A stretch of 38,107 bases of DNA, taken from the NCBI GenBank assembly GCA_043756665.1, contig JAYUQR010000045.1, forward strand, positions 1 to 38,107. Direction: 5' to 3'. Made by a program: the position numbers and the translations under genes. The stretch is from Candidatus Altimarinota bacterium. GTDB lineage: Bacteria > Patescibacteriota > Gracilibacteria > BD1-5 > UBA2023. Positions within the stretch are counted from its first letter, which is position 1, and each line of letters starts with the position of its first letter. The notes beneath the pieces are model-generated. The model ran no database searches. It had not been told where the DNA came from and worked only from the letters and a program-made list of their open reading frames with translations. Below, piece by piece: positions 1 to 38,107 of this stretch.

Positions 1-315
1 AAAAAAGAAACATGAAAAGGAAAAATGGTATTCAACTGGTTTGAATGGAAAAGAGATAGTGCAAAAGAATATAAGAAAATCCACCCTACCCAAAAACCAG
101 TAAATATCTTGAAAAAGATTATTGAGATTTTCACAGACGAATGAGATGTTATAATTGACCCCGTAGCATGATCGTGAACAACTTTACGCGCGGCGATGGA
201 ACTTAATCGGAATTCATACGGATTTGAGATAAAAAAAGAATTCTATAATTCCGCAAAAGAACACATGATAAATAAACCCGTACAAAAAGAACTACTATTA
301 TCTGATAATCTATAA
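1..315 (+). CDS. DNA methyltransferase (N6-adenine/N4-cytosine type), 3' portion; the 5' portion is at 37569..38107
   Basis: Frame 1 is open from nt 1 to TAA 313-315 when TGA=Gly. It encodes ...[52 protein letters not shown], with the HPTQKP motif and the AdoMet motif FxGSGTT. Motif glycines at 142-144, 169-171 and 175-177 are TGA codons. Confidence 0.85.
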
Positions 316-318
316 ACT

Positions 319-471
319 ATGTACAATCCTAGAGACTGTTGGCATAATTCATATTTTCTCTTTACTGAATTTGATATTCGAAAGAATCCTCTTTGTAAAC
401 TTTCGCATAGCGATTATGAAAGAATGCGTATAATTCAGTGAGAAGATCTTTTGCCTTATATAATATGATAG
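319..471 (+). CDS. hypothetical protein (50 aa)
   Basis: ATG 319 lies 4 nt after the upstream stop; stop TAG 469-471; two in-frame TGA. Product MYNPRDCWHNSYFLFTEFDIRKNPLCKLSHSDYERMRIIQGEDLLPYIIG. Confidence 0.45.
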
Positions 472-608
472 AAACAAAATGTAGAACATGTTCATCATGG
501 ATCTCATCATTCTCACCGAATAAGAGTTATTGTTCGAAGAAGTGTGAATGAGTTATTCCATATGATCCAGAGGTTGAAAAGTTAAAATCTATTTTTTGAA
601 TAAAATAA
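465..608 (+). CDS. small Cys-rich protein (47 aa), possible zinc ribbon
   Basis: ATG 465 overlaps the upstream gene by 7 nt; stop TAA 606-608. Product MIETKCRTCSSWISSFSPNKSYCSKKCEGVIPYDPEVEKLKSIFGIK (CxxC ... CxxxC). Confidence 0.45.
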
Positions 609-609
609 T

Positions 610-978
610 ATGAAATGTACTTACTGTATCGAGAAAGAAAAAGACTGGTCGGAAGATAATTCACCGATCGAGTGTGCTTTTTCTTCCTGATTATTTCATC
701 AAGATAATTGGAATTGCTGACTTATGGATAAGCTCCGTGATCAGGCAGAGAAAACTTCTGTATGGAATGATGATATGTATGCGTGAATAATGCCGTATTC
801 TATCGATAGACATGACGAAGTCTACTGAACAGTAGATGATGACTCTGGATATCTCTATCTCGAGTGGTACAAGTCGAGAGGGAAGACTGATAAATGTATC
901 GATATGGACACTATTGAACCACTCAGCCTCGATAAAGCGTATGAGATATGTCTCTTCATTAAAAAAGTAATATGATAA
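610..978 (+). CDS. hypothetical protein (122 aa) with N-terminal CxxC
   Basis: ATG 610, TAA 976-978, several in-frame TGA. Product MKCTYCIEKEKDWSEDNSPIECAFSSGLFHQDNWNCGLMDKLRDQAEK...; tightly packed between neighbours. Confidence 0.6.
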
Positions 979-1712
979 ATACGCTAATAAATGGAGATTG
1001 TCTTGAGATAATGAAAAGGATACCTGATAATAGTATTGATTTAGTGCTCACCGATCCACCCTACTGAACTACTGCTTGTAAATGGGATTCTGTAATAGAT
1101 TTTGACCTAATGTGGAAAGAACTCAAAAGAATTATAAAATCAAACGGAGCTATTGTATTATTTTGAAGTGAGCCCTTCTCCTCAGCTCTCCGTATGAGCA
1201 ACATAAAACAATATAAGCACGACTGGATATGGGAAAAAGATGCAGGAAGTAATTTTCAAACTGTTAAATATCAACCAATGAAGGAGCACGAGATAATATC
1301 AGTATTCTGAGAATGAAAGATAAATTATTTTCCAATAATGCAAGAAAGAATAGGCAGTCGAAAATGAAAAGAAACTACCACAATAGATAGTGGAAGAACA
1401 AATAGTGTATATTGAACTATGGAATGAGGGAAAAGATTATTTGTACCAGAATTGAGAAATCCAAGAAGCATACAGCGATTCAATAGAGAAAGATGAATAC
1501 ACCCCACTCAAAAACCAGTAGCACTTCTGGAATATCTTATTAGAACATATACAAACGAGTGAGAGATGGTGCTAGACTTTACAGCCTGATCTGGAACAAC
1601 AGGAGTAGCTTGTAAAAATACCAATAGAAACTATATCCTGATAGAAAAAGATCCAGAGTATTGTGAGATAATTAAAAAACGATTATCTAATACAAATTCA
1701 CCACTATTCTAA
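972..1712 (+). CDS. DNA methyltransferase (N6-adenine/N4-cytosine type, DPPY motif before AdoMet motif)
   Basis: Product MINTLINGDCLEIMKRIPDNSIDLVLTDPPYG...[41 protein letters not shown]. Motif IV DPPY is at 1053-1064, followed by TGA (Gly) at 1065-1067. Motif I has TGA at 1587-1589. Stop TAA 1710-1712. Confidence 0.9.
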
Positions 1713-1718
1713 AACAAT

Positions 1719-2090
1719 ATGATAAAAGTTCGTCTCCCTATCCACTGGACTATACTCAGTAATACTGAATATATCTGAATGAATTTCTATAGGAATTCTC
1801 ATTTTAGGATTCTTGATAAATTCAAGAAGGATTATACAGAAAAACTCTTTCCTTATCTCAAATGAAAGAAGCTCCAGACACCTATATCGATCACCTATAT
1901 TTTCCATCCATCGAGGAAATGACAGGATATGGATAACTGCATATCAGTGACATCGAAATTCTTTCAGGATGCACTTGTATGTTATGGAGTTATACCCGAT
2001 GATGATTATGATCATATCACACGTACTACCTCTATTGTAGGTGAGAAGGATAAAGAGGGCTATATAGAGGCGATTGTTGAATCTATCTAA
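1719..2090 (+). CDS. rusA: RusA-like Holliday-junction resolvase (123 aa)
   Basis: Product MIKVRLPIHWTILSNTEYIGMNFYRNSHFRIL...GQDMDNCISVTSKFFQDALVCYGVIPDDDYDHI. The D-x-DN ... DAL ... DD pattern and the size fit the RusA family. Three in-frame TGA. Confidence 0.6.
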
Positions 2091-2099
2091 TTTTACACT

Positions 2100-2264
2100 A
2101 TGAATCACTATATCCAATGACTCGAATCGGCAATAAAGACATGACCACGACCACATACTCCGTATAGTCTCAAGACTACGAGGTCATGGGATGAAGAATT
2201 CAAGAAGGTTTGTTTCGTTCAGCTAGAGCTCTATAGGATAGGAAAAGGAAGACTTAATCAATAA
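2100..2264 (+). CDS. hypothetical protein (54 aa)
   Basis: ATG 2100, TAA 2262-2264, two in-frame TGA. Product MNHYIQGLESAIKTGPRPHTPYSLKTTRSWDEEFKKVCFVQLELYRIGKGRLNQ. Confidence 0.4.
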
Positions 2265-2275
2265 TATAAATTTAT

Positions 2276-2569
2276 ATGACTTCATTGAAGCCTAATTATG
2301 ACAGAGACAATCCAGAACATACTGCGTATTTTATGAACCATAAAGTCTCTGAAAGTATGCAATATTTCAATTCTTCCTCTCTCCAGTGAGTATATAAGAA
2401 TAGAGGGAGTCGGGAGCTTGAATTTTCATGATGAAAGAAAGGAAGAAAGAGAAAACTCCCACCAGAAAAGAATAGAGGTCTCAATACTGAGGTGTGGGAA
2501 CGTGAAGAAATGACATTTTGAGATATGAAGCCACTTCCATGATTTGTTTTTTGACAAATATACGAATAA
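2276..2569 (+). CDS. hypothetical basic protein (97 aa), last gene of the rightward module
   Basis: ATG 2276, TAA 2567-2569, six in-frame TGA. Product MTSLKPNYDRDNPEHTAYFMNHKVSE...GGKKGRKRKLPPEKNRGLNTEVWEREEMTFGDMKPLPGFVFGQIYE. Confidence 0.5.
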
Positions 2570-2593
2570 TCCCCCTCACGGGGGACTTTTTTT
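2570..2593 (+). terminator. rho-independent terminator, possibly bidirectional, between the convergent gene ends
   Basis: tccccc-tcac-ggggga hairpin (2570-2585) is followed by a T-run (2587-2593) directly after the stop at 2567-2569. The minus-strand gene ends at 2650. Confidence 0.7.
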
Positions 2594-2649
2594 GTGTCTA
2601 CATAGCTTGTAGTATAGAAAACGTCGCTATGGGGCAGAAAATGGGTACA

Positions 2650-3387
2650 TTATACATTTATCATTTTACTCCTGTTTTTGATCGCTACAGGCTGTATATT
2701 TTCGGGTAAAAGTATGAAAAAACATTGAGATTGCCAAACGGTTTTGAGTAGTGATCGAAAATTGAATATCTTATATTGATTTCCTACTCGTCCCTCATAA
2801 TTATCCTGCATATTGAAATACGTCCAGATTGGTCATATTCACGACATAGAGATACAGTGACCATATTGTCATTTTTTGAGTGTTTCAGACTCACTTGCAG
2901 AGATTTCACCATCCGATCGAGCTCTCGAGTATTCTGTACCAGTCCAGTATCCAGTGATGACGGGTATATTTCTCTGTAGACATCCACTCATGACACTCGA
3001 TCCGTACTTTATACGAGTATTCCATACCTTCCGATCGGGGAATCGAGTATTCATATATGCGACGAATTCAGAACCTATAGCAGATACATATCATCATTTT
3101 TTTGGATGCCATACTCATTTTGCTTCCAAGTGATCACAGAGGCCATACATGATTTTAGTAAAATCTTCTTTAGGATTCCATAATGAGAACCAAGCTCTGA
3201 GGTGAGAGGCGATCACACATGAATACCAGAATCGTTCTGTATTCCCCTGATTGAATCCTGTATAGACTCATGGAAATTTAGGCATTCTTGCTATGAGGCG
3301 GGTGAGTTCTTGCTCATCTCCTCCTGCTATCATCTCGGTATCGAGGGAGTCATCTCATATAATTCCTGAGTATTCTGGATTGATCAT
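2650..3387 (-). CDS. putative cysteine peptidase (candidate endolysin), 245 aa
   Basis: ATG 3387, TAA 2650-2652; extends track ORF 2869..3054 through TGA on both sides. Candidate catalytic residues are Cys (NTERFWYSCVIASH) and His (GQYGHCISMSG). It is the last gene of the late operon, after a run of membrane proteins. The function is inferred, not recognised with certainty. Confidence 0.6.
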
Positions 3388-3584
3388 TATCTATAAGGGT
3401 TAAGTTTCTGACGAGCGAGTATAAACGCAATATCCTGACGTACTTTTTGTATCTCATCGGCAAGCTGATTCATCGCCTCTCTATGGAGATCCATCTCGTG
3501 ACCATGCAAGTGTCATGCAGTTCTGAGCATATGAGCGTATTCGATTTCCTTCTCGGTGAGCTCTAGTTGTTTAGCGAGGTACAT
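3387..3584 (-). CDS. hypothetical protein (65 aa)
   Basis: ATG 3584; TAA 3387-3389 overlaps the next ATG (TAATG). Product MYLAKQLELTEKEIEYAHMLRTAGHLHGHEMDLHREAMNQLADEIQKVRQDIAFILARQKLNPYR. Confidence 0.5.
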
Positions 3585-3585
3585 A

Positions 3586-3747
3586 TTATGTATCAGAGTT
3601 ATGATAGATATGGTAGTCGAGGACTTGTCATGGTTCGAGTTCTCCTAGTTCCTCCTCTCTGAGGAGCCTATATACTTGTTCACGTGTGAGAGGAAATCGT
3701 ACATATGGTTTCGGTACTTCTGTGGGATTATTGCGTGGCCTTTCCAT
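3586..3747 (-). CDS. hypothetical protein (53 aa)
   Basis: ATG 3747, TAA 3586-3588. Product MERPRNNPTEVPKPYVRFPLTREQVYRLLREEELGELEPGQVLDYHIYHNSDT. Confidence 0.5.
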
Positions 3748-3748
3748 A

Positions 3749-3985
3749 TTAAGTATATCTTTGAAGTAAACGATCTTTGAGCTTTTTGATCTCTTCTACA
3801 TGGATATGATACCTGATTCACTGAGCTTTACAGTTCTTATCCTCACCGCATACCTCTTGTGTGAGTCACTGTATTTTCTTGATTACACTTTCTATACGAG
3901 CTTCACATTCTTTGCGTGATACTCATTCTTTCTGACATACCGCTACATTTCATAGATAGAGTTGTTCGATTGCTTGCGTGTCCAT
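3749..3985 (-). CDS. hypothetical protein (78 aa)
   Basis: ATG 3985, TAA 3749-3751, four in-frame TGA. Product MDTQAIEQLYLGNVAVCQKEGVSRKECEARIESVIKKIQGLTQEVCGEDKNCKAQGIRYHIHVEEIKKLKDRLLQRYT. Confidence 0.55.
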
Positions 3986-3986
3986 A

Positions 3987-4169
3987 TTAGAGCATTTTTA
4001 GTATTCCTTGAACTTCTTCCGTCTGAGCTTCTACGATCTGTTTTACTGTCCTTTCTGAGAGCTGTATATAGTGATAGGTAGCCACTCAGTGAGCAATAGC
4101 AAGCTCTTGTCTTCCATACTGTACTGATCGAGTCCCGTCGGTATGTGTGATAAGTGTGGCTTCTATAGA
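3987..4169 (-). CDS. open frame of 60 codons without a canonical start codon
   Basis: Between TAG 4170-4172 and TAA 3987-3989 the frame reads SIEATLITHTDGTRSVQYGRQELAIAHGVATYHYIQLSERTVKQIVEAQTEEVQGILKML. This is protein-like, but the only ATG is 2 codons from the end. ATA/ATC/CTT are the only candidate starts. Confidence 0.2.
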
Positions 4170-4294
4170 CTATGAAGGATTATAGGTACGAGATAGGCAT
4201 ACACTGGCAACCAAACGAACCCTGATAACAATCCCCACTTAGCCTTCATCATCCACCGCCGACACCTGTATCATCAGAAAAAGTATTTAACCAT
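4163..4294 (-). CDS. small hydrophobic protein (43 aa)
   Basis: ATG 4294, TAG 4163-4165. Product MVKYFFGGYRCRRWMMKAKWGLLSGFVWLPVYAYLVPIILHSL has one hydrophobic segment. Confidence 0.35.
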
Positions 4295-4400
4295 TTATAG
4301 GCTTAGGACTAAACATAGCGAGTTCGCTTCTTGGTTGGTAACTGATTTGGTCACGGAGTCTTCTTCGTGATCCTAACTGTCTTATTGGGAGTCATGATTT

Positions 4401-4523
4401 TTACTGTTCGAGGCATATAGTAGAATTGTTAGTAAATGCGTATATAGAGTGGATCTCATCGAATATTCCCGTAATGTAGATTACTATAAATACTAAAATA
4501 ATCCCGAGGATCATTCAGGCCAT
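4401..4523 (-). CDS. small membrane protein (40 aa)
   Basis: ATG 4523, TAA 4401-4403. Product MAGMILGIILVFIVIYITGIFDEIHSIYAFTNNSTICLEQ has an N-terminal hydrophobic helix. Confidence 0.4.
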
Positions 4524-4543
4524 GACTGGGATTATAATGTTTC

Positions 4544-4852
4544 TTACAGGACTCATATCTTTTTGAGGATAAATAGAATGATTCATATAGTGAAGGATCA
4601 GATAGCTCAGAATGCGGAACGGACGATCCATTTGTGGTTCTCTTGAATTTCTTTAATGGCACTTTTATTCTCGTTGTATTCTTCTCGTGAGGCAAACTTT
4701 ACTGATGCGGAGTCGATAAAGTCTTGCATCATCATTTTCAATTCTGCGTGCTGAAAGGCGGTATTTTTTTCGAGCCTTGCCACTGCTTCATTTGTGTATT
4801 TAATCTCCTGTTTCAGCAAGGCGATTTCTGTATTATTGTTACTTGCTACCAT
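4544..4852 (-). CDS. coiled-coil protein with C-terminal hydrophobic anchor (102 aa)
   Basis: Track ORF 4607..4852 extended through four TGA to TAA 4544-4546. Product MVASNNNTEIALLKQEIKYTNEAVARLEKN...WIVRSAFGAIGSFTIGIILFILKKIGVL. Confidence 0.7.
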
Positions 4853-5232
4853 TATACGGATTTCTGAGAAAAATAAAAGGTTTTTCCATATTTATTCAGG
4901 AGAAAGAAGGCTATAATCGCTATAGATAGCCTTTGTATCCCTGACCAGTGAAGGAGATGGAAGAGTTTACAAGCGAATTTATAGTTTGATTTATAGTATC
5001 CTATACCAAGACGAAATTGGAGATCGTGTTCGATCGAGAGCTCACGAATATCATCGAGGAGACACTGGGCTTTCTCACTATCATATCACGGTAAAAGCTC
5101 TATATTTGCGAATAAAGCCTTTTCGAGATTCTTTCCCTCACCACCTACCCCGTTTGTTATTCCGCATTGAGATAGGCATGTTTTCTCGTGTTCTGAGAGG
5201 CTATATTCCAGTATCGTCTCGATTGTTCTCAT
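4852..5232 (-). CDS. hypothetical protein (126 aa) with short C-terminal hydrophobic segment
   Basis: ATG 5232; TAA 4852-4854 overlaps the next ATG (TAATG). Product MRTIETILEYSLSEHEKTCLSQCGITNGVGGEGKNLEK...IQRLSIAIIAFFLLNKYGKTFYFSQKSV. It overlaps the 3' end of the upstream gene by 32 nt. Confidence 0.65.
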
Positions 5233-5377
5233 TGGACTGTTTAGTAAAGTAATATGTGAAGACTATTGATACGAGCATGACGAAATCTTTTCCGTCTACT
5301 ATCCCTCTATATGTGAACACACAGAGAGCGAGAGTCATTATGATAAATACGATGCGAGAGGCGGATTTATGGATCAT
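5201..5377 (-). CDS. holin-like protein with two hydrophobic segments (58 aa)
   Basis: ATG 5377 lies directly after the upstream TAA; stop TAG 5201-5203. Product MIHKSASRIVFIIMTLALCVFTYRGIVDGKDFVMLVSIVFTYYFTKQSNENNRDDTGI has two hydrophobic stretches and a charged C-terminus. Confidence 0.55.
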   Translation of the reverse strand: MIHKSASRIVFIIMTLALCVFTYRGIVDGKDFVMLVSIVFTYYFTKQSNENNRDDTGI

Positions 5378-6028
5378 TTAGAAGAAGGGGAAGAAGTTTG
5401 ATTTAATGGAAGTCACAGAGGGGGCAAGTGAGAACATTGTTCCATTATACTCTTGTGAAGCGGATGTAATATTCATTGACTTGCTTCCTGCGGGAGTTTG
5501 CGAGCTGTTTGAATCTGCGATAAAAAGACCTGTAAATAGTACCTCGATATTCGCTCGTATGAAAGTATTGGCTCATGCTGTGATAGCTAATCAGCTTCTT
5601 CATTTAGAGCACATAATAAGCCAAGTATCATTTTCTATGGTTGTTACTGTTTGCGTCCATGAGGTTGTGGTTGTTGGTCAGTTTGTAACTGTTGCATCTG
5701 GCACTCCAGATTGCCTAGCTCCCGTATAAGAAGCTATGTGACACATGATTACTCACGAAGTAGCTACCGTAATGACTACATTATTTGCTCCAGTAAGTGG
5801 GGCAATAAGTCAAAATGTAGAGGTGCTATTTCATACACCATCTGTACTTGTTGTCCCTATTTGTGTCATAGCGACTCCTCCATAAGTTACAGATGATATA
5901 GTTGTACTATGTCCAACATTTACCGTTAAGAATCTATTGGCTCCACTACAAGTATGAGATTGAGTCATAGTGGTGCCAGCATTTACCCTAGCTGCGGGCG
6001 TGGTAGTAGAGTCAAAAGCAATTGCCAT
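5378..6028 (-). CDS. virion protein, possible minor tail / receptor-binding protein (216 aa)
   Basis: Track ORF 5831..6028 extended through TGA codons to TAA 5378-5380. Product MAIAFDSTTTPAARVNAGTTMTQSHTCSGANRFLTVNVGHSTTISSVTYGGVAMTQ... is Ser/Thr-rich and beta-type, and lies downstream of a fibre gene. Confidence 0.7.
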
Positions 6029-6262
6029 TTATTTCACAATATTAGGAATAAGAGCGATCGCCTTTGCCATAGCCTCTCCCATCTTCGCCATTACTTCTAG
6101 CCTATCCTGTTCTGAATAATCAGGATTATCGACAGAAGTGCCGAGCCAGTTAGTAAGACTATCATAGTTTGCTTTGGCATTTTCAATTCATGAATCGAGC
6201 CCATCTATCCATGATTTGATTTGTAGGGCTGTGAGTTGTTTTGGTGTAGTTTCGAGAAACAT
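6029..6262 (-). CDS. hypothetical protein (77 aa)
   Basis: ATG 6262, TAA 6029-6031 abutting the next ATG. Product MFLETTPKQLTALQIKSWIDGLDSGIENAKANYDSLTNWLGTSVDNPDYSEQDRLEVMAKMGEAMAKAIALIPNIVK. Confidence 0.6.
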
Positions 6263-6273
6263 AGAGAGAAAAA

Positions 6274-7038
6274 TTAGTGATTATCATCCTTGGAGATCAG
6301 ATCCCATTTAGCGTCTGCACCATTATAGAAAAATAATAGATACATGGTCTTACTGATTATGGTTGTGGTTGGGAGGGTTGTATCTCCTCATCTGTATATA
6401 GCATTCCAAGTGATAGCACGGGCAGTACCATTATCTTTCATTCGTACTATGATGAGATTCCCATCGGCTGGAGTTCATGATGGAGCAGAGAATGTTGGAG
6501 CTACTGCGAGGGCTGTGATCGTCATATAGTTTCTGAGACTTCATCCAGTAGGTGTAGGAGTGGCACTCGATGCTGTGGTAGTATTCTCACTTATGACATT
6601 GCTCGATGCTATCATCGTCTTATTCGTGAGCGTATCAGTAGTAGCCCGACCGAGGAGTGTATCACTAGAGTCCTGGAGAGTATAGGTTCTATCTGCCGTA
6701 TTCGTATTCGTGAAAAAACTCGTGAATGTATTCGCTACATTACGAAGCCCGAACATGCCTGAGAGGAATGTTTTGAGTCATGATACGGTTTGAGTAGAGG
6801 CAAGGATCATATCGCCTGCTCACGCAGATACATTGAGTGTTGTTCCTGTGAAAGAAAGTCCTGTACCGAGTGTGATCTCCTCTATTGCTCCTGTGCCTGC
6901 TGTAGCACGCCCGAGGAGCTTATTGTTCGTTACACTATCCTCTTTTTTTGTAGTGTTGAGATTTGTGAAATTCGTATTGATAGTGCTTCGATCTGTGGCG
7001 ATAACGCCAGGTCCAAGAAGTGTAGTTATAGTACTCAT
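6274..7038 (-). CDS. tail fibre-like protein (254 aa)
   Basis: Track ORFs 6820..7038 and 6541..6756 are in one frame and join through TGA; stop TAA 6274-6276. It has a repeated LLGRAT motif (NNKLLGRATAGTGAIEEITLG and SDTLLGRATTDTLTNKT) of the kind seen in phage fibre proteins, plus a Thr/Ser-rich beta C-terminus. Confidence 0.7.
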
Positions 7039-7042
7039 ATTT

Positions 7043-7228
7043 TTAGATTATTGTTCTTCCTACGTAGGCGGTTAAGGCTGTTCATACGCCTGCTGTGTCC
7101 CAAGTATAGGTTGCTGTATCCCAAGTATCTGGACACGAGTCCCATGTGAAATAATTGAAGTCACCTGGCTTCATTCTTCATGCAGATGTCGTTGTCGGGA
7201 TGATTCTTCATACGTAAGGTGTAGGCAT
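7043..7228 (-). CDS. small Trp-repeat protein (61 aa)
   Basis: ATG 7228, TAA 7043-7045. Product MPTPYVGRIIPTTTSAGRMKPGDFNYFTWDSCPDTWDTATYTWDTAGVGTALTAYVGRTII has three TWD repeats. Confidence 0.5.
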
Positions 7229-7262
7229 GATTTTAGTATATGAGGATAGGGGACATTATCAA

Positions 7263-10200
7263 TTATTTTTTAGGCTTTATGATGGGCTTATTTTTGATGA
7301 TGGGTTTAGGTTTTAGAAATTCTCATAATTTTTCTTTTATAGCTTTTTCTACTATCGGTTTTATTTTACTTTCAAATATTTCTTTATTCCATTGTGCTGC
7401 TTCTTCTCTAATTTTTATATGTCATTTTGACTCAGCAACATATTGTTCAATCATTCTTGCGGTTACTTCTTGTCTATTAGTATAATATTTTCTATTATTT
7501 TTAAATGCAATGGTATTTTTGTTCATTAACTCAGTAAGCTCATTTATTGTAGTATTATCAAATAGTTTTTTGTCTAATTTATAATCTATCGCGTGTCATA
7601 GCTCGTGAGCTACTGTTGTATGTATTTTCTCTTTAATTATTTTTCATTCAGCGTCTTTCATTACTCTTCAATATGTATCTAATTTTTCAAAAGATTCAGT
7701 TCATCAGACCGATATACTTACACTATTATTTTTTGTATCTTTTCTATATAATCAGGCTATATCTTTCATTAAAAAAGGATTTTTACCATTAAGATGTACA
7801 TACACCCATCTATCCATCTCAGCAAGTTTTTTCATATCTATTCCTAATGCCTCAGAAAAGTCTTTCACACCATTTATTATATCTGATTTTTGTTCAGTAG
7901 ATATAGTTTTTCAGTCTTGGCGTTTCATTCACGCTCAAATAGAATCTATATCATCAAATACTATACGTGAGTCATCCGCACCAAATGAAGTATTCAGTCA
8001 TTTTTCATATATTTCTCGTGATGTAACTGCCTTGGAAAATGACGGATCATATTTTATTATTTCATCTGGAAATTTATATCATTTTGATATATCGTTTTTA
8101 ATAAGCTCAGTATATTCTTTTTTTGAGCTTTCTTTAAAATAATCACTTGTATCAATTTGTCGTTGCCACATATCTGTTCTTCTTTCAAAAAGAGATTTTG
8201 CCTCATTAAATGTTTTTGCACTGCTACTATTAGCTTCTATGTTTGCCCATATTTTTCTATCTTCGATTATTGTTGGAGAGTTTAATTTTTCAGCCTGTAG
8301 TCTGGTAGGCATTTTCTCTCAATATTTTTTTATTAACTCGTCTACTTGTTTTGCCATTTTTCAGAATCCTTCTGCATTTCTATTAGCTTTTTTAATTTTT
8401 ACATCTATTACTCATTGTATTCACTCTTCTGGAGTTAATTTATGGTGTGCAACTCTATCTGGTGATATTCTTTTTGCTCCTACTCTTTTTGCTTCATCTC
8501 AAACATTTATATTTTCTGGCAATGTTTCTATAATTTTATTCTCAATAACTCCACCCTCTTTCACTATATTCTTAGGAGCTGGCTTCACGATAGGAGTGTT
8601 TTTAGTCTTTTTAGGTACTATGAGAGGTTCTGAGGGAGCGGATGGTGTAGTAGGCTTTTTAGTGATCATTCCATCCTTTCAAAAGCTTTCGAAAGAAGTA
8701 TCCATAATATCCATTCCCGTCTGCTTTTTGAATTGCTTTACCATATCATTCCATGTCTTCTCTCAAAATCTTCCGTCGTTTGCTATTTTTTGGAGTTTAT
8801 CATAGATCTGCTTGTCTGTGATCTTTTCTATCACCTCTGGAGCTTGTTTCTTATTGAGAAGATCATCAAACGCGTTTTTTATTTTTCACGATTTTATATC
8901 TGATATGAATTCATCGAGAAGATCCTTTTTTACATAGCTATATTCGAGACTTCCAGAGTCTACACTTTTCTTTATTTCGGAAAGTATTGAAAGAGCCTCA
9001 CTTTGTGTGATCTTTTTTTCTGATAAGAGGTTATTAATCTTAGTTTCTATGCGAGAGTTTCATGTGCCTCAGAATTGAGCCGCTTTTGTATCACTAGCAA
9101 TACCCCTCTTTATATCATTTATTTCCTTTGATTTTGCGACTTGAGAGGTTTTTGTTTGAGCTGGCAAAAGCCTTCTCGGTCATTGTCACTCGACCATAAC
9201 CCCCCGCTTTCATGCAAGGATTTTAGATTGATTTCCTTTAGGATTAAGTGGTGTTTCAATAGTTACCTTGGATGATCATGGAATATCGGAGGGCACACTT
9301 ACCACTGTTGGGGTTACATTTTCCCGTTTAGTACGAGGAATATTACCAGTATTATTGCTATTATGTATACCATCTTTAAAAAGGTTAGTGGGTATTTTTA
9401 CTTCTGCCTGTGTGCCTCTCCCAGAAAGTGCGTTTAATCCTTTGAGGTATCATCTCTTTACTATATTGGATTGTGCGATCTGTTTTGCTATAAAGACTGA
9501 AGGATCAGCATTGAACGCAAGCCAATCAGTCAATCATAGGGGATTGTTTCCTGCTATCTTATCTTGCCATCATCCTATACCTTCCATAAGCTTATAATAG
9601 GCTTTTGTATCCATATTTATGGCTTTCAGGTTTGAGAATCCCTGTTGTTCTGCTGTCGCAAATTGCCATTTTCTCACATCATTATCTAAATTCGTGACGA
9701 ATCATTTTCTTGGTGAAGTGTCGTCGCTAAAGTATGAGAACTTATTATTCGAGTTTAAGAACCTTTTAGCCTCATTTATTTCTGACATAGAGAGACCTTG
9801 TGTCTGATACTTTTCGAGAAGATCTTTAGCTCTTAGGCTTTCTTTACTCATTCATTTACTCGACGCATTTCCGAGATTATCCCTAAGCATTGTCTCTACA
9901 GGATCAACTTGCTTTGTGATATACTTTCATGTTTCCTTATCTATTGCTTCTGTAGCAACTTCTTGAGTCGGAGCCTTGAAATTTCACTTGATACTAGCAA
10001 GTCCATCATCTGCCGACTTTCGTGAAAGTTTAAGGTTTTTTGATAAATTTTCAACTAATTTTTCTCCAGTGTCACTTATTCATCGATCATTAAGAAATTT
10101 TCAAGGGCTCACTCCAATTTCTTCGTTAAATGAGCGGATCTGCCCTGCATTCATCCTATTTATATTTGTAGAGGCTATATCTGCTCTATTTTGTAGTCAT

Positions 10201-11114
10201 TTCTGGAGTCAATCTTTGATTCAATTTCAAGCTCATTGGAGATCACGAACTATAGACTTTCCTGCACCCTCAATCCCTCCATAATATCATGCCTTTCAAT
10301 ATTTCATTGTCTTAGAGGCTACTCATCATATTATTGGAGCTACTACTTTAGACATAACTGGTCATGCTACTGCTCCAGTAACTCATCATATTGCTGCCCC
10401 TTTTCATATATCCCATAAAGTAGCCTCATTCCCTTTATTTATAATCGGTGTAGCTCAACCGAATCATGTTCCTACTACTCCCGATCGAAATGCGAGATTT
10501 CAGAGTCATTTTGCTCAGGCTAGATATCCGCCTCATAGAGGAGCTGTGAGGGCTAATTGTCAGCCAAGTTTTCTCATGTCTATTTGCTTCTGTGTGAGTG
10601 GATTTGATCCACCATCTGTCATGCCTGCTTGTGTGACATCATTTCCTATATTTTGGAGGTTCTGTCAAAGATCATTAGCTCATTTTCAGAGTCAAGGCGT
10701 TATATAATCAAGTCATTCTCCTATTGTATTTCCTACGAATCAGAGTCAATTTCATACGATAGAAGGGATTTGTTCTCATGCCCTCACTATTCCTTTTCAT
10801 AATTCCTTTGCTCATCACCAAAATCAGAGATCAGGTCATTCTTTTGCCTGCTGTTTTTTATCCTGTAGGAATTGGAATACATCCTGTGCTGGGAGTCATT
10901 TACCTTTTGAGTAATCAATAAATGCAATATCTTTTTCGTCGAATCACATTGATTTGAATTGTGAGTTTCGATCTGTCTGTATAGGCGATTGTTGTACATT
11001 TTCAGGATATGTAGATCATGATGAGTTTTTTACAGGAGCATAGGCATTCTTTGTTATAGAGTCAAAGAGGTTAAATCCTGTATTTTTTGAGAATGTTGGT
11101 ACCTCGTATGACAT
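7263..11114 (-). CDS. giant virion-associated protein (1283 aa): Gly-zipper hydrophobic region plus C-terminal HExxH zincin-like domain; candidate ejection/polyvalent-type protein
   Basis: I translated every codon from ATG 11114 to TAA 7263-7265 and found no TAA/TAG but dozens of in-frame TGA. Glycine-zipper segments (…LGGQLALTAPLGGGYLAGAKGLG…GVVGTGFGGATPII…GAAIGGVTGAVAGPVMSKVVAPIIGGV…) lie near 10261-10620. TVAHELGHAID (HExxH) is at 7593-7607 with its Gly encoded by TGA 7596-7598. The plus-strand track ORF 8239..8805 is its antisense shadow. Confidence 0.85.
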
Positions 11115-11115
11115 A

Positions 11116-13965
11116 TTATTTATTGTAAAGAGACTCAAACGATGAATACATATCATTTAGGTTTGTATTCATATTTCCTTGCTGAGATTTGGTGATTCAC
11201 TTTTCCATATCGGAATTTCTATATATCTCAGAAATGTCATTTCCATTTTCATCACGTCATACTTCCTTTAATATTCAGAGTGTAGCGTTGTACCTATTTT
11301 TTCTTTTTTGATCTATAGCTGAGGCACTATCTCCTGATTGGGGAAAATATTGTTGTCTTGCATTCGCAAATTCAGGATCCGTAATCACCGCTCCTGATTC
11401 TTTACGCAGGTTTGCATTTATCCAATCTCTTTGTGCCTGTTCATACTTTTGCCTATCGTTTGTCTTCATCCAGTTAGGAGCCCATCCACTTGGGGCTAAA
11501 ATTTCTGTTGTAGCCCATGAGTTTTTATATTTATCTTCCATTGTCCTGATAGGATTTTCAGATTCTGACATACGAAGCCCGAATTTATATGAAGCCCTTG
11601 CTCATTCTGTAGTTTTTGGTGCGAGTACTACATCATATAGAGATTTCGGAGTATTAGCTCATCTATTGGAACGTACATAATTAGCAAGATCAGTATAAGA
11701 TAATCATGCCTTATTCATTGCATCTAGGTCTGATTTCGTTGGATTATTACCAATAATATCCATAAGATTCTTTTGATCCTGTGTGAATGCCTTTTGTGCT
11801 CCACTTGATGAATTAGTCAGTCCTTTCAAAAATGTCACCTGATCAGAATTCGAAAGAAGTTTTCAGTTTGATTTTATTTCTATATCGAGGTGTGCTCCTC
11901 TTCATTTCGCGAGCTGTTCGGCGGTGAGTGTTTCTCCACTTACTCCTCTCACATTTCCTGTATTGCCACGAGTTCCGACTATATCACCATAGCCGAGTAC
12001 ATCACCTTGTTTTACCCCTATATTTTCTAGGTGTGAGTATCTGATTTCATTTCCACTTTCGTCGGTCATGATAACAGAGTTTCAATATGGTTTCTTCATT
12101 CATGCCTTGTACGGCACTCAGAGCTCTCACGCTTTATCGATATATTTGACTGTCCAATTTCCACCTGCTGGCAAAGGATCTCATAGATTTCCTGCAAGAT
12201 CATAGCCTCGATTTCATTCATATGTTCCTACATTCTTTCCGAGAATATCAAGAAATGATTTACTCGATTGTATTTTTTGTTCGAGCTCTAGGGCTTTCGC
12301 CTTCTTTTCTGGATCATTTTCTATTTCGAATAAGAATTTTTCCCGAGCTGAGTCATTATTGAATTTAGCGAGTTGCATCTGCTGTGAAAAATTTCTTGTA
12401 TCTCTTTGATTTTCGACTTCATTTTGCATTTGAAATTTCTGTGCATCTGACAATTGCCCCTGTTGAAGGGATTGATATTTCTGATATGCTGGACTTGCTT
12501 GTATATTCTGCCCCATTTCAGTCAAGAACTCTGCAAGAGGTTTTCCACTCTTTTGAAACTCTGCGAGACGAGATTGTACTGTACTTGTAAATGGAATTCC
12601 GAGCTTTTTGTACTCGTTCATAATACTTTGTATGGCTGTTGCAGGATCACTCAATGCCTGCTGTGCTTGTTTACTTTCGAAGTCTGATTGGTACTGCATC
12701 ATATCTTTCTGAGCTTGTACTTGGCGTTGTTCACTTGCTATCTGACGTGACTGAGCCTGCTGATCTTTGTAGTTATCCATATTTAGCTGGAGGAGTGCTG
12801 TCGATTCTGCTTTGAGATTCGTATAAGTACCCATAGAGTTATTATATTCATCTATTGCGATCTGGTAGTCTTTGTACATTCCCTTTCTTCGGTCTGCTAC
12901 GATCTTAGCTTTAAATGAATCGGTTGTTTCTTTTCACTCGAATTCCTTGTCTACATCAGTTTCGACATTATCGTATACTGCCTTGATATTCTGATACTTA
13001 TTCTTTTTTTCTTCCACCGCTTTGCCTTGTGCCTGAACTGCCTCGTTATTCGTGAGAGCATTATATTCCTCCTGTGTCATTGTCCCATCTGCGAGGGCAT
13101 TAGCGACACTTGGATTGTTCGAGAGGATTATAGATGATTGCGTTGTTCCTATTTTTACCTCGTCTATATTTCCAGTGACAAAGGCTTTAGCTTTCTGGAG
13201 CTTTGTACTCATAGCAGGATCACTCATGAGATCATTATAGGTAGTAGTACCTTGTAGTAAGTCTCCACTATTGAGAGCTGTCGAGAGTGTCGCTGGATCC
13301 ATGAGAGAAAACCTCTTGAAAGTATTATATCGAGCATTTGCACTACGATATTCATTCGTATTTTGATTCTGGATAGGCTGTCATGCACGAATAGCCTGAA
13401 ATGTCTGATCTGCTGTCATGGCTATCGGTTGTCAGCCTGTGAATCCTGCATCGAGCATAGCCCGTTTTCCATCATCTGCCATATCATATCCGAAGGCTTT
13501 ATTATAAGCATTCCTATCTTTGAGAAGAGCGGGATTAGCTGTAGTTATCTCAGTAACATTCTTTTGTATCTCACTCTCTCTGCCTTGCGACTTATTATAG
13601 TCTATGACTGGATTTGTACTCACTTTTGTCTCACTTGGCCTTATTTCTTGAGCTACTGGAGCTACTGGAGCTTGTATTTGAGAAAGCCCTGTAGACTGAT
13701 CTATAGGTGCTTGTGTGAATTGTTCTCAGTTTACTCCCGTGACTGTCGGAGCTACTGGAGTTGGAGTGACTGGAGCTGGCGGTACGATAGGATTCGCTTG
13801 TCTTTCTGCCTGATTTTTAGCCAGTTGATCCTGATTGATCTGAGAATTTGGAGTGACTGGAGCTGGCGGAGTTATCTCACCATATGCCTGAGTTCTCGCT
13901 GTGACGGGATCAATTCCACTCTTTCTGAGTTTTATGAATTCATCTCGTGGATTAGTCGTTGCCAT
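11116..13965 (-). CDS. large Gln-rich coiled-coil protein with M23/LytM-like peptidase domain (949 aa); internal virion or tape-measure-like
   Basis: Track ORFs 13726..13965, 13432..13623, 12934..13302, 12214..12879 and 11275..11571 share one frame. All gaps translate without TAA/TAG. ATG 13965, TAA 11116-11118. The M23-like block is NRGYDLAGNLGDPLPAGGNWTV...YGNSVIMTDESGNEIRYSHLENIGVKQGDVLGYGDIVGTRGNTGN...GAHLDIEIKSNGKLL. Confidence 0.85.
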
Positions 13966-16900
13966 TGTTGGATTGATTAGATTTTATTTCAGATTCGATT
14001 TCATTGGCTTCTTTCTGTATTTGTGATTCGATGTCATTTTCTATCATGTCAGCCTCTTGTCCTATTATCTTCTCTATTTCGTCTTCTATATCATTTGCCT
14101 CATCTTCTATCATCTTTTTTATTTCTTCTTCACCATCGACAAGTTTTTTGGTGTTTTCATCTATCTTCTTTGTCTTTTGCCTCACGAGATTCCTCGTCAT
14201 GACATTATCTTCCTTCAATTCCTTTTTACTTCTCACTATATCACTGCATACCTCGATTTCTATTTCTTTTAGTGTATCAATTATATCGTCTTTCGCAAGA
14301 ACATTTTGTGACTGATTTTCATCTATTTTTTCTATGATTTCAGTGATGTCTACGTTCTCTATAGTTTTTACCTTTTCGAGGGTTTCTACTATGTTTTTTC
14401 GGTCTTGCATGCTGAATAATCAACCATTTCATCATCCACCTCCTCATCCAGTGATAGTTCTATTTGCATAATTCCATATTTGCTCTGGTGTTGCTCCTCC
14501 AGTGCTTGCAGAAAGAAATTTGACTCATCCATTGCTGTCATCCACTGCGATTCCATCTTGTCCTGTAGCGAATGCGAGGAGTGTTGCCTCTCCATCTCCT
14601 GCACTTCGTCTATAGAGTCTCCATCCGCTCGACATAAAGAGATAGTTCCCTCCGAACGATAGGAAGATACTACATTCTCATCGTACAGTTAACCATTTCA
14701 TGCCGAGATTCGTCATCAGAGCGGTCTCTGTCATATCGAACGCATTTTGTGCTGAAACAGATCAATCTCCTATTTGGATATTCGCTTGTGTTGTTCCTGA
14801 TATGACGATAGTACAGAGAACTGAGCTTGTACCCTGATACATGGCTGTACCGTCTGGATTGAGTTTCTGTGGTGTACTTGCTGATATATTGAACTGTCAT
14901 CCAGTGACTGGTGTGAAAGTCCCTACCTGATACGTATATCCTGCCTTTTTAACTACATATTTCCATGTGCCCGTGAGGACATTTGATAGGAAATAGTTAT
15001 ATGTTCCAGTGATACTCGCTTGGTAGTCCTTCTGTACACCTGTTTCATCTTCGAGATATATGGCGTGACCTGAGAGTCATGAGATATTCAGGTATCCTGT
15101 CTTTCCGTTTGAGGCTGTGATGATAGGAGTACTCGTCGAGGTTCCTGTGACTGTAAGAGTACCTGTCGTTGTGAGATTAGCAGTTCCAGTGAGATTAGCA
15201 TTCGTGAGAACGATATTGAAGGTAGAGGTATAGTTGATCGAGTCAGTCGTGACAAGTGGGATATTGAAATCCATATTCGCTATCTGCCCTCCCCACCGCT
15301 GAGAATAGGCGTAGAGCTCATCTTTAGTCCTATTCTCTGTTACTGTCATTGTATTAGTTGCTCCATTGATAGATATTCCTGTGATGAGTGAAGCCACTGC
15401 ATCATCGATAGCGACATAGAGAACCTGTGATATAGGCACTCCCTTTCCTTTCTGATATGTAGAGTCTGTCGAGATCACCTCTCCATATCCACTCTTTCGG
15501 ACTTTTACCTTGAATGGTTTTGCGAGAGCATCGAAATTATAGGGAAAATCGATAGTTATTGCATCGGCTGTGATGACTTGAGTTTTAACTGCTACTGGTG
15601 ATGCTGGTACAGTATTATCATAGAGTTTTATAGTAGAGCCATTTACTTGACCTGACACGAGAAGTGGCACAAAACCTATTTCTTCTGGTACCCATGCACT
15701 ATCTGGAGTACATGTCACGTATCCATAGTTGAATATTCGTGTCGCTCCTGCTGTTGTTGTCTTGATTCTAAAGCGAGGGAAAAATCCTTTTGTACTATTG
15801 TATCCCGTGAGTGATGCGAGAGCAGTCTGCCAGTTCGCTGATACTGTAGGATTGAACCATGATGTCCATGTCGAAATATCTGTACCATCATTATTGCGAA
15901 ATGATACTTCCATCGTAGCTCCTGCACTATTCATGAGTGAGTGAGTGATCACGGCTGTCGCTCAGGTAAAGTCTGTAATTCATCGCACGGGATACTCATT
16001 TGTATATATAACCTCCACTCCTGCACTCGGAGCATAGAATCCATTTCATGAATAATAAAAATCTACTCACTCGACTCCTGATGCGATCGTGACTCGCTTT
16101 GATTTGAGATCTTTAGAGAGTGGAGTAATACAGAGCCTTCCTGCTGTTTTCGCGTTATTCGTCCATATAGGCTGGAATGGATTAGAATCGACGATGACCG
16201 TACTCAAATAGACTCATGATGAGTTCATCACCCACTCTACATATGTTCCATTGATAGCTCCTGCCTGTGGTTGTGGAGTATTAGCATAGAGATTGGATAT
16301 TCGTGACTTTCCATAACTCGATGATCCTGTATAGAGTCATACTCTCGGATTTGAAACATTGATATTCGCGACGTATCATCTGGCTCATCCTGTAGCTATT
16401 GCAGTCGATGCGTTGGATTGCATATCATAGACTATATCTTTGACACAAAATTGATAGCTTGCTCCATCTGCTGTGATGAGAGATCCCCTTCATGAGACTC
16501 CATTTGTGAATTTTCTTGCTTTTGCAAGAGTGAAATTTTTACTCCCAAGTGATCCAAAGATTTGCCCTTGAAGTGTGTTCAATACCGCACGAGTATTATC
16601 ACTATGAGTGATCTCGTTGATATGGATATTATCGCACTCTCTGAGATAGAAAAATCCTCCGATATTATAAATCGGTCATAATATACAAGGAGCTTCCTCA
16701 CTGTTTAGGAGTGACTCGACCATGACGGGATAGCATCATGCTACCGTAGAGGATCCCCATCACCATATATTCGAGAATTGTTTCGGGGGTAGAGTATTAT
16801 AGACCTGTATTCATGGAGCATAGGTGCTTGTGGTCTTATACATTCCCCATATGAAATCATAATAATCGTTTCATGGGCTGTTCACCATACCGAAAGAGTA

Positions 16901-18025
16901 AGCACTACTTGCGAGAGCGAGACTTATATCTGGTCAGCTTACTACATTTGTCATGCGAGTCACTCATGACCACGATCAGGATTGAAATCTCTGACATGCG
17001 ACACTTGTCATAGTTATATCACCTGCTAGGGAGAAGTTGTTGATATTCCAGTTCGAAGAAAATGCACATATGCTCATAGTGGCGATAGATCCCAAAATGA
17101 CAGTGAGTGTATTTCTATTCGCAGGAGTAGGAGAATATACAGTTGAAGTGATATGGATATTCGGATAGAATACTCTCGCTCAGTTTGGTATTACCGCTCA
17201 TCCGTTCGATGTACCGACTGCACCACCATTTCAGAAAGTAGCTATTTTGGTTGTTCTATTGAATCTAAAGACTGGTCAGTGATCGAGATCACCGTGAAAT
17301 TCTGTATTGATATTAATATTTTGTACGTCGAAATCAGGAGCTGTATTGAGTCCATTACCAGGTCAGCAGTTAAAGAAGGGCATTGCATAGCAAGGCATTT
17401 GAGGTGGCGGAGGATTTGTGATATAGTAGTGACGAGTATCCCCTGTTTCTATCCATAGAGCTGTAGGCGAGTCTATGAGTCATCCCATGACAGTAGTGAA
17501 ATCTATAGTCTGTCATGCTGAACCTGTCCCAGTAGCTATATGTAGCCATCTTCCATCTGTGTTTATTTTATTTGTTGAGTATGTGATCCCTATATCTGCA
17601 TTCTCAGTATTGAGCTTGAGGACTATCGGAGTGGTAGTACTTGTATTACAGATATTGAGTGTACTTCTTGAGCCGAGTGTATTACATGTGATATTTCCTG
17701 GATTGATTGTATTTGACTCAGTGACATCGAGAGAACATCCACTCGTCATGTTCAATATTTCGCCTGCTATATAGGTGATTCCGTTTATATGAGCTCTTAG
17801 TTCTACGGTTGAAAATGTGATAGTTAGATCACCTGTTCCAACCAATCGCGTTAGAGTGCTTCCAGAAGTCACTGAATTCGCTACCGCAGTACAATAGAGC
17901 CTTGTCCCTGCAGAAAGTGTTTTCCTCACCGTATATGTGACTCAGTTGTTTGTATACGTATCTCCTACCGTTGCATTGGCAGAGGTCACCGTGAACATGT
18001 AGTAGGTATTGTTTACGGTTGCCAT
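13952..18025 (-). CDS. tail fibre / tailspike-like protein (1357 aa) with Gly-run hinge and acidic coiled-coil C-terminus
   Basis: Track ORFs 17513..17929, 15077..15952 and 13952..14410 are in the same frame. I translated all intervening sequence and found no TAA/TAG. The first ATG after the upstream TAG is 18025 (alternative 17998); stop TAA 13952-13954. The product is Thr/Ser/Asn-rich beta-type sequence. It includes a TGTWKYVVKKAGYTYQVGTF beta-sandwich-like segment and ...ATPEQIWNYANRTITGGGGGGGNGGLFSMQDRK... before a 152-aa acidic tail. Confidence 0.8.
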
Positions 18026-18312
18026 GAATTTATTTGGTTGGTTATATCTATAAGCTGTCTATCATTGGCTTCTTGTATTGCTATTTCGGGACAGTTCGTT
18101 CGTGACCATTCAAGGAGATATTCATCGGTAACTCTCGGAATAGCTTCTAGACGTGCCTTATCGCTCATGAGTAGCCATAAGTCATAAGGCATAGCGATGG
18201 ATGCTATCTGAGCATACGAAAGACCTGTAGGATGCACTCCTTTTTCTGTAGCAAGTGCTACGAGACGTGTATTATCGACATAGAATCTTCCGTTTTCTGT
18301 AGTGATTTCCAT
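18013..18312 (-). CDS. hypothetical protein (99 aa)
   Basis: Intact ORF without TGA; ATG 18312, TAA 18013-18015. Product MEITTENGRFYVDNTRLVALATEKGVHPTGLSYAQIASIAMPYDLWLLMSDKARLEAIPRV... Confidence 0.7.
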   Translation of the reverse strand: MEITTENGRFYVDNTRLVALATEKGVHPTGLSYAQIASIAMPYDLWLLMSDKARLEAIPRVTDEYLLEWSRTNCPEIAIQEANDRQLIDITNQINSWQP

Positions 18313-18315
18313 AGT

Positions 18316-18966
18316 TTAGTTTCAGTAAATGTGTACATAGTTGAGTGTCTGAGCTGTTCATGCTGTAGCGACTATGAGACGTGCGAATTTCCCTATCACT
18401 CATGCTGTGAGCATTCCGATTACGTTTATGCTAGCGATAGAGGTGATACTACTACTCGCTGTAGCCCAGTTTATACCATCAGAAGAGACTTGGAGTGAGA
18501 ATACTGCTGGTACTGTAGCGACACCACTTGAGATCACTGCTGTGACATTTCTACATCCTTCTATATCGAAAGTTGGAGTGACTGAGTTGAGAGTATTTGC
18601 AACGATAGTCCTATCATAGAATGAATGAGGATTTGTGGGGGCTGGAGTATCAAATATATTGACGGTAATATTGAGTGTGAATGATGGAGTGCCACCACCT
18701 GTTACCCATGAGAATCGCATTCTTGAATTGACCGAAGTCTTTCATACATCGAGATTCGTTGCACTTATTGCACGTGGAAATTGATATACTGGAGCCCAAG
18801 TGAGACCATTATCTTTCGATTCTTCGAGAGTAATATCTATGGTTGGACTCGTCCCTGTGACACTGGAAATACTGATATTTGCACCTACTGCGTCTACCAT
18901 TGGCATAACACCAGAGTTTCATACTGTAGTGACTGTACCTGAGAAAAGTGTGACTGATTGTAACAT
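18316..18966 (-). CDS. virion structural protein (216 aa), beta-rich
   Basis: ATG 18966, TAA 18316-18318; extends track ORF 18400..18720 in both directions through TGA. Product MLQSVTLFSGTVTTVGNSGVMPMVDAVGANISISSVTGTSPTIDITLEESKDNGLTWAPVYQ... The role is assigned by position in the tail region only. Confidence 0.75.
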
Positions 18967-18977
18967 AGAAAGAAGGG

Positions 18978-19091
18978 TTAGGGTTTATTTTTAAGAAGTT
19001 TATAATCGATGGGACTCGTATTGAGTCATCCTATTTTTTCGAATATTGGTATGAATTCGGGAATCGTGATGTTATCGTTGAGTGGTTTCAT
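18978..19091 (-). CDS. small ORF (37 aa)
   Basis: ATG 19091 overlaps the upstream TAA (TAATG); stop TAA 18978-18980. Product MKPLNDNITIPEFIPIFEKIGGLNTSPIDYKLLKNKP. Confidence 0.35.
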
Positions 19092-20530
19092 TATTTTTTT
19101 ACGAAGTTAGCTTTTATAGTGAGGTCGAATAATTTTGGAGCTTTTCTGTAGTATCATGTTGGAGTAGTAAATTCATCTCATGCTTGCAATAATATCTTTG
19201 TGCGGGCATATCAGAAAGTAGACGGGTATCATGCTGTCTGTAATGCATCCTTCACCATATTTGGGGTTATTTCCATATACCCATACCTCGGATTGCCGAG
19301 AGAGTCTGGTGAGATGCCATTCGTGGAATCTGTTATTTCACCGACAGATATATATTTGGCCGTATTAATCATCTCCATTCAATCCGTTTGTATGAGGATA
19401 GATATCTTCATTGCTGTTCATGGATTAGGATAGGCTCACGCCTGAAACATATATCAGAACCTGTATGAAAGATCTGCTTTAGGAACATTGTATATTCCGC
19501 CATCAAGTGGTCTGAGTGTCAGAAAGTTATCCCTTTTATATGCTCCTCACTGGTAGAGGAGGCGGCTTCCTCCAGTTACGAATCAAAGGATTGCTGTATT
19601 GCTTATTAGATTTGCAGTATAACTCGTTGTCGTCTCACTCAATATTATATTTCGCCCTGGCTTTTTCTTATTGTAGTATCGTATTTTTGCTGAGCCATCT
19701 ATGAGTACCACTCATCTATTATATCATATATTAGTATCTTCAGATAGTGTGACTGCTTTTACGAATTGGTTTTGCCTCGCTTGGTATATGTGTATTCAAT
19801 ATCTAGATACCCAGTAGAGTTCATTATAGTTTCCTACGGCACTGAGAAGCTTTGCGGAATATATGGGAGTTTTTGATACTATCGTGTATGCACTCCCTGT
19901 GAATTCGAGCTCATATATAAATGTATCGTTTCCATTAGTAGTGGCTACTACTACAGAGTCATAAGAATAGCTATAGATATACTTTATTTTTGTTCATGGG
20001 GTGAGTGTAGCCGCTAATACTGTTGTATCGGTCGTTGTGCTGTATGAGTAGACGAGATTATCTTTCCCAAAAAGTATATTCGTGACATGAGTTCATATTG
20101 CTGTTACTTCGGTATTTGCAGTTGGGTATCCTGTTGTAGAGATCGCTCCTATATTTGTTGTTCCTATATAATCTGTCTTTCTCACTCAGTCTGTCCTTCC
20201 GAAGAAATAATTGATTTGTGTAAGCCCACTTCACACTGATTCCATTCCATCGACGGTTACAAGTCCAGTTGTCAAAATTGTTCATGTAGGATTTATGACT
20301 CATGATCATCCTCTAAATGGTCAATATGAAGTCTCCTTTATCCATAATGCCGTCCACGTATGAGAATAATCTCCATCTACAGTGAACCTATCCATACATT
20401 GAATATATCGCTCATTCGTTTGTGCGTCTATAGAGTCCATCTCAAGTACACTATTTTCTGGTCATATAAAATCATCATCACTGATTCCTCCCCAGAAGTT
20501 CGTATATGTTTTTTCTATATCGTATGACAT
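19091..20530 (-). CDS. tail/nozzle-type structural protein (479 aa)
   Basis: This region has almost no standard-code ORFs, yet one frame is open from ATG 20530 to TAA 19091-19093 when TGA=Gly (all codons translated). Product MSYDIEKTYTNFWGGISDDDFIGPENSVLEMDSIDAQTNERYIQCMDRFTVDGDYSHTWTALW... The role is assigned from position after the connector gene. Confidence 0.8.
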
Positions 20531-21235
20531 TTAGCGGAGATTATTTTGTATAGCGTTTGTAGCCTTATAGACTCCTGAGTCTCGTTGCTTTATCTGTTCA
20601 AGTGCCTCTTTCTTCTTTTTATCATATTTTACGATTGCTCAGTCTACTCTCTCCTCCTTTCATAATAGTTCATAAGCATATTGCATCATTCCTTCTTCTA
20701 TGATTTGTGAGATTCTTTTAGGAACAAGAATCGTAGAAGAGGCATCTGATATAACTACCTCACTTGGCTGTATAATTGCCTCTATACGGAGTCATCCAGT
20801 CACTGCCTCGGTAACTGCTGGAAATATCCATATCGAGTTGTCTTGGATGAGATAGATAGGTTCTACCTGATTCACTTTGTGCCAGTCTTTCCCATATGTG
20901 AGATAGTCAGAAGATACTTGTTTAAGTGGTGTAAAATAAGTATCTGTAGATTTATATTTAACAGAAACATTCTGTATTCTATTTATATCTCTATATATAG
21001 GGGATGGTACTGTCCCCACATTAATATTAATAATAGTATATTCTATTTGTCATACAGTGGTGTTTGAGTCTCCATATGTGAAGAAATACTCCTCATCGAG
21101 GATTTGGATATCGAGAGTCACATCCTCATAGATCCAGTTATAGTGCTTGATCGCGACACTATCTGGATATGTTGAAGTGGTTGCATGGATTCTATCTCGG
21201 ACATTTGAGATGGCTTGTGATGGACTTGTGAGCAT
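20531..21235 (-). CDS. head-tail connector/adaptor candidate (234 aa)
   Basis: Track ORFs 21050..21235 and 20792..21019 join in frame through TGA. ATG 21235; TAA 20531-20533 abuts the next ATG. Product MLTSPSQAISNVRDRIHATTSTYPDSVAIKHYNWIYEDVTLDIQILDEEYFF... The function is from synteny only. Confidence 0.7.
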
Positions 21236-21248
21236 AGTAAATAGTTTA

Positions 21249-21277
21249 CTCCCTACCCTCCGAAGAGAGCAGGAGAG
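21249..21277 (-). terminator. stable stem-loop with cUUCGg tetraloop, 5 nt after a stop codon (terminator or mRNA-stabilising hairpin)
   Basis: The minus-strand RNA cucuccugcucuc-uucg-gaggguagggag gives about 10 bp including G-U pairs. There is no clear U-tract afterwards. Its core is repeated at 28228..28252. Confidence 0.4.
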
Positions 21278-21281
21278 AAAA

Positions 21282-21524
21282 CTATTTAGAAGCTTTTTCT
21301 TCCTTTACCTCGCTAAAACCGTACGCTGTTAGTGCAGAAAGGAGTTCTGACCTTTCATTTGTAGAGATTGCCTCCTTCGTTGTGAATTCTACTCCTTCCT
21401 CGTCAATTTCAACGACTTTCTTTTTAAGATTGTCAATATCTATTGAGAGACTTCCTTTGTCATCAGAAATGAATCGATAACCAAGACGATGAACTGGTTT
21501 ATTTGGTGGTCATTTGAACAACAT
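21282..21524 (-). CDS. hypothetical protein (80 aa) downstream of the capsid gene
   Basis: ATG 21524, TAG 21282-21284. Product MLFKGPPNKPVHRLGYRFISDDKGSLSIDIDNLKKKVVEIDEEGVEFTTKEAISTNERSELLSALTAYGFSEVKEEKASK. Confidence 0.6.
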
Positions 21525-21538
21525 ATTGTACTAGTTAA

Positions 21539-22408
21539 TTAAATAAAGTATGCGACTGCAACCTTAGTGAGGTTAGTAGTGAAGATATTTCCTCCATATA
21601 CAATTTCTGTAAAGACGTTCTTGAAGTTACCGTCGATACCTTCCATTGATTTGGTTCCATAATCCTCAGTTACTACATTTACACAACCCTTTTCCATCAT
21701 AATCATTTCGTTTGAGGCATTGAGTGCCGCACTATAGATGATAGGTGTGGATGAATACATTCCGAGATAACCCTCCTGAAGCATTCCATTACCCAATTCT
21801 GTATTAGTCAGAAGCTGAGCTCGAAGATATGCATCTTTGAGGCGAGAGCCAACAACACATACACGATCCTGAGATGTGTATGTTTCATCGAGTGCAACGG
21901 TTAATTGTCCGAATACTTGGACGATGGAAGAAGTGGCGATAGCGATTGGAGCACCTGAGTTGATTTTATTGGCTGCTGCAATCGATGCAATCTTATCCAC
22001 GAGGATGAGATCACGAGCATAGTTGTCCATGAGTACATCCTTAGCCTGTGCGAGATTCTTTCCGATAGCAAGCTCAAGAGGAACTTTAGAATGCCTAGAT
22101 TGAAAGTCTGTAATTTTTTCAAGGTATGGAGCATACTTTGAGAGGGTAAGAGGTTCAAGCGAAAGAGTTGTATTGGAAGGGGTGATTGATTGTCCTGGAC
22201 CTGTTCCGAGTGTCATTCCCGATGCACCTGTAATTGATAGTCAAGTGAGTACAATATTTGTCATAACAGGAACAAATACGATTGATGCACGTCCCTGTAG
22301 TTCTCCCTGATATTCAGTAGAGAGGTAAGGAGCGAATGAAGATTTCTGCTGATTGAGTCTGCGTACCTCTGATTTGAAGACATTATCGCTAAAAACTGGT
22401 GATGCCAT
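21539..22408 (-). CDS. major capsid protein (289 aa)
   Basis: Track ORF 21539..22216 extends upstream through TGA to ATG 22408; stop TAA 21539-21541. Product MASPVFSDNVFKSEVRRLNQQKSSFAPYLSTEYQGELQGRASIVFVPVMTNIVLTG...GYLGMYSSTPIIYSAALN...VAVAYFI. The composition, size and position after a scaffold-like gene fit a coat protein. Confidence 0.8.
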
Positions 22409-22453
22409 GGTATAAAAAAATTATTGTTAAAATTTTTTGACCTTCTGATTGCT

Positions 22454-23011
22454 TTATACAAGTTTTATCTTTCAAGAGTCCATTCCCGTACGTATACGAT
22501 TGTATTCTGCTTGATTTGTCCCCGCAATATTATCGAGCTCTTTACGCGAGATAGTAGAGCGAGTATTCGTTGCACTTTCACCATCAGATAGTCAAAGTGA
22601 GTTTAACTTTTCACGATTGACTCTAGCCTTATCAGAATTCATTACAAGGACTTTTGCCTCATCGAGTGAGAGCCCTTTTTTGCTGTAGGTTTCGATTTCT
22701 TTCGTGTAGTCGCTAAGCTCGGGATTTGCTTTCAGGAAGTCTCTTCGTTCGAGGTCTGCCTCGGTGAGATACTTCGTTGTCGGCTCTGGTGATGTTTCTG
22801 CCTTAGCTTTCTTTTTATAGTCTACATTGGCTCTTTCTGATCCTACCAAACGATTTGCGAACTTTGCAAGATCTTTATCGGTAAAATTGTCAGGGTCTAT
22901 TCCGAGTCGATTGAATGTTTCCATATCACTATCAGAATATCCTGAAACATACTCATTTGTGTCATCTCCGATATTTACATCGTCAATAACTTCTTCGTTT
23001 ACTTCTGCCAT
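22454..23011 (-). CDS. scaffolding protein candidate (185 aa)
   Basis: Acidic, helical product MAEVNEEVIDDVNIGDDTNEYVSGYSDSDMETFNRLGIDPDNF...KKKAKAETSPEP... lies immediately upstream of the capsid gene. It reads through TGA 22592-22594 to TAA 22454-22456. An upstream in-frame ATG at 23080 would add 23 unlikely residues. Confidence 0.65.
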
Positions 23012-23137
23012 AGTAAGCTTGGTTAAGCAGATAAAAAGACTTGTTTCGAGAGTTTGTCCGAACTCCAGCCTGCCATCCATTAGAGAGCAGAATTGGAATA
23101 TAGAATAAGTATAAAACTATCCATGGTCTATTCAAGT

Positions 23138-23374
23138 TTATTTACTGGAATCAAATATCGATTTTGCAAATACCTTGAACACATTCTCCAGTGTCTCTGC
23201 ATTATTAAATGCTTCTAGATCTATTTTAGAAGAATATGGGTATACTTTCCCTCATTTCTGTAGTACAAAAGTGAAACTCCCATCTTCTACAGGACAATAG
23301 AAGTGAAGTGCATCTGCTGGTGCGAGTTCTTCTTTGAGTATGTCGGGATTCTCTATCATTTCTTCTACTGTCAT
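23138..23374 (-). CDS. hypothetical protein (78 aa)
   Basis: ATG 23374, TAA 23138-23140. Product MTVEEMIENPDILKEELAPADALHFYCPVEDGSFTFVLQKGGKVYPYSSKIDLEAFNNAETLENVFKVFAKSIFDSSK. Confidence 0.6.
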
Positions 23375-23625
23375 AGATTAGGAATATGAGTAAATAACGT
23401 GTTTTTTTGGATTATATCCTCGTATACTTTCTGTTGCCTAGCAAAGAGACTGGTTTCTTCCATCATTTTATGCGATTCTTCGCTCGTAGGATCAAAATTA
23501 GAGTTTTGCATTTGCTTTTTCATAGTTTCCATAAGAAGCTCATCTCGCATTCTCTTAATGAGAGCCCATCCTGCATGAGACATAAAATCTATGAGAAGAT
23601 TCTTATTTTGTTGTGATAATTCCAT
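23365..23625 (-). CDS. hypothetical protein (86 aa)
   Basis: ATG 23625 overlaps the portal stop (TAATG). The frame reads through TGA 23371-23373 to TAG 23365-23367. Product MELSQQNKNLLIDFMSHAGWALIKRMRDELLMETMKKQMQNSNFDPTSEESHKMMEE... Confidence 0.6.
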
Positions 23626-25472
23626 TATATCGGGAGTAAAGGATTAGAATTTTGCTGGCCTGCAATATTATTCATAGCAATATTTGCGGTTGTACCATCT
23701 GATACACCTGCATCCTGTATCTCGAATGTTCGAGTATCCTGTATAAGTTGATCAATTCGCTCTATAATCTTTCGTTTGGCTGGAGTGTTAATGGCTTGTG
23801 AATAGATCTGACGGAGAGTGAGGAGATTCTGTCATGCGATAGGTTCAGAGATTTGTATATTATTATTAAGAAGCTCGATATTGTTGTTTGCTTCCCACTC
23901 ATCGACATCAGGAGGGATGACTGTCATAGGATCGAGATCTCGTATGCCTGATTTCTCTATGAGTGTTCTCAGGAGTACATTCATGGCATATCCTGGCTTC
24001 ATATTCGGCATCAATAGGTTTGCACTTGCTATAAGCTTCTGATAATCTTGATCATCCTGTGAACGTTTTTCTTCCTGAGAGACGACATAGATATTGATTT
24101 GTGATCCAGAAAGAAACTCTTTTTTGAGGAGAGTTCTGGAGTATGCTTTACCATTATCATAGAGAGCGATATTGAGGGAGCTTTTATCTCACATATAGAG
24201 CTCATATGAGTTAAATATATCTTCCCACATCTTCTCGTATGAGTCCATGTAGTTATCTCGTATCATTCTGTGTATTCGGCTTGCCTTCTGTTCCATTATC
24301 TGGACTTCTGCTTTTGTTTGACTTCATGGAGCCGAAGATCAGAATGCTATATCCCTATTTCCGCTTGTCTCTTGTGCCATCGTATCATTAAATTTTATTG
24401 CCTCTAGCACTGCTCCACTTGATTTATTGTGAGGAAGCTCTACAAATGCCGACTCATTACCGAGCTCATCAAATTTAGCCGCATACATAGCTCAACCAGG
24501 GCTTGTCTTATCAAGCTTCTCAGCATTCAGTCCGAGTTTATAATTGATAAGGTAGTCACTTCCGAGAGCATCACGTCTCGCAGAGATATTATAGAGATTG
24601 GACAGCTCGCTCATATTCTTCTGGTACTGTATCACCTCATCATAGAGGCTAGCGCCAAAGGCAGAATTTGGAATAGGTTTTCGTCTATGGAGCTGGATAG
24701 GATACCTTATCTTCATTGGATTCAGTTTCTCGGCTTTTGTCATGGGGTCAAGCACTACATATCTCAGAAGATTCGCAAATTCAGAGTCCCATATAGTGAG
24801 ATACTTGTATCATTCAAACGAAGTGAAGTGATATTTTATCGAAATCATTTCGTCATCTGGAACATCTTGTAAGCGATTCGCACTTGCTCGTGACTGTTCT
24901 GTCCTTCTCCATTCCTCGGATACGTTGGCAATTACAGATTTACGAGCTTTTTTATCATATTTCTCATTGTCACGGACATATCAGATCGTCATTTGTTTTT
25001 CTAGTCCGATAAATCTCATTTCTGAATCACAATAATTCTTGGGATCAAGAATAAGAGAGAGAGGGTCAATATGGGCGAGGAGTGGACATACCTCATCATC
25101 ATCGAAAGCTTCAATAAATGTTGCAGAGATTCCATAGAGATTATTATCATCTATGATTTGCCTCTTGATCTTTTTCACTCCCAGCTTTCGATAGAGGTGT
25201 TTTGCCACTTTATTTCGATTCTCAGTGATCTCATCTTCGAGGACTCACTTTTCTGAGACAGTCACTATATCGAGTTCATCGGTCAAAAAAGTAGCAGTTT
25301 CTAGTTGCATATGCTTCCATAGAAGATTCTGTTTTACAAAGCCTTCCTGTGGTTCTTCGAGGATTTTTTTATCGACATTCCTTTTTCGTTCTCGTTCACC
25401 CTTAATATGGTCATATCACATCTGATACTCCTTTTGTACCTTATTCCTGAGAGCTTCAATATTTTTTACCAT
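23625..25472 (-). CDS. portal protein candidate (615 aa)
   Basis: Track ORFs 24981..25208, 24492..24755 and 23832..24014 share one frame, and all gaps translate without TAA/TAG. ATG 25472, TAA 23625-23627. The call rests on size and position, directly after the large terminase and before scaffold/capsid. Confidence 0.7.
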
Positions 25473-25527
25473 ATTCTTGTATAGGATTTATCTTTTTTAA
25501 TTCTATCACTTTTTGCGAAATTGCAAA

Positions 25528-27048
25528 TTATACTTTTCTTGCGAAGCTCCACATTTGTACATCTTTTGGCTTTATCTTGTTCTTATAGCTCACTCAGAGG
25601 TATCTGAATGCGTCACTTCAGTTTGAATTTATGTCGTGCTTTGGCTTATCCCTGAATATTCCATTCTTCTCATCGTATTCCCTTCGGTATCATGCGAGTC
25701 TGGTGAGTCCGACACTTGTTGTCTCTTCGCTAAAAAAACAGTAAGGAAACATATCTCGAACTGCATTAATCCCATCAGAGATAGAGAGCTTGGGCACTAC
25801 TTCTACCTTGCCCTTCAGATACTGTCTTGCTGTTTGTATTCTTGCTACTCCCATAGAGTATTCTGTGACCTCTGCATCGTGTGGGAGATAGTGAGTGTCG
25901 TACTTCTCATATCGAGTATTCACTATACTCATCGCTATCTCTGTAAGACCATAGCCTGATCCTTCCCAGTAATCTATAAGTCTCACTTCTCTCCCGAGTA
26001 TCTGATAGAACCATATGGCAGTCTCATCTCATCATCCTGCTCATCAGAGATCCCAGTGAGTATTTATGGGGAGTCTAGGATCATATGGGAATCTTCACAC
26101 TCTATTTTGACTTCTTGTGATTCCTAGTTCCTTCTCGTAGTACGCTCACTTGATGGCAAGGTCAAATGCCTCCTTAGGATAGCTTGGATATTCTCTGAGC
26201 ATATCTTCGTGCTGTTCCTCTCTCTTCTTCTGATACCATCTCATTTTTTTCTCAGCGAATCGTATGTCTGAGTGATTCTTCCGTATCCAGGAGTCTTGTT
26301 GTACTTTTTTGAAATATTCGCGAGTCTCGCTTGTTATTACTTCTCAGGATTCTAGCTCATATTCATCATCCAGCCACCAAGCATAGAAGTGAAACTTGTA
26401 ATCCATATCAGTGAGCTCTTTCCCCATCTCTTGGAGCTCCATTGCTTTCGTACACATATCGTAATAGTTTCCTGAGTTTCCCTCTGCCGTACTTTCTATA
26501 TCCACTTCACTTGTTGGGGCTACTGTATTGAGGGCTCCTGTCTGTATTTCTCTTGCCTTCTCTGGATACTTGTTACAGATCTTCCCGTATTCTGATATAT
26601 GGAGATGCTGAAGTGTTCCCCCCCGAAAAGAGGTATCTATCGATACAGAACAATGGTTGGATTCGAATACAAGTTCTCACTTTCGATCTGTCTTTACTTT
26701 GAAGGTATCTTTCAACCACTTCGGTAGGTTATCGAATGCGAACTTTACCTTGTCCCGGAATATAAGCTCTGCACTGTCTCGATCGTCTGCAATGATACCC
26801 ATTGATTTGTAAGAGGAGAAGAGAGCTTTGTCTAGTATCATTACATCTATGAACGTAGAAAATCCCAATTGACGAGCTTTAAGGATTATATTCTTCGTAT
26901 GTCTGTTGTGATAGTAGTGAGTCTGTTGCTTGTTTGGTATGAACGGGATTTTATTCCCTTGCTTATCTTTAATCGAATAAAGCTTTCACGAAAACAATCG
27001 CCACTCCTTATCTCCCAGATATGTCTTGATTTGTTCTAATTCGGTCAT
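25528..27048 (-). CDS. terL: terminase large subunit (506 aa)
   Basis: ATG 27048, TAA 25528-25530. ATPase motifs are NIILKARQLGFSTF (Walker A-like) and TLQHLHISEYGK. Nuclease motifs are HWDLGGAGGGDETAIWFYQ and NGSDAFRYLGV. Many motif glycines are TGA, for example 25618-25620. Confidence 0.92.
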
Positions 27049-27119
27049 AAAACACAATATGTAGTTTATGAATTGCTAAAAGGTCTATTTTTTATCTACC
27101 TACCCACTATATGTAGTGT

Positions 27120-27503
27120 CTATTGTAGTCATTGAATCTCTGATAATACAGATCATAGGATATTAAGGTTCTCAGTCGCTTTCCCTGTTATTAGCTGATT
27201 TTGTTTAAAAGTAGATTCCCTTAAGCTCGTCAACTGTGCGATTGTAATAGATTCATCCTCACTCTCTATCATCTTTTGAATTAAAACGTCTGCAAGGGAC
27301 TGTAGATTATTGTTTCTGGTAACTAAATCAGCTACTCATATGCTTTCTTCGCAAACTTCGGCAAATTTAGTGTGGATAATATGATTTACTGTTCGCTCAG
27401 GTATTCAGAGATCTTTGGCGATCTCTGTACCTTGTGCGTTCGTATTTATCTTAGCTTCAACTACTTTTGCTATTATTTCGTCGTTTGTTTTTTTACCTCT
27501 CAT
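27120..27503 (-). CDS. terS: terminase small subunit candidate (127 aa) with N-terminal helix-turn-helix
   Basis: ATG 27503, TAG 27120-27122. Product MRGKKTNDEIIAKVVEAKINTNAQGTEIAKDLGIPERTVNHIIHTKF... It lies directly upstream of terL. Confidence 0.6.
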
Positions 27504-27507
27504 AATT

Positions 27508-27642
27508 TTATCGATTATTGATATGCTCATTGATACTGAACAATACTCTATTAATCGCTTCAGTATTGAATACTTCGAGATTGTTATCTTTCAGGAATTT
27601 CTTGTAGATTTGTTCGTTTGACGGTTGTGGTGTTTCTGGCAT
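27508..27642 (-). CDS. small ORF (44 aa)
   Basis: ATG 27642, TAA 27508-27510. Product MPETPQPSNEQIYKKFLKDNNLEVFNTEAINRVLFSINEHINNR. Confidence 0.4.
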   Translation of the reverse strand: MPETPQPSNEQIYKKFLKDNNLEVFNTEAINRVLFSINEHINNR

Positions 27643-27714
27643 TTTTAGTAAAAATTATCGCAATTATAATCATCATCCATTCTATCAAGTGTGTGTTCGT
27701 CCATAATCGTAAGA

Positions 27715-28104
27715 TTAGAATATATCAGGAAGTCACTGAGGATGAGAACCGAAGATATCACGAGCATGAGTCAGTTTATTCAATTCATAGCACTCTCTGG
27801 CTATTCCTACTGCTTTCTTCGTTAACTTATCGCTTGTGATACATTCTATCTCAGTGAGAGTATCGTAGAACATCATAGTCTGAGAGTTAGCGAACCTGAG
27901 TTCACTTACTCCTGCATCGACTATAGATTCAGAGAGTGCAAGCTTTGCATCCAGGTCTTTCACTTCCTGATCATGAGATTCGAGCTTCTTGATCGCTTTC
28001 TCGATTATCATTCAGAGATTGATTGGGTTGGGTTGTTCACCTTCTCCTCCTCGTCTCCATTCGTTGTATTCTGTGAGGTATCGTATAATTTTTTTGTTCT
28101 TCAT
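27715..28104 (-). CDS. hypothetical protein (129 aa), first gene after the 28.1-kb terminator/promoter junction
   Basis: Track ORF 27733..28011 extended through TGA on both sides; ATG 28104, TAA 27715-27717. Product MKNKKIIRYLTEYNEWRRGGEGEQPNPINLGMIIEKAIKKLESHDQEVKDLDAKLAL... Confidence 0.65.
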
Positions 28105-28138
28105 GTGAGTATTATACTCAGAATTTATATAAAATCAA
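28105..28138 (-). promoter_or_regulatory. sigma70-like promoter candidate for the late operon, geometry compatible with a leaderless mRNA
   Basis: The minus strand reads TTGATT (28138-28133), 16 nt, TATAAT (28116-28111), 6 nt, ATG (28104). The -35 element overlaps the U-tract of the upstream terminator. Confidence 0.35.
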
Positions 28139-28164
28139 AAGAGAAATCCCCTATTATGGGGATT
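28131..28164 (-). terminator. rho-independent terminator on the minus strand
   Basis: On the minus strand, aatcccc-ataata-ggggatt (28164-28145) is followed by tctcttttgatttt. Confidence 0.6.
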
Positions 28165-28199
28165 ATATCACGAGTGATACCTTCTCAGGATAAGTCCTG

Positions 28200-28262
28200 C
28201 GAGGTGAGACTAAGAGCCTCACCTCGACCCTACCATCCGAAGAGAGTAGGAGTCGAGGTGAG
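28200..28262 (-). promoter_or_regulatory. mutually exclusive RNA helices (attenuator/antiterminator-like) between a stop codon and the terminator
   Basis: Segment B ctcacctcgac (28218-28228) is perfectly complementary to both A cgaggtgag (28200-28208) and C gtcgaggtgag (28252-28262). The B/C helix encloses a cUUCGg-capped inner stem (28229-28250). Confidence 0.5.
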
Positions 28263-28270
28263 CAAGTAGA

Positions 28271-28672
28271 TTATAATACTTCTGTCACTGTCCAGTTATT
28301 ATAATTAGCGATTTTGTATTTTTTTATTCCATCGACGGAGATGAAGTATTCTCCTGTCCTGATTGTATATGTGTCTGTCTCTCCATTGCGGAGGAGAAGT
28401 GGCTCAAGTCCGTCGTCACCCATACATCCTTTTCGAATTTTATTCCATTCCCCTCTTCGGTTCTCTGTCTCATCAGCAATTATATACTGAGCATTCCATT
28501 GTGCGTCATCCCGACGAGTGACTGTGATGGTCTCTTTGCCATCGATTCTGTCAATATTCTTCGAATCTCGAATCTTCTCCCCGATCTGGTATGTCTTAGT
28601 AGTAGCGGTAGTCATAAGTGGAAGGACTTTCACCTTTTGCCCGTTGGGGTCTAAGATAGTAGATGGTATCAC
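28271..28672 (-). CDS. hypothetical protein (133 aa; 114 aa if ATG 28615 is used)
   Basis: The track ORF has a GTG start at 28672, 9 nt after an in-frame TAG; stop TAA 28271-28273; no TGA. Product (M)IPSTILDPNGQKVKVLPLMTTATTKTYQIGEKIRDSKNIDRIDGKETITVTRRDDAQWNAQYIIADETENRRGEWNKIRKG... The start is uncertain. Confidence 0.65.
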   Translation of the reverse strand: MIPSTILDPNGQKVKVLPLMTTATTKTYQIGEKIRDSKNIDRIDGKETITVTRRDDAQWNAQYIIADETENRRGEWNKIRKGCMGDDGLEPLLLRNGETDTYTIRTGEYFISVDGIKKYKIANYNNWTVTEVL

Positions 28673-28776
28673 TCGTTGTCTCTATTGTTTTGACTCTCAG
28701 GGAGAGGCGGGAGATCCGCTTGTTGCGAGGTGATGGATGCAGTATATTCTTATTCTCCATGAAGTCAATATAATGA

Positions 28777-28935
28777 CTACATATTATCTTGACTTTCTCT
28801 TGTTTCCTTCTGTCTTTCCCTATAATCCATAAGAGAAATACGTCTAGTAAGCCAAGAACGCCTTGTTTGCAACTCTTTGATTTCTTTTGCTATTTTCTCT
28901 CGTTCTTCGAGATATTGTATACGATTTTTATTCAT
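28777..28935 (-). CDS. hypothetical coiled-coil protein (52 aa)
   Basis: ATG 28935, TAG 28777-28779. Product MNKNRIQYLEEREKIAKEIKELQTRRSWLTRRISLMDYRERQKETRESQDNM. Confidence 0.5.
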   Translation of the reverse strand: MNKNRIQYLEEREKIAKEIKELQTRRSWLTRRISLMDYRERQKETRESQDNM

Positions 28936-28940
28936 AAAAA

Positions 28941-29339
28941 TTAAAATGATGAAAGTATTAGATTCTTCTCGGACGGAGTTATAGTCGTTGCATGTCTCAT
29001 TGGGAACATCTTATTGAGTCATTCTGTGAATTGGATTGGGAATATTCCATACTTATCCTTACATTCACACACCTCATGCATACTGTGCCTTACAGCGAAG
29101 TCACATACATAACGATCTCATCCATTCTGCTGTCTCACTATCTCGCGGAATCATAGATAGTCTCTCCATAGTCAATCATGGAGTGTTTTACCTGTATCTG
29201 CATCGTGGATCTCTAGAGAATCGCTGTAGTTAGCGAGCTTTTGATCTATTTTTAGTTTTTGATACTGATTCTCAGTGATGGGAATCTCTCGATCCTTAGT
29301 GAGTTCGAGTATGTGGGTTCGTGGGTTTGTAGTGAGCAT
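28941..29339 (-). CDS. hypothetical protein (132 aa), possible PD-(D/E)xK-type nuclease
   Basis: ATG 29339, TAA 28941-28943, four in-frame TGA. The segment ...GGDRYVCDFAVRHSMHEVCECKDKYG resembles the D ... (D/E)xK core of restriction-endonuclease-fold enzymes. This is a weak motif-level call. Confidence 0.6.
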
Positions 29340-29357
29340 TTTTTAGAAAATTATAAA

Positions 29358-30053
29358 TTAAACAACGGTTCCTCTCCTCGGTCGATTCTCTATCTCTGAC
29401 TTCTTATTGACCGCGTCATTGTATACTTGTGCATAATGCTTATACACTGTCTCTGCATTATATACCTTCCCATTCCAGAAGTCGAGCCTCGACGATATAA
29501 AAATAATCTGCTTACAGAATTCTATGCGTGACATATTCGCTTTCTCACAGATCTCTCAGAATTCTTTTCAGGAAAGTATATTTTTTGCTCGTTCCCGTTC
29601 GTATTTTCATTTCCGATAAATGAGCCCAAGGTGCTCTACTTGTCACTGTATGATTTCGAGGAGATCATTGATTTCTTCATTTCTGAATTCTTGTTGTACG
29701 ACGAGAGCTTGCTCTCATTCTTCTTTAGAAGAATTTTGATTTGAATTGACTTGGTTTGACTTGGTTTGACTTGGTTTGGTCGCACGTTTTTTTAAATCTT
29801 CTCGCCCCATAGGTCGCCCCATAGGTGCGAGATCTATTCTAAGCGGATTTCATTTTTTCGAGCTCGCTTTATTCTCAATTTGTACAGCCTCCGTCCAAAT
29901 ACTCAAAACTACCCCTCATCTCATCGATTGTTCTATGTCGATAATCTCTCCGATCGATAGCCTCATAAGAGAATCGAATACGTACGCCTTATCAGAATCG
30001 ACCATATAGGTAATCTGCATGGCGTAGTGTGTTGGGATCCGAAGTATGTCCAT
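29358..30053 (-). CDS. putative replication initiator / DNA-binding protein (231 aa) with tandem DNA repeats inside its linker-coding region
   Basis: ATG 30053, TAA 29358-29360, seven in-frame TGA. It is the first gene of the leftward module. The central low-complexity segment LAPMGRPMGREDLKKRATKPSQTKSNQVNSNQNSSKEE is encoded by the repeats at 29748..29825. The function is inferred from this architecture only. Confidence 0.65.
29748..29777. repeat. three perfect tandem 10-bp repeats (gacttggttt), iteron-like
   Basis: gacttggttt occurs at 29748, 29758 and 29768. It is preceded by degenerate tttga units, so the TTGAC cores are spaced one helical turn apart. Confidence 0.9.
29802..29825. repeat. 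two perfect tandem 12-bp repeats (tcgccccatagg)
   Basis: tcgccccatagg occurs at 29802 and 29814. An A/T-rich tract tttttttaaat (29787-29797) separates it from the 10-bp repeats. Confidence 0.9.
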
Positions 30054-30068
30054 ATATATATAAAAAAC

Positions 30069-30125
30069 TCTCGAAAACCTACTTCTGGGGGAATTTTGCG
30101 ATACGCCCAGGGCAGGTTTTCGAGA
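30069..30125. promoter_or_regulatory. 12-bp inverted repeat with nested 5-bp repeat, just upstream of the initiator-like gene
   Basis: tctcgaaaacct (30069-30080) is complementary to aggttttcgaga (30114-30125). Nested inside are ctggg (30085-30089) and cccag (30106-30110). The element lies 16 nt from ATG 30053. Confidence 0.6.
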
Positions 30126-30880
30126 ATTGTTTAGTTTGCAAAATTCACTTACCGTATCGCACCCCTATTCTATCCCTTTCCCAATATAAAGCAAATATTT
30201 TGTAGTGGCTTAGTAATTGTAGAGAAAATAATCTTATTTATACTACTGTTCTGTCTAGAATTAGACGTTGATGGATATTGGAAGATTCCTTGATATAAAA
30301 AACTCTCTATTACTAGAGAGAAACTATCACGATACTTCATACTATCAACAAGAGAGTATTCGTCTGTTATGCTGACGAGTGAGAAATATACAAGCTCACC
30401 GATTGATTTGATTATACAGGCGAGATCTTTTTTTATTTCTGTGACCTATTCTATTATATGAGTTTTATCAGAGAAAGAAATAGATATATTCCTAAGGTTC
30501 TTGAATCCCTTTAGATGCCTTCCCTCTGGTATCATCTTACAAGATATCATATAAAATAGAGTACTATATAATATCATTCTTGTTCACTTTATGTGTACGA
30601 TTATCGCAGTGTATATTTTATGTGATGGCTTTATAGAGCCTTTTCATATACTTTATTCAAAATAAACTTGCGATAAAAGAAAATAAGAATATACTTGTTT
30701 TACGTTCAGCACAACATTCGGTACACGCTACTCCTCGAGAGAGAATGAAGACCGAAAAGGAACTCACAAGAAACAACTCAAAAATAGTTTCTCTCATATA
30801 TAGGACTTTCTGCATGTCGGATATATAGTCGCTATCGAGAGAGACTAGAACTTGAGAAATCAAGTAAAGACGCCCTAGCC

Positions 30881-30886
30881 TATAAT
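30881..30886 (+). promoter_or_regulatory. -10-like TATAAT box immediately upstream of the structured RNA candidate
   Basis: A perfect TATAAT sits at 30881-30886. No convincing -35 element lies at 16-18 nt spacing. Confidence 0.3.
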
Positions 30887-30887
30887 T

Positions 30888-31029
30888 AGGGTGAAGTGGT
30901 GGCGGAATAGATAACGCACTGTACTTCTCGCAGGGCGGGTAAGCCACGAGCGATTAGAGATTTATAAAACCTGTTATTGCAAGGTGACTATACGAGTATC
31001 TCTCGGCAAATCCTTGCCCACTTCACTCT
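30888..31029 (+). ncRNA. structured RNA candidate (~140 nt), class unknown
   Basis: A 12-bp closing helix pairs agggtgaagtgg (30888-30899) with ccacttcactct (31018-31029, one G-U). Internal helices are gtggc/gccac, cgcactg/cagggcg, gcaagg/ccttgc and cgag/ctcg. A T6 run follows at 31039-31044. No plausible ORF covers it. Confidence 0.45.
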
Positions 31030-31126
31030 ATTTATAACTTTTTTCTATATGAACGAATACGAACTCTTCCGCAGGTATGAACAAGAACGGGAATATTTTG
31101 AGCGAGATCCTGAATAGTCAGTATAT

Positions 31127-31216
31127 GGTGACTATGGTGTAATAGTAGCACACACTCTACTTTAGTCCTGAGTGGGAGAGCCGACGGGCAAGTAGGTGTA
31201 AATCCTACAGTCACTG
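31127..31216 (+). ncRNA. tRNA-like element (type-II-like cloverleaf with irregular anticodon loop)
   Basis: The acceptor stem pairs GGTGACT (31127-31133) with AGTCACT (31209-31215), with G1-U72. The D-stem has 3 bp. The T-arm is GTAGG-TGTAAAT-CCTAC (31192-31208). A long variable arm has a GCC/GGC stem. The anticodon stem CACTC/GAGTG encloses 12 nt (TACTTTAGTCCT) instead of 7. A T6 run follows at 31220-31225. Confidence 0.35.
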
Positions 31217-31240
31217 ACATTTTTTAACCTTTCTTAAAGT

Positions 31241-31438
31241 ATGACAATTCTCGAATCAAACATCTGCACTATCTGTGAATGATATAAATCGAACGAAATA
31301 GAGGCACTTATATCTGAGCTTCAGATGATTGCCGATCGAAAGTATTCCGAGGAGGAAAACTATATTCCCTCTGAAGTAAAATACAGTCTTCCCGAGATAG
31401 ATTCGTCACTTGCTAGATTATCTCTCTATCAACAATAA
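31241..31438 (+). CDS. hypothetical protein (65 aa), first rightward gene
   Basis: ATG 31241, TAA 31436-31438. Product MTILESNICTICEGYKSNEIEALISELQMIADRKYSEEENYIPSEVKYSLPEIDSSLARLSLYQQ. Confidence 0.55.
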
Positions 31439-31448
31439 CAAATATCCC

Positions 31449-31703
31449 ATGAAAACAATCATAAATATCGCCATAGCACTCTTTATACTAAGTGTTGCGG
31501 TACTTCCTACTCCGACAGAGTGAAAAACTCTCTACAACTCAGATTGGTGTGATAAAATGTACTCTGAAATGTTCTTCCAGGACGTTCCTCCTACAATTCA
31601 GAAAGAATGCTGAAATAGATTCATCTATCTCACGAATGTCCAGAAATCCTATTATGTAATCACTAGTATATGACATATAAACAAACTCTTGAGGCTCAGA
31701 TAG
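31449..31703 (+). CDS. small secreted/membrane-anchored protein (84 aa)
   Basis: ATG 31449, TAG 31701-31703. Product MKTIINIAIALFILSVAVLPTPTEGKTLYNSDWCDKMYSEMFFQDVPPTIQKECGNRF... has an N-terminal hydrophobic signal-like segment. Confidence 0.6.
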
Positions 31704-31924
31704 AAATTGACTCTCGCAATCTCAGAAAAGTTCTCTCTTGAGAAAAGGTCGTTCGGTGTAGAGATCAGATAGTGATCGCCCTAAATATCCGTATCCTCGA
31801 TTATGGTCAAAAAATCTTTAACGCTTCATTATGAACACCTGATTTCTCTTAGCTCTCATATTCATACTCTGAATATCATTTTTTATTTCACGATTATCTC
31901 GATAATAACTCTAATTTTTACTAT

Positions 31925-32620
31925 ATGGAAACAAAAAATATTTCTTCTGCAATAATAGCAGTTATGCGAGAGATTAATGGAGTAGAGAAGTCTATGACTG
32001 TATGAAGTGGAAACAACTCGTATCAATGAGTGAGCGATAAAGACGTAAAGATTCTTATTCGAGATTCGATGATAAAAAATTGACTCGCTATCTTTCCCGC
32101 AGAAATAAACGCAAAAATCCAAATAGATAGATGGGAAGAAGATGATACGTATAATAAAAATCCACCATATCCAAAAAAGTCCAAGCAATCCGTTTTTACG
32201 GAGGTCACGACAAGGTATATTATTTTACACACAAGCGGGGAATCACTCGAATTAGCTGGATATGGACAGGGCGTAGATGCCCAAGATAAATGAGCAGGAA
32301 AGGCAACGACATATGCGCTAAAAAATACTCTTCTGAATATGTTTCTTATTCCTACAGGGGTAGACACTGACAATACCCACTCTGATGATATTCCAGTACC
32401 ACAAAAATCTATTGATACACCCAATGGATGAAAAAAAGAATATCCAGTCACCAAGTGGTTGAACTTCAGAGATCTCGAAAATCTCGTAAATTCATGAATC
32501 GATACAGAGGCTCTTCTTTCGAATCATATTAAAGATAATGAATTCACTCTTTCGAACAATATGAAGAAGACTCTCCGAGCCTATTGTGATAGTGGTGAAC
32601 TTTCCGAAATCCGATCATAA
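31925..32620 (+). CDS. erf: ERF-family single-strand annealing recombinase (231 aa)
   Basis: ATG 31925, TAA 32618-32620. Product METKNISSAIIAVMREINGVEKSMTVGSGNNSYQGVSDKDVKILIRDSMIKNGLAIFP...DAQDKGAGKATTYALKNTLLNMFLIPTGVDTD matches the ERF pattern as I recall it. Confidence 0.65.
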
Positions 32621-32632
32621 CCTTTTTTATAT

Positions 32633-32737
32633 ATGTGATACTTCTGATTTTGACTTGCATTAATTGCTTGTATATTTTTTCCTCCTCTGTTTTTTGTAGT
32701 ACGCTTTTTCATCGGTATGTATTTTTTGAATCTATAA
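32633..32737 (+). CDS. small hydrophobic ORF (34 aa)
   Basis: ATG 32633, TAA 32735-32737. Product MGYFGFGLALIACIFFPPLFFVVRFFIGMYFLNL. Confidence 0.35.
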
Positions 32738-32741
32738 TTTT

Positions 32742-33119
32742 ATGCTTTTCATAGGCTCTGGGATATTCTCCCCAATGATAGATGCGAATAGAAATCTTTG
32801 TTTTACAGTTAAGGTAAAAAAAGAAGATTATACCACGGAAATGGCAGACTTCATATTTAGATCATACGAGGATGGGAAGTCTCTCGATATACAGATCGTG
32901 TGACTCTCTGAATCCCCCGATCCTGATATGATGATAAAGCTGAGATGAAATCTCTGATCTCTTATGTCTATCTATTGCCAAGAACAAAAGATAGATCTGA
33001 AAGAAGAGACTGAGAAGCTGAGAGCCAAGTATCATGTACAGTCTCGGACTGAGATGAATCGCTCACAGCTTGAGGAAGCGATAGAAACGTACAAAGCAGG
33101 CTTAAAATATAACTGATAA
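32742..33119 (+). CDS. hypothetical protein (125 aa)
   Basis: ATG 32742, TAA 33117-33119. Product MLFIGSGIFSPMIDANRNLCFTVKVKKEDYTTEMADFIFRSYEDGKSLDIQIVGLSESPDPDMMIKLRGNLGSLMSIYCQEQKIDLKEE... Confidence 0.65.
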
Positions 33120-33122
33120 TCT

Positions 33123-33302
33123 ATGAAAGAAAAAACAAGAATAACTCTACAAAAGAATAGAGCAGAACTGGAAGCGGTGAAAGAGTATCTTTCTCTCATC
33201 CCGAATATTCCAGAGAATAAGGAATTGCGACGAAAGATCGCAAGAGAGAAAAAGAGGCTAAATGATCGGGTCATCGTCTGTGAGAAGTATTTATCCTTAT
33301 AA
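33123..33302 (+). CDS. hypothetical protein (59 aa)
   Basis: ATG 33123, TAA 33300-33302. Product MKEKTRITLQKNRAELEAVKEYLSLIPNIPENKELRRKIAREKKRLNDRVIVCEKYLSL. Confidence 0.55.
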   Translation: MKEKTRITLQKNRAELEAVKEYLSLIPNIPENKELRRKIAREKKRLNDRVIVCEKYLSL

Positions 33303-33310
33303 TTTTTTTT

Positions 33311-33631
33311 ATGTGGTTTTTTTCTAAACTCCGTGATCTTTTTAGTCTTGGTACTGAGGAAGTAGTTTTTAGCTATCCTCCTCATTCTGAGCTTTCGAAT
33401 CCTAGATGTCTCCGTCTTACAAGTCAGCTTGTACAGGTTCTCAGAGAATTATCTAATATTCCCCATCCTATCACCGCAAATAAATTCAATAAGATCAGTA
33501 GTATCCCTTCGGCAGATAAGCGTCTCAACGAGCTTAAAAAGCTATGATATATCTTTGACGGTGGTCGTCACAACTTAAAAGAAAATATCCGCCACTGCAC
33601 CCCTGAAGAAATAGCTAAATACTTTCGATAA
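33311..33631 (+). CDS. hypothetical protein (106 aa), possible winged-helix DNA-binding C-terminus
   Basis: Track ORF 33311..33547 read through TGA to TAA 33629-33631. The segment ...SADKRLNELKKLGYIFDGGRHNLKENIRHCTPEEIAKYF resembles RIxELRxxGYxI-type wHTH. This is a weak call. Confidence 0.6.
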
Positions 33632-33644
33632 CCCAAACCATCTT

Positions 33645-33926
33645 ATGCTCCACGAACTCACACCCGCTCAGTTCTCAGGTATCCTCGCTACGGACTCACA
33701 GGATAGACTCAAGAACTCTGTAGAGATACTCGCCGATCTACAAAGAGAGGCTTTCGAATATGCTATGAGAGAAGGCAAGCCTTCCGCCAATGATGAACAT
33801 GTATTCCCTTCTCGTAAGATGCAGGAAGCTCTTGCTTATGGTATCTACAGTCATGGTGCAGTAACAGACGAAGAGCATACAGAACGGCTCGCTCGAATAG
33901 CTCAGGCTCATACTTTTACTCGATAA
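33645..33926 (+). CDS. hypothetical protein (93 aa)
   Basis: Intact ORF with no TGA and a TAA stop. Product MLHELTPAQFSGILATDSQDRLKNSVEILADLQREAFEYAMREGKPSANDEHVFPSRKMQEALAYGIYSHG... Confidence 0.65.
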   Translation: MLHELTPAQFSGILATDSQDRLKNSVEILADLQREAFEYAMREGKPSANDEHVFPSRKMQEALAYGIYSHGAVTDEEHTERLARIAQAHTFTR

Positions 33927-33940
33927 TTTTATATACTTAT

Positions 33941-34234
33941 ATGAACTACTCACCGACTCAAATTAAGCTAATCCGTATATTCGGAAAGAAGGAATTGACA
34001 GATGGATGCAGAATAGAAATCCTCTGACATATCCCCGAGCTTCATGATGTGTATAGGGTAGCGAACGATATAGACTTAGCAATCCACGCTAATCTTGACT
34101 CAAAACTTGTAAGCGAATTGAAAGCATACAGAAACTCTAAGGAGTGAATAGTAAAAATCCCATACAATCCAACCCTTTCACTTTTATCCCAGACAGACGA
34201 TATAAAAGAATCAATCATTAACCTCTTCTCATAA
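33941..34234 (+). CDS. hypothetical protein (97 aa)
   Basis: ATG 33941, TAA 34232-34234. Product MNYSPTQIKLIRIFGKKELTDGCRIEILGHIPELHDVYRVANDIDLAIHANLDSKLVSELKAYRNSKEGIVKIPYN... Confidence 0.6.
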
Positions 34235-34235
34235 T

Positions 34236-34445
34236 ATGCCCCCATCACTCCCCCCTCCAAAGTCTCACGCTGAACAGATAGCAGACTCACTCTACCAAGC
34301 TCGAAGGTTCGATGACCTTCCCCAGTCTATCCAGCTCGTACGAGTGAATTGACAGGTGATGCGATGAGAGCTCTCGAATGCTGATGGCATGCGAAAGATA
34401 GTACAGATACGAGCGAGGTTCAATTGAATCATTTTAGATATTTAA
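34236..34445 (+). CDS. hypothetical protein (69 aa)
   Basis: ATG 34236, TAA 34443-34445. Product MPPSLPPPKSHAEQIADSLYQARRFDDLPQSIQLVRVNGQVMRGELSNADGMRKIVQIRARFNGIILDI. Its last ~13 codons belong to the duplicated block. Confidence 0.55.
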
Positions 34446-34518
34446 TTTTATATATATGACAATACAAGATATTAGTTCTGGTTCTGGTGATGGTTTTGGT
34501 GATGGTTCTGGTTCTGGT
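34406..34518 (+). repeat. duplicated block, copy A (upstream region plus first 21 codons of the Gly-X gene)
   Basis: The 113 nt starting gatacgagcgaggttc...tttaattttatatatATGacaatacaagatattagttct... recur at 35132..35244. The only difference is the 8-nt patch aattgaat versus gaggggat. Confidence 0.9.
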
Positions 34519-34725
34519 TCTGGTTTTGGTGATGGTTTTGGTTCTGGTTCTGGTTATGGTTCTGGTTCTGGTTCTGGTTATGGTTCTGGTTATGGTGATG
34601 GTTTTGGTGATGGTTCTGGTGATGGTTCTGGTTCTGGTTCTGGTTCTGGTTTTGGTGATGGTTCTGGTTCTGGTTATGGTTCTGGTTCTGGTTATGGTTA
34701 CAGAAATTCGGTTACTATTATTTAA
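34456..34725 (+). CDS. (Gly-X)n repeat protein, 89 aa (X = Ser/Asp/Phe/Tyr)
   Basis: Product MTIQDISS + 36 perfect G-X dipeptides + G + YRNSVTII; TAA stop. It has the same AT-rich start context as neighbouring genes. Conserved non-repeat N- and C-termini are shared with the paralog at 35182..35391. Confidence 0.65.
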   Translation: MTIQDISSGSGDGFGDGSGSGSGFGDGFGSGSGYGSGSGSGYGSGYGDGFGDGSGDGSGSGSGSGFGDGSGSGYGSGSGYGYRNSVTII

Positions 34726-34736
34726 ATTTTATATAT

Positions 34737-35129
34737 ATGGAAAGGGAAGTTATTTTGAAACTTATTGAAATGCTTATAAATTCAGACTCTATCTTTATAG
34801 ATAGATGTCATACTACTGACGATAAACAATATCCTATCTGACAGAAAATAATTCTTCGAGGTGCTGATTGTGGTAGTCTCTATGGAACACTTATTTCTGT
34901 TACCAATTGAGTCTATCGAATGAAAGACTCCAGAAGACTTTGGTACTGGAAATGCAAGAAATGATTTACCCTGGATGATGTGGCGAACTTTGGACTTAAT
35001 GAGAACTCAAAAGTAACTTCCACTGTGCCACTTTGTGATGTAACTGATAGCCGTGTATCACTTCTTATCCCCTGTTCTGATAAAGCGATTAAAAGTATAG
35101 AGTCACTTCCTGATTATCAGCCTAGTTAG
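34737..35129 (+). CDS. hypothetical protein (130 aa) between the two Gly-X genes
   Basis: ATG 34737, TAG 35127-35129, three in-frame TGA. Product MEREVILKLIEMLINSDSIFIDRCHTTDDKQYPIGQKIILRGADCGSLYGTLISVTNGVYRMKDSRRLWYWKCKKGFTLDDVANFG... Confidence 0.65.
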
Positions 35130-35131
35130 TT

Positions 35132-35244
35132 GATACGAGCGAGGTTCGAGGGGATCATTTTAGATATTTAATTTTATATATATGACAATACAAGATATTA
35201 GTTCTGGTTCTGGTGATGGTTTTGGTGATGGTTCTGGTTCTGGT
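35132..35244 (+). repeat. duplicated block, copy B
   Basis: See copy A at 34406..34518; the offset is 726 nt. A second shared block (ggttacagaaattcggttactattatttaaattttatatatatg) lies at 34696..34739 and 35362..35405. Confidence 0.9.
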
Positions 35245-35391
35245 GATGGTTTTGGTGATGGTTCTGGTTCTGGTTCTGGTTATGGTTCTGGTTCTGGTTC
35301 TGGTTATGGTTCTGGTTTTGGTGATGGTTTTGGTGATGGTTTTGGTGATGGTTCTGGTTCTGGTTACAGAAATTCGGTTACTATTATTTAA
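35182..35391 (+). CDS. (Gly-X)n repeat protein, 69 aa, paralog of 34456..34725
   Basis: Product MTIQDISS + 26 perfect G-X dipeptides + G + YRNSVTII; TAA stop. Confidence 0.65.
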   Translation: MTIQDISSGSGDGFGDGSGSGDGFGDGSGSGSGYGSGSGSGYGSGFGDGFGDGFGDGSGSGYRNSVTII

Positions 35392-35402
35392 ATTTTATAT
35401 AT

Positions 35403-35630
35403 ATGACAATCCCAAATTGAGAGATCTTCACAATCAATAATTCTGTAACATATCCAAAATATAAGATAGAGTGAGGATATATTGATATTAGAGATAGGAT
35501 TAAAAGAATGTGAGATATTTTATATCCTATCAGACTAATGACAGATGAGGAAATAAAAATCGTATTCGATTGAGCTACAATACAAGAAGCAAAAGAAATG
35601 GTAAAAGAAATACTAAAGGATTTTTTATAA
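35403..35630 (+). CDS. hypothetical protein (75 aa)
   Basis: ATG 35403, TAA 35628-35630. Product MTIPNGEIFTINNSVTYPKYKIEGGYIDIRDRIKRMGDILYPIRLMTDEEIKIVFDGATIQEAKEMVKEILKDFL. Confidence 0.55.
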
Positions 35631-35645
35631 ATAACCACTCCACCA

Positions 35646-35765
35646 ATGTCTCACTATGCTATGATCCCGATGGAAGAATACCAGGAATTTATGGAGTGGA
35701 AGAAGAGTATTCCTCCGAGTATTCGGAGAACAAAAGCAATGGAATCTGATGATCTTCCTTTTTAA
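35646..35765 (+). CDS. small ORF (39 aa)
   Basis: ATG 35646, TAA 35763-35765. Product MSHYAMIPMEEYQEFMEWKKSIPPSIRRTKAMESDDLPF. Confidence 0.4.
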   Translation: MSHYAMIPMEEYQEFMEWKKSIPPSIRRTKAMESDDLPF

Positions 35766-35897
35766 TCTTTAAATTTACTTATATGTTTTTGCATTTTCAT
35801 AAGTGGCAAGCCCGCCAATGACTAACACGCTCCAACAAGTCCGAGAACTGATAGAAAAGAAGATAGAAAAATTTATTCCTCCTTCACCATAACTACT

Positions 35898-36272
35898 ATG
35901 TACATCTTCGACCTCGATGGCACGCTTGCCGATATACGTGAGAATAGAAAACTCCCCCCATGAAAAGCAATTATTCACAATGTAGTTTTATATAGGCAAT
36001 TAGCAGAGAAATACGAGTGTATAATTGTCTCAGGGAGAGACAAAAAACAACGAAGTATGGTATTCGATTTTTTACGATGAATATTTTTTAGTGGTAGGAT
36101 AATCCTCAACGACCTCCCTTTCCCCAAGCCACCGAACCACGAATTCAAAAGAATAGTATTCCAAAATCTTCTGGATGAGTGAGAAACCATCGACTGAGTA
36201 TTTGATGACAATCCCAAGGTTGGTGATGTATGTCGAGACCTCTGAATTCCGTTTTATCTTGTTAGCCAATAA
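35898..36272 (+). CDS. HAD-superfamily phosphatase-like protein (124 aa)
   Basis: Product MYIFDLDGTLADIRENRKL... (motif I DxDGT), ...IIVSGRDKK..., ...GVFDDNPKV (acidic motif). ATG 35898, TAA 36270-36272. Confidence 0.7.
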
Positions 36273-36277
36273 TCCCT

Positions 36278-36613
36278 ATGTACCAACTCACACCACATGC
36301 CCGTGAAATCTTCAAAGTATTTGAGTGAAAGAATTGATTTAAGGTATTTGACACATCACCAGAAGGCTTTGTCCTTTGATTCTGATTGAATAAAGAAGAT
36401 GCAATAGAACGATGACTCATCGAGAAGAAAAATCCGAATCCACTTCATGAGTTATGTGAAAATAATTCTTTTATCCAGATTCCATGGATAGCGAAACATT
36501 TATGAGAAGACAAACTTGCAGAGTTTCTTGAATTCATGATCTGACAGGGGCAGAGTGAATATGGGATATTCTCAGTCGATGTGAAGAAGTTTCTAGAACG
36601 TAATTGATTATAG
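36278..36613 (+). CDS. hypothetical protein (111 aa)
   Basis: ATG 36278, TAG 36611-36613, eight in-frame TGA. Product MYQLTPHAREIFKVFEGKNGFKVFDTSPEGFVLGFGLNKEDAIERGLIEKKNPNPLHELCENNSFIQIPWIAKHLGEDKLAEFLEFMIGQ... Confidence 0.6.
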
Positions 36614-36614
36614 T

Positions 36615-36908
36615 ATGAAAAAATTATCATGACGTGCACTTTATAAAACTCTCGAAAGTGAGAAGAGGCAAATAAGTGCATGAAGGGATGCAAATTCTAT
36701 CATATATGGCAATGGTATCCGTGACAAGTATTGCCAGTATATGCTGAGGGCGAAAGCTGATCTATATAGCTGGCGACATTCTGTACGGCATAGAACACTA
36801 TGCAATGGAATACTCCATAGAAAACTCATTTATCGTCTCAAGAAAGAGCGACAAGAGAGCATAGAAAAAAGACTTATGGCAAGCATCTATGATATGTCCA
36901 ACCAGTAG
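36615..36908 (+). CDS. hypothetical basic protein (97 aa); frame choice uncertain
   Basis: ATG 36615 lies 1 nt after the upstream stop; stop TAG 36906-36908. Product MKKLSGRALYKTLESEKRQISAGRDANSIIYGNGIRDKYCQYMLRAKADLYSWRHSV... An alternative 58-aa ORF in another frame (36688..36864) also looks protein-like. Confidence 0.4.
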
Positions 36909-36982
36909 GCTTGACTCCCCGTATGTGAAACGCCTCTATATGATCCATAGAGGAATTGCTTACCACCTAGGCGGGGTCAAGC
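36909..36982 (+). other. compound stem-loop directly after a stop codon, at the start of a ~280-nt gene-poor stretch
   Basis: The outer helix pairs gcttgac(t)cccc(g) (36909-36921) with cggggtcaagc (36972-36982). An inner 7-bp hairpin is cctctat-atgatcc-atagagg (36933-36953). Confidence 0.4.
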
Positions 36983-37189
36983 TTATTGCTTGTTGCCAAG
37001 ATTCCCTTATGAAGCATTTGTAGATAATCGCCTAGATTTATAAATGAAGATCGAGCTTCTGGTACTCCAGTACATAGCGCTACTTTGGCTCGATCGGCTG
37101 CAAGGGAGAAAGAAGATTTGCTCCACAAGCCTGAGTTTTCTTTTTCCTTTGTCTTCATGGTGTTTTATAAAAATTTTACACTACTATAT

Positions 37190-37348
37190 ATGTATTCACT
37201 TACTCCCCTAAATTCTGAACATGAAGAAATATACTATCTTCTCAGATCCGCTTGTTCAGATGATAAGAAAGTAAAGCTTATCATGCAAAAAATAGTACAA
37301 TACGCACTTTGAGGCTATGAAATAGGGCTTTTAGATTCTAAAAAATAA
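37190..37348 (+). CDS. hypothetical protein (52 aa)
   Basis: ATG 37190 sits in the usual ...ctatatATG context. The frame of track ORF 37085..37312 is read through TGA to TAA 37346-37348. Product MYSLTPLNSEHEEIYYLLRSACSDDKKVKLIMQKIVQYALGGYEIGLLDSKK. Confidence 0.4.
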
Positions 37349-37353
37349 TAACT

Positions 37354-37569
37354 ATGTACAAAAAATACCTCATCACATACAAGCCTGAAAAGCATTTGCA
37401 GTATAACTCTTTTACAATCTGTATCGAGTGAAAAGATGTGAAAGAGATTGAAGAGAAAAAGAAAATTGCTCTTCATAATTTTAAGACATACCCGATCGAA
37501 GCGAAAAGCTGGAAATGAGAAGAACTCTACTGATTCTGAATTGTTCCTATTTCTATAAATTTAACATAA
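37354..37569 (+). CDS. hypothetical protein (71 aa)
   Basis: ATG 37354; TAA 37567-37569 overlaps the next ATG (TAATG). Product MYKKYLITYKPEKHLQYNSFTICIEGKDVKEIEEKKKIALHNFKTYPIEAKSWKGEELYGFGIVPISINLT. Confidence 0.5.
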
Positions 37570-38107
37570 TGCAAATCCCAACTATAGATACTCTAGTTAA
37601 TGTCGAAAATCGACCTACTAAAAAACTCCGTACAGAATTATATAATGATCATTTCCAAAACTTCAAAAGGTATAATATACCGAAAGCACAGCTTATCATT
37701 GCGGATATTCCATATAATCTAGGAAATAACGCATACGCTAGTAGTCCGCAATGGTATAATGAGTGAGATAATGAAAAAGGGGAAAGTAAACTAGCAAACA
37801 AGTCATTTTTTGATACAGATAATGATTTTAGAATTGCGGAATTTTTTCATTTTTGTGCTCGTTTACTAAAACCTGAGCCAAAAGAAAAGGGAATGGCACC
37901 TGCGATGATTATTTTTTGCGCATTTGAACAAATGGCAATGGTGGTAGAATTTGGAAAAAAGCATGGTTTTGAAAATTCATACCCATTATTTTTTATTAAA
38001 AATTTCTCCTGACAAGTTCTAAAAGCAAATATGAAGATAGTATGAGCCACAGAACATGCAGTAGTATTATACAGAGATAAGCTCCCAAAGTTTAATAATG
38101 GGAAAAA
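37569..38107 (+). CDS. DNA methyltransferase, 5' portion (motif IV DIPY); continues at 1..315
   Basis: ATG 37569; the frame is open to the window end with three in-frame TGA (37765-37767, 38010-38012, 38043-38045). Product MQIPTIDTLVNVENRPTKKLRTELYNDHFQNFKRYNIPKAQLIIADIPYNLGNNAYASSPQWYNEGDNEKG... The AdoMet-binding half is missing here and is found at the window start. Confidence 0.85.

What the first reader, a model, noticed from the sequence alone, without database searches (positions are those of the whole stretch)
1..38107. The whole genome is decoded with TGA = glycine (translation table 25)
Seen in sequence: under the standard code, nearly every long gene is chopped into short ORFs. Accepting only TAA/TAG as stops gives contiguous ORFs of 500-1357 codons, packed end to end with TAATG-type junctions. 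The in-frame TGA codons fall on invariant glycines of well-known motifs. These include methyltransferase motif I A-G-S-G-TT (169-171, 175-177, 1587-1589), DPPY-G (1065-1067), zincin HEL-G-H (7596-7598) and the terminase N-G-SDAFRY motif (25618-25620). TGG is used separately for Trp, so this is not the TGA=Trp code. Established knowledge: TGA=Gly is only known from Gracilibacteria and Absconditabacteria (SR1). Inference: this is a phage of such a host. Complete recoded phages of these lineages are poorly described.
Basis: partly seen in the sequence, partly recalled or inferred. Interest (0 to 1): 0.8.

Follow-up and report, generated by a model that had tools for sequence, protein, structure and literature searches.

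The report
Complete phage genome reading TGA as glycine
The window is a complete, roughly 38-kb phage genome in which the usual stop codon TGA encodes glycine, as in Gracilibacteria and Absconditabacteria; this is a well-documented new example of a kind of phage already described in 2023, not a new phenomenon.

Summary
With TGA as a stop, non-overlapping ORFs cover 64% of the window and average 86 aa. With TGA as sense they cover 93% and average 200 aa, with a longest ORF of 1357 aa; the longest in 200 shuffles was 285 aa.

TGA means glycine, not tryptophan:
- In 111 normally composed methyltransferase homologues, the 10 TGA columns are 85% Gly and the window's own GGN columns 86.5% Gly. Trp is not among the six commonest residues at the TGA columns.
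- The TGG columns are 100% Trp.
- Across eight related contigs, window TGA pairs with GGN 75 times and with TGA 56 times. TGG is not among the eight commonest classes (each under 4 of 189).

There is no tRNA or other Rfam RNA. TGA occurs in 45 of 59 genes, in early genes as well as late ones, so the host must decode it. An independent assembly bridges the window's ends, so the genome is complete.

Code-25 phages of these hosts were already reported (Liu et al., mBio 2023), so this is a new member of a known kind. Two additions: the window reads CGA/CGG as Arg, which favours a Gracilibacteria-type host over Absconditabacteria. Public databases mistranslate this clade with code 4.

The parts
1..38107 (.). 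Complete genome of a tailed phage written in genetic code 25. The ends join. The window carries about 4 redundant A's at the junction: concatenating its ends gives A11, whereas an independent assembly shows A7.
   Evidence: Logan contig L081 (SRR23617209) matches window 37114-38107 and then window 1-2820 contiguously, at 99.97-100% identity. Coding density is 93% with TGA as sense against 64% under code 11.
972..1712 (+). N6/N4 DNA methyltransferase of 246 aa with 10 in-frame TGA codons, including motif IV DPPY-TGA (1065-1067) and motif I F-x-TGA-S-G-T-T (1587-1589).
   Evidence: Pfam PF01555, E = 2e-31, profile 1-221 of 221. PDB RsrI and DpnA have Gly at the motif I column. TGA columns are 84.7% Gly in 111 normally composed homologues, and TGG columns are 100% Trp.
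25..315 (+). C-terminal part of a second N6/N4 methyltransferase, with TGA at 169-171 and 175-177 in motif I (A-G-S-G-TT).
   Evidence: PF01555, E = 1.6e-20, profile 151-221. Fusing it in silico to 37569-38107 (as if the run were A6) gives one match over profile 2-221.
37569..38107 (+). N-terminal part of the second methyltransferase. It runs across the genome junction to a TAG at window 57-59 and is out of frame with the 25-315 part at an A7 run.
25528..27048 (-). Large terminase subunit of 506 aa with 12 TGA codons, including 25618-25620.
   Evidence: PHROG phrog_2, phrog_5989, phrog_26724 and phrog_2472. It is 42% identical to annotated terminases of cultured Pseudomonas, Klebsiella and Erwinia phages. 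Invariant Gly columns swap GGN and TGA among relatives.
23625..25472 (-). Portal protein of 615 aa with 9 TGA codons.
   Evidence: Pfam PF23899 SU10_portal, E = 2.3e-8, residues 130-513.
21539..22408 (-). Putative major capsid protein, assigned by position only. Only 1 of its 22 Gly codons is TGA.
   Evidence: It lies between the portal/scaffold-like genes and the adaptor. There is no family hit and no similarity to the Phage_capsid_4 protein of the relative L165. TGA share.
20531..21235 (-). Head-tail adaptor.
   Evidence: Pfam PF24175 SU10_adaptor, E = 9.3e-7.
13952..18025 (-). 1357-aa virion or tail-fibre-like protein with 34 TGA codons.
   Evidence: Longest ORF; no family hit. The function is inferred from size and position.
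11116..13965 (-). 949-aa tail-associated protein with an M23 peptidase domain and 18 TGA codons.
   Evidence: Pfam PF01551, E = 5.7e-9, residues 586-702. PDB zoocin A and ShyA alignments put Gly or Ala at the TGA positions.
7263..11114 (-). 1283-aa protein with a Gly-rich N-terminal region. It has 73 TGA codons (58% of its Gly codons) and an HEL-TGA-H motif at 7596-7598.
   Evidence: No Pfam or PDB zincin match.
4544..4852 (-). Holin.
   Evidence: PHROG phrog_689, E = 5e-7.
1719..2090 (+). RusA-like Holliday junction resolvase.
   Evidence: PHROG phrog_1682, E = 4.6e-24.
31925..32620 (+). ERF single-strand annealing protein with 6 TGA codons.
   Evidence: Pfam PF04404, E = 1.1e-8, residues 7-155 across four TGA codons.
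35898..36272 (+). Polynucleotide-kinase/phosphatase-like protein.
   Evidence: PHROG phrog_415, E = 7.5e-15.

Best explanation
The window is the complete genome, closing on itself, of a tailed dsDNA phage of about 38.1 kb. It has about 59 genes.

**Layout.** Structural and lysis genes lie on the minus strand from about 30.0 to 2.6 kb. Replication, recombination and methylase genes lie on the plus strand from about 31.4 kb through the junction to about 2.6 kb.

**Code.** The genome is written in genetic code 25. TGA is a glycine codon and supplies 36% of all Gly codons. TAA and, less often, TAG are the only stops. TGG is Trp, and CGA/CGG are Arg.

**How it is decoded (inferred).** The phage carries no tRNA, release factor or synthetase. 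It uses TGA from its earliest genes onward. Translation therefore has to rely on a host that already supplies tRNA-Gly(UCA) and does not terminate at UGA. Only Gracilibacteria and Absconditabacteria are known to do this.

**Which host (inferred).** The window uses CGA heavily as arginine. Absconditabacteria are predicted to read CGA/CGG as tryptophan. A Gracilibacteria-type host is therefore more likely than an Absconditabacterium.

**Shown versus inferred.** Shown: the code, the phage gene content and the closure of the genome. Inferred: host identity and dependence on host tRNA.
For: **Codon meaning.**
- TGA columns are 84.7% Gly in 111 normally composed MTase homologues, the same as the window's own GGN columns (86.5%). 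TGG columns are 100% Trp.
- In columns at least 80% conserved in normally composed homologues, TGA aligns with Gly 7 of 7, TGG with Trp 9 of 9, CGA with Arg 6 of 6 and CGG with Arg 1 of 1.
- In 37 standard-composition terminases, invariant Gly columns carry GGN or TGA interchangeably in the window and its recoded relatives. Invariant Trp columns carry TGG.
- Across 8 related contigs, window TGA (n = 189) pairs with GGN 75 times and TGA 56 times. TGG is not among the 8 commonest classes. Window TGG pairs with TGG 69 of 104 times and with TGA only twice. Window CGA pairs with Arg codons 62 of 116 times, and Trp is not among its commonest partners.
- Read as Gly, TGA gives 7.7% Gly and 1.0% Trp. 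Read as Trp, it gives 3.8% Trp and 4.9% Gly.

**ORFs and phage genes.**

**No decoding machinery of its own.**
- No tRNA, tmRNA or Rfam family was found.
- TGA is present in 45 of 59 genes. It makes up 59% of Gly codons in plus-strand early genes and 36% in structural genes.

**Completeness.** An independent assembly bridges the ends.

**Literature.**
- Code-25 phages linked to these hosts by CRISPR spacers: PMC10746230.
- CGA/CGG read as Trp in Absconditabacteria, with CGA below 37 per 10,000 codons: PMC8629427. The window has 67 CGA in 7579 codons, about 88 per 10,000.
Against: - There is no direct host link. No CRISPR spacer match was made, and no prophage copy in a Gracilibacteria or Absconditabacteria genome was found.
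- The three recoded relatives in GTDB genomes sit on short contigs binned into MAGs labelled Peribacteria, Neisseriaceae and Cytophagales. This is uninformative or reflects mis-binning.
- The argument for Gracilibacteria over Absconditabacteria rests on a computational prediction (Codetta) for six Absconditabacteria species. An SR1 lineage that keeps CGA = Arg cannot be excluded.
- The major capsid protein is assigned by position only.
- Nobody has shown by proteomics that this phage's TGA is read as Gly.
Confidence: 0.85

Rival explanations
1. TGA encodes tryptophan (code 4). This would apply to phages of Mycoplasmatales or Entomoplasmatales, and to the TGA-recoded gut phages of standard-code hosts.
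For: Public databases translate this very contig and its relatives with W at TGA (P0001 and P0264, contig length 38107). A naive look at database homologues therefore shows many W at the terminase TGA columns.
Against: - Those W are an artefact. 76 of the 120 best terminase clusters have 3.2-8.2% W and 0.4-5.3% G. W% and G% correlate at r = -0.92.
- In their DNA the 'W' at Gly columns is TGA.
- Homologues of normal composition have Gly at these columns. Trp is not among the commonest residues.
- Genuine Trp columns in the window always use TGG.
- Trp would reach an abnormal 3.8%.
Confidence: 0.01
2. The phage infects a standard-code bacterium and switches the code itself during infection, as proposed for Lak, crAss-like and other recoded gut phages.
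For: Phages with a code different from their host's are well documented (Borges et al., cited in PMC10746230). The large terminase is shared at about 42% identity with phages of Proteobacteria.
Against: - There is no suppressor tRNA, release factor or aminoacyl-tRNA synthetase (gene content).
- TGA is not confined to late genes. It is more frequent in the early and replication module (59% of Gly codons) than in the structural module (36%).
- No TGA = Gly suppressor system is known outside code-25 bacteria.
- Only the terminase is shared with proteobacterial phages. The other structural genes are not.
Confidence: 0.04
3. The host is an Absconditabacterium (SR1) rather than a Gracilibacterium.
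For: In Liu et al. 2023 most clearly code-25 phages were linked to Absconditabacteria (44 of 50) and few to Gracilibacteria (4 of 38). Relatives in the same terminase clade (L167, L168) use CGA/CGG at invariant Trp columns, the predicted Absconditabacteria code.
Against: - The window uses CGA as a common Arg codon, about 88 per 10,000. It aligns to conserved Arg 6 of 6 and pairs with Arg codons in relatives 62 of 116 times. Trp is not among its commonest partners.
- In a host that reads CGA as Trp, dozens of Arg positions would be mistranslated.
- Absconditabacteria have fewer than 37 CGA per 10,000 codons (PMC8629427).
Confidence: 0.25
4. The element is not a free phage but a prophage, plasmid or chromosomal fragment of a code-25 bacterium.
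For: All Gracilibacteria and Absconditabacteria prophages reported are densely TGA-coded. ERF, RusA and methylases are typical of temperate phages.
Against: - An independent assembly from another run joins the ends with no flanking bacterial genes.
- No integrase, and no bacterial housekeeping gene, was found.
- Gene content is a complete phage set at 93% density.
Confidence: 0.1

Closest known systems
Code-25 phages and prophages of Absconditabacteria and Gracilibacteria (Liu, Jaffe, Chen, Bor and Banfield, mBio 2023, PMC10746230)
   Same: Dense in-frame TGA. [quoted passage not shown] Almost no intact genes under code 11. The host's alternative code is shared.
   Different: - This genome is not tied to a host by spacers here.
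- It is shown to close on itself.
- The amino-acid meaning of TGA is demonstrated column by column, not inferred from coding density.
- CGA/CGG usage is examined, which that paper does not do.
- The 'phages' collection of deposited GenBank phage records holds no nucleotide or capsid match, and its closest terminases are about 42% identical.
Stop-codon-recoded phages of standard-code hosts (TAG = Gln code 15, TGA = Trp code 4; Lak, crAss-like and others; Borges et al. 2022 preprint 10.1101/2021.08.26.457843; Peters et al. 2022, PMC9523058)
   Same: A canonical stop codon is used as sense throughout long phage genes. Standard gene callers fragment the genome.
   Different: - Here TGA = Gly, not Trp.
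- There is no suppressor tRNA, release factor or synthetase.
- Recoding is not enriched in late genes.
- The code matches the presumed host rather than differing from it.
NCBI translation table 25 (Candidate Division SR1 and Gracilibacteria code; Campbell et al. 2013 and Rinke et al. 2013, as cited in PMC8629427)
   Same: TGA = Gly, TAA/TAG are stops, TGG = Trp.
   Different: The table was defined for bacteria. The phage supplies none of the decoding machinery.
Absconditabacteria extended code (TGA = Gly plus CGA/CGG = Trp; Shulgina and Eddy 2021, PMC8629427)
   Same: Relatives of this phage (L167, L168) show CGA/CGG at invariant Trp columns.
   Different: The window itself keeps CGA/CGG = Arg.
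Phage SU10 (an Escherichia podovirus, from my own knowledge), the source of Pfam SU10_portal and SU10_adaptor
   Same: The portal and adaptor match these Pfam families just above threshold.
   Different: The matches are weak (33 and 30 bits). There is no capsid or tail similarity, and the host and code differ. This is a resemblance only, not membership.

Membership tests
Genetic code 25 (TGA = Gly) | In-frame TGA aligns with glycine in homologues from standard-code organisms | tested here: met
   84.7% Gly at 10 MTase TGA columns in 111 homologues. TGA aligns with Gly in 7 of 7 conserved columns. TGA and GGN interchange at invariant Gly columns. TGA pairs with GGN 75 times, and TGG is not among the commonest partners.
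Genetic code 25 (TGA = Gly) | TGG remains the Trp codon and is not interchangeable with TGA | tested here: met
   TGG columns are 100% Trp in MTase homologues. TGG aligns with Trp 9 of 9. TGG pairs with TGA only 2 of 104 times.
Genetic code 25 (TGA = Gly) | TAA and TAG are the only stops, and genes are intact only when TGA is read through | tested here: met
   47 TAA and 12 TAG stops. Coverage is 93% against 64%, and mean ORF length 200 against 86 aa.
Genetic code 25 (TGA = Gly) | Decoding machinery: tRNA-Gly(UCA) present and release factor 2 absent | not testable with these tools
   The phage has no tRNA or release factor. The host genome is unknown.
Genetic code 4 (TGA = Trp) | In-frame TGA aligns with tryptophan | tested here: not met
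   Trp is not among the commonest residues at TGA columns of normally composed homologues. The W seen in database relatives is TGA mistranslated.
Absconditabacteria extended code (CGA/CGG = Trp) | CGA/CGG align with conserved Trp and are rare | tested here: not met
   In the window CGA aligns with Arg 6 of 6 and CGG with Arg 1 of 1. CGA pairs with Arg codons 62 of 116 times, and Trp is not among its commonest partners. CGA is about 88 per 10,000 codons. The feature is met in relatives L167 and L168.
Tailed dsDNA phage (Caudoviricetes) | Large terminase and portal | tested here: met
   phrog_2 and phrog_5989 terminase. 42% identity to annotated terminases of cultured phages. PF23899 portal.
Tailed dsDNA phage (Caudoviricetes) | HK97-fold major capsid protein | tested here: inconclusive
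   The positional candidate 21539-22408 has no family hit and no similarity to the relative's Phage_capsid_4 protein. No structure was predicted.
Self-recoding phages of standard-code hosts (Borges-type) | Phage-encoded suppressor tRNA and/or release factor, with recoded codon enriched in late genes | tested here: not met
   No tRNA. TGA share is higher in early genes (59%) than in structural genes (36%).

The most novel reading that the evidence does not exclude
This genome belongs to a large, unclassified clade of phages defined by its terminase. At least 76 terminase clusters at 90% identity in public data show the code-4 mistranslation signature. Members of the clade follow the exact code variant of their CPR hosts. 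The window uses TGA = Gly with CGA/CGG = Arg, which points to a Gracilibacteria-type host. That class of clearly code-25 phage was rare in the only survey (4 of 38). Sister phages L167 and L168 additionally read CGA/CGG as Trp. They would be the first phages seen to track the Absconditabacteria sense-codon reassignment. The nearest standard-code sisters, L165 and L166 (GC 50-57%), show where the code boundary lies within a single terminase lineage.
Probability: 0.5. Interest if true: 0.6.

Novelty: new member of a known kind. Interest (0 to 1): 0.4.

Why it matters
**A clean reference example.** It is a complete code-25 phage genome in which the amino-acid meaning of TGA is demonstrated residue by residue, not inferred from coding density.

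**A database problem.** Public protein collections hold this contig and dozens of relatives either as fragments or translated with code 4. Every TGA-encoded glycine is then written as tryptophan, in up to about 95% of a protein's glycines. This corrupts homology searches, profiles and structure predictions for the whole clade.

**A host marker.** The CGA/CGG reading gives a simple sequence-only way to separate Gracilibacteria-type phages from Absconditabacteria-type phages. It also suggests that phages follow their hosts through sense-codon reassignments as well as stop-codon ones.

None of this overturns current understanding.

Tried and rejected
- **Identity of the source record.**
  - The MTase protein P0001 returned only a 5.5-kb Logan contig. 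That contig turned out to be useful for closing the genome.
  - P0264 and a TGA-free ORF were not on record.
  - Accession strings were not found in the paper library.
- **Host from genomes.** The single GTDB scan with a terminase alignment returned mostly standard-code proteobacterial prophages at about 42% identity. Only three short recoded contigs appeared, in MAGs of inconsistent taxonomy. tblastn ranking penalises recoded hits, so absence of Gracilibacteria or Absconditabacteria prophages cannot be concluded.
- **IMG/VR.** The terminase alignment gave only standard-code relatives. The capsid candidate gave nothing.
- **GenBank phages.** There was no nucleotide match and no capsid match. 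Terminase identity was about 42%.
- **Standard-code panels for other structural proteins.** The fetched loci share only the terminase with the window.
- **Putative endolysin (2650-3387).** The search gave 14 unnamed hits and no host clue.
- **'Zincin' claim.** Pfam and PDB searches were negative.
- **Cluster names.** None were informative.
- **Supplementary host tables of Liu et al.** These are not held.
- **Orthologue of the split methylase.** None was found in the relatives that were fetched.
- **Not run.** Structure prediction and the representative-library search were judged unnecessary for the question.

Full report
**1. The observation**

The window is 38,107 bp at 38% GC.

Treating TGA as a stop breaks the sequence up. 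The longest stop-to-stop ORF is 294 aa. Greedy non-overlapping ORFs cover 64% of the window and average 86 aa.

Treating only TAA and TAG as stops gives ORFs of 1357, 1297, 949, 615 and 509 aa. Coverage rises to 93% and the mean to 200 aa. Making TAG sense instead does not help. In 200 shuffles the longest TGA-sense ORF averaged 172 aa and never exceeded 285.

A codon-usage-scored gene call gives 59 genes:
- Minus-strand genes run from about 30.05 kb down to 2.65 kb.
- Plus-strand genes run from about 31.4 kb through the end of the window to about 2.6 kb. This agrees with the sign of the AT skew.
- 47 genes end in TAA and 12 in TAG.
- Same-strand neighbours often overlap by one base or abut.

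Pfam matches run across TGA codons rather than stopping at them:
- N6_N4_Mtase covers its whole profile (1-221 of 221) across 10 TGA codons.
- ERF, SU10_portal, SU10_adaptor and Peptidase_M23 also span TGA codons.

**2. What TGA means**

I translated TGA as X so that searches were unbiased.

*Methyltransferase 972-1712.* I took its 120 best database homologues.
- In the 111 with normal composition, the ten TGA columns are 84.7% Gly, 5.5% Ala and 3.1% Ser. Trp is not among the six commonest residues.
- The window's own GGN columns are 86.5% Gly.
- Its four TGG columns are 100% Trp.
- In solved structures, the motif I TGA aligns with the Gly of F-x-G-S-G in RsrI and DpnA.

*Conserved columns.* In columns at least 80% conserved among normally composed homologues of the methylase and terminase, the results are:

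| Window codon | Aligned residue | Columns |
|---|---|---|
| TGA | Gly | 7 of 7 |
| TGG | Trp | 9 of 9 |
| CGA | Arg | 6 of 6 |
| CGG | Arg | 1 of 1 |

All other codons with data take their standard meaning.

*Codon-level comparison.* I fetched the DNA of recoded relatives (L082, L163, L164, L001-L003) and standard-code relatives (L165, L166).
- At terminase columns that are invariant Gly in 37 standard-composition homologues, the window and its recoded relatives carry GGN or TGA interchangeably. At invariant Trp columns they carry TGG.
- Over all alignable genes, window TGA (n = 189) pairs with GGN 75 times, TGA 56 times and Ala 12 times. TGG is not among the eight commonest classes, so it occurs fewer than 4 times.
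- Window TGG (n = 104) pairs with TGG 69 times, Tyr 12, Phe 8 and TGA only twice.

*Composition.* Read as Gly, TGA gives the proteome 7.7% Gly and 1.0% Trp. Read as Trp, it gives 3.8% Trp and 4.9% Gly.

TGA = Gly is therefore established as firmly as sequence analysis allows.

**3. A trap in the databases**

The window's own proteins in the public collection (P0001 and P0264, contig length 38,107) carry W at every TGA. They were called with code 4.
- Of the 120 best terminase clusters, 76 show the same signature: W at 3.2-8.2% and G at 0.4-5.3%. W% and G% correlate at r = -0.92.
- Many cluster members are 66-134 aa fragments from code-11 calling.
- A naive tabulation therefore shows a misleading mix of W and G at terminase TGA columns. 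The DNA shows that those W are TGA.

**4. What the element is**

Recognisable genes:
- Large terminase: phrog_2, and 42% identical to annotated terminases of cultured Pseudomonas, Klebsiella and Erwinia phages.
- SU10-like portal and adaptor.
- A 949-aa protein with an M23 peptidase domain.
- A minor-tail-like protein.
- A holin.
- A RusA resolvase.
- An ERF annealing protein.
- A PNK-like phosphatase.
- Two N6/N4 DNA methylases.

No integrase, tRNA, tmRNA or other Rfam RNA was found. The relatives that were fetched also have no tRNA.

An independent assembly closes the genome. Logan contig L081 from SRR23617209 matches window 37114-38107 and then window 1-2820 without interruption, so the genome is complete. 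The true junction has A7. Concatenating the window's ends gives A11.

GenBank phages hold no nucleotide or capsid match, and terminase identity is about 42%. Only the terminase is shared with proteobacterial prophages.

**5. How it most likely works**

TGA occurs in 45 of 59 genes. It makes up 59% of Gly codons in the plus-strand early/replication module and 36% in the structural module. The phage has no decoding machinery of its own, so every stage of infection needs a cell that already reads UGA as Gly. This is an inference, but a strong one.

It differs from the model for recoded phages of standard-code hosts. Those carry suppressor tRNAs and release factors and concentrate recoding in late genes (discussion in PMC10746230).

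TGA use varies strongly between genes (chi-square p = 9e-13). It is 1 of 22 Gly codons in the putative capsid gene and 73 of 126 in the 1283-aa protein. This looks like ordinary codon-usage selection.

**6. Which host**

Only Gracilibacteria and Absconditabacteria are known to read TGA as Gly (PMC8629427). That study also predicts the following for Absconditabacteria:
- They read CGA and CGG as Trp.
- They have fewer than 37 CGA per 10,000 codons.
- Gracilibacteria vary for CGG.

The window differs:
- It has 67 CGA in 7579 codons, about 88 per 10,000. These align with conserved Arg and with Arg synonyms in relatives, and Trp is not among their commonest partners.
- I therefore favour a Gracilibacteria-type host, with a probability of roughly 0.6.
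- No spacer or prophage evidence was obtained.
- The three recoded relatives in GTDB MAGs are short contigs in bins labelled Peribacteria, Neisseriaceae and Cytophagales, which tells us nothing reliable.

**7. Comparison with what is known**

Liu et al. 2023 (PMC10746230) linked phages to these hosts by CRISPR spacers. Among phages over 20 kb, 44 of 50 Absconditabacteria phages and 4 of 38 Gracilibacteria phages were clearly code 25. All prophages were code 25 as well.

The finding is therefore a new member of a known kind.

Other details were overstated:
- The Gly after DPPY is Asn in RsrI and DpnA.
- HEL-G-H is a bare HEXXH match with no zincin hit.
- The terminase N-G-S column is Gly in most homologues, not all.

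**8. Verdict**

| Question | Verdict |
|---|---|
| Observation | Confirmed |
| Interpretation | Supported, with the caveats above |
| Novelty | New member of a known kind |
| Interest | Moderate (0.4) |

The value lies in three things: a clean complete reference genome, the database mistranslation problem, and CGA/CGG as a host discriminator. The side observation that some relatives appear to read CGA/CGG as Trp is listed under things noticed in passing.

Noticed in passing
L167:357-1889 (terminase P0197) and L168:1992-3485 (P0225); also proteins P0195, P0160 and P0034: Some relatives in the same terminase clade carry CGA or CGG at columns where Trp is invariant. All 7 CGA/CGG codons of the L167 terminase align with window TGG; that gene has only 1 TGG and encodes Arg almost entirely with AGA/AGG. 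This fits the CGA/CGG = Trp reassignment predicted for Absconditabacteria. I found no paper in the searched library reporting it for phages.
   Followed up: partly
window 37569-38107 plus 1-315 (genome junction): A second N6/N4 methylase is split into two overlapping reading frames at an A-run at the genome junction. The run is A7 in independent contig L081, and A11 if the window's ends are simply joined. With A6 the two parts fuse into one protein that matches the whole Pfam profile (2-221 of 221). It could be a pseudogene, phase variation, slippage or an assembly error. No orthologue was found in the relatives that were fetched.
   Followed up: partly
window 34456-34725 and 35182-35391 (+): Two paralogous small ORFs (89 and 69 aa) consist almost entirely of Gly-X dipeptide repeats (GS, GD, GF, GY). 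They are built from a 6-nt tandem repeat (GTTCTG)n of 37.5 and 27.5 copies. Each has the same roughly 60-nt upstream sequence and the same start and end. By eye, Gly appears to be GGT throughout, and neither ORF has an in-frame TGA, in a genome where 36% of Gly codons are TGA. PHROGs gave no match for the 89-aa ORF, the only one of the two searched; function unknown.
   Followed up: partly
window-wide; proteins P0001, P0264, P0121-P0197: Public protein collections hold this contig and at least 76 related terminase clusters translated with code 4, so Gly appears as Trp, with up to 8.2% W and 0.4% G. Others are held as 66-134 aa fragments from code-11 calling.
   Followed up: yes
window 21539-22408 versus 7263-11114 (-): TGA share of Gly codons differs greatly between genes. 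It is 1 of 22 in the putative capsid gene and 73 of 126 in the 1283-aa Gly-rich protein. Overall it is 59% in early genes and 36% in structural genes (chi-square p = 9e-13). The pattern is consistent with TGA being avoided in the most highly expressed gene.
   Followed up: partly
L165 and L166 (terminases P0178 and P0149): The nearest standard-code relatives of the terminase (51-62% identity) come from contigs with 50-57% GC and essentially no in-frame TGA. The recoded relatives have 26-40% GC. The change of code within this terminase lineage goes with a large GC shift.
   Followed up: partly
window 11116-13965 (-), residues about 586-702: In the alignment to zoocin A, the first zinc-ligand position of the M23 H-x-x-x-D motif appears as Asn in this protein (E-G-N-R-G-Y-D). 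The domain may be catalytically altered, or the alignment may be offset.
   Followed up: no
window 34727-34740, 35391-35405 and 34445-34460: Several plus-strand genes start in the recurring context TTTTATATATATG with no obvious Shine-Dalgarno sequence. This could be a shared start or promoter signal.
   Followed up: no

Follow-up and report, generated by a model that had tools for sequence, protein, structure and literature searches.

A code-25 phage gene encodes a probable polyvalent protein with a glycine-rich N-terminal module and a predicted C-terminal zincin-like metallopeptidase

We report that a 1283-aa protein encoded in the window, i.e., the whole 38,107-nucleotide stretch of contig JAYUQR010000045.1 (Candidatus Altimarinota bacterium, GCA_043756665.1) that was analyzed here, is probably a polyvalent protein of the phage type: large, composed of many modules, carried in the virion and ejected into the host together with the DNA. 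The gene is part of the late structural operon of a phage whose portal and adaptor are of the SU10 type. Its product ends in a predicted zincin-like metallopeptidase in which, judging from the sequence, the active-site set composed of His1107, H1170-E-x-x-H1174, Asp1177, and Glu1216 is intact. [quoted passage not shown] The public records of this protein have been translated with TGA as tryptophan, a mistranslation by which its domains were hidden. The correct reading indicates that phages of CPR bacteria use the polyvalent-protein strategy familiar from other phages, and the gene defines an N-terminal module which is conserved and unannotated, as well as a clade of predicted zinc proteases of the injected type that is confined to metagenomes. 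No new principle follows from this modest variant of a described kind of protein; its value lies in the annotation and in the entry point for experiments, such as recoded expression and work on protease substrates.

Results

Gene, reading frame, and genetic code

Read with code 25, the gene is genuine (Table 1). On the reverse strand 1283 sense codons are followed by TAA, and since all 73 in-frame "stops" are TGA, the single uninterrupted table-25 reading frame proposed in the initial annotation is confirmed. The ATG at 11114, 1 nt past the TAA of the preceding 949-aa gene, was kept as the start; a start 14 codons earlier, at the in-frame ATG at 11156, would create a 41-nt overlap with that gene. 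The meaning of TGA was addressed by a column test on the C-terminal module, in which 18 TGA columns were compared with eight standard-code homologues: 87 of the 114 aligned residues were glycine and none was tryptophan, while TGG columns in the same test were aligned with tryptophan in 17 of 28 cases. TGA is thus glycine in this gene, and its reading as tryptophan (code 4), as in the public record P0001, is ruled out. All of the peptides which had been quoted from the translation could be located, with LGGQLALTAPLGGGYLAGAKGLG at aa 183-205, GVVGTGFGGATPII at aa 212-225, and GAAIGGVTGAVAGPVMSKVVAPIIGGV at aa 239-265, as could the C-terminal HELGH and QEVTARMIEQYV, the latter containing Glu1216. 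Neither a tRNA gene nor terminal repeats were found within the window.

Table 1. Features of the gene, its product and the upstream partner gene
Feature	Residues (aa)	Position (nt)	Strand	Remarks
Whole gene	1-1283	7263..11114	-	1283 codons + TAA; code 25; 73 TGA = Gly
N-terminal leader	1-85	10860..11114	-	Weakly conserved in the family; boundaries from BLAST/phmmer
Gly-rich module	86-300	10215..10859	-	Family-defining; 24% Gly; moderately hydrophobic
Mid module	317-645	9180..10166	-	Conserved, helical-looking
Module B	650-823	8646..9167	-	Common to only four family members: P0007, P0008, P0012, P0013
Pro/Lys-rich linker	824-860	8535..8645	-	Contains TPIVKP; junction to the protease module
Protease module, N-terminal half	861-1050	7965..8534	-	Helical; conserved VGAKRIsPDRvxHxxLTPE motif; from alignments
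Predicted catalytic zincin-like subdomain	1051-1267	7314..7964	-	Model of homologue P0019; fold matches; Pfam hints
His1107	1107	7794..7796	-	End of beta-strand WVYVH; His in 146/148 aligned homologues
HELGH	1170-1174	7593..7607	-	Two predicted zinc-binding His and catalytic Glu, after the zincin paradigm
Asp1177	1177	7584..7586	-	Three residues past second His; Asp in 133/134 homologues with both motifs
Glu1216 of QEVTAR	1216	7467..7469	-	Predicted third zinc ligand; second helix after the sheet
Basic C-terminal tail, KPKPIIKNKPIIKPKK	1268-1283	7266..7313	-	
Upstream partner gene	949 aa	11116..13965	-	Stop 1 nt before the start of the window gene
Peptidase_M23 in the partner	586-702	11860-12210	-	36.5 bits, cut-off 28.7

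Conservation of the protease module

An HExxH in so long a protein could be present by chance; its conservation in homologues indicates that it is more than that. The motif, initially described as a "minimal" metallopeptidase signature, sits in a module of about 410 aa in which six or more residues are nearly invariant, and "minimal" is wrong for this protease. The module was found in 283 protein cluster representatives at E<=1e-3, about half of which are giants of 1000-7000 aa, and 81 of the 154 examined proteins that matched the module profile are longer than 1000 aa; it also occurs as stand-alone proteins of about 400 aa (P0022, P0024). Among 154 homologous module regions HExxH is accompanied by E..AR in 134 and HExxxH by E..AR in six, and in a further 11 HExxH is present and the region stops short of the E..AR helix. 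The Glu and Arg of E..AR are kept in all 125 aligned homologues which cover them. Homologues lacking the His or Glu residues, suggested at the outset as a way to test the assignment, were looked for, and the homologues retain these residues.

Fold and family assignment of the protease

Structure prediction, likewise suggested as a check on the HExxH, returned a zincin-like fold for a homologue. Both AlphaFold models were built on standard-code homologues (the module of P0004 and the subdomain of P0019) and not on the window's own sequence. The model of the P0019 subdomain, which is 56% identical to the window protein, has a pLDDT of 90.9, a pTM of 0.88 and zincin topology, with a sheet (52-105), the HExxH helix (107-120) and the Glu helix (155-170), and with the equivalent of His1107 closing strand 52-57; the P0004 module model has a pLDDT of 79.6. 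The whole 405-aa module gave non-significant matches only in the fold search, because the helical half diluted the signal, and usable matches were obtained with the catalytic subdomain re-modelled alone with a deeper alignment. The top PDB match was 4l7a, a putative Zn metallopeptidase (E = 0.013, probability 0.94, TM 0.45), followed by anthrax lethal factor, GtgA, CapP, and collagenase G; the statistics of these model-based matches to solved structures are modest. In a viral structure library the subdomain matched S5VLA8 (E = 2e-5, TM 0.65) as well as entries named [quoted passage not shown] IrrE-N, SprT-like, and "Lethal factor."

Searches at the sequence level gave less. A sequence profile searched against the PDB matched solely snake-venom metalloproteinases at the HExxH (E = 0.05-1.5), and nothing was found when the C-terminal 330 aa were searched as a single sequence against PDB sequences with phmmer. 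No Pfam model reached its cut-off for the protease module, and MPTase-PolyVal was absent among the Pfam matches at E<=1 for the window protein. LPD1 scored 14.5 bits on the window protein (cut-off 27), as a weak match to the region of the Glu helix, and gave weak matches in 29 of 34 family members at E<=0.05 (best 7.4e-6); ATLF was matched in three of the 34, and M90, M91, and reprolysin in a few. Neither PHROGs nor NCBIfam yielded a usable match for the window protein. When 50,697 deposited phage genomes were searched with tblastn, no match was obtained for the protease module, for the N-terminal and mid modules or for a protease of a distant clade, the last of which also had no match in 72,556 plasmids.

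The N-terminal and middle modules

The Gly-rich module is common, at least in part, to 15 code-25 phage proteins, and it matches the N-termini of the standard-code giants P0004 and L007 at 24-31% identity. The members of the family defined by it range from 713 to 1283 aa and differ by whole modules; the Gly-rich module is the constant part, behind which middle and C-terminal modules are swapped between phages. The description of this part as a "glycine-zipper membrane region" is only plausible: counts of GxxxG and GxxxGxxxG match those of composition-preserving shuffles (z = 0.7 and 0.1), the periodicity being due to the Gly content, and the hydropathy is borderline for a transmembrane helix: the Kyte-Doolittle maximum over 19 residues is 1.58 at aa 248-266 (peak region aa 239-268) with a Lys inside, and there are only two charge-free stretches of 18-19 aa. 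G239-x3-G243-x3-G247 is invariant in an alignment of four sequences which includes standard-code homologues at about 31% identity. A profile search with the Gly-rich module in an index of 5.8 billion proteins returned no match at E<=1e-3, Gly-rich words having probably swamped the candidates.

The mid module has no Pfam, PHROG, or NCBIfam match, and phmmer found it in 13 further family or giant proteins including P0123 and P0047, to which BLAST added P0061 and P0064; in these four named proteins it occurs together with the protease module. Other family members carry a different mid module at the position of aa 317-645. The motif P[ILV][ILV][KT]P is enriched approximately 20-fold in the family and is mostly located near module junctions or the C-terminus. 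P0008 and P0012, which are without the protease module, have ...KPKK ends similar to that of the window protein.

In the window protein and in P0053 the protease comes last. The C-terminal cargo of sister proteins was scanned after a crude W-to-G back-correction, and most of the matches were below Pfam cut-offs: a firm LPD23 match and a second HExxH domain were found, together with sub-threshold matches to ART-PolyVal, PARP/ART, ParB_N, and YopX. In the giants P0004, L007, and L008 the protease module occupies a central position (aa ~375-785 of 1834-1998). Co-domains of the module-bearing giants include LPD38 (P0004) and InPase, LPD3, and ddrB-ParB (P0073), and further module-bearing proteins carry GNAT and DnaJ, or RadC/JAB. 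Such co-domains are typical of phage polyvalent proteins, and the link to "polyvalent" proteins made in the initial annotation is correct. Its claim that the domain combination looks undescribed was overstated, because the same Gly-rich segment is joined to the same protease module in the standard-code phage giants P0004 and L007 as well (with LPD38), and because the protease matches a clade published by Iyer et al. (2017).

Gene neighborhood and virion context

The partner gene was said to be M23-like, and its Peptidase_M23 domain does score over the cut-off. SU10_portal (37.9 bits) and SU10_adaptor (29.9 bits) are both over their cut-offs in the window phage, and the window gene shares its strand with all structural genes. 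In the window and in six contigs the same order is found, i.e., the adaptor, a gene of ~480-600 aa, further genes, the partner of ~840-950 aa, and the window-type gene, and the pair formed by the last two is conserved in the six related contigs with gaps of 1-6 nt. Five of the six partners in the relatives were scanned: CHAP and VanY were found in L003 and L011, and the other three gave no hydrolase match. The position in which ejection proteins are encoded, as had been proposed for this gene, is thus supported by the SU10-type portal and adaptor, by the adjoining hydrolase gene and by an arrangement kept in six contigs. The gene for P0004 is flanked on one side by a weak portal-like fragment and on the other by a clear capsid gene of the SU10 type. 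Tail tube, sheath, and tape-measure families had no match in the scanned proteins (Pfam, PHROGs, NCBIfam), the window protein has no Pfam match to Phage_Mu_F/MuF at E<=1 and no detectable sequence similarity to annotated ejection proteins, and on inspection of the translation no signal peptide-like N-terminus was evident.

Discussion

The closest described relative of the protease is the widely distributed phage-type MPTase of polyvalent proteins (Iyer, Burroughs, Anand, de Souza & Aravind 2017, J Bacteriol; PMC5512222). In this clade, according to its authors, strand 2 ends in a conserved His, HEXXH is followed three residues later by an Asp, and variants with HEXXXH occur. The strand-end His and the Asp at +3 are shared by the window protein and its relatives, and HExxxH variants are found among the relatives. 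The strand numbering agrees in the homologue model, in which the HExxH helix follows a small beta-sheet and the Glu is placed on a later helix. The module is also embedded in multi-domain phage proteins of 1000-7000 aa with LPD38, LPD3, InPase, and ddrB-ParB. The protease fits this clade. The differences are that Pfam LPD1 (PF18796), a model for part of the same region, remains sub-threshold and covers only the Glu helix, that the helical N-terminal half of the window's module (~190 aa) carries no annotation, and that this module ends a protein in the tail/ejection block of a code-25 phage. The best structural matches of the catalytic subdomain include anthrax lethal factor, Salmonella GtgA, and Bacteroides BACCAC_01431 (PDB 4l7a), and with 11-16% identity, TM-scores of 0.3-0.45 and E-values of 0.01-0.7 the likeness to bacterial zincin effectors and toxins is a resemblance at the level of the fold only.

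In SU10, gp20-24, whose genes come downstream of those for the tail, act as ejection proteins, and one of them, gp20, breaks down peptidoglycan (PMC9509320). The window phage resembles SU10 in having large proteins encoded after the tail genes and a portal and adaptor of the same type, and in having one bearer of a hydrolase within the set (the gp20 transglycosylase in SU10; M23 here and CHAP/VanY in relatives). Its borderline hydrophobic segments could contact a membrane. C-terminal cargo of the effector type is no described feature of gp20-24. Such cargo recalls the MuF polymorphic toxins of temperate phages (Jamet et al., 2017; PMC5576092), which follow the same logic: a conserved N-terminal part is tied to the virion, and the enzymatic or toxic domain at the C-terminus varies by exchange among related phages. 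Unlike these toxins the window protein has no Phage_Mu_F/MuF domain and is encoded in the tail/ejection block, not beside the portal.

These likenesses suggest that the window protein and its upstream partner are ejection (internal virion) proteins, a term which draws on gene position and analogy since the N-terminal 860 residues are covered by none of the PHROG, Pfam, or NCBIfam families. The cell wall would be opened by the hydrolase-bearing partner, the Gly-rich and marginally hydrophobic module may serve in packaging or ejection and may touch the host membrane or insert into it, and the C-terminal protease would enter as cargo and act in the first moments of infection. We lean towards host proteins, of defence or of the envelope, as its target rather than solely the trimming of its own polypeptide, because sister proteins carry different cargo at the equivalent terminal position.

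Self-processing at the Pro/Lys-rich linkers is nevertheless a live alternative. In its strict form the protease would be a maturation enzyme only, which cleaves the polyvalent protein, and possibly the partner as well, at these linkers, in the capsid or just after ejection, and frees the modules with no host substrate being involved. According to Iyer et al. (PMC5512222), self-processing is the main role proposed for the MPTase domains of polyvalent proteins and is backed by the processing of P1 DdrB. The mid-polypeptide location of the protease in the giants P0004, L007, and L008 would suit a cutting role, and the family-specific PIVKP-type linkers tend towards module junctions. Against this, the protease is terminal in the window protein and P0053, where the sisters hold other cargo (weakly ART-like or ParB-like), and most family members are without a protease, so that processing cannot be generally required in the family. 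An exclusively self-processing enzyme is possible but in our judgment rather less than probable.

A more far-reaching version of the delivery of the protease as cargo can be offered as speculation, and we doubt that it will hold in full. The two genes would form a two-slot "weapon rack" ending the tail module in phages of code-25 and related CPR bacteria (Absconditabacteria, Gracilibacteria, Peribacteria), in which the upstream protein swaps its wall cutter (M23, CHAP, VanY) and the window-type protein swaps its injected effector (zincin, ADP-ribosyltransferases, ParB-like nuclease) behind a constant Gly-rich ejection or membrane anchor. The PIVKP-type linkers would then be cassette joints or cleavage sites, and the protease an anti-host effector tuned to the unusual biology of episymbiotic hosts.

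The protein might instead not be associated with the virion, being a late cytoplasmic or secreted effector, acting for example on the envelope at lysis or on neighboring cells, whose gene merely lies in the structural operon. Solo genes with polyvalent-protein domains near structural genes are described as well (PMC5512222). We consider this very unlikely given the 1-nt gap to the hydrolase-bearing partner, the strand common to all structural genes and the conservation, in six contigs, of the gene pair that closes the tail module, and a signal peptide-like N-terminus, by inspection, is not evident.

Tape-measure proteins are typically large, have Gly-rich hydrophobic segments and are encoded where the block of tail genes ends, traits which the window protein resembles in its size, its Gly-rich hydrophobic stretch and its position. 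The reading as a tape-measure or purely structural tail protein, with the Gly-rich stretch as a membrane segment and the HExxH domain as an accessory wall-degrading or decorative part, has hardly any probability left and was rejected on the short-tail context and the module swapping among family members: the portal and adaptor are of the SU10 (short-tail) type, tube, sheath, and tape-measure families went unmatched among the scanned proteins, members which differ by whole modules are unlike a length-determining ruler, and the protease module is also found on its own and inside giants of the head module.

Reading frame and genetic code

The protein encoded at 7263-11114 is a polyvalent phage protein (the multi-module type) with a zincin-like metallopeptidase, and it is probably ejected. 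The observation made in the initial annotation is confirmed and its interpretation mostly upheld. Polyvalent proteins with such a metallopeptidase were described computationally in 2017 (Iyer et al., PMC5512222) and the principle is already known; what is new is the unannotated N-terminal architecture and the context: an SU10-like phage that infects CPR bacteria and uses code 25, a gene in the slot of ejection proteins, and a swappable lysin as its partner.

Translation of the reverse strand gives 1283 sense codons followed by TAA, and all 73 internal "stops" of the frame are TGA, so that the gene is the single uninterrupted ORF originally proposed; the peptides quoted from it and the coordinates of its HExxH were all correct on rechecking. 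Reading TGA as sense is the only reading which yields long ORFs across the window, and their layout is that of a typical late phage operon. Since standard-code homologues of the C-terminal module exist, glycine (code 25) could be tested against tryptophan (code 4): at 18 TGA columns the homologues carry Gly in 87 of 114 aligned residues and Trp in none, on which code 4 was rejected, and at the TGG columns of the same alignment Trp occupies 17 of 28. The public record of the protein (P0001, 7263-11156, reverse strand) starts 14 codons upstream of 11114 and is 94% identical to the code-25 translation, the difference being TGA rendered as Trp; the start at 11114 lies 1 nt past the stop codon of the preceding gene. 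Most other family records are Trp-rich mistranslations too, and this hides their domains from family searches.

The share of TGA among Gly codons varies widely between the late genes (5378-27048, reverse strand), from 73/126 (58%) in the studied gene and 22/48 in the 479-aa gene to only 1/22 in the putative major capsid gene and 2/12 in a scaffold-like gene, which may represent expression-level codon choice. No tRNA gene was found within the whole window, which thus encodes neither a suppressor nor a Gly-tRNA(UCA); terminal repeats, whether direct or inverted, are absent too. The AT skew flips sign at around 2-3 kb and again at around 30 kb, in line with the change of coding strand on either side of the late operon.

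Protein architecture and family

Module boundaries were drawn from pairwise and profile comparisons.

Features of the late operon and of the studied protein (aa positions refer to the code-25 product of 7263-11114 unless stated)
Feature	Position (nt)	Position (aa)	Strand	Remark
Terminase			-	PHROG matches
SU10-type portal			-	37.9 bits, above Pfam cut-off
SU10-type adaptor			-	29.9 bits, above Pfam cut-off
Capsid-like protein			-	
479-aa protein			-	
1357-aa fibre-like protein	13952-18025		-	
949-aa M23 protein	11116-13965		-	directly before studied gene
Studied gene	7263-11114	1-1283	-	
Leader		1-85		poorly conserved
Gly-rich module		86-300		
Mid module		317-645		
Module B		650-823		
Pro/Lys-rich linker		824-860		
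P[ILV][ILV][KT]P	8592-8606	841-845	-	before protease module
C-terminal (protease) module		861-1267		about 410 aa
HExxH	7593-7607	1170-1174	-	
P[ILV][ILV][KT]P	7272-7286	1277-1281	-	very C-terminus
Basic tail		C-terminal end		KPKPIIKNKPIIKPKK
61-codon ORF	7043-7228		-	MPTPYVGRIIPTTTSAGRM...
254-aa fibre-like protein	6274-7038		-	Thr/Ser-rich

With the full-length protein as query, 17 other proteins matched. Sixteen lie on TGA-recoded contigs and have the Gly-rich N-terminal part and/or the mid module in common with it, and after the Gly-rich part the recoded members carry differing middle and C-terminal modules. The remaining one, P0004 (standard code, 1834 aa, Pfam LPD38), was the sole match of this first search with the C-terminal module, and it shows weak N-terminal Gly-rich similarity as well. 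The combination of a Gly-rich N-terminus with this protease, put forward as undescribed in a table-25 phage, is not exclusive to code-25 phages. A recoded protein of 1242 aa (P0053) ends in the same protease module, with 62% identity over the catalytic subdomain (aa 1051-1267); its N-terminal part gave no BLAST match to that of the studied protein.

The motif P[ILV][ILV][KT]P (e.g., KPIVKP) is about 20 times commoner in the family than in other giants (very long multi-domain phage proteins) and sits mostly near module junctions or the C-terminus. It also occurs in P0002, P0007, P0008, P0012-P0015 and P0017, and may act as a joint between cassettes, as a flexible linker or as a site of cleavage. 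Two protease-less family members likewise end in ...KPKK.

The Gly-rich module contains 24% Gly, three windows of mean hydropathy >0.9 (maximum 1.58) and two charge-free stretches of 18-19 aa, which is marginal for a transmembrane helix. Counts of GxxxG and GxxxGxxxG are at the level of same-composition shuffles and lend no support to a glycine zipper. Of the "glycine-zipper membrane region" first suggested, the Gly-rich and marginally hydrophobic character stands, the zipper periodicity is not backed by motif counts, and membrane insertion is a reasonable inference. One GxxxGxxxG (G239/G243/G247, with two Pro after it) nevertheless does not vary among four aligned sequences, which include standard-code giants at about 31% identity, and this invariance argues that selection acts on something within the segment. 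No Pfam, PHROG or NCBIfam model matched aa 1-860, and tblastn of the N-terminal and mid modules against 50,697 phage genomes gave no match; a profile search of a 5.8-billion-protein index with the Gly-rich module returned nothing at E<=1e-3, candidates probably having been swamped by Gly-rich words.

The metallopeptidase module

The C-terminal module is predicted to belong to the zincin-like metallopeptidases of polyvalent proteins, a reading on which several independent lines converge, with modest solved-structure statistics and no single strong match. The structure models are of homologues and not of the window's own sequence: P0004 for the module (pLDDT 79.6) and P0019 for the catalytic subdomain (56% identity to the studied protein over 216 aa; 34-sequence alignment, pLDDT 90.9, pTM 0.88). 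The P0019 model begins with an N-terminal helix and continues into a beta-sheet in which the invariant His closes strand 52-57; the HExxH helix comes next and, further on, the Glu helix, a predicted topology corresponding to the zincin core. The top solved-structure match was 4l7a, a putative zinc metallopeptidase (E = 0.013, prob 0.94, TM 0.45), followed by anthrax lethal factor, GtgA, CapP and collagenase G; among predicted viral structures it was S5VLA8 (E = 2e-5, TM 0.65), with others named [quoted passage not shown], IrrE-N, SprT-like and "Lethal factor". A sequence profile against the PDB found only snake-venom metalloproteinases, aligned at the HExxH with marginal E-values. Pfam LPD1 gave sub-threshold matches to the Glu-helix region, both in the studied protein (E = 0.037) and in 29 of the 34 members compared (best E = 7.4e-6), and the few further Pfam matches in members were mainly to zincins (ATLF, M90, M91, reprolysin).

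HExxH together with E..AR is present in 134 module regions and HExxxH with E..AR in six more; 11 regions with HExxH alone stop short of E..AR. The strand His (His1107) is found in 146/148 homologues, Asp at +3 from the second His of HExxH in 133/134, and the Glu and Arg of E..AR in 125/125. This pattern matches the description of a widespread metallopeptidase of phage-type polyvalent proteins, in which strand 2 ends in a His and an Asp lies 3 past HEXXH, with a related HEXXXH set (Iyer et al., 2017, PMC5512222). The suggestion that the HExxH lies in a zincin fold thus agrees with the homologue model and its fold matches, and homologues retain its His and Glu.

A second search added nine module proteins, two of them stand-alone (about 400 aa), and a profile search of 1.84 billion cluster representatives gave 283 matches at E<=1e-3. 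Among 154 module-profile-matching proteins compared, 81 exceed 1000 aa (longest 7054 aa). Partner domains in sampled giants were InPase + LPD3 + ddrB-ParB, GNAT + DnaJ, RadC/JAB, and LPD38, several such domains being named as specific to phage-type polyvalent proteins (Iyer et al., 2017, PMC5512222). Contigs binned with Candidatus Peribacteria MAGs carry close copies of the module in the standard code, as does one contig of a Candidatus Paceibacterota MAG; in IMG/VR, giants of 1683-1998 aa are encoded on four viral contigs, of which one is TGA-recoded. No copy was found by tblastn in deposited phage genomes and plasmids. A paper describing code-25 phages that infect Absconditabacteria and Gracilibacteria contains neither the term "polyvalent" nor the term "peptidase" (PMC10746230).

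Genomic context and proposed function

The M23-like gene reported directly ahead of the studied gene is indeed there, at a gap of 1 nt and in the same operon as the SU10-type portal and adaptor. The family gene of six related contigs likewise begins 1-6 nt after a gene for a protein of 839-943 aa, and four contigs (L002, L012, L013, L014) have SU10-type adaptor and/or portal matches, some weak. In L012 and L013 the genes that come after the family gene look like packaging genes, with a SU10_portal match in each contig, preceded in L013 by a gene with a faint terminase-type match. The partner is homologous to the 949-aa protein in its N-terminal half in three of the six contigs, and its hydrolase differs: M23 in the window, CHAP in L003 (7186-9999), and VanY/M15 in L011 (1900-4419). 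The hydrolase scan covered the partners of all six contigs except L014, and its three other partner regions gave no match. Pairing of a large late swappable-hydrolase protein with a second large protein is a podovirus ejection-protein signature; SU10 gp20-24, encoded downstream of the tail genes, exit the capsid when the genome is released, and gp20 breaks down peptidoglycan (PMC9509320). The P0004 gene has a fragment with a weak SU10_portal match on one side and a clear SU10-type capsid gene on the other, a position typical of head-internal proteins too.

A Pfam scan of the C-terminal regions of sister proteins, after crude W-to-G back-correction, found LPD23 in P0009 (41.4 bits, above cut-off), where it stands ahead of a different HExxH domain, and below cut-off ART-PolyVal in P0003, PARP/Tox-ART in P0018, ParB_N in P0002 and YopX in P0007. 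Such domains are nonetheless typical of polyvalent proteins (PMC5512222).

The gene is a code-25 late gene of an SU10-like phage, coupled to a hydrolase-bearing partner and belonging to a modular family, and its zincin active-site set is intact. We infer that the protein and its partner are packaged in the virion and ejected: the partner would open the wall, the Gly-rich module would serve packaging, ejection and membrane contact, and the protease would be brought into the host cell. The main rival is that the protease carries out self-processing at linkers, which Iyer et al. favour for many such metallopeptidases (PMC5512222) and which fits the internal position of the module in giants. In the studied protein the protease holds the terminal slot where sisters have other cargo, some of it weakly ART- or ParB-like, and most family members have no protease; we therefore lean towards a host-directed effector.

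Neighbouring genes

The 61-codon code-25 ORF, read by eye and with three in-frame TGA, occupies most of the 224-nt gap between the studied gene and the 254-aa fibre-like gene. The 1357-aa protein has an acidic repeat-rich C-terminal tail (its aa ~1217-1338) after a GGGGGGGNGG run, homologous to a separate 117-aa gene in L003 (6829-7182); the small gene appears to have been fused here or split off in L003. The 254-aa protein is 81% identical to the product of L003 13805-14464, well above the 30-40% of the neighbouring large genes, which hints at a recent exchange or at a receptor-binding part common to both.

Follow-up and report, generated by a model that had tools for sequence, protein, structure and literature searches.

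A cluster of four TGA glycine codons within a probable linker between two exchangeable modules of a tailspike-like protein in a code-25 phage

Introduction

Phages that use genetic code 25 and carry dense in-frame TGA codons have already been described (Liu et al., mBio 2023, PMC10746230). This code is that of Absconditabacteria (SR1), Gracilibacteria and their phages, and the DNA studied here (the window, by which we mean the whole stretch of 38,107 nucleotides that was analysed) shares its characteristic signs: in-frame TGA codons are dense, the genes collapse under code 11, and TGA is aligned with Gly in homologues. In these respects nothing essential is different in the window.

Several described tail proteins resemble the product of one gene in this window, a spike gene of 1357 codons. 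In the shuffling of phage tail fibres and tailspikes, a low-complexity Gly joint lies at the point where homology switches, and one module is found behind many N-terminal domains; both features are likewise seen among the relatives of the window protein. In most receptor-binding proteins, however, the N-terminus is constant, whereas in the family of the window the C-terminal module is constant and the N-terminal part varies. A further likeness is to the podovirus tail needle (P22 gp26, SU10 gp18), in which a long helix carries an additional domain that varies, as appears to be the case here. In SU10, the gene of the nozzle gp17 is followed by that of the coiled-coil tail needle gp18 and then by the genes of ejection proteins, and the needle itself consists of a coiled-coil domain and then a C-terminal beta-prism domain (PMC9509320). 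A needle gene is thus located between hub or nozzle and ejection genes including a peptidoglycan hydrolase, and the window would have the same order if its 479-aa protein is the hub. In contrast to SU10 gp18, the polarity in the window is reversed, with the presumed coiled coil at the C-terminus, and a poly-Gly hinge takes the place of a rigid junction, with an attached domain that can be as large as a predicted beta-helix spike of 1190 aa.

Peptidase_S74 (endosialidases, T5 pb1) and phi29 gp12 provide examples of a conserved, partly helical and dispensable C-terminal add-on, and the C-terminal module of the window resembles them in these points. Unlike the S74-type chaperones, it has no family match and no evident conserved cleavage motif of the Ser-Lys type; it also makes up nearly the whole protein in one relative (L015), and each genome has a single copy of it, at a fixed locus. 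There is in addition a superficial likeness to Q-beta A1 read-through, lambda G/GT and T7 10A/10B, where stop-like codons are found at a domain boundary. In contrast to such programmed dual-product genes, the TGA codons in the window are no stops, their site is unconserved, and no stimulatory RNA structure accompanies them. A preliminary description of the window had suggested that a cluster of four TGA codons in the spike gene might lead to two forms of the protein. Our analysis indicates that this cluster is most probably incidental, being neither a hidden gene boundary nor a regulatory signal.

Results

The window belongs to a podovirus-like, short-tailed phage with an SU10-type portal and code 25 (UGA = glycine); in a Pfam scan its portal protein matched PF23899 (SU10_portal). 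The host is presumably one of the Absconditabacteria or Gracilibacteria. A scan of genome contigs returned one 1-kb contig, binned as Saccharibacteria, which is too short to inform on the host. With TGA as a sense codon, the longest ORF in the window is 1369 aa long, compared with 295 aa under code 11. When the window was aligned with its relatives, residues opposite its TGA codons were G in 48 cases, TGA in 32 and W in one, and in the reverse comparison the TGA codons of the relatives were aligned with G (59) or W (3) of the window. These alignments indicate that TGA is Gly here, neither Trp nor stop. Code 4 (TGA = Trp) was ruled out by the same tallies (48 vs 1 and 59 vs 3). This code is common in database gene calls, as seen from W residues inside the Gly runs of P0001-P0053.

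In the 16 confident genes of the window, TGA accounts for 219/599 Gly codons (37%) and ranks among the two commonest Gly codons; its share in the spike gene is 26%. The four TGA codons of the spike had been called the densest cluster, but this does not hold: a Gly-rich stretch of TerL contains four TGA within six codons (26046-26029, tga tga gca gga tga tga), and two further clusters, each of four TGA in ten codons, are found in the gene at 7263-11156. The major capsid genes of the phage group use TGA for only 3/129 Gly codons, compared with 105/237 in tail-hub genes (p about 1e-20), which hints that UGA-Gly is disfavoured at the highest expression. No tRNA genes, and hence no tRNA-Gly(UCA), were found in the window, and a check of 25 of its gene starts revealed no Shine-Dalgarno motif.

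The 1357-aa product is a mosaic tailspike-like virion protein in which TGA is read as Gly, and its features are listed in Table 1. Its N-terminus, MATVNNTYYMF, is matched at the start of about 30 full-length homologues. The fold was tested on a homologue in place of the window protein, namely P0055, which shares 60% identity with the query along 82% of its length. The AF2 model of P0055 is all-beta (pLDDT 87.8, pTM 0.75), and its top Foldseek match in PDB is 7w1d (E 3.7e-6, prob 1.00), whose description is that of a polysaccharide lyase specific for the Klebsiella K1 capsule; the phage phi297 tailspike 4ru5 was also matched in PDB (E 3.3e-5), as were, more weakly (E 3e-3 to 0.1), further phage tailspikes and fibres. 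The model suggests a tailspike or depolymerase fold (right-handed beta-helix) for the spike body. The conserved N-terminal domain of the body might already serve as a virion anchor. Searches of Pfam and PHROG with the 1357-aa spike and with its C-terminal module matched no family, an IMG/VR pattern scan with the whole protein confirmed no relative, and tblastn with the last 248 aa of the spike gave no match in GenBank phages. The beta domain at residues 1089-1177 is also present in homologues without the acidic module, and the peptide that follows it precedes the linker in most module-bearing relatives.

Table 1. Features of the spike gene and of its downstream neighbour in the window
Feature	Position	Strand	Details
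Whole spike gene	13952..18025	-	ATG 18025, TAA 13954-13952; 1357 codons, 34 in-frame TGA
Tailspike-like body, residues 1 to about 1088	14762..18025	-	Basis: model of homologue P0055
Predicted make-up of the body	14762..18025	-	Conserved N-terminal domain, right-handed beta-helix, Ig/transthyretin-like domains
C-terminal beta domain, residues 1089-1177 (SVSAQNAFDMTETAL...VKFLSASTGG)	14495..14761	-	Alignment with P0054 and P0060
Motif ATPEQIWNYANRTIT, residues 1178-1192	14450..14494	-	'IWxYxxRTLT' peptide
Hinge GgGGGggNGg (g = TGA), residues 1193-1202	14420..14449	-	9 Gly in 10 residues
Internal ATG, Met1206	14408..14410	-	Three codons (tta ttc agc) past the hinge
Acidic module M1206-D1357, 152 aa	13955..14410	-	53 homologues; two alignments
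Predicted single long alpha-helix, ~127 residues	13964..14344	-	AF2; about 19 nm if straight
949-aa protein with M23 peptidase domain	11116..13965	-	ATG overlaps spike stop (ATGGCAACGACTAA)

Direct reading of the minus strand from 14449 to 14420 gave gga tga gga ggt gga tga tga aat ggt tga, followed three codons later by an ATG, exactly as in the preliminary description. The junction of the fused parts is spanned by TITGGGGGGGNGGLFSMQDR. In the window proteins with 120 aa or more, a decapeptide containing six or more Gly is found just once, namely GGGGGGGNGG. Four TGA among nine Gly codons are to be expected because TGA already makes up 37% of the Gly codons: the probability of at least four is 0.43 at this usage, and 0.19 at a usage of 26%. 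The outlier at the hinge is hence the amino-acid run, and the codon choice is unremarkable.

We then compared the homologous Gly-rich linkers of 12 distinct relatives, which contain 0 to 5 TGA at varying positions (0 in L002, 2/10 in L001, 1/7 in L004). L007 and L017 have 3-4 TGA within the nine codons directly before the module, and three of the four linker TGA of L007 are aligned with GGN codons of L002. TGA forms 31/89 Gly codons in the linkers (35%) vs 128/473 in the rest of the gene (27%; Fisher p = 0.16). The linker of L002 and L011, STGGGFIRNTG, has zero TGA, so that there the fusion is valid under any code. No RNA structure beyond chance was detected at the hinge (131-nt fold, -15.4 kcal/mol, z = +0.70), and neither a terminator nor an upstream promoter was found at this site. 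In an alignment of 37 homologues, the relatives have I, A, S, T or N in the column of Met1206, and by this comparison ATG 14410 most probably encodes just an ordinary internal Met. As no checked gene start has a Shine-Dalgarno motif, the missing one at 14410 is uninformative.

The ORF was confirmed to have 1357 aa and to end in an acidic, TGA-free tail of 152 aa, with 43 D+E vs 23 K+R, a pI of 4.4 and no Pro. The absence of TGA is expected, because the tail has merely three Gly codons, and the idea that it carries a special meaning was dropped for this reason. The core motif of the module reads ...EVCSDIVRSKKELKEDNVxTRNLVRQKTKKIDEN..., in which N, T, R, L and K are invariant. An AF2 monomer model from a 38-sequence alignment, with a query of 155 aa, consists of one helix from residue 26 to residue 152 (pLDDT 88, pTM 0.36), and a heptad scan showed partial periodicity with a moderate signal; the helix is presumed to be a coiled-coil rod. 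The module profile had no matches among PDB sequences at E <= 1, and the single-helix model had none in BFVD by Foldseek, as expected with one helix. Homology to the needles P22 gp26 and SU10 gp18 was found neither as a PDB sequence match nor as a BFVD fold match. The family is rare, with 97 cluster representatives (E <= 1e-3) among 1.84 billion, a number that includes matches to the N-terminal-domain columns of the profile alone. The module HMM detected one copy per locus, which was C-terminal in every case. All members of this small, uncharacterised family that were found here are from TGA-recoded phages.

The module shares one ORF with the N-terminal part in 13 distinct relatives (the 12 of the linker comparison and L014). 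The preliminary description had proposed a search for TAA or TAG between the two parts in relatives, and no such codon separates them in any of the 13. P0054, which is the closest homologue over the full length (64% identity), has no acidic module at its end and is encoded at another genome position; besides P0054, about 25 spike-body homologues are devoid of it. The window spike, P0054 and P0060 are alike up to FLSxSxGG and then continue into three different tails. The module is present in P0068, L007 and P0103, and it was also found behind unrelated N-terminal domains. In L015, an N-terminus of roughly 20 aa is followed by the module, so that this protein is essentially the module alone, and in the small relatives the module accounts for at least 60% of the protein. 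Judging from these alignments, body and module would be exchangeable units in evolution, with the poly-Gly linker as the seam of swapping.

The gene order in the window is 479-aa protein, spike gene, 949-aa M23 protein and 1297-aa protein. L007 and L017 likewise have the module gene between a gene of the 479-aa type and the M23 gene. The order of module gene and M23 gene is also kept in L001, L005, L006, L007 and L017, where the two genes mostly overlap, with a 10-nt gap in L005 and L006. A gene for a large M23/CHAP protein lies directly downstream of the module gene in every locus whose downstream genes were examined. The putative hub of 479 aa had no match among PDB sequences, and the argument for a needle from synteny is therefore based on gene order only.

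Discussion

Taken together, these comparisons make it probable, at about 80%, that the locus encodes one fused polypeptide, in which the TGA cluster is incidental and the Gly linker serves as the seam between modules. The ribosome would pass the four TGA as Gly codons and produce a single 1357-aa protein, and the proposal of a fusion through a flexible Gly hinge is upheld in this form. The 10-residue poly-Gly linker would be both a flexible joint and a recombination seam between two modules: a beta-helix tailspike-like body, probably receptor-binding, which related phages have without the tail, and an acidic C-terminal unit predicted to fold as one long helix. This helix would most likely assemble into a parallel oligomeric (trimeric) coiled-coil rod, and the module may in itself be a structural part of the tail, such as a stalk, needle or docking element, to which Gly linkers attach N-terminal domains that vary. 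Codon usage and amino-acid composition would account for the density of TGA, for the ATG close by and for the TGA-free tail. Some cleavage may occur at the linker, as may a truncated product in small amounts.

Such a structural role is suggested by the SU10-needle-like gene position, immediately before the gene of a large, peptidase-bearing protein of the ejection type, together with the near-solitary occurrence of the module, and we propose the function of a structural rod tentatively, at somewhat worse than even odds. A poly-Gly joint is odd in a rigid needle, and speaks against the needle reading, as do the reversed polarity, the lack of a match to any needle and the N-terminal domain of the body as a possible anchor. 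The preliminary description had considered that the acidic tail acts as a chaperone or assembly module, and it is indeed conceivable, although rather unlikely, that it is a C-terminal intramolecular chaperone that nucleates spike trimerisation and is cleaved off near the Gly linker. Its conserved C-terminal place behind many unrelated N-terminal domains, its separation by a flexible linker and its helical AF2 model would fit such a role, as would the gene order, which is shared with phi29, where gene 12, for an appendage whose C-terminal auto-chaperone is cleaved off, is followed by gene 13 (M23 peptidase tail protein). However, neither a Pfam match, Peptidase_S74 included, nor a PDB sequence match was obtained, and P0054 and the other body homologues do without the module. 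It also dominates the small relatives, and since L015 is essentially all module, nothing is left there to chaperone. Moreover, there is one module per genome at a fixed locus, and not one on each fibre. The balance leans towards a structural or oligomerisation role over that of a chaperone.

The suggestion that the TGA run is decoded inefficiently, or that Met1206 initiates, to give shorter forms (a spike without its tail, a free acidic protein or both) besides the fusion, is improbable. What speaks for it is the avoidance of TGA in capsid genes, because UGA-Gly may be costly and some pausing at the TGA run is then possible; in addition, the internal AUG has an A/U-rich context in a phage whose gene starts have no Shine-Dalgarno motif, and TGA runs precede the module in L007 and L017 too. 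Against this, the linker TGA are conserved neither in number nor in position and are not significantly enriched over the rest of the gene, Met1206 is replaced in relatives, and the site is without RNA structure, terminator or promoter. Inefficient decoding is further at odds with the denser run that is tolerated by the essential TerL. RF2 is reported missing from code-25 hosts, and a slow UGA would consequently stall the ribosome and not end translation. We give a similarly slight chance to pausing at TGA runs of module boundaries (e.g. 14446-14420), by which the spike body would fold or trimerise ahead of the emergence of the coiled-coil module, or a small share of tail-less protein would arise through ribosome drop-off. 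Least credible of all is that TGA is a stop here, in the context of the standard code or code 4, and that a separate acidic protein is made from ATG 14410. Databases do hold module-only calls, P0002 (152 aa) and P0023 (149 aa), but these are artefacts: the frame stays open upstream in L008 and L009, either across TGA or as far as the contig reaches, and includes the usual IWxYxxRTLT motif. The earlier statement that the standard code yields two genes, for a fibre and an acidic protein, was loose, since code 11 breaks the upstream part at 30 further TGA and turns the whole phage into fragments. The alignment of TGA with Gly, and a junction in L002 and L011 that is open in every code, likewise favour the fused protein.

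In summary, these results do not overturn current understanding, and their main value is for annotation, as a TGA run beside an ATG mimics a gene boundary in code-25 phages. Public gene calls split off the acidic module, and P0023 was named 'signal transduction histidine kinase' by JGI. The avoidance of TGA in capsid genes bears on the efficiency of UGA-Gly decoding, and the comparison of relatives defines poly-Gly linkers as probable seams for the swapping of tailspike bodies and the helical module.

Results

When TGA is read as sense, the spike gene extends on the minus strand from ATG 18025 to TAA 13954-13952 and comprises 1357 codons, 34 of them TGA. Direct reading of the sequence bore out every coordinate in the preliminary description, together with the lack of TGA in the acidic tail, in which 43 residues are acidic, 23 are basic and none is proline (pI 4.4). 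The hinge and ATG 14410 are separated by tta ttc agc. Under the standard code the longest ORF in the window is 295 aa, and with TGA as sense ORFs of 1369, 1298 and 956 codons appear. Where window genes were aligned with ORFs of related contigs, window TGA codons stood opposite Gly 48 times, TGA 32 times and Trp once; in the reverse direction, TGA codons of the relatives stood opposite Gly 59 times and Trp three times. Because of these ratios, TGA is, on alignment evidence, Gly in this phage (code 25). The same tally ruled out code 4 (TGA as Trp), used by many database gene calls, which place W inside Gly runs. A search for tRNA genes in the window found none. Earlier work has described phages that are rich in in-frame TGA and use the same code as their Absconditabacteria/Gracilibacteria hosts (PMC10746230). 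The gene content (large terminase, SU10-type portal [PF23899], M23 peptidase protein and a weak major-capsid match) is that of a tailed phage, probably a short-tailed one.

Features of the window and major capsid genes of related loci
Feature	Position	Strand	Remarks
Hinge	14449-14420	-	residues 1193-1202 of spike; gga tga gga ggt gga tga tga aat ggt tga
Acidic tail	Met1206 to Asp1357	-	152 residues, zero TGA
Major capsid, window	21539-22408	-	TGA 1/22 Gly codons
Major capsid, L002	2304-3188		TGA 0/25 Gly codons
Major capsid, L005	3434-4351		TGA 1/24 Gly codons
Major capsid, L007	4147-5064		TGA 0/26 Gly codons
Major capsid, L001	3246-4457		TGA 1/32 Gly codons
GTTCTG hexamer array	34475-34699	+	~37 copies
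GTTCTG hexamer array	35201-35365	+	~27 copies
DNA methyltransferase	972-1712	+	DPPY motif; TGA 10/18 Gly codons
Second, partial methyltransferase-like ORF	25-315	+	left window edge; HPTQKP motif

In 16 confident genes, 219 of the 599 Gly codons are TGA (37%), on a par with GGA; in the spike gene the share is 26%. At such frequencies, the probability of at least four TGA among the nine Gly codons of the hinge is 0.19 to 0.43. Contrary to the preliminary description, the hinge is also not the densest cluster: the terminase gene TerL holds four TGA in six codons (26046-26029, minus strand; tga tga gca gga tga tga, encoding WDLGGAGGGDE), and the gene at 7263-11156 (minus strand) has two more clusters, each with four TGA per ten codons. 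The absence of TGA from the tail is expected, since the tail contains only three Gly codons. Among all window proteins of at least 120 aa, GGGGGGGNGG is the sole decapeptide with at least six Gly; the hinge is thus an outlier in peptide composition, not in TGA choice.

Several further observations were made. The TerL run forms the GGAGGG of HWDLGGAGGGDETAIW and lies inside an essential enzyme. The gene at 7263-11156 encodes a 1297-aa protein whose N-terminal third is rich in Gly; of its 126 Gly codons, 73 (58%) are TGA. A C-terminal HExxH motif (TVAHELGHAIDY) points to a putative zinc metallopeptidase domain. In-frame translation of both GTTCTG arrays yields (MVLV)n-like ORFs in which TGG codons are frequent. 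In the major capsid genes of this phage group TGA makes up 3/129 Gly codons, versus 105/237 in tail-hub genes (p ~1e-20), and its share in portal, peptidase and spike genes is 26-68%. This near-absence suggests a bias against UGA-Gly in the gene with the highest expression.

Used as a query, the last 269 residues of the spike matched 53 proteins, mostly of 200-426 aa. Their N-terminal domains differ widely and are followed, usually, by IWxYxxRTLT, often by AGLTTEEHxKLFSLENS, then by a Gly-rich stretch and the module (...EIDSHNSLAKDEIIDTIKETETEVCSDIVRSKKELKEDNVxTRNLVRQKTKKIDEN...). We retrieved 16 module loci, representing 13 distinct sequences, and translated them anew, reading TGA as Gly, as far upstream as the preceding TAA or TAG. 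In all 13, the module and the N-terminal part share one ORF with neither stop between them, in agreement with the proposed fusion; the refuting case named in the preliminary description, a genuine stop separating the two parts in relatives, was thus looked for and not found. Two module-only database proteins, P0002 and P0023, are gene-calling artefacts, as the frames at L008 and L009 extend upstream via TGA or to the contig end. JGI named P0023 (L009 348-797), a standard-code gene call of the module alone, 'signal transduction histidine kinase'; this looks like a mis-annotation that stems from use of the wrong genetic code and from the coiled-coil composition.

The linkers themselves vary. That of L002/L011, the closest relative overall, is STGGGFIRNTG; it is free of TGA, and the junction therefore stays open whichever code is used. 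In the homologous linker of L007, IgGgVgMNAg (g = TGA), three of the four TGA stand opposite GGN codons in L002. Across 12 distinct relatives the linker holds 0 to 5 TGA, and the pooled TGA share is 31/89 in linkers versus 128/473 elsewhere in the genes (p = 0.16).

An HMM of the module matched exactly once per locus, always C-terminally, and every locus of more than 5 kb shows TGA recoding. The family is small, with 97 cluster representatives among 1.84 billion at E <= 1e-3, a count that takes in matches confined to N-terminal-domain columns of the profile; a match that covers the module ends at the protein C-terminus. The module found no match in Pfam, PHROG, PDB sequences or BFVD folds. AF2 (38-sequence alignment) predicted one unbroken helix of ~127 residues (pLDDT 88, pTM 0.36), and a moderate heptad signal is present. 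In L015 (131-646), ~20 N-terminal residues (MATITSTTSG..., like the L007 spike N-terminus) lead directly into the module; this 1-kb contig is binned, probably wrongly, in a 'Saccharibacteria' MAG. In the loci whose downstream genes were examined (window, L001, L005, L006, L007 and L017), the gene directly after the module gene encodes a large peptidase protein of M23 or CHAP type. The two genes usually overlap, by 14 nt in the window (13952-13965, minus strand; ATGGCAACGACTAA) and by 11-29 nt in L001, L007 and L017, which suggests translational coupling.

The first 1192 residues of the spike have ~30 full-length homologues (1143-1418 aa). Many carry Gly, not Trp, at TGA positions, and may therefore come from standard-code contigs. 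We judged the body fold on the homologue P0055 (60% identity across 82% of the query), whose AF2 model is confident and all-beta (pLDDT 87.8, pTM 0.75). Its best PDB match is the Klebsiella entry 7w1d (E 3.7e-6), annotated as a K1 capsule-specific polysaccharide lyase, followed by the phi297 tailspike 4ru5 (E 3.3e-5) and, more weakly, further phage tailspikes and fibres (E 3e-3 to 0.1). Because of these matches, the 'fibre' is better read as a predicted beta-helix tailspike-like receptor-binding protein. The C-termini of its homologues are mosaic. The window spike, P0054 (the nearest homologue to the spike body, 64% identical, also TGA-recoded) and P0060 have in common the last beta domain up to FLSxSxGG; thereafter P0054 ends in LTIEQATQLANTVKKGDVILNKGSISIPL, P0060 in another tail, and in the window spike ATPEQIWNYANRTIT follows, then the poly-Gly run and the module. 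The 8-kb contig carrying the P0054 gene lacks the module. Downstream of that gene (L016 396-4592) lie one for a DUF1353 protein and homologues of small genes that the window has at 3387-3985, neighbours that put it at a different place in its phage's genome. Large spikes with the module occur in P0068/L017, L007 and P0103.

Discussion

The preliminary description had raised the possibility that the spike is made in two forms, through inefficient decoding of the TGA cluster or internal initiation at ATG 14410. We found no support for this reading: the TGA count of the linkers varies, with no significant enrichment, and the residue aligned with the Met is I, A, S, T or N in relatives. At the hinge we found no RNA structure (z = +0.70), and no terminator or upstream promoter. 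Shine-Dalgarno motifs occur at none of the 25 window gene starts checked, and their absence at 14410 is thus uninformative.

As for the module, we infer that it would act in the tail in its own right, as an oligomerising structural rod and not as a disposable spike-folding aid, because it has a fixed place beside the peptidase-protein gene, is single-copy per locus, stands nearly alone in L015 and is missing from the closest spike homologue. An intramolecular chaperone, as in phi29 gp12 and S74 domains, is a live rival. SU10, which has the same portal family, encodes in this order nozzle gp17, the coiled-coil tail needle gp18 and peptidoglycan-degrading ejection proteins (PMC9509320). The window module gene occupies the gp18 position, with a 479-aa upstream protein as only a putative counterpart; however, module and gp18 are of reversed polarity and share no homology, and the needle analogy is weak.

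Taken together, the sequence finding at the hinge is real and its meaning ordinary. It is well supported that its TGA codons are plain Gly codons in one polypeptide, and that the hinge is a flexible linker and, since the C-termini of homologues are mosaic, a recombination seam of module exchange. Judged by homologues, the two parts joined there are independent modules, found elsewhere in other combinations.

Follow-up and report, generated by a model that had tools for sequence, protein, structure and literature searches.

The window analysed here, a stretch of 38,107 nucleotides, is an entire contig and the longest of the 160 contigs in a 1.36-Mb MAG, with a G+C content of 38.3% against 42.3% for the MAG. 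Read with the standard code it holds short ORFs only; with TGA read as sense, long minus-strand genes of 1357, 1297, 949, 615, and 509 aa appear, and 73 TGA codons fall within the one 1297-codon gene. Because the TerL nuclease motif DLGGAGGGDE is encoded with four TGA codons, we assign TGA to glycine (code 25). TerL (25528-27057) was identified by its match to PHROG 2, and the window also encodes an SU10-type portal (23625-25472), an SU10-type adaptor, and, on the strand opposite to the leftward genes, an ERF recombinase. The combination of TerL, SU10-type portal and adaptor, and ERF recombinase therefore points to a podophage-like contig that was placed in the bin of a Gracilibacteria-type host. 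ARAGORN detected neither tRNA nor tmRNA genes in the window. Phages using code 25 are already known for Gracilibacteria-type hosts, in a report that says nothing on their transcription signals (PMC10746230). Our literature search returned no described promoters, terminators, or translation-start rules for phages of code-25 candidate-phyla bacteria, and no description of the transcription signals of the uncultivated code-25 host bacterium.

The leftward genes run in the order g231, g132, g52, g133, a 166-nt gap, g129, a 44-aa ORF, a TerS-like gene, TerL, portal, and capsid. Upstream of the gap on the minus strand, g133 (28271-28672, 133 aa) ends in a TAA stop at 28273-28271 and is itself preceded by a promoter-like TTGACT-16-TATACT (28768-28741, minus). 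Its product has no Pfam or PHROG match and no homologue among 5.8 billion proteins, and its AF2 model is uninformative (pLDDT 34). Downstream of the gap, g129 (27715-28104, minus) encodes a helical protein of 129 aa, with two in-frame TGA=Gly codons in its translation and an in-frame Met32 (28011) as an alternative start. The AF2 model of g129, with long helices at pLDDT 75 and pTM 0.42, is likewise uninformative; the protein search returned g129 itself only, IMG/VR held no relative, and tblastn of g129 and g133 against 19 related loci found neither. The TerS-like gene (27120-27530, leftward) is kept directly upstream of TerL in six related loci, and its identity as TerS, which rests on this position and a weak HTH match, is putative. 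The TerS-like protein showed no similarity to the GP3_package-type protein of one related locus, L025. In two others, L011 and L012 (5001-7220), the TerL match falls into two pieces (residues 1-21 at 5001-5063, residues 5-494 at 5751-7220), which implies an insert of ~690 nt near the 5′ end of the terminase gene, such as an intron, a homing-endonuclease gene, or a duplication.

A reading of the sequence alone had proposed five elements between g133 and g129, and all five occur on the minus strand, with small corrections to positions and lengths. The 176-nt interval that holds them folds at -60.9 kcal/mol (z = -5.65), and none of 200 shuffles was as stable. At the DNA level the interval has no counterpart in the collections we searched. 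Neither blastn of 27000-29500 against 50,697 phage records nor a search of IMG/VR for the exact three-box pattern described below gave a match, an nhmmer search of 24 related loci (TerL 39-93% and capsid 52-93% identical) with the interval as query recovered the window itself only, and from 204 genomes of the host's order a query of 1 kb of DNA drew marginal A/T-rich matches only. In Rfam, no family matched any part of the window at gathering score, and relaxing the cutoff to E <= 10 over 28050-28330 brought up noise alone. Judged from these searches the interval is unique to this phage, and only the core of its first hairpin can be compared with relatives.

That first hairpin (hairpin 1, 28218-28262, minus), delimited by folding and by a covariance model, R1, starts 8 nt past the g133 stop. 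Its outer stem pairs segment A, CTCACCTCGAC (28262-28252), with segment B, GTCGAGGTGAG (28228-28218); within A:B lie a bulged U (28251) and then an inner stem (28250-28229) with a C(UUCG)G cap. This agrees with the UUCG-capped helix of ~20 bp that had been proposed, with B one base away from the position then implied. Folded alone, hairpin 1 reaches -30.9 kcal/mol. It does not overlap the stop, unlike the form in which the stop lies within the stem. A paralogue of this latter form occurs at 21236-21290 (minus), downstream of the capsid gene and of the 80-aa gene next to it, where it fills a 46-nt intergenic region and folds at -23.6 kcal/mol. The two copies share the same bulged-U, UUCG-capped core, that of hairpin 1 being identical to 21251-21275 at 23 of 25 positions, and the paralogue carries its stop codon inside a different outer stem, AAAUAGUUU/AAACUAUUU. 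Between the 28-kb and 21-kb copies an A-U pair becomes G.U and a C.U mismatch becomes C-G, the bulged U and the CCU...AGG core are kept, all three pairs below the bulge are swapped compensatorily or conservatively, and the whole outer stem is replaced.

In the window phage and in eight related loci, gathered through TerL and capsid protein matches, a hairpin of this family directly follows the small gene that comes after capsid. In an alignment of eight sequences (A1), 89% of cells are paired, as compared with 40-53% after a shift of the partners by 1-3 columns, and both sides have changed in 11 of 22 pairs, a number reached by none of 500 shuffles. R1 picked up two more members in far more divergent phages, L010 and L015; with these added, 90% of cells are paired and 13 of 22 pairs covary, in an alignment that leans towards structure because it was fitted to the model. 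R1 scores the 21-kb copy at 77.2 bits on the sense strand and 32 on the antisense strand, and the 28-kb copy, which is itself in the seed alignment, at 67.3 bits (E = 3e-13) and 22.3 bits, respectively. By folding energy, too, the sense strand is the more stable in nine of ten members. This sense-strand preference therefore indicates that the family acts as RNA. Hairpin 1 belongs to it by its bulged U, CCU...AGG core, 4-nt loop, and strand.

The C(UUCG)G hairpins of phage T4 are mostly intercistronic. As in T4 mRNA, a very stable capped stem here comes right after the coding region and is repeated within the genome; unlike in T4, the loop varies across the relatives of the window phage (UUCG, UUAG, UCAC, UACG, UUAU, UUUU), with the stem, the bulged U, and the CCU/AGG core conserved. 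The UUCG tetraloop itself was first noticed in T4 mRNA (PMC4371310).

Because they have no U-tract, hairpin 1 and most other members are not canonical terminators. At the same post-capsid position, more distant relatives carry unrelated hairpins, which in L027 and L028/L029 are canonical terminators with U-runs. Since terminators occupy this position in distant relatives, hairpin 1 and its family likely form or protect mRNA 3′ ends, and by analogy they could do so as a weak terminator, as an exonuclease barrier, or as an RNase III-type site. RNase III processing sites are found between the genes of phage T7. Hairpin 1, as known from its sequence, resembles those sites in being an intergenic, irregular helix of ~20 bp with a bulge, to which a mismatch is added here, and the host MAG contains a Ribonucleas_3_3 gene (RNase III, 114 bits).

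R1 also matches weakly elsewhere. One match (24 bits, E = 0.013) lies on the plus strand at 36900-36992, in a compound hairpin after a TAG (36906-36908), and two others, at L023:4570-4625 (27 bits) and L021:38-76 (24 bits), lie in the 5′ leader of a g208-like gene, just downstream of the promoter cassette described below. A 14-nt match of A in host contig C7 was considered as a CRISPR spacer and rejected, as it lies inside a coding frame.

Downstream of hairpin 1 is a small hairpin (hairpin 2, 28179-28205, minus), whose cagga/tcctg core is present at 28199-28186 as had been claimed; the MFE structure extends it by pairing ACCUC with GAAGGU. The next element, at 28131-28164 (minus), is an intrinsic-terminator-like site, also as proposed. 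Here AATCCCC-ATAATA-GGGGATT (28164-28145) is followed by TCTCTTTTGATTTT, so that the transcript would carry an AAUCCCC/GGGGAUU stem with a 6-nt loop and then UCUCUUUUGAUUUU. The stem has 7 bp, four of them G-C, at -9.9 kcal/mol, and the tract TCTCTTTT has six T in its first eight positions, giving the G+C-rich stem-loop and U-rich tract of an intrinsic terminator. With the most G-C pairs, this site tops the list of terminator-like sites in the 18 kb scanned. In the host MAG such sites are enriched about two-fold (307 versus 150 +/- 15), and the host polymerase therefore presumably uses intrinsic terminators.

The order of these elements bears on one further role for the hairpins. HK022 put RNAs, which hairpins 1 and 2 resemble, bind the transcribing RNA polymerase and confer resistance to terminators. 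By analogy, hairpins 1 and 2 might make the polymerase resistant to the terminator 50 nt downstream, with the consequence that upstream transcription would always continue into the late genes. That the two are tandem bulged stem-loops just upstream of a terminator fits such a role, as does the retention of the bulged U and the CCU...AGG core in the family beyond what pairing needs. However, the canonical terminators at the family's post-capsid position in distant relatives have the opposite activity, and most family members have no terminator downstream; we regard a put-like function as very unlikely, and keep to the formation or protection of 3′ ends as the likely role.

A sigma-70-type promoter sequence overlaps the U-tract (28111-28138, minus). 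Its TTGATT (28138-28133), with the -35 inside the tract, is separated by a 16-nt spacer from TATAAT (28116-28111), for 10 of 12 matches, and 6 nt separate this hexamer from the g129 ATG (28104). The TTGATT-16-TATAAT-6-ATG arrangement had been noted before and has the sequence form of a sigma-70-type leaderless promoter. It heads the packaging and structural genes, as was also claimed, with the putative TerS, TerL, and the SU10-type portal downstream. Neither promoter-like matches (58 versus 60 expected) nor terminator-like sites (13 versus 9.5 expected) are enriched in the contig overall; support for both elements comes from their position and from relatives.

For the promoter, there is comparative support. 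TTGAT(A/T)-16-TATA(A/C)T-6-ATG recurs at 7228 in the window and at L023:9057, L025:14099, and L026:5248, before non-homologous proteins, and the same promoter-6-ATG geometry is found at the TerS-like gene of L011. Across the phage group, a -10 element lies exactly 6 nt before the ATG at 6 of 481 ORF starts, compared with 6 of 4190 other ATGs (about nine-fold, p = 6e-4); since some of these sites are orthologous, they amount to about three independent classes. In all contigs of the host MAG except the window, promoter matches number 24 at the 6-nt spacing versus ~9 at other spacings, and Shine-Dalgarno sequences precede 8.8% of ORF starts, without enrichment, which suggests that the Gracilibacteria-type host makes leaderless mRNAs. 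Leaderless mRNAs from a -10 element ~6-7 nt before the ATG are known in Actinobacteria, in Deinococcus, and for lambda cI transcribed from PRM. The present case resembles these systems in the enrichment of TATAAT-N6-ATG at ORF starts of both phage group and host and in the lack of a Shine-Dalgarno signal in the host, on evidence that is statistical and comparative. Because the geometry recurs and is enriched, the promoter is the best-supported part of the sequence-only reading.

The interval also contains a third segment related to A and B. The exact 9-mer CTCACCTCG occurs three times in the 38-kb window, each time inside the interval, and the third copy, A′, lies at 28208-28200 (minus). It was claimed to pair with the same strand as A over 9 bp; the pairing is borne out, and its length is in fact 12 bp, between CGAGGTGAGGCT (28226-28215) and AGTCTCACCTCG (28211-28200) across the loop CTT, at -19.2 kcal/mol alone. 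As RNA this alternative hairpin (28200-28226, minus) reads CGAGGUGAGGCU, loop CUU, AGUCUCACCUCG; it contains A′, part of which (ACCUC) is engaged by hairpin 2 in the MFE structure. The mutual exclusivity proposed for A:B (11 bp plus the inner stem) and B:A′ (12 bp) holds, since both use B. The alternative fold, consisting of the inner stem and B:A′, lies 4.9 kcal/mol above the optimum and accounts for 0.6% of the ensemble (probability 0.006), and it takes over only once at least 6-9 nt of A are missing. Constrained folds form a further hairpin, hairpin 3 (GUAUCA-CUCG-UGAUAU, 28165-28180, minus), only in this alternative state. When the sequence was shuffled, 5 of 5000 versions gave B a downstream partner of the same quality as A′, and the real minus strand offers such a partner at about three other positions; A′ is unlikely to be chance (about 1e-3). 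As a separate observation, the sequence shared by A and A′ (CUCACCUCG) is similar to the canonical anti-Shine-Dalgarno end of 16S rRNA, and that of B (GAGGUGA) to a strong Shine-Dalgarno sequence; the host MAG lacks the 3′ end of the 16S rRNA.

The sequence-only reading took this layout for a regulated read-through or antitermination switch, in which A:B and B:A′ would be the two states of a cis-acting device setting read-through into the late genes. Helix, helix, and terminator do follow one another as in an attenuator, and the helices exclude each other, the second of them with a partner of a quality rarely matched in shuffles. Neither helix, however, overlaps the terminator stem, which has no complementarity to A, B, or A′; the best duplexes between its arms and upstream sequence reach only -5.9 and -7.5 kcal/mol, and the stem has a probability of 0.9999 in either case, A free or A blocked. 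Because the terminator hairpin forms with P > 0.999 in both states, the alternative helices are uncoupled from termination, and because no alternative helix competes with the terminator stem, the defining feature of an attenuator is absent. In addition, A and B are transcribed before A′, so that A:B is made first as well as being the more stable; we found no leader peptide, ligand-binding fold, or Rfam family; and a ribosome terminating at the g133 stop would, judging from typical footprint sizes, reach only the first 1-2 nt of A. The corresponding regions upstream of TerS in relatives are A/T-rich and hold no analogous structure, folding at -0.10 to -0.13 kcal/mol per nt as compared with -0.35 here. 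The proposed switch is thus unsupported, and we consider it improbable.

Could the three segments act together in some other way? In P4 CI RNA (seqB against seqA and seqC) and in attenuators, as here, one strand is complementary to two flanking segments. Unlike in those systems, there is no link to a terminator, and no lysogeny genes were seen near the element. The Rfam families of phage immunity and antisense RNAs (P4 CI, P1/P7 C4) did not match at gathering score, nor did any relevant hit come up at E <= 10, and we treat the likeness as formal only. That A, B, and A′ make up a working RNA device in this phage of an uncultivated code-25 (Gracilibacteria-type) host has, in our estimate, a low probability, shared between two versions. 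In the first, A would be lost by cleavage or through the choice of 5′ end, leaving B:A′ as a 5′-terminal hairpin that sets the stability of the late mRNA; a T7-type cleavage would free B to refold with A′ in just this way. In the second, B would act in trans on A-like sequences, among them the copy with which the g133 transcript is predicted to begin, giving a P4-like RNA-RNA control of the transition from early to late expression. For a phage of this kind, a functional three-segment pairing would be the first regulatory RNA to be proposed.

A related and unlikely explanation is that the interval yields a stable small RNA of ~85-130 nt, ending at the terminator and derived either from the g133 3′ UTR or from a start near 28263, set by a TATAAT that overlaps the stop (28275-28270); as part of this same explanation, B could act in trans like seqB of P4 CI. 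Four TATAAT hexamers do occur on the minus strand within 28303-28111, and a strongly structured RNA with the complementary triple A/B/A′ precedes the terminator. The predicted transcript of g133 from TTGACT-16-TATACT begins at a fourth copy of the repeat, the 10-mer TCACCTCGCA (28733-28724, minus), which is identical to A′ with two bases added. Against this, no usable -35 accompanies the TATAAT at 28275 (TGGACA and GTGACA are at distances of 13 and 7 nt from it), Rfam and the homologue searches offered no relative, and the fourth copy is within chance genome-wide, at an estimated ~0.07, with nine 1-mismatch 9-mers found where five are expected.

The three boxes of 9-11 bp might also serve as double-stranded DNA sites for a phage protein, either pac-site boxes for TerS or an operator or activator site for the promoter. 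They are exact copies in alternating orientation, confined to the interval, with packaging genes nearby and the small terminase encoded 600 bp downstream, and the fold of the plus strand over the whole interval is no less stable than that of the minus strand (-63.3 versus -60.9 kcal/mol). On the other hand, the G.U pairs, the UUCG loop, and the strong sense preference seen in the family of hairpin 1 mark its core as an RNA feature. The box coordinates give spacings of 35 and 18 bp, out of helical phase; the boxes lie 100-150 bp upstream of the promoter; and the corresponding region of relatives has no such boxes. We think it unlikely that the boxes are protein-binding sites.

We therefore favor a simpler account, which we judge probable though by no means assured, that the interval is an ordinary boundary between transcription units, made up of a hairpin, a terminator, and a promoter, in a code-25 podophage. 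Hairpin 1 would be the local copy of a conserved, covarying hairpin that these phages put directly after a coding region, and its role would most likely be to form or protect the 3′ end of the upstream mRNA, whether by blocking 3′ exonucleases, by weak termination, or through processing of the RNase III type. The hairpin and U-tract at 28164-28131 would then end transcription from the upstream small-gene unit, which includes a moron-like cassette of promoter, g133, and hairpin. Finally, TTGATT-16-TATAAT would restart transcription exactly at the A of the g129 ATG, and the resulting leaderless mRNA would run into the putative TerS, TerL, and portal genes. The positions of these RNA ends, the function of the hairpin, and an early versus late timing are what we infer from the arrangement; late timing would need more to explain it than a sigma-70 promoter close to consensus. 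This account assigns A′ no clear role. In our reading A′ may be left over from a local duplication, or B may refold with it once the 5′ arm has been removed and not before; a switch driven by a sensor is not how we read it.

Such a boundary has close parallels in moron-type cassettes and in the terminator-promoter boundaries of bacteria and phages in general: here, too, a G+C-rich hairpin, of 7 bp, with a U-tract follows the stop, and the next promoter overlaps the tract. As with morons, g133 has its own promoter-like site and no relatives. What sets this boundary, known so far as a sequence, apart from the general case is the extra 45-nt hairpin and the alternative helix between stop and terminator. 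The element is of an ordinary kind, and it is of value as a reference point from which to read the transcription signals of phages that infect code-25 candidate-phyla bacteria. Three results can be reused for this purpose: the covarying post-ORF hairpin family, captured as model R1; the conserved late-promoter cassette of the relatives, with its palindromic 16-nt spacer; and the statistical evidence, in both phages and host, for some mRNAs that start at the ATG and for translation that does not use Shine-Dalgarno sequences.

The late region of the window contains several predicted promoters rather than one, as further intergenic -35/16/-10 sites on the minus strand lie at 25527-25500, 23135-23108, and 7262-7235, besides that at 28768-28741 upstream of g133. 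In relatives, the cassette TTGATAA-TGAGA-N5-TCTCA-TATAAT is conserved in the intergenic gaps that precede the portal gene and other late genes; in the form TTGAT(A/T)A-TGAGA-N5-TCTCA-TATA(A/C)T, with its 16-nt spacer palindromic, it also precedes g208-like genes and small tail-region genes. Copies are found at L023:2190, 4547, and 9030; L025:6858, 9245, 14072, and 20275; L010:6532 and 8718; L008:4037; L021:10 and 6103; and L026:666 and 5221. The sequence and placement of the cassette suggest a late promoter specific to the group, with an operator built into it. Where the window has gaps homologous to those of the relatives, its sites carry different spacers, for example with CCATGG in place of TGAGA...TCTCA before g208. 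Although TGAG-N7-CTCA is frequent in the relatives' cassettes, we rejected it as an operator common to the window and its relatives, as the one match in the window is at the level of chance and differs in register.

At the g129 promoter, a 15-nt perfect palindrome, TGAGTATAATACTCA (28106-28120, both strands), is centered on the -10 element and ends 1 nt before the ATG; it holds the window's one TGAG-N7-CTCA. It is possibly an operator, or else a hairpin masking the start codon on read-through transcripts, and its 6-bp hairpin is present in the MFE structure of the interval. Finally, an extended -10-like sequence, TGaTATAAT (28170-28162, minus), without a usable -35 and carried on the DNA of hairpin 3, overlaps the 5′ arm of the terminator; a transcript from it would start inside the terminator loop and escape termination.

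Follow-up and report, generated by a model that had tools for sequence, protein, structure and literature searches.

A candidate replication origin inside the linker-coding DNA of a putative initiator gene in a phage of a Gracilibacteria-type bacterium that reads TGA as glycine

The gene at 29358..30053 contains tandem repeats in the DNA that encodes the linker between its two domains, which raises the question of whether this DNA is a phage replication origin and the gene product the protein that initiates replication there. Our analysis indicated that this is probably the case: the gene would encode the replication initiator, and the inferred origin would lie in its disordered-linker DNA. 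The window, that is, the whole stretch of 38,107 nt that was analysed, is an entire contig and was binned with a 1.36-Mb genome. A DNA methyltransferase ORF was split across the contig ends (37515-38107 and 1-315), and both halves were in frame when the 5-nt A-run overlap of the ends was dropped. Since this ORF was restored across the ends, the window represents a complete phage genome of ~38.1 kb, either circular or terminally redundant.

Under table 11, the ORF at 29358..30053 is interrupted by seven in-frame TGA codons; it stays open only if TGA is read as sense. Reading TGA in this way also raised the total length of long ORFs in the window from 3.7 kb to 33 kb. TGA accounted for up to 5.6% of the codons (in one gene), a share that fits glycine and not tryptophan, and code 25 (TGA = Gly) applied across the whole contig. 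In the alignment of code-25 translations, the TGA positions of the C-terminal domain fell on invariant Gly columns. The features of the locus and its surroundings are listed below.

30054..30140, minus strand: stem-loop and U-run leader ending at the initiator ATG, recognised by covariation
29358..30053, minus strand: putative replication-initiator gene, 231 aa in code 25, first gene of the leftward operon
29856..30053, minus strand: N-terminal three-helix domain (aa 1-66) of "type A", presumed to bind the origin; based on AlphaFold (AF2), codon-position identity and hhalign
29802..29825: 12-bp array, GC-rich, two perfect units with coding strand CCTATGGGGCGA; candidate primary iterons
29787..29797: A/T tract tttttttaaat (T7AAAT), 11 bp, between the two arrays
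29735..29778: 10-bp array, A-rich on the coding strand, three perfect units with coding strand AAACCAAGTC plus degenerate 5-bp CAAAT-type units
29717..29734: dyad 1, a 7-bp inverted repeat ATTCTTC-TTTA-GAAGAAT that encodes SSKEE, recognised by covariation
29703..29716: dyad 2, GAGAGC-TT-GCTCTC, which encodes (G)EQAL at the start of the C-domain, recognised by frozen codons
29361..29702, minus strand: five-helix C-terminal domain, presumed to recruit the replisome; based on alignment, profile search and AF2
28941..29339, minus strand: gene of a candidate partner protein of 132 aa with the motif CDFG..H..C.C, a conserved downstream gene
31925-32620: Erf gene, by family match
27120-27530: gene of an HTH protein, immediately preceding the large terminase gene
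25528-27048: large terminase gene, on the same strand as the initiator gene and ~2.3 kb downstream of it

The repeats were exactly where an earlier note, made from the sequence alone, had placed them. The forward strand carried tcgccccatagg twice (29802-29813 and 29814-29825) and gacttggttt three times (29748-29757, 29758-29767 and 29768-29777), with degenerate tttga/attga units at 29735-29747. These units and the A/T tract all lie inside the linker-coding part of the ORF, and the arrays encode residues ~76-107. Tandem Repeats Finder (TRF) scored the array at 29735-29778 at 67 (period 10, 4.4 copies) and the 12-bp array at 50 (period 12, 2.1 copies); higher scores in the 38-kb window were found only in Gly-X repeat genes. 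The 12-mer had no second match in the genome within two mismatches, and the 10-mer had a single one-mismatch chance match elsewhere, at 19763-19772. AT content in the element peaked over the 30 bp at 29717-29746, where it was 80%; this is a modest value, at the genome's 96th percentile. With its 11 bp, the A/T tract does not have the length needed for an unwinding element.

AlphaFold predicted a three-helix N-domain (aa 8-66, pLDDT 70-87) and a helical C-domain in the 231-aa protein, with a disordered linker between them (aa 77-124, pLDDT 31-35), in agreement with the proposal that the repeats encode a linker between two domains. For the full-length protein the model was of low quality (pLDDT 62), and only noise came back when it was compared with PDB by Foldseek. 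The C-domain modelled alone from 83 sequences was a confident five-helix bundle (pLDDT 85.5). No family in Pfam, PHROG or NCBIfam matched the 231-aa protein of the window, and comparison with PHROG 2514/186/270/428/2562 gave no match at E <= 1.

The family of the protein was approached through its C-domain. Among the 52 close homologs of the 231-aa protein (P0001), the ~120 C-terminal residues were highly conserved. A C-domain profile built from code-25 translations and searched against 1.84 billion representatives matched 241 clusters at E <= 1e-3. Of the 150 matches listed, nearly all involved the C-terminal part of the protein, and most of the proteins were 200-350 aa long. The Pfam N-domains among the 115 scanned clusters were DUF6291 (27), HTH_36 (25), Lin1244_N (5), DnaD_N (2) and Phage_rep_org_N (2). 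The PHROG names among the scanned clusters were DnaD-like helicase loader (31), replication initiation protein (30 and 29) and replication initiation O-like (14), as well as replisome organizer. Homologs with the same C-domain were matched by PHROG 2514/186 ("DnaD-like helicase loader") and by 270/428/2562 ("replication initiation protein"), and the phrog_2514 match covered the full length of the homologs, C-domain included. Because this C-domain is common to initiator families, the assignment of the gene as a phage replication initiator, which the earlier note had put forward, is supported, by way of the shared C-domain only. The structure and profile searches proposed in that note thus placed the relatives of the C-domain in initiator families and gave no family for the 231-aa protein itself.

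The C-domain had no relative in PDB by sequence profile or by fold, DnaD-type domains included, and its model matched predicted viral "replisome organizer" and "replication initiator" structures only below significance. Pfam DnaB_2 was absent from the protein of the window and from 167 relatives. "DnaD-like" is therefore a label borne by relatives and not a demonstrated fold. The type-A N-domain had no Pfam hit; in hhalign, its alignment matched DUF6291-type N-domains with a probability of 59% and an E-value of 9.4e-5, with a common MSDSD...GEI motif, and the domain may be a distant relative of DUF6291 (PF19808). The two domains are exchanged freely: the C-domain was joined to at least six unrelated N-domain types, and the N-domain of the window occurred with three C-domain types, its own and those of P0023 and P0030. 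An initiator layout of N-domain, linker and C-domain is thus seen in the AF2 models, in the shuffling of N- and C-domains and in the families of the relatives. In one homolog (P0042, 398 aa), an HNH endonuclease domain was inserted between Lin1244_N and the repeat linker.

The gene context was compared with the expectations for an early replication gene. The gene heads the leftward genes, as had been noted from the ORF list, and its neighbours in relatives L007 and L009 were the early genes NinG, RusA, ERF and YopX. The scanned ORFs (non-structural, terminase and portal) matched no family of helicases, loaders, primases or polymerases, in line with the earlier observation that no polymerase, helicase or primase was recognisable. 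ERF/RusA recombination had been suggested as well; the Erf gene was found at 31925-32620, RusA was not detected in the window, and RusA is encoded in relative L009. ARAGORN found no tRNA in the window, and a promoter scan stayed at chance level.

The linker DNA was readable in 13 relatives (L002, L004-L009, L010, L011, L013 and L016, with L014 and L015 read by eye), and all 13 carried tandem arrays at the same place, directly upstream of the C-domain. The array periods were 5, 7, 8, 9, 10, 11, 12, 15, 18 and 23 nt; as most of these are not multiples of 3, the repeats are not peptide repeats. The family layout was a GC-containing array (period 10-12), an A/T-rich array of short period, dyad 1 and dyad 2, an order reminiscent of the iterons and AT-rich region of the lambda origin. 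By position, the 12-mers of the window correspond to the GC-containing first array of the relatives and the 10/5-mers to their A-rich second array; either array could hold the primary iterons. Clearly AT-rich second arrays in relatives included AATAAAGAA and ATATACAA.

The repeat unit tracked the N-domain type (six types) and not the C-domain. Type A (window, L002, L005 and L008) had CAAACCAAGT-type units and ACCTATGGNGCN, type B (L006, L013, L014 and L016) had TGATAAAGCA and ATACAAG, and type C (L009, L010 and L015) had GATAACAAACG and AATAAAGAA. L004, a diverged type A, had its own unit TAGAATAGAAGATAA, and L007 and L011 likewise had one unit of their own each. The linker peptides of all 52 homologs fitted the pattern of unit and N-type, and the C-domain and dyad subtypes were shuffled across N-types. 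That the unit follows the N-domain type is as expected if the N-domain reads the arrays. The 12-mer was found at the same place twice in L002 and L005 and once in L008, and both copies in L002 carried the same base changes. The 10-bp array was kept in L002, L005 and L008 with a variable copy number, and 15 extra nt in L005 gave 5 aa more.

In the comparison of the window with L002, L005 and L008, the third-position identity of the arrays was 0.75-0.88, with about equal identity at all codon positions and no codon periodicity. For the N-domain, and for the homologous C-domain of L002, the third-position identity was 0.43-0.54 and the second-position identity 0.91-0.97; within the N-domain alone, second positions were 94-97% identical in the three relatives. 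The independent pair L009/L010, of another N-type, gave the same picture, with arrays that were 93% identical (third positions 0.89) and domains with third-position identities of 0.45 and 0.54. The arrays are thus the best-conserved DNA of the gene, yet they encode the least structured part of the protein. The earlier note had named conservation of the repeat region as protein rather than DNA as a finding that would speak against an origin; the opposite was found, with array third positions at 0.75-0.89 against 0.43-0.54 in the domains. Judged by these sequence comparisons, what is maintained in the repeats is the DNA sequence and not the encoded peptide. The high identity of the arrays could partly reflect recent recombination at the module junction, although the N-type specificity of the arrays speaks against this as a full explanation.

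Both dyads lie just outside the span of 29741-29826 that had been proposed as the origin, directly after the arrays when read along the gene. The dyad 1 stems of the relatives comprised at least six different sequences, all of them perfect inverted repeats of 5-7 bp. Among nine distinct variants, 95% of the cells were paired, six of the seven pairs showed compensatory double changes, and none of the 63 cells held a G-T pair. None of 500 shuffles reached the score, and slid controls paired in only 19-56% of cells. Dyad 2 covaried little: the one compensatory variant was AAGAGC..GCTCTT, carried by L015 and L016. Its codons GAG CAA GCT CTC had probabilities of the same codon of 1, 1, 1 and 0.8, respectively, compared with ~0.5 across the C-domain. 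The case for dyad 2 as a conserved DNA element therefore rests mainly on frozen synonymous sites. Both dyads were predicted to fold as ssDNA with -6.8 kcal/mol (z = -2.4).

Further elements flank the gene. The leader has the pattern AACAATTCT...TCGCAA...AGAGTTTTTTATATATATG and was also seen in L010 (1-74) and L011 (61-135) and upstream of the initiators in L004, L005 and L009, which differ in N-domain type. Its helix showed compensatory changes in 14 of 19 predicted pairs, some of them via G-U, so that it looks like an RNA element (leader, attenuator or terminator). Rfam over 29300-32000 gave no family, leader included. The ~1.9 kb between the divergent operons (30054-31924) contained small ORFs only and several inverted repeats, and a 15-nt direct repeat, ATATAAAAAACTCTC, occurred at 30058 and 30293. 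On the other side, five of eight loci (window, L004, L006, L008 and L009) have the 132-aa gene or its homolog immediately after the initiator gene. The 132-aa protein had no Pfam or PHROG match, and its Cys/His motif would suit a zinc-binding protein that works with the initiator.

Since tandem arrays can arise by replication slippage, the repeats could be mere by-products in a fast-evolving disordered linker that need only be flexible, with no function of the DNA itself. The predicted disorder of aa 77-124 would suit such an origin of the repeats, as would the copy numbers that differ among relatives (15 nt more in L005, one 12-mer in L008) and the further low-complexity arrays in the Gly-X genes of the same genome. 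The arrays are, however, the best-conserved DNA of the gene, third positions included, contrary to what a relaxed linker would show. Furthermore, the units stay specific to the N-type even across genomes with swapped C-domains, periods of 10, 11, 8 and 7 nt yield no peptide repeat, and the neighbouring dyad 1 covaries. Pure slippage was rejected on the grounds of third-position conservation, N-type-specific units and dyad covariation, and we regard it as quite improbable. Another explanation assigns arrays and dyads a role in cis regulation or recombination, for example as autoregulatory operators, as mRNA structure that tunes translation at the domain boundary, or as linkers for module exchange. 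Module exchange clearly occurs at this junction, the sequence of dyad 2 with its flanks hardly differs between N-types, and the RNA-type leader structure that precedes the gene indicates that RNA-level control is used at the locus. Dyad 1, however, keeps Watson-Crick symmetry with no G-T pair, which is less expected of an RNA helix, and the leader helix does use G-U. The arrays cannot serve as universal recombination linkers, as they are N-type specific, and autoregulation is compatible with origin function in known initiators. Regulation or recombination in place of an origin therefore appears unlikely.

The element could also be a pac site, with the gene encoding a terminase-associated DNA-binding protein at the head of an operon that leads to the terminase genes. 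Repeat-containing pac sites are found within the small-terminase genes of P22 and SPP1, and the large terminase gene of the window (25528-27048) follows ~2.3 kb downstream on the same strand. Its position in relatives speaks against this: the gene and the terminase operon diverge in L004 and L006, and its neighbours in L007 and L009 are early recombination genes. The homologs belong to replication-initiator families and not to terminase families, and a separate HTH protein (27120-27530) is encoded directly before the large terminase gene. The pac reading was rejected on this gene context, on the homolog families and on the separate HTH gene, and its probability is very small.

The replication origin with its own initiator thus remains the favoured reading, and a mechanism can be proposed for it. 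The order along the gene is the GC-rich 12-bp array with two units, the short A/T tract, the A-rich 10/5-bp array, the 7-bp dyad and the 6-bp dyad. The N-terminal helical domain would bind the tandem units and form a nucleoprotein complex, by analogy with lambda O, SPP1 G38P and TP901-1 ORF13. The AT-rich array and the dyad region would then melt or extrude. Since no helicase, primase or polymerase gene was found among the scanned phage ORFs, the replication proteins recruited by the C-domain would be those of the host. The downstream 132-aa Cys/His protein may take part, and Erf-type recombination would support later replication. The cumulative GC skew, suggested in the earlier note as a check, was uninformative: its extremes were at 34337 and 7316 and not at 29.75 kb, and it located no origin. 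The AT-skew minimum at 30657 is the gene strand switch, and both GC and AT skew were dominated by gene orientation.

Origins within initiator genes are known from several phages. Gene O of lambda and Stx phages carries the origin in its middle part, with iterons followed by an AT-rich region, and two extra iterons in Stx phages give 13 aa more in O (PMC7466680). In SPP1, G38P binds oriL, which is located within gene 38 (PMC6316719), and TP901-1 ORF13 and Tuc2009 Rep2009 bind direct repeats inside their own genes (PMC8965321). As in lambda O and the Stx phages P27 and 933W, the window has repeats in the interdomain-linker DNA of the initiator gene with an adjoining, only modestly AT-rich segment, and changes in copy number alter the linker (by 13 aa in Stx and by 5 aa in L005). 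In lambda O, the N-domain binds DNA, the C-domain recruits the helicase complex and host enzymes are used; the same roles would apply here by analogy. Unlike lambda O, however, whose protein has no detectable sequence or fold relation to that of the window and whose 19-bp units have internal symmetry, the window has direct repeats of 10-12 bp. It also has two short dyads directly after the arrays, no recognisable P-type helicase loader and, as the downstream gene, the 132-aa Cys/His protein, in a Gracilibacteria-type host with TGA = Gly.

The replisome organizers of SPP1, TP901-1 and Tuc2009 are linked to the window by relatives that share its C-domain and bear Phage_rep_org_N, Lin1244_N or DnaD_N. 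SPP1 differs in having its own loader G39P, its helicase G40P and a second origin, oriR, none of which were found in the window, and the array units of the window occur at a single site in the genome. In contrast to the Gram-positive replisome organizers, the N-domain of the window is a small three-helix domain of 66 aa that Pfam does not recognise. The layout of an origin inside its initiator gene is a textbook design, and the locus is another example of it in an unstudied protein family.

The dyads allow a further, tentative proposal, which we consider rather unlikely: they may be a second origin element that is independent of the initiator module, a DNA hairpin or cruciform where the C-domain loads the host helicase without a phage loader. 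If true, this would define a distinct class of initiators in phages of ultrasmall bacteria with TGA = Gly, and possibly beyond. Specificity (arrays and N-domain) and start site (dyads and C-domain) would then be two separately exchangeable cassettes.

As the layout itself is already in the textbooks, the conceptual gain is small, and what is particular here is the host group and its code, the C-domain, the clean joint swap of unit and N-domain, and the covarying dyad beside the arrays. Gracilibacteria-type bacteria are not yet culturable, and the replication functions of their phages are unannotated; for these phages, the locus provides a concrete candidate for origin and initiator. A further outcome is the definition of an initiator C-domain that is widespread, lacks a Pfam model and has no relative of solved structure. 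Array units that swap together with the DNA-binding domain are a natural experiment, which could help to predict origin specificity from sequence.

Follow-up and report, generated by a model that had tools for sequence, protein, structure and literature searches.

The locus examined here raises the question of what kind of element E1 is. E1 is a segment of about 140 nt that is predicted to fold on the plus strand between two divergent gene modules. The window is the whole stretch of DNA that was analyzed (positions 1-38107, 38,107 nt in length) and is a phage-like genome. The window uses genetic code 25, in which TGA encodes glycine. The longest ORF is no more than 294 aa under table 11 and up to 1368 aa when TGA is read as sense. 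TGA was found at conserved glycine sites of two N6/N4 methylases, e.g., in DPPY-x-T and A-x-S-G-TT, and accounts for 5.6% of the codons in a 1297-aa ORF. TAA ends 45 of the 58 predicted genes, and ORFs on the early strand are at most 246 aa long. Relatives of the terminase were binned in MAGs of Candidatus Peribacteria and Gracilibacteria. An exact-sequence look-up of two proteins from the window returned no record. The window encodes no canonical tRNA, and tRNA-Gly(UCA) is likewise absent, so the host must supply decoding. The genome frame is as follows:

About 30053 down to about 2650, minus strand: late/structural module, including terminase, portal and capsid
25528-27048, minus strand: terminase, part of the late module
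30054-31240: divergent gap
From 31241, plus strand: early module, including Erf, a PNKP-type phosphatase and methylases
31241-31438, plus strand: first early ORF

When read with code 25, no other stretch free of credible ORFs is as long as the gap. It is non-coding only under this code, as the entire window appears non-coding under table 11. The initial annotation had described it as the largest non-coding stretch between the divergent modules, which is correct with TGA as sense but not under table 11.

A number of other features were observed in the window. No Shine-Dalgarno-like motif precedes the predicted genes at any gene start in the window; a TAATATG or ATAATATG context is present at many of them. 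The first ORF (25-315, plus strand) matches only positions 151-221, the C-terminal third, of an N6_N4 methylase profile. The gene probably spans the window ends, in which case the contig would be a circularly permuted complete genome. The product of the early gene at 35898-36272 (plus strand) is a HAD phosphatase of 124 aa that belongs to the polynucleotide kinase/phosphatase type (PF25109; phrog_415), and no kinase or ligase partner for it was found among the products scanned. An ORF at 34364-34804 (plus strand) consists almost entirely of LV/MV repeats and mirrors a short DNA tandem repeat of GTTCTGGTT-like units. The ATGs at 34737 and 35403 are preceded by the same 25-nt sequence, ttactattatttaaattttatatat (one copy near ~35216-35240, plus strand). 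On the minus strand two hairpins, at 30058-30136 and 30303-30320, are each followed by U6. Each lies within a repeated ATATAAAAAACTCTC context (30058 and 30293), and the second stops just ahead of the first late-strand ATG at 30053. The pair have the appearance of terminators or attenuators arranged in tandem in the late-operon leader.

E1 is located in the second half of the gap. Its parts are listed below, with names based on the comparison to tRNA given further on:

30881-31045, plus strand: E1, folded segment of ~140 nt
30881-30899, plus strand: 5' arm of the closing helix, with TATAAT (30881-30886), the homologue of the acceptor 5' strand GGUGAAG (30890-30896) and inner pairs (30897-30899)
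30897-30919, plus strand: D-arm homologue, UG followed by GUG(GCG)-GAAUAGAUAA-(CG)CAC, aligning to the D arms of phage tRNA-Leu and E2
30919-30933, plus strand: anticodon-arm homologue, predicted CUG/CAG stem with a 9-nt loop UACUUCUCG at 30922-30930
30934-30977, plus strand: remnant of variable arm and T arm, by alignment to E2
30978-31017, plus strand: segment of ~40 nt with no tRNA counterpart and with two small hairpins
30993-31005, plus strand: hairpin CGAG-UAUCU-CUCG
31006-31017, plus strand: hairpin GCAA-AUCC-UUGC, which retains AAAUCCU from a T arm
31018-31036, plus strand: 3' arm of the closing helix, with the homologue of the acceptor 3' strand CUUCACU (31021-31027)
31039-31044, plus strand: U6 run, beginning 3 nt past the extended helix

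The minimum-free-energy fold of E1 was -46.6 kcal/mol (z = -2.67) and none of 200 shuffles was as stable. The fold contains several small internal hairpins, in agreement with the internal helices proposed in the initial annotation, and the positions given there for TATAAT and for the T6 run were both verified. The domain and its helix were unchanged when 358 nt were folded together. A helix of 12 bp had been described as closing the segment. It is present (30888-30899 with 31018-31029; 11 Watson-Crick pairs and one G-U pair), but the real closing helix is longer, spanning 19 positions (30881-30899 with 31018-31036) with one mismatch as an inverted repeat of 89% complementarity. A contiguous helix of 12 pairs is also expected by chance in a 1.2-kb A+T-rich gap, the median of 100 shuffles being 12. 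The moderate z of the E1 fold is in large part attributable to a single helix whose length is common by chance. The reverse strand of E1 was less stable (z = -2.35). A minus-strand RNA was rejected on this weaker fold, on the G-U pairs becoming C-A mismatches and on the lack of a U run. E1 is taken to be a plus-strand RNA because the G-U pairs and U runs fit only that strand.

The TATAAT had been proposed as a promoter. This claim was not supported: there are 77 copies of TATAAT in the window, the E1 copy has no -35 partner at normal spacing and, since the closing helix extends to 30881, the hexamer is paired within the helix. E1 was not called in a scan for consensus terminators due to the 3-8 nt loop limit of that scan, and its U6 lies 3 nt past the 19-position helix. 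Two ORFs overlap E1, one of 109 aa on the minus strand (30618-30947) and one of 46 aa on the plus strand (30977-31117). Both are of implausible composition, and the initial annotation had called the overlapping ORFs short or implausible. A protein-coding reading of E1 was rejected on the composition of its ORFs, and the neighboring products had no relevant family matches. A 22-codon ORF (MNEYELFRRYEQEREYFERDPE; 31051-31119, plus strand) lies exactly between E1 and E2. It may encode a leader peptide or have arisen by chance.

E2 lies downstream of E1 and immediately precedes the early module. Its features are:

31127-31219, plus strand: E2, paralogous class-II tRNA-like gene (covariance-model match and predicted fold)
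31127-33 / 31209-15, plus strand: acceptor stem, with G1-U72
3 nt, plus strand: acceptor-to-D linker, with one base extra
31137-51, plus strand: D arm
31153-57 / 31170-74, plus strand: anticodon-like stem of 5 bp with a 12-nt loop (31158-69)
31180-89, plus strand: variable hairpin
31192-31208, plus strand: T arm, GUAGG-UGUAAAU-CCUAC
31220-31225, plus strand: U6 run, with its end 16 nt from the start of the first early ORF (31241-31438)

A covariance model (R1) was built from 32 phage class-II tRNA-Leu genes on the standard cloverleaf and the whole window was searched with filters off. E2 was the only significant match in the window, with 29.6 bits (E 2e-5) over the full length of the model (positions 1-86). 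All seven pairs of its acceptor stem are standard, its T arm has the normal 5-bp stem and 7-nt loop, and its best matches outside the T arm are class-II tRNA-Leu genes. On this alignment E2 has a cloverleaf of the tRNA-Leu type. It deviates from a normal tRNA in a number of ways. T-loop position 56 is U instead of C and the 3' end has a G discriminator followed by ACA, with no CCA encoded. The 12-nt loop, UACUUUAGUCCU, is accommodated in R1 by an 11-nt insertion in the anticodon arm. E2 was not called by ARAGORN and had no Rfam match even at E <= 10 (30880-31232).

The T arm of E2 is identical at 16 of 17 positions to that of a phage tRNA-Tyr in a related locus (L008; GUAGG-UGCAAAU-CCUAC). T arms of the form GUAGG-UGYAAAU-CCUAC, with G at 55 where U is usual, were found in at least 120 IMG/VR contigs (L019-L138) in tRNAs of many specificities, and ARAGORN called a tRNA at only 46 of those 120 sites. 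As this T arm is widespread in phage tRNAs, it marks tRNA ancestry and not the amino acid.

E1 was compared to E2 by local alignment. The score was 43, compared to 19.7 ± 3.7 for dinucleotide shuffles (z ~6), and none of 2000 shuffles reached 43. E1 and E2 are thus homologous by alignment and are paralogues, with E2 240 nt downstream. Two related structured elements are present on the plus strand, in agreement with the relatedness proposed in the initial annotation. The first ~35 nt of E1 align to the acceptor, D-arm and anticodon-stem positions of tRNA-Leu, and GGUGAAGUGGUG of E1 agrees with a phage tRNA-Leu(GAG) at 11 of 12 positions. A profile of E1 and E2 was searched against 1.8 Mb of fetched DNA, and the top matches other than themselves were tRNA-Leu genes, albeit weak (E 0.6-8). 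Further along, E1 GGGUAAGCC-ACGA-GCG aligns to E2 GGGAGAGCC-GACG-GGC, and E1 UUAGAGAUUUAUAAAACCUGU aligns to the T arm GUAGGUGUAAAUCCUAC, which can no longer be formed in E1. GGTGACTAT of E1 (30983-30991) repeats the opening 9 nt of E2 without change. Together with the hairpin containing AAAUCCU, this looks like a partial third copy.

The acceptor frame of E1 (30890-96 with 31021-27) has seven standard pairs out of seven, G1-U72 included. Compared to E2, five pairs are identical, two are doubly compensated (A-U to C-G and G-C to U-A) and none is broken. The anticodon-type stem shows one further double compensation, CUG/CAG in E1 and CUC/GAG in E2. This compensatory-change evidence is that of one comparison of paralogues within the window, and the compensations could be the legacy of an earlier period in which E1 and E2 both functioned as tRNAs. 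Beyond the tRNA frame, three further inner pairs (30897-30899) are present in E1. The closing helix also outgrows the frame by nine outer positions, of which eight are paired (P ~0.004, random 9-mers from the gap).

Against R1, E1 scored 5.3 bits (E 0.1 in a 181-nt search) with all five T-stem pairs non-standard. Due to this score, compared to 29.6 for E2, E1 is classed as derived from class-II tRNA-Leu and not as a member. Its anticodon-type stem is 3 bp (6 with one mismatch) with a 9-nt loop, and R1 requires a 28-nt insertion there. Neither E1 nor E2 has the 5-bp stem and 7-nt loop with U33 of a tRNA anticodon arm. The stretch of E1 homologous to the T arm, 30956-30977, cannot pair, and the hairpin adjoining the acceptor has a 4-nt loop. 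The 3' end of E1 is C-UAU, with no CCA encoded. E1 is judged unable to decode, since the T arm is absent and the strands of the D stem and anticodon stem overlap. The loops beginning TACTT, to which the initial annotation had drawn attention, are common to both elements and correspond to positions 30-34 of the ancestral anticodon arm. As an enlarged loop beginning UACUU is common to E1 and E2, the enlargement probably predates the duplication, an argument for maintenance of the enlarged-loop form itself.

Neither E1 nor E2 reached the Rfam RF00005 threshold or was called by a tRNA finder, and no tmRNA was detected by ARAGORN or Rfam. The Rfam scans (gathering score, and E <= 10 on a 353-nt stretch) returned no match, and ARAGORN called 0 genes across the whole window. 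The initial statement that E1 fits no RNA family is correct as regards curated families, but E1 is not unclassifiable, as its derivation from class-II tRNA-Leu can be traced. The origin of E1 as a rearranged paralogue of a class-II tRNA-Leu-type gene is well supported at the sequence level.

To find relatives, ~170 loci were searched, comprising 12 contigs with terminase homologues (66-88% identity; L004-L015), 80 Erf-linked metagenome loci (L145-L224) and 80 genome loci (L225-L304). Pattern scans built from blocks shared by E1 and E2 were run on IMG/VR, JGI metagenomes and GTDB genomes. Neither the ~170 loci (blastn, nhmmer and the E1/E2 profile) nor the pattern scans yielded an orthologue of either element, and no orthologues with compensatory changes, as expected of a conserved family, were present in these loci or the collection-wide scans. 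The matches from the pattern scans (3 in one scan and 13 in another) were rejected as coding sequence or ordinary tRNAs. An initial search for related loci gave only distant high-G+C phages, and blastn of the gap against GenBank phages gave no relative. Even in the closest phage, L004, whose terminase is 88% identical, the sequence of the divergent gap is unrelated. So far, E1 and E2 appear unique to one genome. A 55-nt mini-cloverleaf was observed in the divergent gap of L004 (~6200-6255, minus strand).

The TGA-recoded relatives carry several tRNA-type genes with normal acceptor and T arms and abnormal anticodon arms:

L006:2811-2871: 61-nt form, anticodon arm absent
L159:3627-3699: 5-nt anticodon loop
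L014:5414-5491: aberrant middle region

An element at L159:11272-11379 also belongs to this set, in which the abnormalities extend to a greatly enlarged anticodon region. The closest Erf relatives, L146 and L148 (65% identity), are TGA-recoded. In both, an 89-nt class-II tRNA lies directly after erf (L146:1956-2045 and L148:1158-1247), with an 8-bp acceptor, a 3-nt linker, the anticodon CAU and ACA in place of CCA. Its unusual cloverleaf resembles the allo-tRNA type. A tRNA-Met in L005 and the class-II tRNA-Tyr in L008 were found by Rfam and missed by ARAGORN. As ARAGORN misses these and E2, phage tRNA counts in the code-25 group are too low.

The flanks of these genes were compared to those of E2 (31123-31126 and 31216-31219). 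ATAT occupies positions -4 to -1 in six of nine tRNA or tRNA-like genes, E2 included, compared to a background of 1.5% (post-hoc P ~1e-9 for a non-systematic set that includes genes of L005, L006, L008, L014 and L159). N-ACA or N-CAA replaces N-CCA at the 3' end of several such genes. The ATAT and N-ACA flanks may be a shared processing or expression signal. A strict scan for such genes gave 10 matches compared to 2 in reversed controls, and most of the matches were ordinary tRNAs.

It is conceivable, if doubtful, that TGA-recoded phages of the Gracilibacteria/Absconditabacteria type have a previously undescribed habit of carrying non-decoding tRNA mimics, E1 and E2 among them, in which the top half (acceptor and T arm) and the ATAT and N-ACA flanks are kept, with E1 as a further-derived transcript end. 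In such mimics the anticodon arm would be enlarged, shrunken or deleted. The RNAs would act through the tRNA-processing or tRNA-binding machinery, as transcript-processing signals or decoys, and not in decoding. Besides E1 and E2, the candidates are L006:2811-2871, L159:3627-3699, L014:5414-5491 and L146:1956-2045. If confirmed, the pattern would point to phages of candidate-phyla bacteria employing the tRNA scaffold independently of translation.

The best explanation, to which we give a probability of roughly 0.55, is that E1 is a rearranged, non-decoding derivative of a phage class-II tRNA-Leu-type gene, paralogous to E2, and probably reused as a terminator or leader. A phage class-II tRNA-Leu-type gene would have been duplicated, after which one copy, E1, was rearranged, lost its T arm and gained ~40 nt. 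It would no longer be a substrate for translation, and selection would now maintain the 19-position closing helix and U6. Because the long closing helix with its U run appears maintained, a structural role on a plus-strand transcript is favored. E1 would provide that transcript with a terminator or a stable 3' end, or would form a leader module preceding the early genes. The array of E1 and E2 would have the regulatory half of the gap on one side and the early operon on the other. The distance of 16 nt from the end of the E2 U run to the first early ORF means that early transcripts have to originate within the array or pass through it. This proposal is at its weakest in the terminator or leader role, and the multi-branched domain of E1 is unlike a typical intrinsic terminator. 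On the best reading E1 would be a tRNA-derived element of a known kind and not a new RNA family, and a relic reused as a structured transcript end is more likely than a new RNA class.

The main rival to a structural role is that E1 is a plain relic, a functionless tRNA pseudogene that arose by tandem duplication and illegitimate recombination and is decaying in a tolerant gap. The fold would then be the leftover of an ancestral acceptor stem together with chance hairpins. This account is possible, though less probable than reuse. The destroyed T arm, the overlap of D-stem and anticodon-stem strands and the partial third copy all favor it, and no orthologue was found in the related phages or collections searched. 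Helices of 12 pairs are common by chance in the gap. Single tRNA genes also occur in comparable gaps of related phages, indicating that gain and loss of such genes is frequent. However, the eight extra pairs among nine outer positions (P ~0.004) are followed by U6, as is E2, and the acceptor frame has no broken pair despite heavy divergence elsewhere. Phage genomes of 38 kb seldom retain 140 nt of inert DNA, which also weighs against a relic.

An improbable reading is that of E1 as a small RNA or tRNA mimic that stands alone, acts in trans and is expressed from a promoter of its own, serving, e.g., as a decoy for host defenses or for host enzymes that target tRNA, or as a regulator through its UACUUCUCG loop. 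The TATAAT is 3-7 nt upstream of either possible acceptor start of E1 and U6 lies downstream, but the hexamer is too frequent in the window, unpartnered and paired in the helix, as described above. The domain is stable and independent in the longer fold; no conservation was found. E2 has the ATAT 5' flank and N-ACA 3' flank common to related tRNA and tRNA-like genes of recoded phages, suggesting expression and processing, whereas E1 lacks both the ATAT flank and the T arm that tRNA-processing enzymes recognize. The PNKP-type phosphatase gene in the early region would fit an RNA of this kind. The phage genes have no Shine-Dalgarno motif for a pyrimidine-rich loop to mask, and an anti-Shine-Dalgarno loop was rejected on the same ground. 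Highly improbable is the explanation that the tRNA-like sequences are an attP carrying part of a host tRNA gene, or a product of imprecise excision. Temperate phages commonly use tRNA genes as integration sites and carry the 3' portion of such a gene, and terminase relatives are found on MAG contigs of the Gracilibacteria type. An attP core would contain the 3' part only, however, while the sequences here include both acceptor strands as well as the 5' half of the tRNA. Among the 24 different products scanned there was no integrase-sized ORF and no predicted recombinase domain, and no identical host tRNA was found.

Other candidates were rejected. A suppressor tRNA does not fit, as the window has no canonical tRNA and neither E1 nor E2 has a UCA anticodon. 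E2 was also considered as an ochre suppressor (loop CU-UUA-GU by homology) and dismissed, as TAA is the usual stop codon of the predicted genes and the loop is 12 nt. A retron, CRISPR or guide RNA was discounted because no reverse transcriptase, Cas, TnpB or IscB domain was found among the 24 different products scanned, and no CRISPR-like or retron repeats were present in the window.

If the preferred reading of E1 as a reused tRNA derivative holds, it would be an example of a phage tRNA gene that was duplicated, stripped of decoding and reused as an RNA structure in a regulatory gap. Such reuse is useful for annotation and unsurprising.

E1 and E2 were compared to known systems. E1 resembles class-II tRNA-Leu in the acceptor 5' strand, the UG linker, the D stem GUG/CAC, the AAUAG-type D loop and C32-U33-U34 at the start of the loop, and E2 aligns end to end with the covariance model of 32 phage genes. 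The anticodon loop is 7 nt in class-II tRNA-Leu compared to 9 nt in E1 and 12 nt in E2. E2 further differs in its 3-nt linker, G discriminator, ACA for CCA and U at T-loop position 56, and E1 in having no T arm and ~40 extra nt. Species 1 and 2 of phage T4 (rnaC and rnaD) are stable RNAs of ~120-140 nt by the tRNA genes, with partially tRNA-like ends and no known function. By description they are like E1 in size and in their tRNA-like ends; they lie inside a genuine tRNA cluster, whereas the window has no canonical tRNA. The tRNA-Other of Bacillus cereus is a chromosomal pseudo-tRNA with a recognizable cloverleaf (PMC3399842). Like such pseudo-tRNAs, E1 appears tRNA-derived, does not fit the decoding cloverleaf and is retained in the genome. 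Unlike tRNA-Other, it is rearranged, is located in a regulatory gap of a phage and has a closing helix that is extended and followed by a U run. Candidate tRNA-like structured RNAs from phage metagenomes are defined by recurrence and covariation across many contigs (PMC10690425). They share with E1 and E2 a phage-encoded tRNA-like fold outside the standard models, and differ in being known from many contigs compared to, so far, one genome. Rho-independent terminators, defined by a G+C-rich hairpin with a U run directly after it on the transcribed strand, are similar to E1 in that a stable predicted helix of E1 is followed by a U run on what would be the transcribed strand, at the end of a short unit upstream of an operon. 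They differ in that the helix of E1 closes a multi-branched domain of 118 nt, with the U run beginning 3 nt later.

Follow-up and report, generated by a model that had tools for sequence, protein, structure and literature searches.

Does the 90 nt element at 31127–31216 (+ strand), called E2 here, serve a phage as a tRNA, and if it does not, what could a tRNA body be doing immediately ahead of an early gene region? The window examined, 38,107 bp in length, is one whole contig (C45) of a 1.36 Mb assembly made up of 160 contigs. E2 has a class II, tRNA-Leu-like body according to its fold, the Rfam tRNA model and matches of its T-arm and D-arm to other genes. The initial annotation had left its nature between a degenerate tRNA, an intron-bearing tRNA, a suppressor, a decoy for host tRNA-targeting nucleases and a processing signal. 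The evidence presented below takes E2 out of translation and tentatively favours a role as a tRNA mimic.

Genomic setting and genetic code

The contig is that of a phage, encoding a large terminase, an Erf-type annealing protein and DNA methyltransferases. Under translation table 11 its long genes are broken up, and with TGA read as a sense codon ORFs of up to 1357 codons appear. One gene contains 73 TGA codons in comparison with 10 TGG and 53 GGN codons; these counts fit glycine, and TGA is thus assigned to Gly and not to Trp. A tRNA-Gly(UCA), which reads TGA, is encoded in the host assembly. Taken together, the TGA-as-sense ORFs, the glycine-like codon counts and the tRNA-Gly(UCA) place the contig in code 25, which confirms the altered code that had been assumed for it at first inspection.

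TAA and TAG remain stop codons. All 47 complete genes called on the contig end in one or the other (TAA in 35, TAG in 12), while a 48th gene runs off the contig end. Among the called genes no ORF is interrupted by TAA or TAG, only TGA being found in frame, and ORFs become no longer when TAG is read as sense. The TAG of the ORF at 31670–31852 is in frame with the Erf gene, which looks coincidental.

E2 lies within an ORF-poor region of 1.2 kb. On the left it is flanked by leftward genes (first start at 30053) and on the right by the rightward early genes, whose first start, at 31241, is 24 nt beyond the 3′ end of E2. A PNKP-type phosphatase gene at 35898–36272, in the same operon, is a weak hint of RNA-end chemistry. 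Small reading frames are also found around E2. A 46 aa frame at 30977–31117, for which there is no family match, contains a 22-codon ORF (MNEYELFRRYEQEREYFERDPE; 31050–31118, + strand) with its TAG stop inside one arm of an alternative hairpin described below. A 62 aa ORF on the minus strand overlaps E2 and has neither a family match nor a homologue.

Structure of E2

Every helix that the initial annotation listed is present at its place in the sequence, and the cloverleaf is the minimum-energy fold of the 90-mer. All parts are on the + strand. The acceptor 5′ strand, GGTGACT (31127–31133), pairs with AGTCACT (31209–31215) over 7 bp, including G1–U72, at a pair probability of ~0.9, and the discriminator is G (31216). 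The D-arm, GTGT-AATAGTA-GCAC (31137–31151), has a stem of 3–4 bp and a D-loop of (T)AATAGTA, and is embedded in a conserved block, TGGTGTAATAGTAGCAC. Further along are the variable-arm hairpin GCC-GACG-GGC (31180–31189; pair probability 0.82) and the T-arm GTAGG-TGTAAAT-CCTAC (31192–31208).

All 24 of the 24 stem pairs are intact, with no mismatch. The departures of E2 from a working tRNA are found in the anticodon loop, the discriminator, the CCA end, position 56 and the 8–9 linker. At the elbow, E2 has U56 where the phage tRNAs to which it is related (the scaffold described in the next section) have C56. The acceptor/D junction is irregular by one base as well: Rfam aligns E2 in a register one base away from the pairing given above, in which there is a U8 and position 66 is a gap. 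Downstream of the discriminator the sequence reads ACATTTTTT, with ACA followed by T6 at 31217–31225 and without CCA. This could be a transcript end; a simple terminator scan did not call it. A promoter scan found nothing convincing directly upstream of E2.

The arm at the anticodon position (31153–31174) can be paired in two registers. In the first, CACTC and GAGTG form 5 bp and close the 12 nt loop TACTTTAGTCCT, at −28.3 kcal/mol. In the second, TCTACTT and GAGTGGG form 7 bp, three of them G–U, around the 7 nt loop UAGUCCU (TAGTCCT in the DNA), at −28.1 kcal/mol. The second register is favoured by the ensemble; its loop has A33 and C37 and its stem is displaced by 3 nt. The 12 nt loop on which the initial annotation centred is thus one of two predicted forms, and has an isoenergetic competitor that the ensemble prefers. 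Neither register provides a 7 nt loop with U33 and a purine at position 37 in tRNA geometry.

A second pairing choice involves the acceptor stem. ATAGTCA at 31114–31120 is complementary to TGACTAT at 31129–31135, giving a 7 bp alternative hairpin that rivals the acceptor stem. The conformers with the acceptor stem and with the alternative hairpin are isoenergetic, at a predicted −30.8 and −30.6 kcal/mol, respectively. The folding energy of E2 is unremarkable, with a z-score of −1.5.

Relationship to phage tRNAs

Programs for tRNA detection give borderline results. ARAGORN does not report E2 at default settings, at -ps95 or with introns allowed. It finds E2 only at -ps90, at which two matches inside genes also appear and at which random sequences built from the dinucleotide frequencies of the window return 0.5 matches per 38 kb. 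Rfam gives no match at gathering scores, nor in an E-value search over 600 nt. When the search is limited to 121 nt, the tRNA model (RF00005) reaches 21.8 bits, in comparison with a gathering score of 29, with E = 0.011 over all 4227 families; the parts aligned are the acceptor, D and T regions, with the anticodon arm passed over. The element first described as tRNA-like is thus below the default cut-offs of both ARAGORN and Rfam, which by the refutation criterion of the initial annotation amounts to no cloverleaf above noise, and it is homology that reverses the verdict.

The T-arm of E2 is an exact match to the pattern GTAGGTGYAAATCCTAC, which is present in more than 116 IMG/VR contigs and for which the chance expectation in 38 kb is about 1e-5. 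Forty-three of the pattern matches are tRNAs at default thresholds, belonging to at least nine isotypes. The T-loop TGTAAAT had been remarked on as a departure from TTCRANY; it is such a departure, but a less exotic one than it appeared, being one base away from the TGCAAAT that is common in phage tRNAs.

The D-arm leads to the same group of genes. The 19 nt D-arm sequence ATGGTGTAATAGTAGCACA is identical in a phage-type tRNA-Cys gene of a metagenome contig (L159), and an odd tRNA-like element (L162) has the overlapping 19-mer TGGTGTAATAGTAGCACAC without a single change. The D-arm block, as a 17–19-mer, recurs on metagenome contigs in tRNA-Trp, tRNA-Cys, tRNA-Lys and tRNA-Leu genes that have the same T-loop, and it is also found in the odd tRNA-like elements L162, L178 and L297. 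The best covariance-model neighbours of E2 are tRNAs of this scaffold type, which combines the D-loop UAAUAGUAG with the T-loop UGCAAAU. Given that both T-arm and D-arm match the phage tRNA scaffold, E2 is not a product of chance, despite the borderline finder scores. By its long variable arm and its GGTGTAATAG D-arm, E2 is closest to phage tRNA-Leu(GAG) genes. Descent of E2 from a class II, leucine-type phage tRNA, as judged from these sequence matches, is well supported.

Relatives of the terminase are abundant, and two related phage contigs carry near-threshold tRNAs in non-coding gaps. One (L009) has a tRNA-Tyr(GUA), scoring 38.3 bits with Rfam, with a T-arm (GTAGG-TGCAAAT-CCTAC) that is one base from that of E2; the other (L007) has a tRNA-Met(CAU), likewise in a non-coding gap. 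Both of these tRNAs encode CCA. The class II tRNAs of the scaffold, namely the IMG/VR tRNA-Leu(GAG) genes of L044, L093 and L113 together with the tRNA-Tyr of L009, share with E2 the 7 bp acceptor stem, the short D-stem, the long variable arm and the 5 bp T-stem. Their T-arm (GTAGG TGYAAAT CCTAC) and D-arm (GGTGTAATAG...) are near-identical to those of E2, and all are located in non-coding phage gaps. E2 differs from them in its 12 nt or slipped 7 nt loop, in U56 instead of C56, in its irregular acceptor/D junction, in G73 and in having no CCA. Among known RNAs these are the ones that E2 resembles most in form, yet E2 fails four defining tests of a tRNA. Additionally, tRNA-like elements with an odd middle, with the D-arm and T-loop of E2 and without an encoded CCA, are found in L162/L178, L297 and L300, which are unrelated phage contigs whose hosts were not examined.

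Decoding and charging

All 32 of the 32 host tRNA genes encode CCA. CCA-adding enzymes have a head domain, PF01743, which a search reading TGA as sense did not find in the host assembly (86 % complete) or in either of the two other genomes of the genus (95–96 % complete). Of 41 family genomes, 36 were without it; the same search did detect the enzyme in 5 family members and in 10 control genomes. Since E2 has no encoded CCA and no CCA-adding enzyme was found in the genus, its transcript cannot be charged in this host. Furthermore, A73 is a leucine identity element in bacteria; it is present in five of the five host tRNA-Leu genes, whereas E2 has G73. That E2 is non-decoding is well supported.

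Two of the functions first proposed for E2 can be discarded on more specific grounds. A suppressor would need a 7 nt loop with U33 and R37, which E2 does not offer, and it would need CCA or a CCA-adding enzyme; with TAA and TAG both serving as ordinary stops, suppression is not required by any gene. An intron-bearing tRNA is rejected because there are only five extra bases, far too few for a group I intron, the core of which is about 200 nt or more. In intron mode ARAGORN gives a model only at the 80 % threshold, at which random sequence returns 16 matches per 38 kb, i.e. noise level, and no Rfam intron family matched E2. The options of a degenerate tRNA, a decoy and a processing signal all fit a tRNA-derived, non-decoding RNA.

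E2 was also compared with the host tRNA genes, as had been suggested from the start. No meaningful identity was seen with any of them, the 32 genes giving at best a match 10 nt long and out of register, and an attP core or a copy of a host tRNA was rejected on this basis. No integrase was found among the subset of ORF products scanned.

The neighbouring element E1 and its family

Approximately 100 nt upstream of E2 and on the same strand is a second element, E1 (30888–31029, + strand), a tRNA-Leu mimic with a split T-loop. It is preceded by TATAAT at 30881–30886 and followed by a T-run. E2 had initially been taken for the first transcribed element of the early module; E1, with the TATAAT box just ahead of it, lies further upstream. 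Three contigs (L143–L145) that encode a 68 %-identical homologue of the neighbouring 231 aa protein have a homologue of E1, in which the closing helix has undergone compensatory changes.

E1 is one member of a much larger family. The family signature, GGCGGAATAG-N(60–90)-GTGACTATACGAG, is present in at least 78 IMG/VR contigs and in 21 genomes, the latter spanning Saccharibacteria to Acidobacteria, Actinomycetota and Proteobacteria. Across 88 distinct members, the 6 bp T-stem is fully paired in 84 and the closing helix is paired at 7 of 7 positions in 79. Both helices are filled by many different sequences, which constitutes strong covariation. Other parts are hypervariable, with a middle region of 47–77 nt and a T-loop insert of 5–88 nt, and several members have a T-run after the closing helix. 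The family is absent from Rfam 15, in which four typical loci and one isolated member had no match. It has no conserved protein neighbour, and a literature search on its signature sequences found no paper. By its predicted fold and covariation, the E1 family is a large group of anticodon-less tRNA-Leu mimics of phages. It shows that RNAs of predicted tRNA-Leu shape which do not decode are kept by selection in phages.

E2 and E1 are similar in several respects. Alignment of E2 with the local E1 gives a significant score of 43, in comparison with 19.4 ± 3.6 for shuffled sequences, and the two share the D-arm, a hairpin with a loop beginning UACUU and a short GC hairpin. Like the E1 family, E2 is tRNA-Leu-derived, non-decoding, without CCA, phage-borne and followed by a T-run, and E1 and E2 are arranged in tandem on one strand. 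However, E2 does not have the family signature carried by all 88 members, i.e. the D-arm GGCGGAAUAG(G)UAGACGC and a T-loop interrupted by UGACUAUACGAG...CUCGKCAAAU; in its place are GGUGUAAUAGUAGCAC and an uninterrupted UGUAAAU. E2 thus differs from the family in having neither GGCGGAAUAGGUAGACGC nor the T-loop insert. Its closing stem is 7 bp, in comparison with 8–12 bp in the E1 family, and it has no homologues, whereas the E1 family has at least 88 members.

Search for homologues of E2

BLAST detected no homologue of E2 in 400 genomes of the host class. A covariance model built from the single E2 sequence (R1) returned only ordinary tRNAs of 71–80 nt from the same 400 genomes, at 20–29 bits. 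GenBank phages contained no homologue, and pattern scans of IMG/VR and metagenomes yielded nothing closer to E2 than the scaffold tRNAs. No homologue was present in 15 terminase-linked loci or in 10 loci linked to the neighbouring 231 aa protein. In L143–L145 the E1 homologue is kept and there is no E2. In L006, whose terminase is the nearest relative (88 % identity), the corresponding region matches neither E1 nor E2 in sequence. In consequence of this lack of homologues there is no covariation for E2.

Possible roles of E2

The explanation to which most weight is given, and which is nevertheless held tentatively, is that E2 functions as a mimic or decoy, being a small RNA with the shape of a tRNA but no part in decoding. 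E2 would be a gene, or a very recent former gene, stemming from a class II, leucine-type phage tRNA. It would keep the tRNA body (acceptor, D-arm, variable arm and T-arm) while being unable to serve in translation. Most likely it would be expressed as a small, stable RNA in its own right, from the + strand where the rightward early region begins, with its fold presumably under selection. Such an RNA could keep out of translation and occupy a host factor that recognizes the tRNA body, such as a nuclease directed at tRNAs or some other protein that binds them.

Several features argue for the mimic. The 24 stem pairs are intact and all departures from a tRNA fall in unpaired positions specific to translation. 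E2 stands in tandem with a member of a family of non-decoding mimics that is under selection. Similar singletons exist in other phages (L162/L178, L297 and L300). Lastly, E2 is positioned at the start of the early region. The observations that weigh on the other side are that E2 has no homologue and no covariation, that its z-score is −1.5, that no convincing promoter is found upstream and that the elbow has U56. As to possible targets, no nuclease/ATPase of the PrrC/RloC type was found in the host, and the 12 nt loop has only chance-level complementary 10–11-mers in phage and host as antisense partners; for these two reasons no decoy target can be named.

A wider form of the mimic proposal, which is rather doubtful, takes E1 and E2 as a single cassette expressed early, in which both RNAs derive from tRNA-Leu and cannot be charged. 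E2 would then be the sister form, with an intact T-loop, within a very large phage class of ‘tRNA body without anticodon’, and both RNAs might work as RNA-only effectors that exploit or block host factors recognizing the tRNA elbow and acceptor stem. The singletons L162, L297 and L300, with the D-arm and T-loop of E2, point in the same direction. The host appears to have a minimal toolkit for tRNA maturation, as neither a CCA-adding enzyme nor a type A RNase P RNA was detected in it.

The strongest competitor to the mimic is a pseudogene of the class II tRNA-Leu type: E2 would be a phage tRNA gene that lost its activity recently, does nothing by itself and still awaits deletion. This is possible, though somewhat unlikely. 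It would agree with E2 being a singleton that is missing from L143–L145, which keep E1, and with the working tRNAs found in comparable non-coding gaps of related phages. It would also agree with the approximately five lesions that separate E2 from a scaffold tRNA, namely the five extra loop bases, U56, the aberrant 8–9 linker/position 66, G73, and ACA for CCA. The distribution of these lesions argues against decay. About half of the bases are in stems and yet all 24 stem pairs are intact; the probability that some five random lesions would strike only unpaired positions specific to translation is roughly 0.02, a rough estimate given that the ancestral sequence is not known. In addition, phage genomes rarely keep dead DNA, and the neighbouring E1 demonstrates that selection maintains non-decoding phage RNAs of predicted tRNA-Leu shape.

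Quite unlikely is a cis-acting element on the early transcript. In one version the fold together with T6 would end an E1–E2 unit or attenuate read-through into the gene at 31241; in another the tRNA shape would be a punctuation signal for cleavage that sets the 5′ end of the mRNA. The location would suit either version, with E2 ending 24 nt before the first early ORF and followed by ACATTTTTT. The 7 bp alternative hairpin, of equal predicted energy and with the stop of the 22-codon ORF in its upstream arm, has the layout of an attenuator, and a T-run follows the closing helix in several members of the E1 family. On the other hand, a 7 bp stem closing a 75 nt multiloop is a poor intrinsic terminator and was not called in the scan, and the leader ORF is without support as a gene. 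Cleavage is unsupported, as type A RNase P RNA was not detected in the 86 %-complete host assembly, where the RNA may be divergent. Neither version explains why a full tRNA body with scaffold-type D-arm and T-arm is present.

It is very improbable that E2 works as a decoding tRNA, whether as a tRNA-Leu(UAG), as a suppressor of the ochre (UUA) or another type, as a tRNA with an expanded anticodon or as one with a mini-intron. UUA and UAG do occur in the loop, LeuRS and SerRS do not read the anticodon, and relaxed ARAGORN proposes Ser(ACT), or Arg(CCT) with a 4 nt intron. Those matches are at noise level, and the loop geometry, the absence of CCA and of a CCA-adding enzyme, G73 in place of A73, the ending of all 47 complete genes in TAA or TAG and the mere five extra bases, too few for a group I intron, all argue against decoding. 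A chance fold in AT-rich non-coding DNA, or a signal belonging to a minus-strand gene, is the least credible of all, for although z is only −1.5, ARAGORN responds only at a threshold with 0.5 random matches per 38 kb and a 62 aa minus-strand ORF overlaps E2, that ORF is without homologue and E2 has exact scaffold matches to its 17 nt T-arm and 19 nt D-arm, in the right order and spacing, and E = 0.011 for the Rfam tRNA model in a local search.

Comparison with other phage RNAs

The nearest published analogy is provided by the species 1 and 2 RNAs of phage T4 (rnaC and rnaD), which are stable and of unknown function. They are tandem small phage RNAs, as are E1 and E2. rnaC ends in a tRNA-type T-arm and an acceptor-like 3′ end, and the rnaC/rnaD pair is located beside tRNA genes. 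The T4 RNAs differ from E2 in being part of a true tRNA cluster in a host with a CCA-adding enzyme. No homology was detected between the two systems; with covariance model R1 of E2, rnaC reaches 9.4 bits, and a segment covering the T4 tRNA-Arg gene together with the 5′ end of rnaD reaches 6.9 bits.

Some phage tRNAs evade host anticodon nucleases through a changed anticodon loop; examples are the T5 variants that counter PARIS or retron-type defences and the tRNAs of mycobacteriophages. Such tRNAs have in common with E2 a phage tRNA body and an anticodon loop unlike the host form, and they are expressed early in infection. They are still charged and still decode, whereas E2 is not chargeable. 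Because it cannot be charged, E2 could not stand in for a tRNA and would be limited to the role of a decoy.

Implications

E2 should not be annotated as a tRNA gene, and this code-25 phage has neither a suppressor nor an unusual decoding tRNA. A host lineage that encodes every CCA, seemingly without a CCA-adding enzyme, makes for an unusually clean argument that the RNA is not charged. If E2 is functional, it would be a simple and nearly canonical-looking addition to the non-decoding, tRNA-shaped RNAs of phages, and the E1 family shows how widespread RNAs of this predicted kind are. Being short, with an uninterrupted T-loop, and located beside E1, E2 would then lend itself well to identifying the binding partners of a tRNA body that has neither anticodon nor CCA.

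The upstream RNA and its family

The tRNA-Leu mimic without an anticodon that lies upstream of the tRNA-shaped element, on the same strand (E1, 30888–31029, +), is a member of a large RNA family of phages and prophages, with further loci at L143–L145 and L186–L284. Eighty-eight distinct members were recovered, spread over many phyla, and covariation across them is strong. Members consist of a closing helix of 8–12 bp, GGCGGAAUAGGUAGACGC, a hypervariable segment of 47–77 nt, a T-stem of 6 bp and a split T-loop, the last being interrupted by UGACUAUACGAG...CUCGKCAAAU. No Rfam match was obtained for four typical loci and one isolated member, and a search for a conserved gene beside the elements found none. 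One member, on L230, is located approximately 1.4 kb from a type-P5 twister ribozyme (6887–6940, −; 52.8 bits).

Other non-coding blocks of the region

Upstream of E1, a non-coding block of 76 nt (TCTCTCATATATAGGACTTTCTGCATGTCGGATATATAGTCGCTATCGAGAGAGA; 30775–30850, +) shares 83 % identity with a block present twice in another phage contig, L151 (10493–10568 and 11317–11369), the first copy of which is preceded on its 5′ side by a promoter-like TATAAT. The block probably encodes a further small structured RNA or serves as a regulatory site. Within the divergent control region, a 91-nt stretch (30291–30378) is 77 % identical to the matching region of L143–L145 (3512–3599 in L143), loci that carry an E1 homologue. 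The stretch overlaps the repeated 15-mer ATATAAAAAACTCTC (30058 and 30293) and also a terminator-like hairpin of the minus strand.

In the closest relative by terminase (L006, 88 % identical), the equivalent place (5866–6335, minus strand) is taken by a structured region of another kind, about 280 nt long. Two copies of a promoter-like repeat of 35 nt (AAGCTAAATACATA..TACAGGGAAATAAAA) flank this region, which starts with a 55-nt set of mini tRNA-like hairpins with a 12-nt loop, UAACUUAUAGAA.

Early-region reading frames and contig ends

A 60-codon ORF (31670–31852, +) ends in TAG, and the gene for the annealing protein Erf (31925–32620, +) follows 72 nt 3′ of it in the same frame, with no stop between the two; the shared frame is judged to be probably coincidental. 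Further along, a 124 aa early protein (35898–36272, +) matches the phosphatase domain of polynucleotide kinase-phosphatase (Pfam HAD_PNKP, 32.4 bits; PHROG 415, E = 7.5e-15); in its vicinity, neither a kinase nor a ligase was recognised as a partner.

A DNA methyltransferase is split over the contig ends, its N-terminal part at 37515–38105 and its C-terminal part at 1–315 (+). Because the two parts lie at opposite ends, a complete phage genome, circular or circularly permuted, is suggested, although the methyltransferase frames do not join exactly in the present assembly.

Host tRNA maturation and the phage tRNA scaffold

All 32 tRNA genes detected in the host assembly encode CCA. The CCA-adding enzyme (PF01743) was not found in the host genus, nor in 36 of the 41 genomes of the family, and a search of the host assembly, which is 86 % complete, gave no hit to type A RNase P RNA (RF00010).

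A T-loop UGCAAAU together with a D-loop UAAUAGUAG constitutes a phage tRNA scaffold, found at IMG/VR loci L017–L132 and metagenome loci L153–L185. About 60 % of the T-arm matches received no ARAGORN call, and several of these uncalled matches are odd tRNA-like elements. Isotypes carried on the scaffold are Tyr, Met, Cys, Ser, Leu, Ile, Thr, Trp and Lys, and its T-loop has G at position 55, where U/pseudouridine is near-universal.

Follow-up and report, generated by a model that had tools for sequence, protein, structure and literature searches.

Genes for hypervariable (Gly-X)n proteins are paired with DUF6948, a predicted Sm-like protein, in the early region of phages

Judged from sequence and gene order, a Gly-X array and the protein DUF6948 constitute a widespread, previously undescribed two-gene phage module in the early recombination/replication cluster. 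The two array proteins from which the analysis started, GX1 and GX2, are part of a large undescribed class of phage proteins defined by a hypervariable Gly-X array. They are encoded in a window of 38,107 nt (the whole stretch of DNA analysed), which is phage DNA with TGA read as Gly (code 25). The features of the window to which the text refers are:

31925..32620, + strand, ERF-family single-strand annealing protein (Pfam PF04404 ERF, E 5.8e-10)
34236..34445, + strand, 69-aa ORF from the ORF list under the TGA-sense code, C-terminus ...IRARFNGIILDI followed by the stop
34406..34455, + strand, upstream block copy 1, 50 nt, with the quasi-palindrome GGTTCAATTGAATC and an A+T-rich leader, no Shine-Dalgarno motif
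34456..34725, + strand, GX1, stand-alone (Gly-X)37 protein of 89 aa, start MTIQDISS, end YRNSVTII
34737..35129, + strand, DUF6948 protein of 130 aa (Pfam PF22253, 46.9 bits against a cut-off of 27, E 3.1e-12)
35132..35181, + strand, upstream block copy 2, beginning 2 nt past the TAG stop of DUF6948 and in frame with it
35182..35391, + strand, GX2, stand-alone (Gly-X)27 protein of 69 aa, start MTIQDISS, end YRNSVTII
35403..35630, + strand, 75-aa ORF 3' of GX2, with a AATTTTATATATATG leader and an MTI start as in the GX genes

Gly-X arrays adjoin DUF6948 across phages

The gene between the two GX copies had been taken as unrelated in the original prediction. Actually it encodes DUF6948, the conserved partner of (Gly-X)n proteins. 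A (Gly-X)n or a degenerate Gly-rich ORF directly adjoined DUF6948 on the same strand in 62 of 62 loci examined. In 59 of these at least five consecutive G-X dipeptides were found on the same strand at a distance of up to 450 nt; the remaining three were positive on inspection. The loci included CPR-type recoded, Bacteroidota-type and high-GC contigs as well as cultured Ralstonia, Pectobacterium and Iodobacter phages. The Gly-X runs were not due to chance because just three runs of at least five dipeptides were distant from DUF6948 genes in 579 kb of related phage DNA (six frames). P0002 and P0006, which were found by GX similarity alone, are both directly 3' of a DUF6948 gene. A word-indexed homology search with GX2 returned six weak matches, none with the GX2 termini; two of the six nonetheless pointed to neighbouring DUF6948 genes. 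Overlaps of 4-13 nt between the array gene and the DUF6948 gene are frequent, and there are rare fusions. P0303 contains the array and DUF6948 in a single ORF; in P0204 DUF6948 is joined to the C-domain that usually follows the array. The adjacency and the two fusions support a functional link, not any particular mechanism.

Most phages encode the array not as a free peptide but as the N-terminal region of a protein of roughly 190-250 aa. There it is in frame, with a conserved N-helix before it and a conserved C-domain of 150 aa after it. Such proteins were present in thousands of phages; DUF6948 formed about 2,400 clusters at 50% identity, and the array-bearing partners numbered more than 6,000 at 90% identity. 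The C-domain had no match in Pfam or PHROGs, its PDB profile search and Foldseek comparison were not significant and its AF2 model was poor (pLDDT 51). Because the C-domain is absent from the window (unfiltered HMM search, all six frames, code 25), the stand-alone GX form may act differently. The stand-alone form also occurs in three cultured phages, Pectobacterium phage Ymer (WCD42788/WCD42787), Ralstonia phage NK-7 (XCO36016/XCO36015) and Iodobacter phage PhiPLPE. ORFs of this kind readily fall to low-complexity masking or stay uncalled, e.g. in PhiPLPE. Shifted array frames further appeared as spurious N-terminal extensions ('AMAMA...') on the neighbouring gene (P0132, P0213).

The early-gene setting that had been proposed was borne out. 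In the window the neighbours of the GX and DUF6948 genes are ERF, methyltransferases, a HAD phosphatase and small ORFs without assignment. The ERF gene marks the early recombination module which contains the GX and DUF6948 genes. In the relatives an ERF or Sak single-strand annealing protein (SSAP) gene is located immediately 5' of the GX gene. Neighbouring genes noted across the loci are ERF, Sak, RecT, RecE, SSB, DUF3799 and Lar-like.

DUF6948 has a predicted Sm/LSm-like fold

The family HMM of DUF6948 matched all 28 aligned homologues. The domain comprises roughly 95 aa, and the window protein consists of an N-terminal helix and a predicted Sm/LSm-like beta-barrel. An AF2 model of P0138, a homologue 62% identical to the DUF6948 of the window, reached a pLDDT of 79.6. 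When this model was compared with the PDB by Foldseek, all of the top 50 hits were Sm/LSm proteins or subunits with an Sm/LSm fold from larger complexes. For 1i8f a TM(target) of 0.74, an rmsd of 2.4 A and a probability of 1.0 were obtained (E about 2e-3). At the sequence level the Pfam models LSM, Hfq and SM-ATX matched none of the 28 DUF6948 members, even at E up to 10. On the basis of a single predicted model and modest Foldseek E-values, DUF6948 is predicted to have an Sm/LSm-like fold, i.e. a small, strongly bent, five-stranded beta-barrel. It probably forms a ring.

GX1, GX2 and their close relatives

GX1 and GX2 were exactly as originally described with respect to coordinates, lengths and common termini. 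The G-X runs are unbroken as stated; the counts of 36 and 26 dipeptides become 37 and 27 once the final G-Y, previously assigned to the terminus, is included. X is exclusively Ser, Asp, Phe or Tyr (S19/D7/Y6/F5 in GX1, S12/D7/F5/Y3 in GX2). The arrays are free of basic and aliphatic residues and both proteins are acidic (pI 4.05, net charge about -7.5 each), in agreement with the earlier description. Cys is absent from both copies. GX1 contains 10 and GX2 7 G[Y/F]G motifs, one per 9-10 residues; each array has 7 Asp and no Gln. The N-termini, those of the relatives included, are short and polar, and no export signal was evident on inspection. Tandem Repeats Finder reported a period of 6 with 37.5 copies in GX1 and 27.5 in GX2. 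All 64 Gly codons of GX1 and GX2 are GGT, and the X codons of the arrays are TCT, GAT, TTT and TAT only. Counted over nine large genes of this genome, the Gly codons are TGA (185), GGA (180), GGT (58), GGG (35) and GGC (30), a GGT share of about 12%.

The GX proteins were without a match in Pfam, PHROGs, NCBIfam, PADLOC, PDB or the literature searched, which agrees with the earlier statement that no phage function was described; Pfam, PHROGs, NCBIfam and PADLOC produced sub-threshold low-complexity noise alone (e.g. TrAA12, phrog_10432). A collagen-like (G-X-Y)n repeat was ruled out, as had been foreseen: Gly is at every second residue and the DNA period is 6. Nor is the repeat an ordinary Gly-rich linker. 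The RTX calcium-binding nonapeptide GGXGXDXUX was equally ruled out by the period of 2 aa (6 nt), the absence of GG pairs and the lack of a hydrophobic position.

Twelve related contigs (L042-L053) each carry a single stand-alone GX gene immediately 5' of DUF6948, with the pattern MTTKN/MTTQT/MSN-(GX)n-YK[NK]SV[ST]II. By its position GX1 is orthologous to the one GX gene that related TGA=Gly phages carry. The proposed search for (GX)n ORFs with the termini of the window proteins did recover relatives, with ends that are similar, not identical (YKNSVSII, YKNSVTII and YKKSVSII, besides YKKSISIISQ, next to YRNSVTII of the window). Synonymous codons vary by lineage, with GGT in the window and GGC, GGA, TAC/GAC/AAC or TCC elsewhere. 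Repeat units are GGTTCT, GGCTCT, GGATCT, GGCTAC and others; Gly-X and the X palette are kept. In 75 distinct arrays X is Ser (34%), Tyr (28.5%), Asp (21.6%), Asn (4.4%) or Phe (3%). Thr (0.2%) and Ala (1.2%) are rare at X and Pro is absent, though each is one base away from TCT. Thus Ser, Tyr and Asp make up about 85% of X across the class, and Ser, Asp, Phe and Tyr all of X in the window.

As had been suggested, repeat numbers were compared between relatives, and the lengths differed by in-frame indels of 66 or 84 nt. L042 and L043 are distinguished by one 66-nt indel and are otherwise identical over 807 aligned columns; L049 and L050 differ by one 84-nt indel with 0 mismatches. Among proteins with 94-96% identical C-domains the array ranged from a few to about 25-30 dipeptides. 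In every case the observed array indels were multiples of 6. According to the original prediction, frameshifts or stops in relatives combined with conserved DNA would indicate a DNA element. The opposite was seen: the frame is open and kept in all relatives, the termini are kept as well and codons differ. Because the codons differ, the termini are conserved and the indels are in-frame, selection appears to act on the protein and not on a DNA element. The sequences thus point to GX1 and GX2 as real protein-coding paralogues which are of low complexity, acidic and predicted to be disordered. Whole units of 6 nt are gained and lost very fast, as expected from replication slippage or unequal exchange, and this turnover keeps the codons uniform inside one array. 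Selection preserves the frame and the alternation of Gly with X, along with the S/Y/D(F,N) palette and the short ends of the protein.

A duplicated cassette

Each GX gene had been reported to follow the same 50-nt block. This is correct except for a 6-nt patch (34422-34427) with 4 mismatches; the 3' block after each gene is identical as claimed. The two arrays are separated by one 60-nt gap and 5 substitutions. The sequence AATTTTATATATATG has 4 occurrences in the window, all within the cassette, against 0.41 expected. A second GX copy was found in 0 of the 12 related contigs. Because these hold one copy, GX2 is best described, on comparison of the sequences, as a recent lineage-specific duplicate which carried 50 nt of upstream sequence along. 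In this point the original prediction of a recent duplication was right.

Upstream block copy 1 overlaps the ORF at 34236..34445, which had no Pfam match; the final ~40 nt of this ORF make up the beginning of the block. The 75-aa ORF at 35403..35630 had no Pfam or PHROG match and is outside the conserved module. That GX2 was inserted before a conserved neighbour was considered and dropped; in comparisons with the post-DUF6948 ORFs of the relatives this ORF scored within the shuffle range. A hypothetical read-through of the TAG stop of the window DUF6948 gene would add LIRARFEGIILDI. An exact-DNA search of IMG/VR with the 3' tail gave 0 matches, and blastn of positions 33900-36300 against GenBank phages gave no match. 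Scans of the cassette for tRNA, Rfam families, promoters and terminators yielded nothing above chance. By eye, no obvious Shine-Dalgarno motif was seen upstream of any of the 47 listed window genes.

Discussion

What might the GX protein do next to DUF6948? By analogy with known Sm-type proteins, the likeliest function, for which we regard the chances as evenly balanced, is that of a disordered acidic-aromatic tail which is supplied in trans to an Sm-like ring within the early recombination module. GX would then act as a detachable tail of DUF6948. The spaced aromatic residues and the Asp carboxylates would provide many weak multivalent contacts and negative charge, and array length would set the valency. 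GX might cluster Sm-like particles with single-stranded nucleic-acid cargo. Alternatively, it might compete for the ring surface with nucleic acid, as does the glycine-rich/acidic C-terminal domain of Hfq in cis. The Q/N-rich tail of Lsm4, also in cis, would be a second model. Possible, yet rather doubtful, is a more general version. It envisages a two-part phage machine in many phyla, composed of an Sm-like ring and a length-variable Gly-X partner. This machine would nucleate a condensate-like recombination/replication or RNA-handling compartment or mimic single-stranded nucleic acid. As such it would be a viral prokaryotic counterpart of LSm/FUS sticker-spacer assembly with a valency tuned by microsatellite-like slippage.

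Hfq of Acinetobacter baumannii depends on GGFGGQ repeats and an acidic tip for RNA regulation as well as for autoregulation (PMC11617691). The likeness lies in an Sm-type core with a long, disordered Gly/aromatic repeat region of variable length that bears acidic residues. Repeat number affects function in Hfq, and P0303 combines array and Sm-like domain in one chain. In contrast to Hfq, the phage array is usually a separate gene or joined to another domain, with cis attachment only in the rare P0303. The phage repeat is a strict Gly-X dipeptide with S/Y/D instead of GGFGGQ, and DUF6948 has no sequence match to Hfq/LSM models. The setting, a phage recombination module, also differs, and RNA binding by DUF6948 is hypothetical.

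The Q/N-rich tail of eukaryotic Lsm4 drives P-body assembly (PMC2064791). There, as proposed here, a ring-forming Sm fold has a low-complexity tail giving multivalent contacts and higher-order assembly. Eukaryotic tails are in cis and are Q/N- or RG-rich, whereas those of the phages are acidic Gly-Ser-Tyr-Asp and the phage rings and condensates are hypothetical. RG-rich tails are borne by SmB, SmD1 and SmD3. FUS-type low-complexity domains contain [G/S]Y[G/S] motifs. The GX arrays share with them Gly/Ser-flanked aromatics at a similar order of density and the near absence of aliphatic and basic residues. They differ in the strict period of 2, in being Asp-rich, viral/prokaryotic and much shorter, and in the lack of Gln and Pro. 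Plant class III/V glycine-rich proteins contain (GXGX)n repeats and have the same formal pattern as GX; these are eukaryotic secreted or cell-wall proteins with other X residues and without an evolutionary link.

The crystalline blocks of silk fibroin are strictly alternating G-X, with GAGAGS/GAGAGY repeats in the heavy chain. The silk-like alternation noted earlier is indeed present in GX, with Ser and Tyr among X, and the homologue of Ralstonia phage NK-7 (XCO36015.1) is named 'fibroin heavy chain-like protein' in GenBank. The other features of a silk-type crystalline repeat are missing in the window proteins of 69-89 aa: Ala is absent at X, and about 20% of X is Asp (7/37 in GX1, 7/27 in GX2). 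GX proteins have 69-137 aa compared with thousands, are products of an intracellular early phage gene and their N-terminus is not hydrophobic. The resemblance is compositional, not homology. Could GX nevertheless self-assemble into fibres or gels of silk- or amyloid-like beta-sheets, with one face formed by Gly and the other by X? It would then be a structural scaffold or a toxic, Kil-like factor against the host which is restrained by DUF6948. We consider this improbable as the Asp content and the charge disfavour tight sheet packing, the genes reside in an early module apart from virion genes, and the short polar N-termini do not suggest export. An extracellular role as surface or matrix component, also suggested initially, is unlikely given the gene context, and the same is true for a peptide precursor.

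An unlikely, though more serious, alternative is that GX is an anti-defence or host-takeover decoy which titrates a host nuclease, SSB, a RecBCD-like enzyme or a defence sensor. DUF6948 would be its chaperone or co-factor and hypervariability the outcome of an arms race. The geometry would be suitable, with Asp/Ser at every second residue spaced by about 7 A, as phosphates are along a backbone, and Tyr/Phe replacing the bases; charge and pI are in line with this. Lambda and P22 keep functions of the Gam, Abc and Ral type beside SSAP genes, where the GX genes are located as well. Moreover, a Lar-like restriction-alleviation gene (faint Pfam match) neighbours a fused homologue, methyltransferases are present in the window and array length differs extremely between near-identical phages. 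However, similarity to a known DNA mimic or anti-defence protein was absent, as was any PADLOC or Pfam link, and the pairing and occasional fusion with an Sm-like protein favour a phage-internal partner over a host target. The remaining explanations have far less probability. That the hexanucleotide arrays are DNA or RNA elements (microsatellite, recombination hot spot, G-rich structure or iteron) with incidental ORFs would account for the uniform codons inside each array, the several open frames, the very rapid unit indels and a GG every 6 nt. Yet this is most improbable considering that the nucleotide units differ by lineage while Gly-X, the X palette and the peptide termini are conserved, that all indels are multiples of 6 and that the array is in frame within conserved proteins of thousands of phages; the scans for Rfam families, promoters and terminators do not support it either. 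Equally remote is a precursor of a Gly-rich peptide of ribosomal origin that is modified or secreted (microcin- or bacteriocin-like). Microcin B17-type precursors are rich in Gly/Ser, and the GX proteins are similarly small and Gly/Ser-rich. A RiPP/microcin precursor was rejected, since the neighbours are ERF, DUF6948, a HAD phosphatase and small ORFs, and alike in relatives, with no modification enzyme, protease or exporter among those annotated. Acidity, the lack of Cys in the window copies and the internal position of the array in most phages disagree as well. Finally, variation in the arrays is confined to the first two bases of alternate codons, and the third base is always T. Constant Gly codons that lack A, in alternation with NNT codons, would fit a system of targeted hypermutation such as the variable region of a diversity-generating retroelement. 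This reading was rejected and its probability is negligible: both arrays, the only two, use the same 4 of 16 NNT codons without AAT, a third, template-like array is missing from the window, no reverse transcriptase is among the annotated window ORFs and the copies differ mainly by unit indels.

RNA chaperones and spliceosomal cores are the best-known carriers of the Sm-like fold. If its pairing with Gly-X arrays is functional, a common early phage module has so far been overlooked, and the Sm-like fold would be tied to phage recombination and replication. The annotation of phage genomes is concerned as well, because the GX ORFs escape by masking or remain uncalled and neighbouring genes are spuriously extended. 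The array would be a natural example of a sticker-spacer protein in which Gly and X alternate strictly and the length varies within populations. Because the stand-alone form is present in three cultured phages, it would be directly testable whether low-complexity proteins serve bacterial viruses to form condensates or to mimic nucleic acids.

Genetic code and gene order

With the standard bacterial code, ORFs of at least 100 codons covered 47% of the window length; once TGA was taken as a sense codon, such ORFs summed over six frames came to 1.98 times the window length, the longest having 1368 codons. TGA was found at expected Gly positions of conserved motifs in the methyltransferases (DFTA-x-SGTT, DPVA-x-S-x-TT) and in the terminase (DL-xx-AG-xx-DETA). 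Because of these positions we assign the phage, on sequence grounds, to code 25 (TGA = Gly), which is known for Gracilibacteria and Absconditabacteria. Of the Gly codons in the large genes, TGA is the most frequent (185 versus 180 GGA and 58 GGT), though it is used in neither of the two (Gly-X)n genes, GX1 and GX2. Window G+C is 38%; the structural genes are on the minus strand, the early block is on the plus strand.

Early-block genes and the Gly-X region
early block, + strand, methyltransferases
31925..32620, + strand, ERF annealing protein (early block)
34456..34725, GX1
34737..35129, ORF matching Pfam DUF6948
35182..35391, GX2
35898..36272, + strand, HAD/PNKP-type phosphatase (early block)

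By eye, no obvious Shine-Dalgarno sequence precedes any window gene and gene starts follow A+T-rich sequence; in this genome, the GX leader is thus nothing unusual. The two window ends each hold part of one DNA methyltransferase gene, interrupted at a poly-A run (37569-38107 and 1-315): the N-terminal DIPYN part is at the 3' end, while HPTQKP...DPVAGSGTT is at the 5' end. The window is therefore probably a complete genome, circular or permuted, with a one-base homopolymer uncertainty. At 29735-29778, within the minus-strand ORF 29358..30053 (231 aa, without Pfam match), lie 4.4 copies of the 10-nt unit TTTGACTTGG. The repeat is iteron-like and may be a replication origin.

GX1, GX2 and the duplicated cassette

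Both ORFs of the original prediction, two perfect (Gly-X)n paralogues with shared termini, were found. Their layout is MTIQDISS-(G-X)n-RNSVTII with 37 (GX1) and 27 (GX2) uninterrupted dipeptides, X being limited to Ser, Asp, Phe and Tyr (pI 4.05, charge about -7.5). The DNA forms period-6 arrays in which Gly is always GGT, a minority Gly codon elsewhere in the genome (58/488 in nine large genes), and X is always TCT, GAT, TTT or TAT. The same upstream and 3' blocks had been proposed around both genes, and alignment of the cassettes 34406-34739 and 35132-35405 bore this out: there were one 60-nt gap, five within-array substitutions and one 6-nt patch with four mismatches, and outside this patch the flanks were identical at every base. 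AATTTTATATATATG occurs four times and nowhere else in the window, once before each GX gene and once before each next gene. The copy-1 counterpart of the 50-nt block upstream of GX2 overlaps the end of ORF 34236..34445. GX2 is an extra copy, seen in this window only, whose duplication took 50 nt of upstream DNA along.

The upstream blocks differ solely in AATTGA (34422-34427) versus GAGGGG (35148-35153). In copy 1 AATTGA stands for Asn-Gly(TGA) shortly before the stop of ORF 34236..34445 (...IRARFNGIILDI-stop). In copy 2 (35127-35171) the same frame runs on directly past the DUF6948 TAG stop (...DYQPS-stop-LIRARFEGIILDI-stop); its peptide was not found in relatives. Under code 25, TGA to GGG is Gly to Gly. 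The patch could have arisen by chance or by a change templated on a quasi-palindrome (TTCAATTGAA), or it could reflect a read-through extension. The ORF after GX2 (35403-35456) begins MTIPNG and contains INNSVTYP, resembling the GX termini MTIQDISS (34456-34479) and YRNSVTII (34702-34725); this may be a trace of cassette origin, or chance.

Gly-X arrays accompany DUF6948 genes

The gene between the two copies had been considered unrelated to them. Instead, it belongs to DUF6948 (PF22253), a Gly-X-array neighbour in 62 of 62 loci examined. With the window DUF6948 protein 41 IMG/VR loci were fetched (31-42% identity), and a six-frame scan detected a (Gly-X)n run directly after the DUF6948 gene in nearly all. 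A GX2 query against a 5.8-billion-protein collection gave few matches, with the repeat as sole common feature; both matches looked up, P0002 and P0006, come from high-GC contigs, where a DUF6948 gene directly precedes them. When GTDB genomes were scanned with a DUF6948 profile, seven contigs with the same gene arrangement were found, their bins being Bacteroidales, Saccharibacteria, Bacilli, Nitrospirota and others. Among GenBank phages, all three cultured phages inspected had a stand-alone GX ORF directly after the DUF6948 gene.

Stand-alone GX ORFs of cultured phages
Ralstonia phage NK-7, 137 aa, labelled 'fibroin heavy chain-like protein' in GenBank
Pectobacterium phage Ymer, 73 aa, labelled hypothetical
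Iodobacter phage PhiPLPE (locus L065), about 1176-1409, without annotation in the record

A run of at least five Gly-X dipeptides within 450 nt and on the same strand as DUF6948 was present in 59/62 loci; the remaining three also have an array, one overlapping an over-extended gene call and two degenerate and Gly-rich. Away from DUF6948, three unrelated runs of this length occurred in 579 kb (six frames). The protein P0303 is a single ORF of 199 aa in which DUF6948 comes after a GX-type array (verified on the contig), and P0204 fuses DUF6948 to the C-domain that usually follows the array in other phages; these fusions, though rare, link the parts to one another. The gene pair is conserved and often overlapping, and thus probably co-translated. 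It is set in an early recombination/replication cluster with ERF, Sak, RecT, RecE, SSB, DUF3799 nuclease, Lar-like and LexA-like neighbours.

Locus L064 (160-1809) encodes a DUF6948-C-domain fusion (368 aa), then a second DUF6948 gene on the same contig; P0259 consists of two DUF6948 copies in tandem. The gene calls of the DUF6948 proteins P0132, P0140 and P0213 are over-extended upstream through a shifted frame of the adjoining array, with spurious N-termini such as MDLAMAMAMA or MALAMAGARALAMAMA.

Close homologues of the window DUF6948 protein (58-72% identity, N-terminal helix in common) are on low-GC contigs (0.31-0.41). These relatives appear TGA-recoded too, because TGA is present where homologues have Gly or Trp. 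In each, a single stand-alone GX gene lies between an annealing-protein gene (ERF or Sak) and DUF6948, directly upstream of the latter, which by position identifies GX1 as the orthologue of this single gene.

GX proteins of close relatives
MTTKN-(GX)n-YKNSVSII
MTTQT-(GX)n-YKNSVTII
MSN-(GX)n-YKKSVSII
MSENT-(GX)n-STVTII
...(GX)n-YKKSISIISQ

Gut phages of the Bacteroidota-like type have the array inside a protein of 190-250 aa, between an N-terminal helix (MExLExKIKxFL) and the conserved C-domain. This domain is ~150 aa long, and its invariant positions include Cys and His as well as LTGSC and GR. Carriers of the C-domain are loci L001-L041, L056 and L059-L061 (e.g. L019, 6273-6869); stand-alone arrays of the window-like form are in L003, L057, L062 and the three cultured phages. 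Proteins with array and C-domain number more than 6,000; every one is unnamed or 'hypothetical', and Pfam domains are absent from all. For the C-domain, searches of Pfam, PHROGs and PDB gave no match and AF2 a poor model; it is encoded nowhere in the window.

Selection on the protein and turnover of the array

By the test set with the original prediction, a DNA element would show frameshifts or stops in relatives with conserved DNA. Relatives had no frameshifts or stops in the Gly-X frame, and the nucleotide unit varied between lineages while alternation, X palette and peptide termini were conserved; a pure DNA element is very improbable.

Codons of Gly-X arrays
window, GGT + TCT/GAT/TTT/TAT
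L042-46, GGC(+GGA) + TCT/GAT/TAT
L049-51, Gly codon GGT
L052-53, Gly codon GGA
L047, GGC + TAC/AAC/GAC
L037, GGC + TCC/GAC/TAC

In 75 distinct arrays (1,201 dipeptides) X was S (34%), Y (28.5%), D (21.6%), N (4.4%) and F (3%). Residues that a single base substitution in the common codons would give were rare (Thr 0.2%, Ala 1.2%, Pro none). This rarity, and the conservation of alternation, palette and termini but not of the unit, indicate that selection acts on the protein. Array DNA itself turns over very fast, unit by unit: L042 and L043 are identical across 807 aligned columns except for one 66-nt array indel, one 84-nt indel is the sole difference between L049 and L050, and C-domains 94-96% identical accompany arrays of a few to about 25-30 dipeptides. 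Slippage or unequal exchange of hexamer units would account for the uniform codons within arrays. A DGR target was rejected as extremely improbable, since 4/16 NNT codons are used, AAT is absent and a template array is absent; a RiPP precursor is likewise very improbable.

DUF6948 is predicted to have an Sm-like fold

In the model of the homologue P0138, built with a 28-sequence alignment (pLDDT 79.6), a disordered link joins an N-terminal helix to a beta-barrel. In Foldseek against PDB each of the top 50 was either an Sm/LSm protein or, within a larger complex, a subunit of Sm/LSm fold (probability 1.0, E-values about 2e-3): archaeal SmAP1 1i8f (TM 0.74 on target, rmsd 2.4 A), followed by LSm1-7 and 2-8, SmD3/B and the LSm14 domain. 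Matches among viral models were DUF6948 proteins, a protein named 'Sm-like domain containing protein' and one from a Gordonia phage labelled 'RNA binding protein'. No member of the DUF6948 alignment matched the Pfam LSM or Hfq models, so the modelled resemblance to Sm/LSm is at fold level only. The family comprises 2,374 clusters at 50% identity; no mention of it was found in the searchable literature.

Possible function

That GX is a real protein, a functional partner of DUF6948 and recently duplicated we regard as highly probable. How it acts is more tentative: possibly, the GX protein is a disordered tail given in trans to a putative Sm-like oligomer. In the arrays G[Y/F]G occurs once per 9-10 residues and Asp is regularly spaced, a pattern that would suit weak multivalent self-association (clustering) or, alternatively, competition with nucleic acid for a basic surface (mimicry). 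In Acinetobacter Hfq, RNA regulation and autoregulation require GGFGGQ repeats and an acidic tip (PMC11617691), and the Q/N-rich tail of Lsm4 promotes P-body assembly (PMC2064791); those tails are in cis, whereas the GX tail would act in trans. Hfq/LSm tails, FUS-type low-complexity domains and silk are the nearest analogies, functional or compositional, and do not imply membership.

An anti-defence or ssDNA-mimic decoy would fit the charge, gene position and hypervariability, yet lacks direct support and is unlikely. Still less probable is a silk- or amyloid-like protein that self-assembles or is toxic, since Asp content and gene context do not agree with it, although the Gly-X alternation does. 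The disordered partner of an Sm-like DUF6948 protein, taken as a whole, is the best explanation, with an even chance of being correct.

DUF6948 is a bare DUF, and one GenBank record names a GX homologue from composition alone. The GX part and its usual C-domain matched no curated family, and no description of the GX/DUF6948 pairing was found in the searchable literature. The module falls outside known kinds; it is worth follow-up, which is practical since cultured phages have the stand-alone form.
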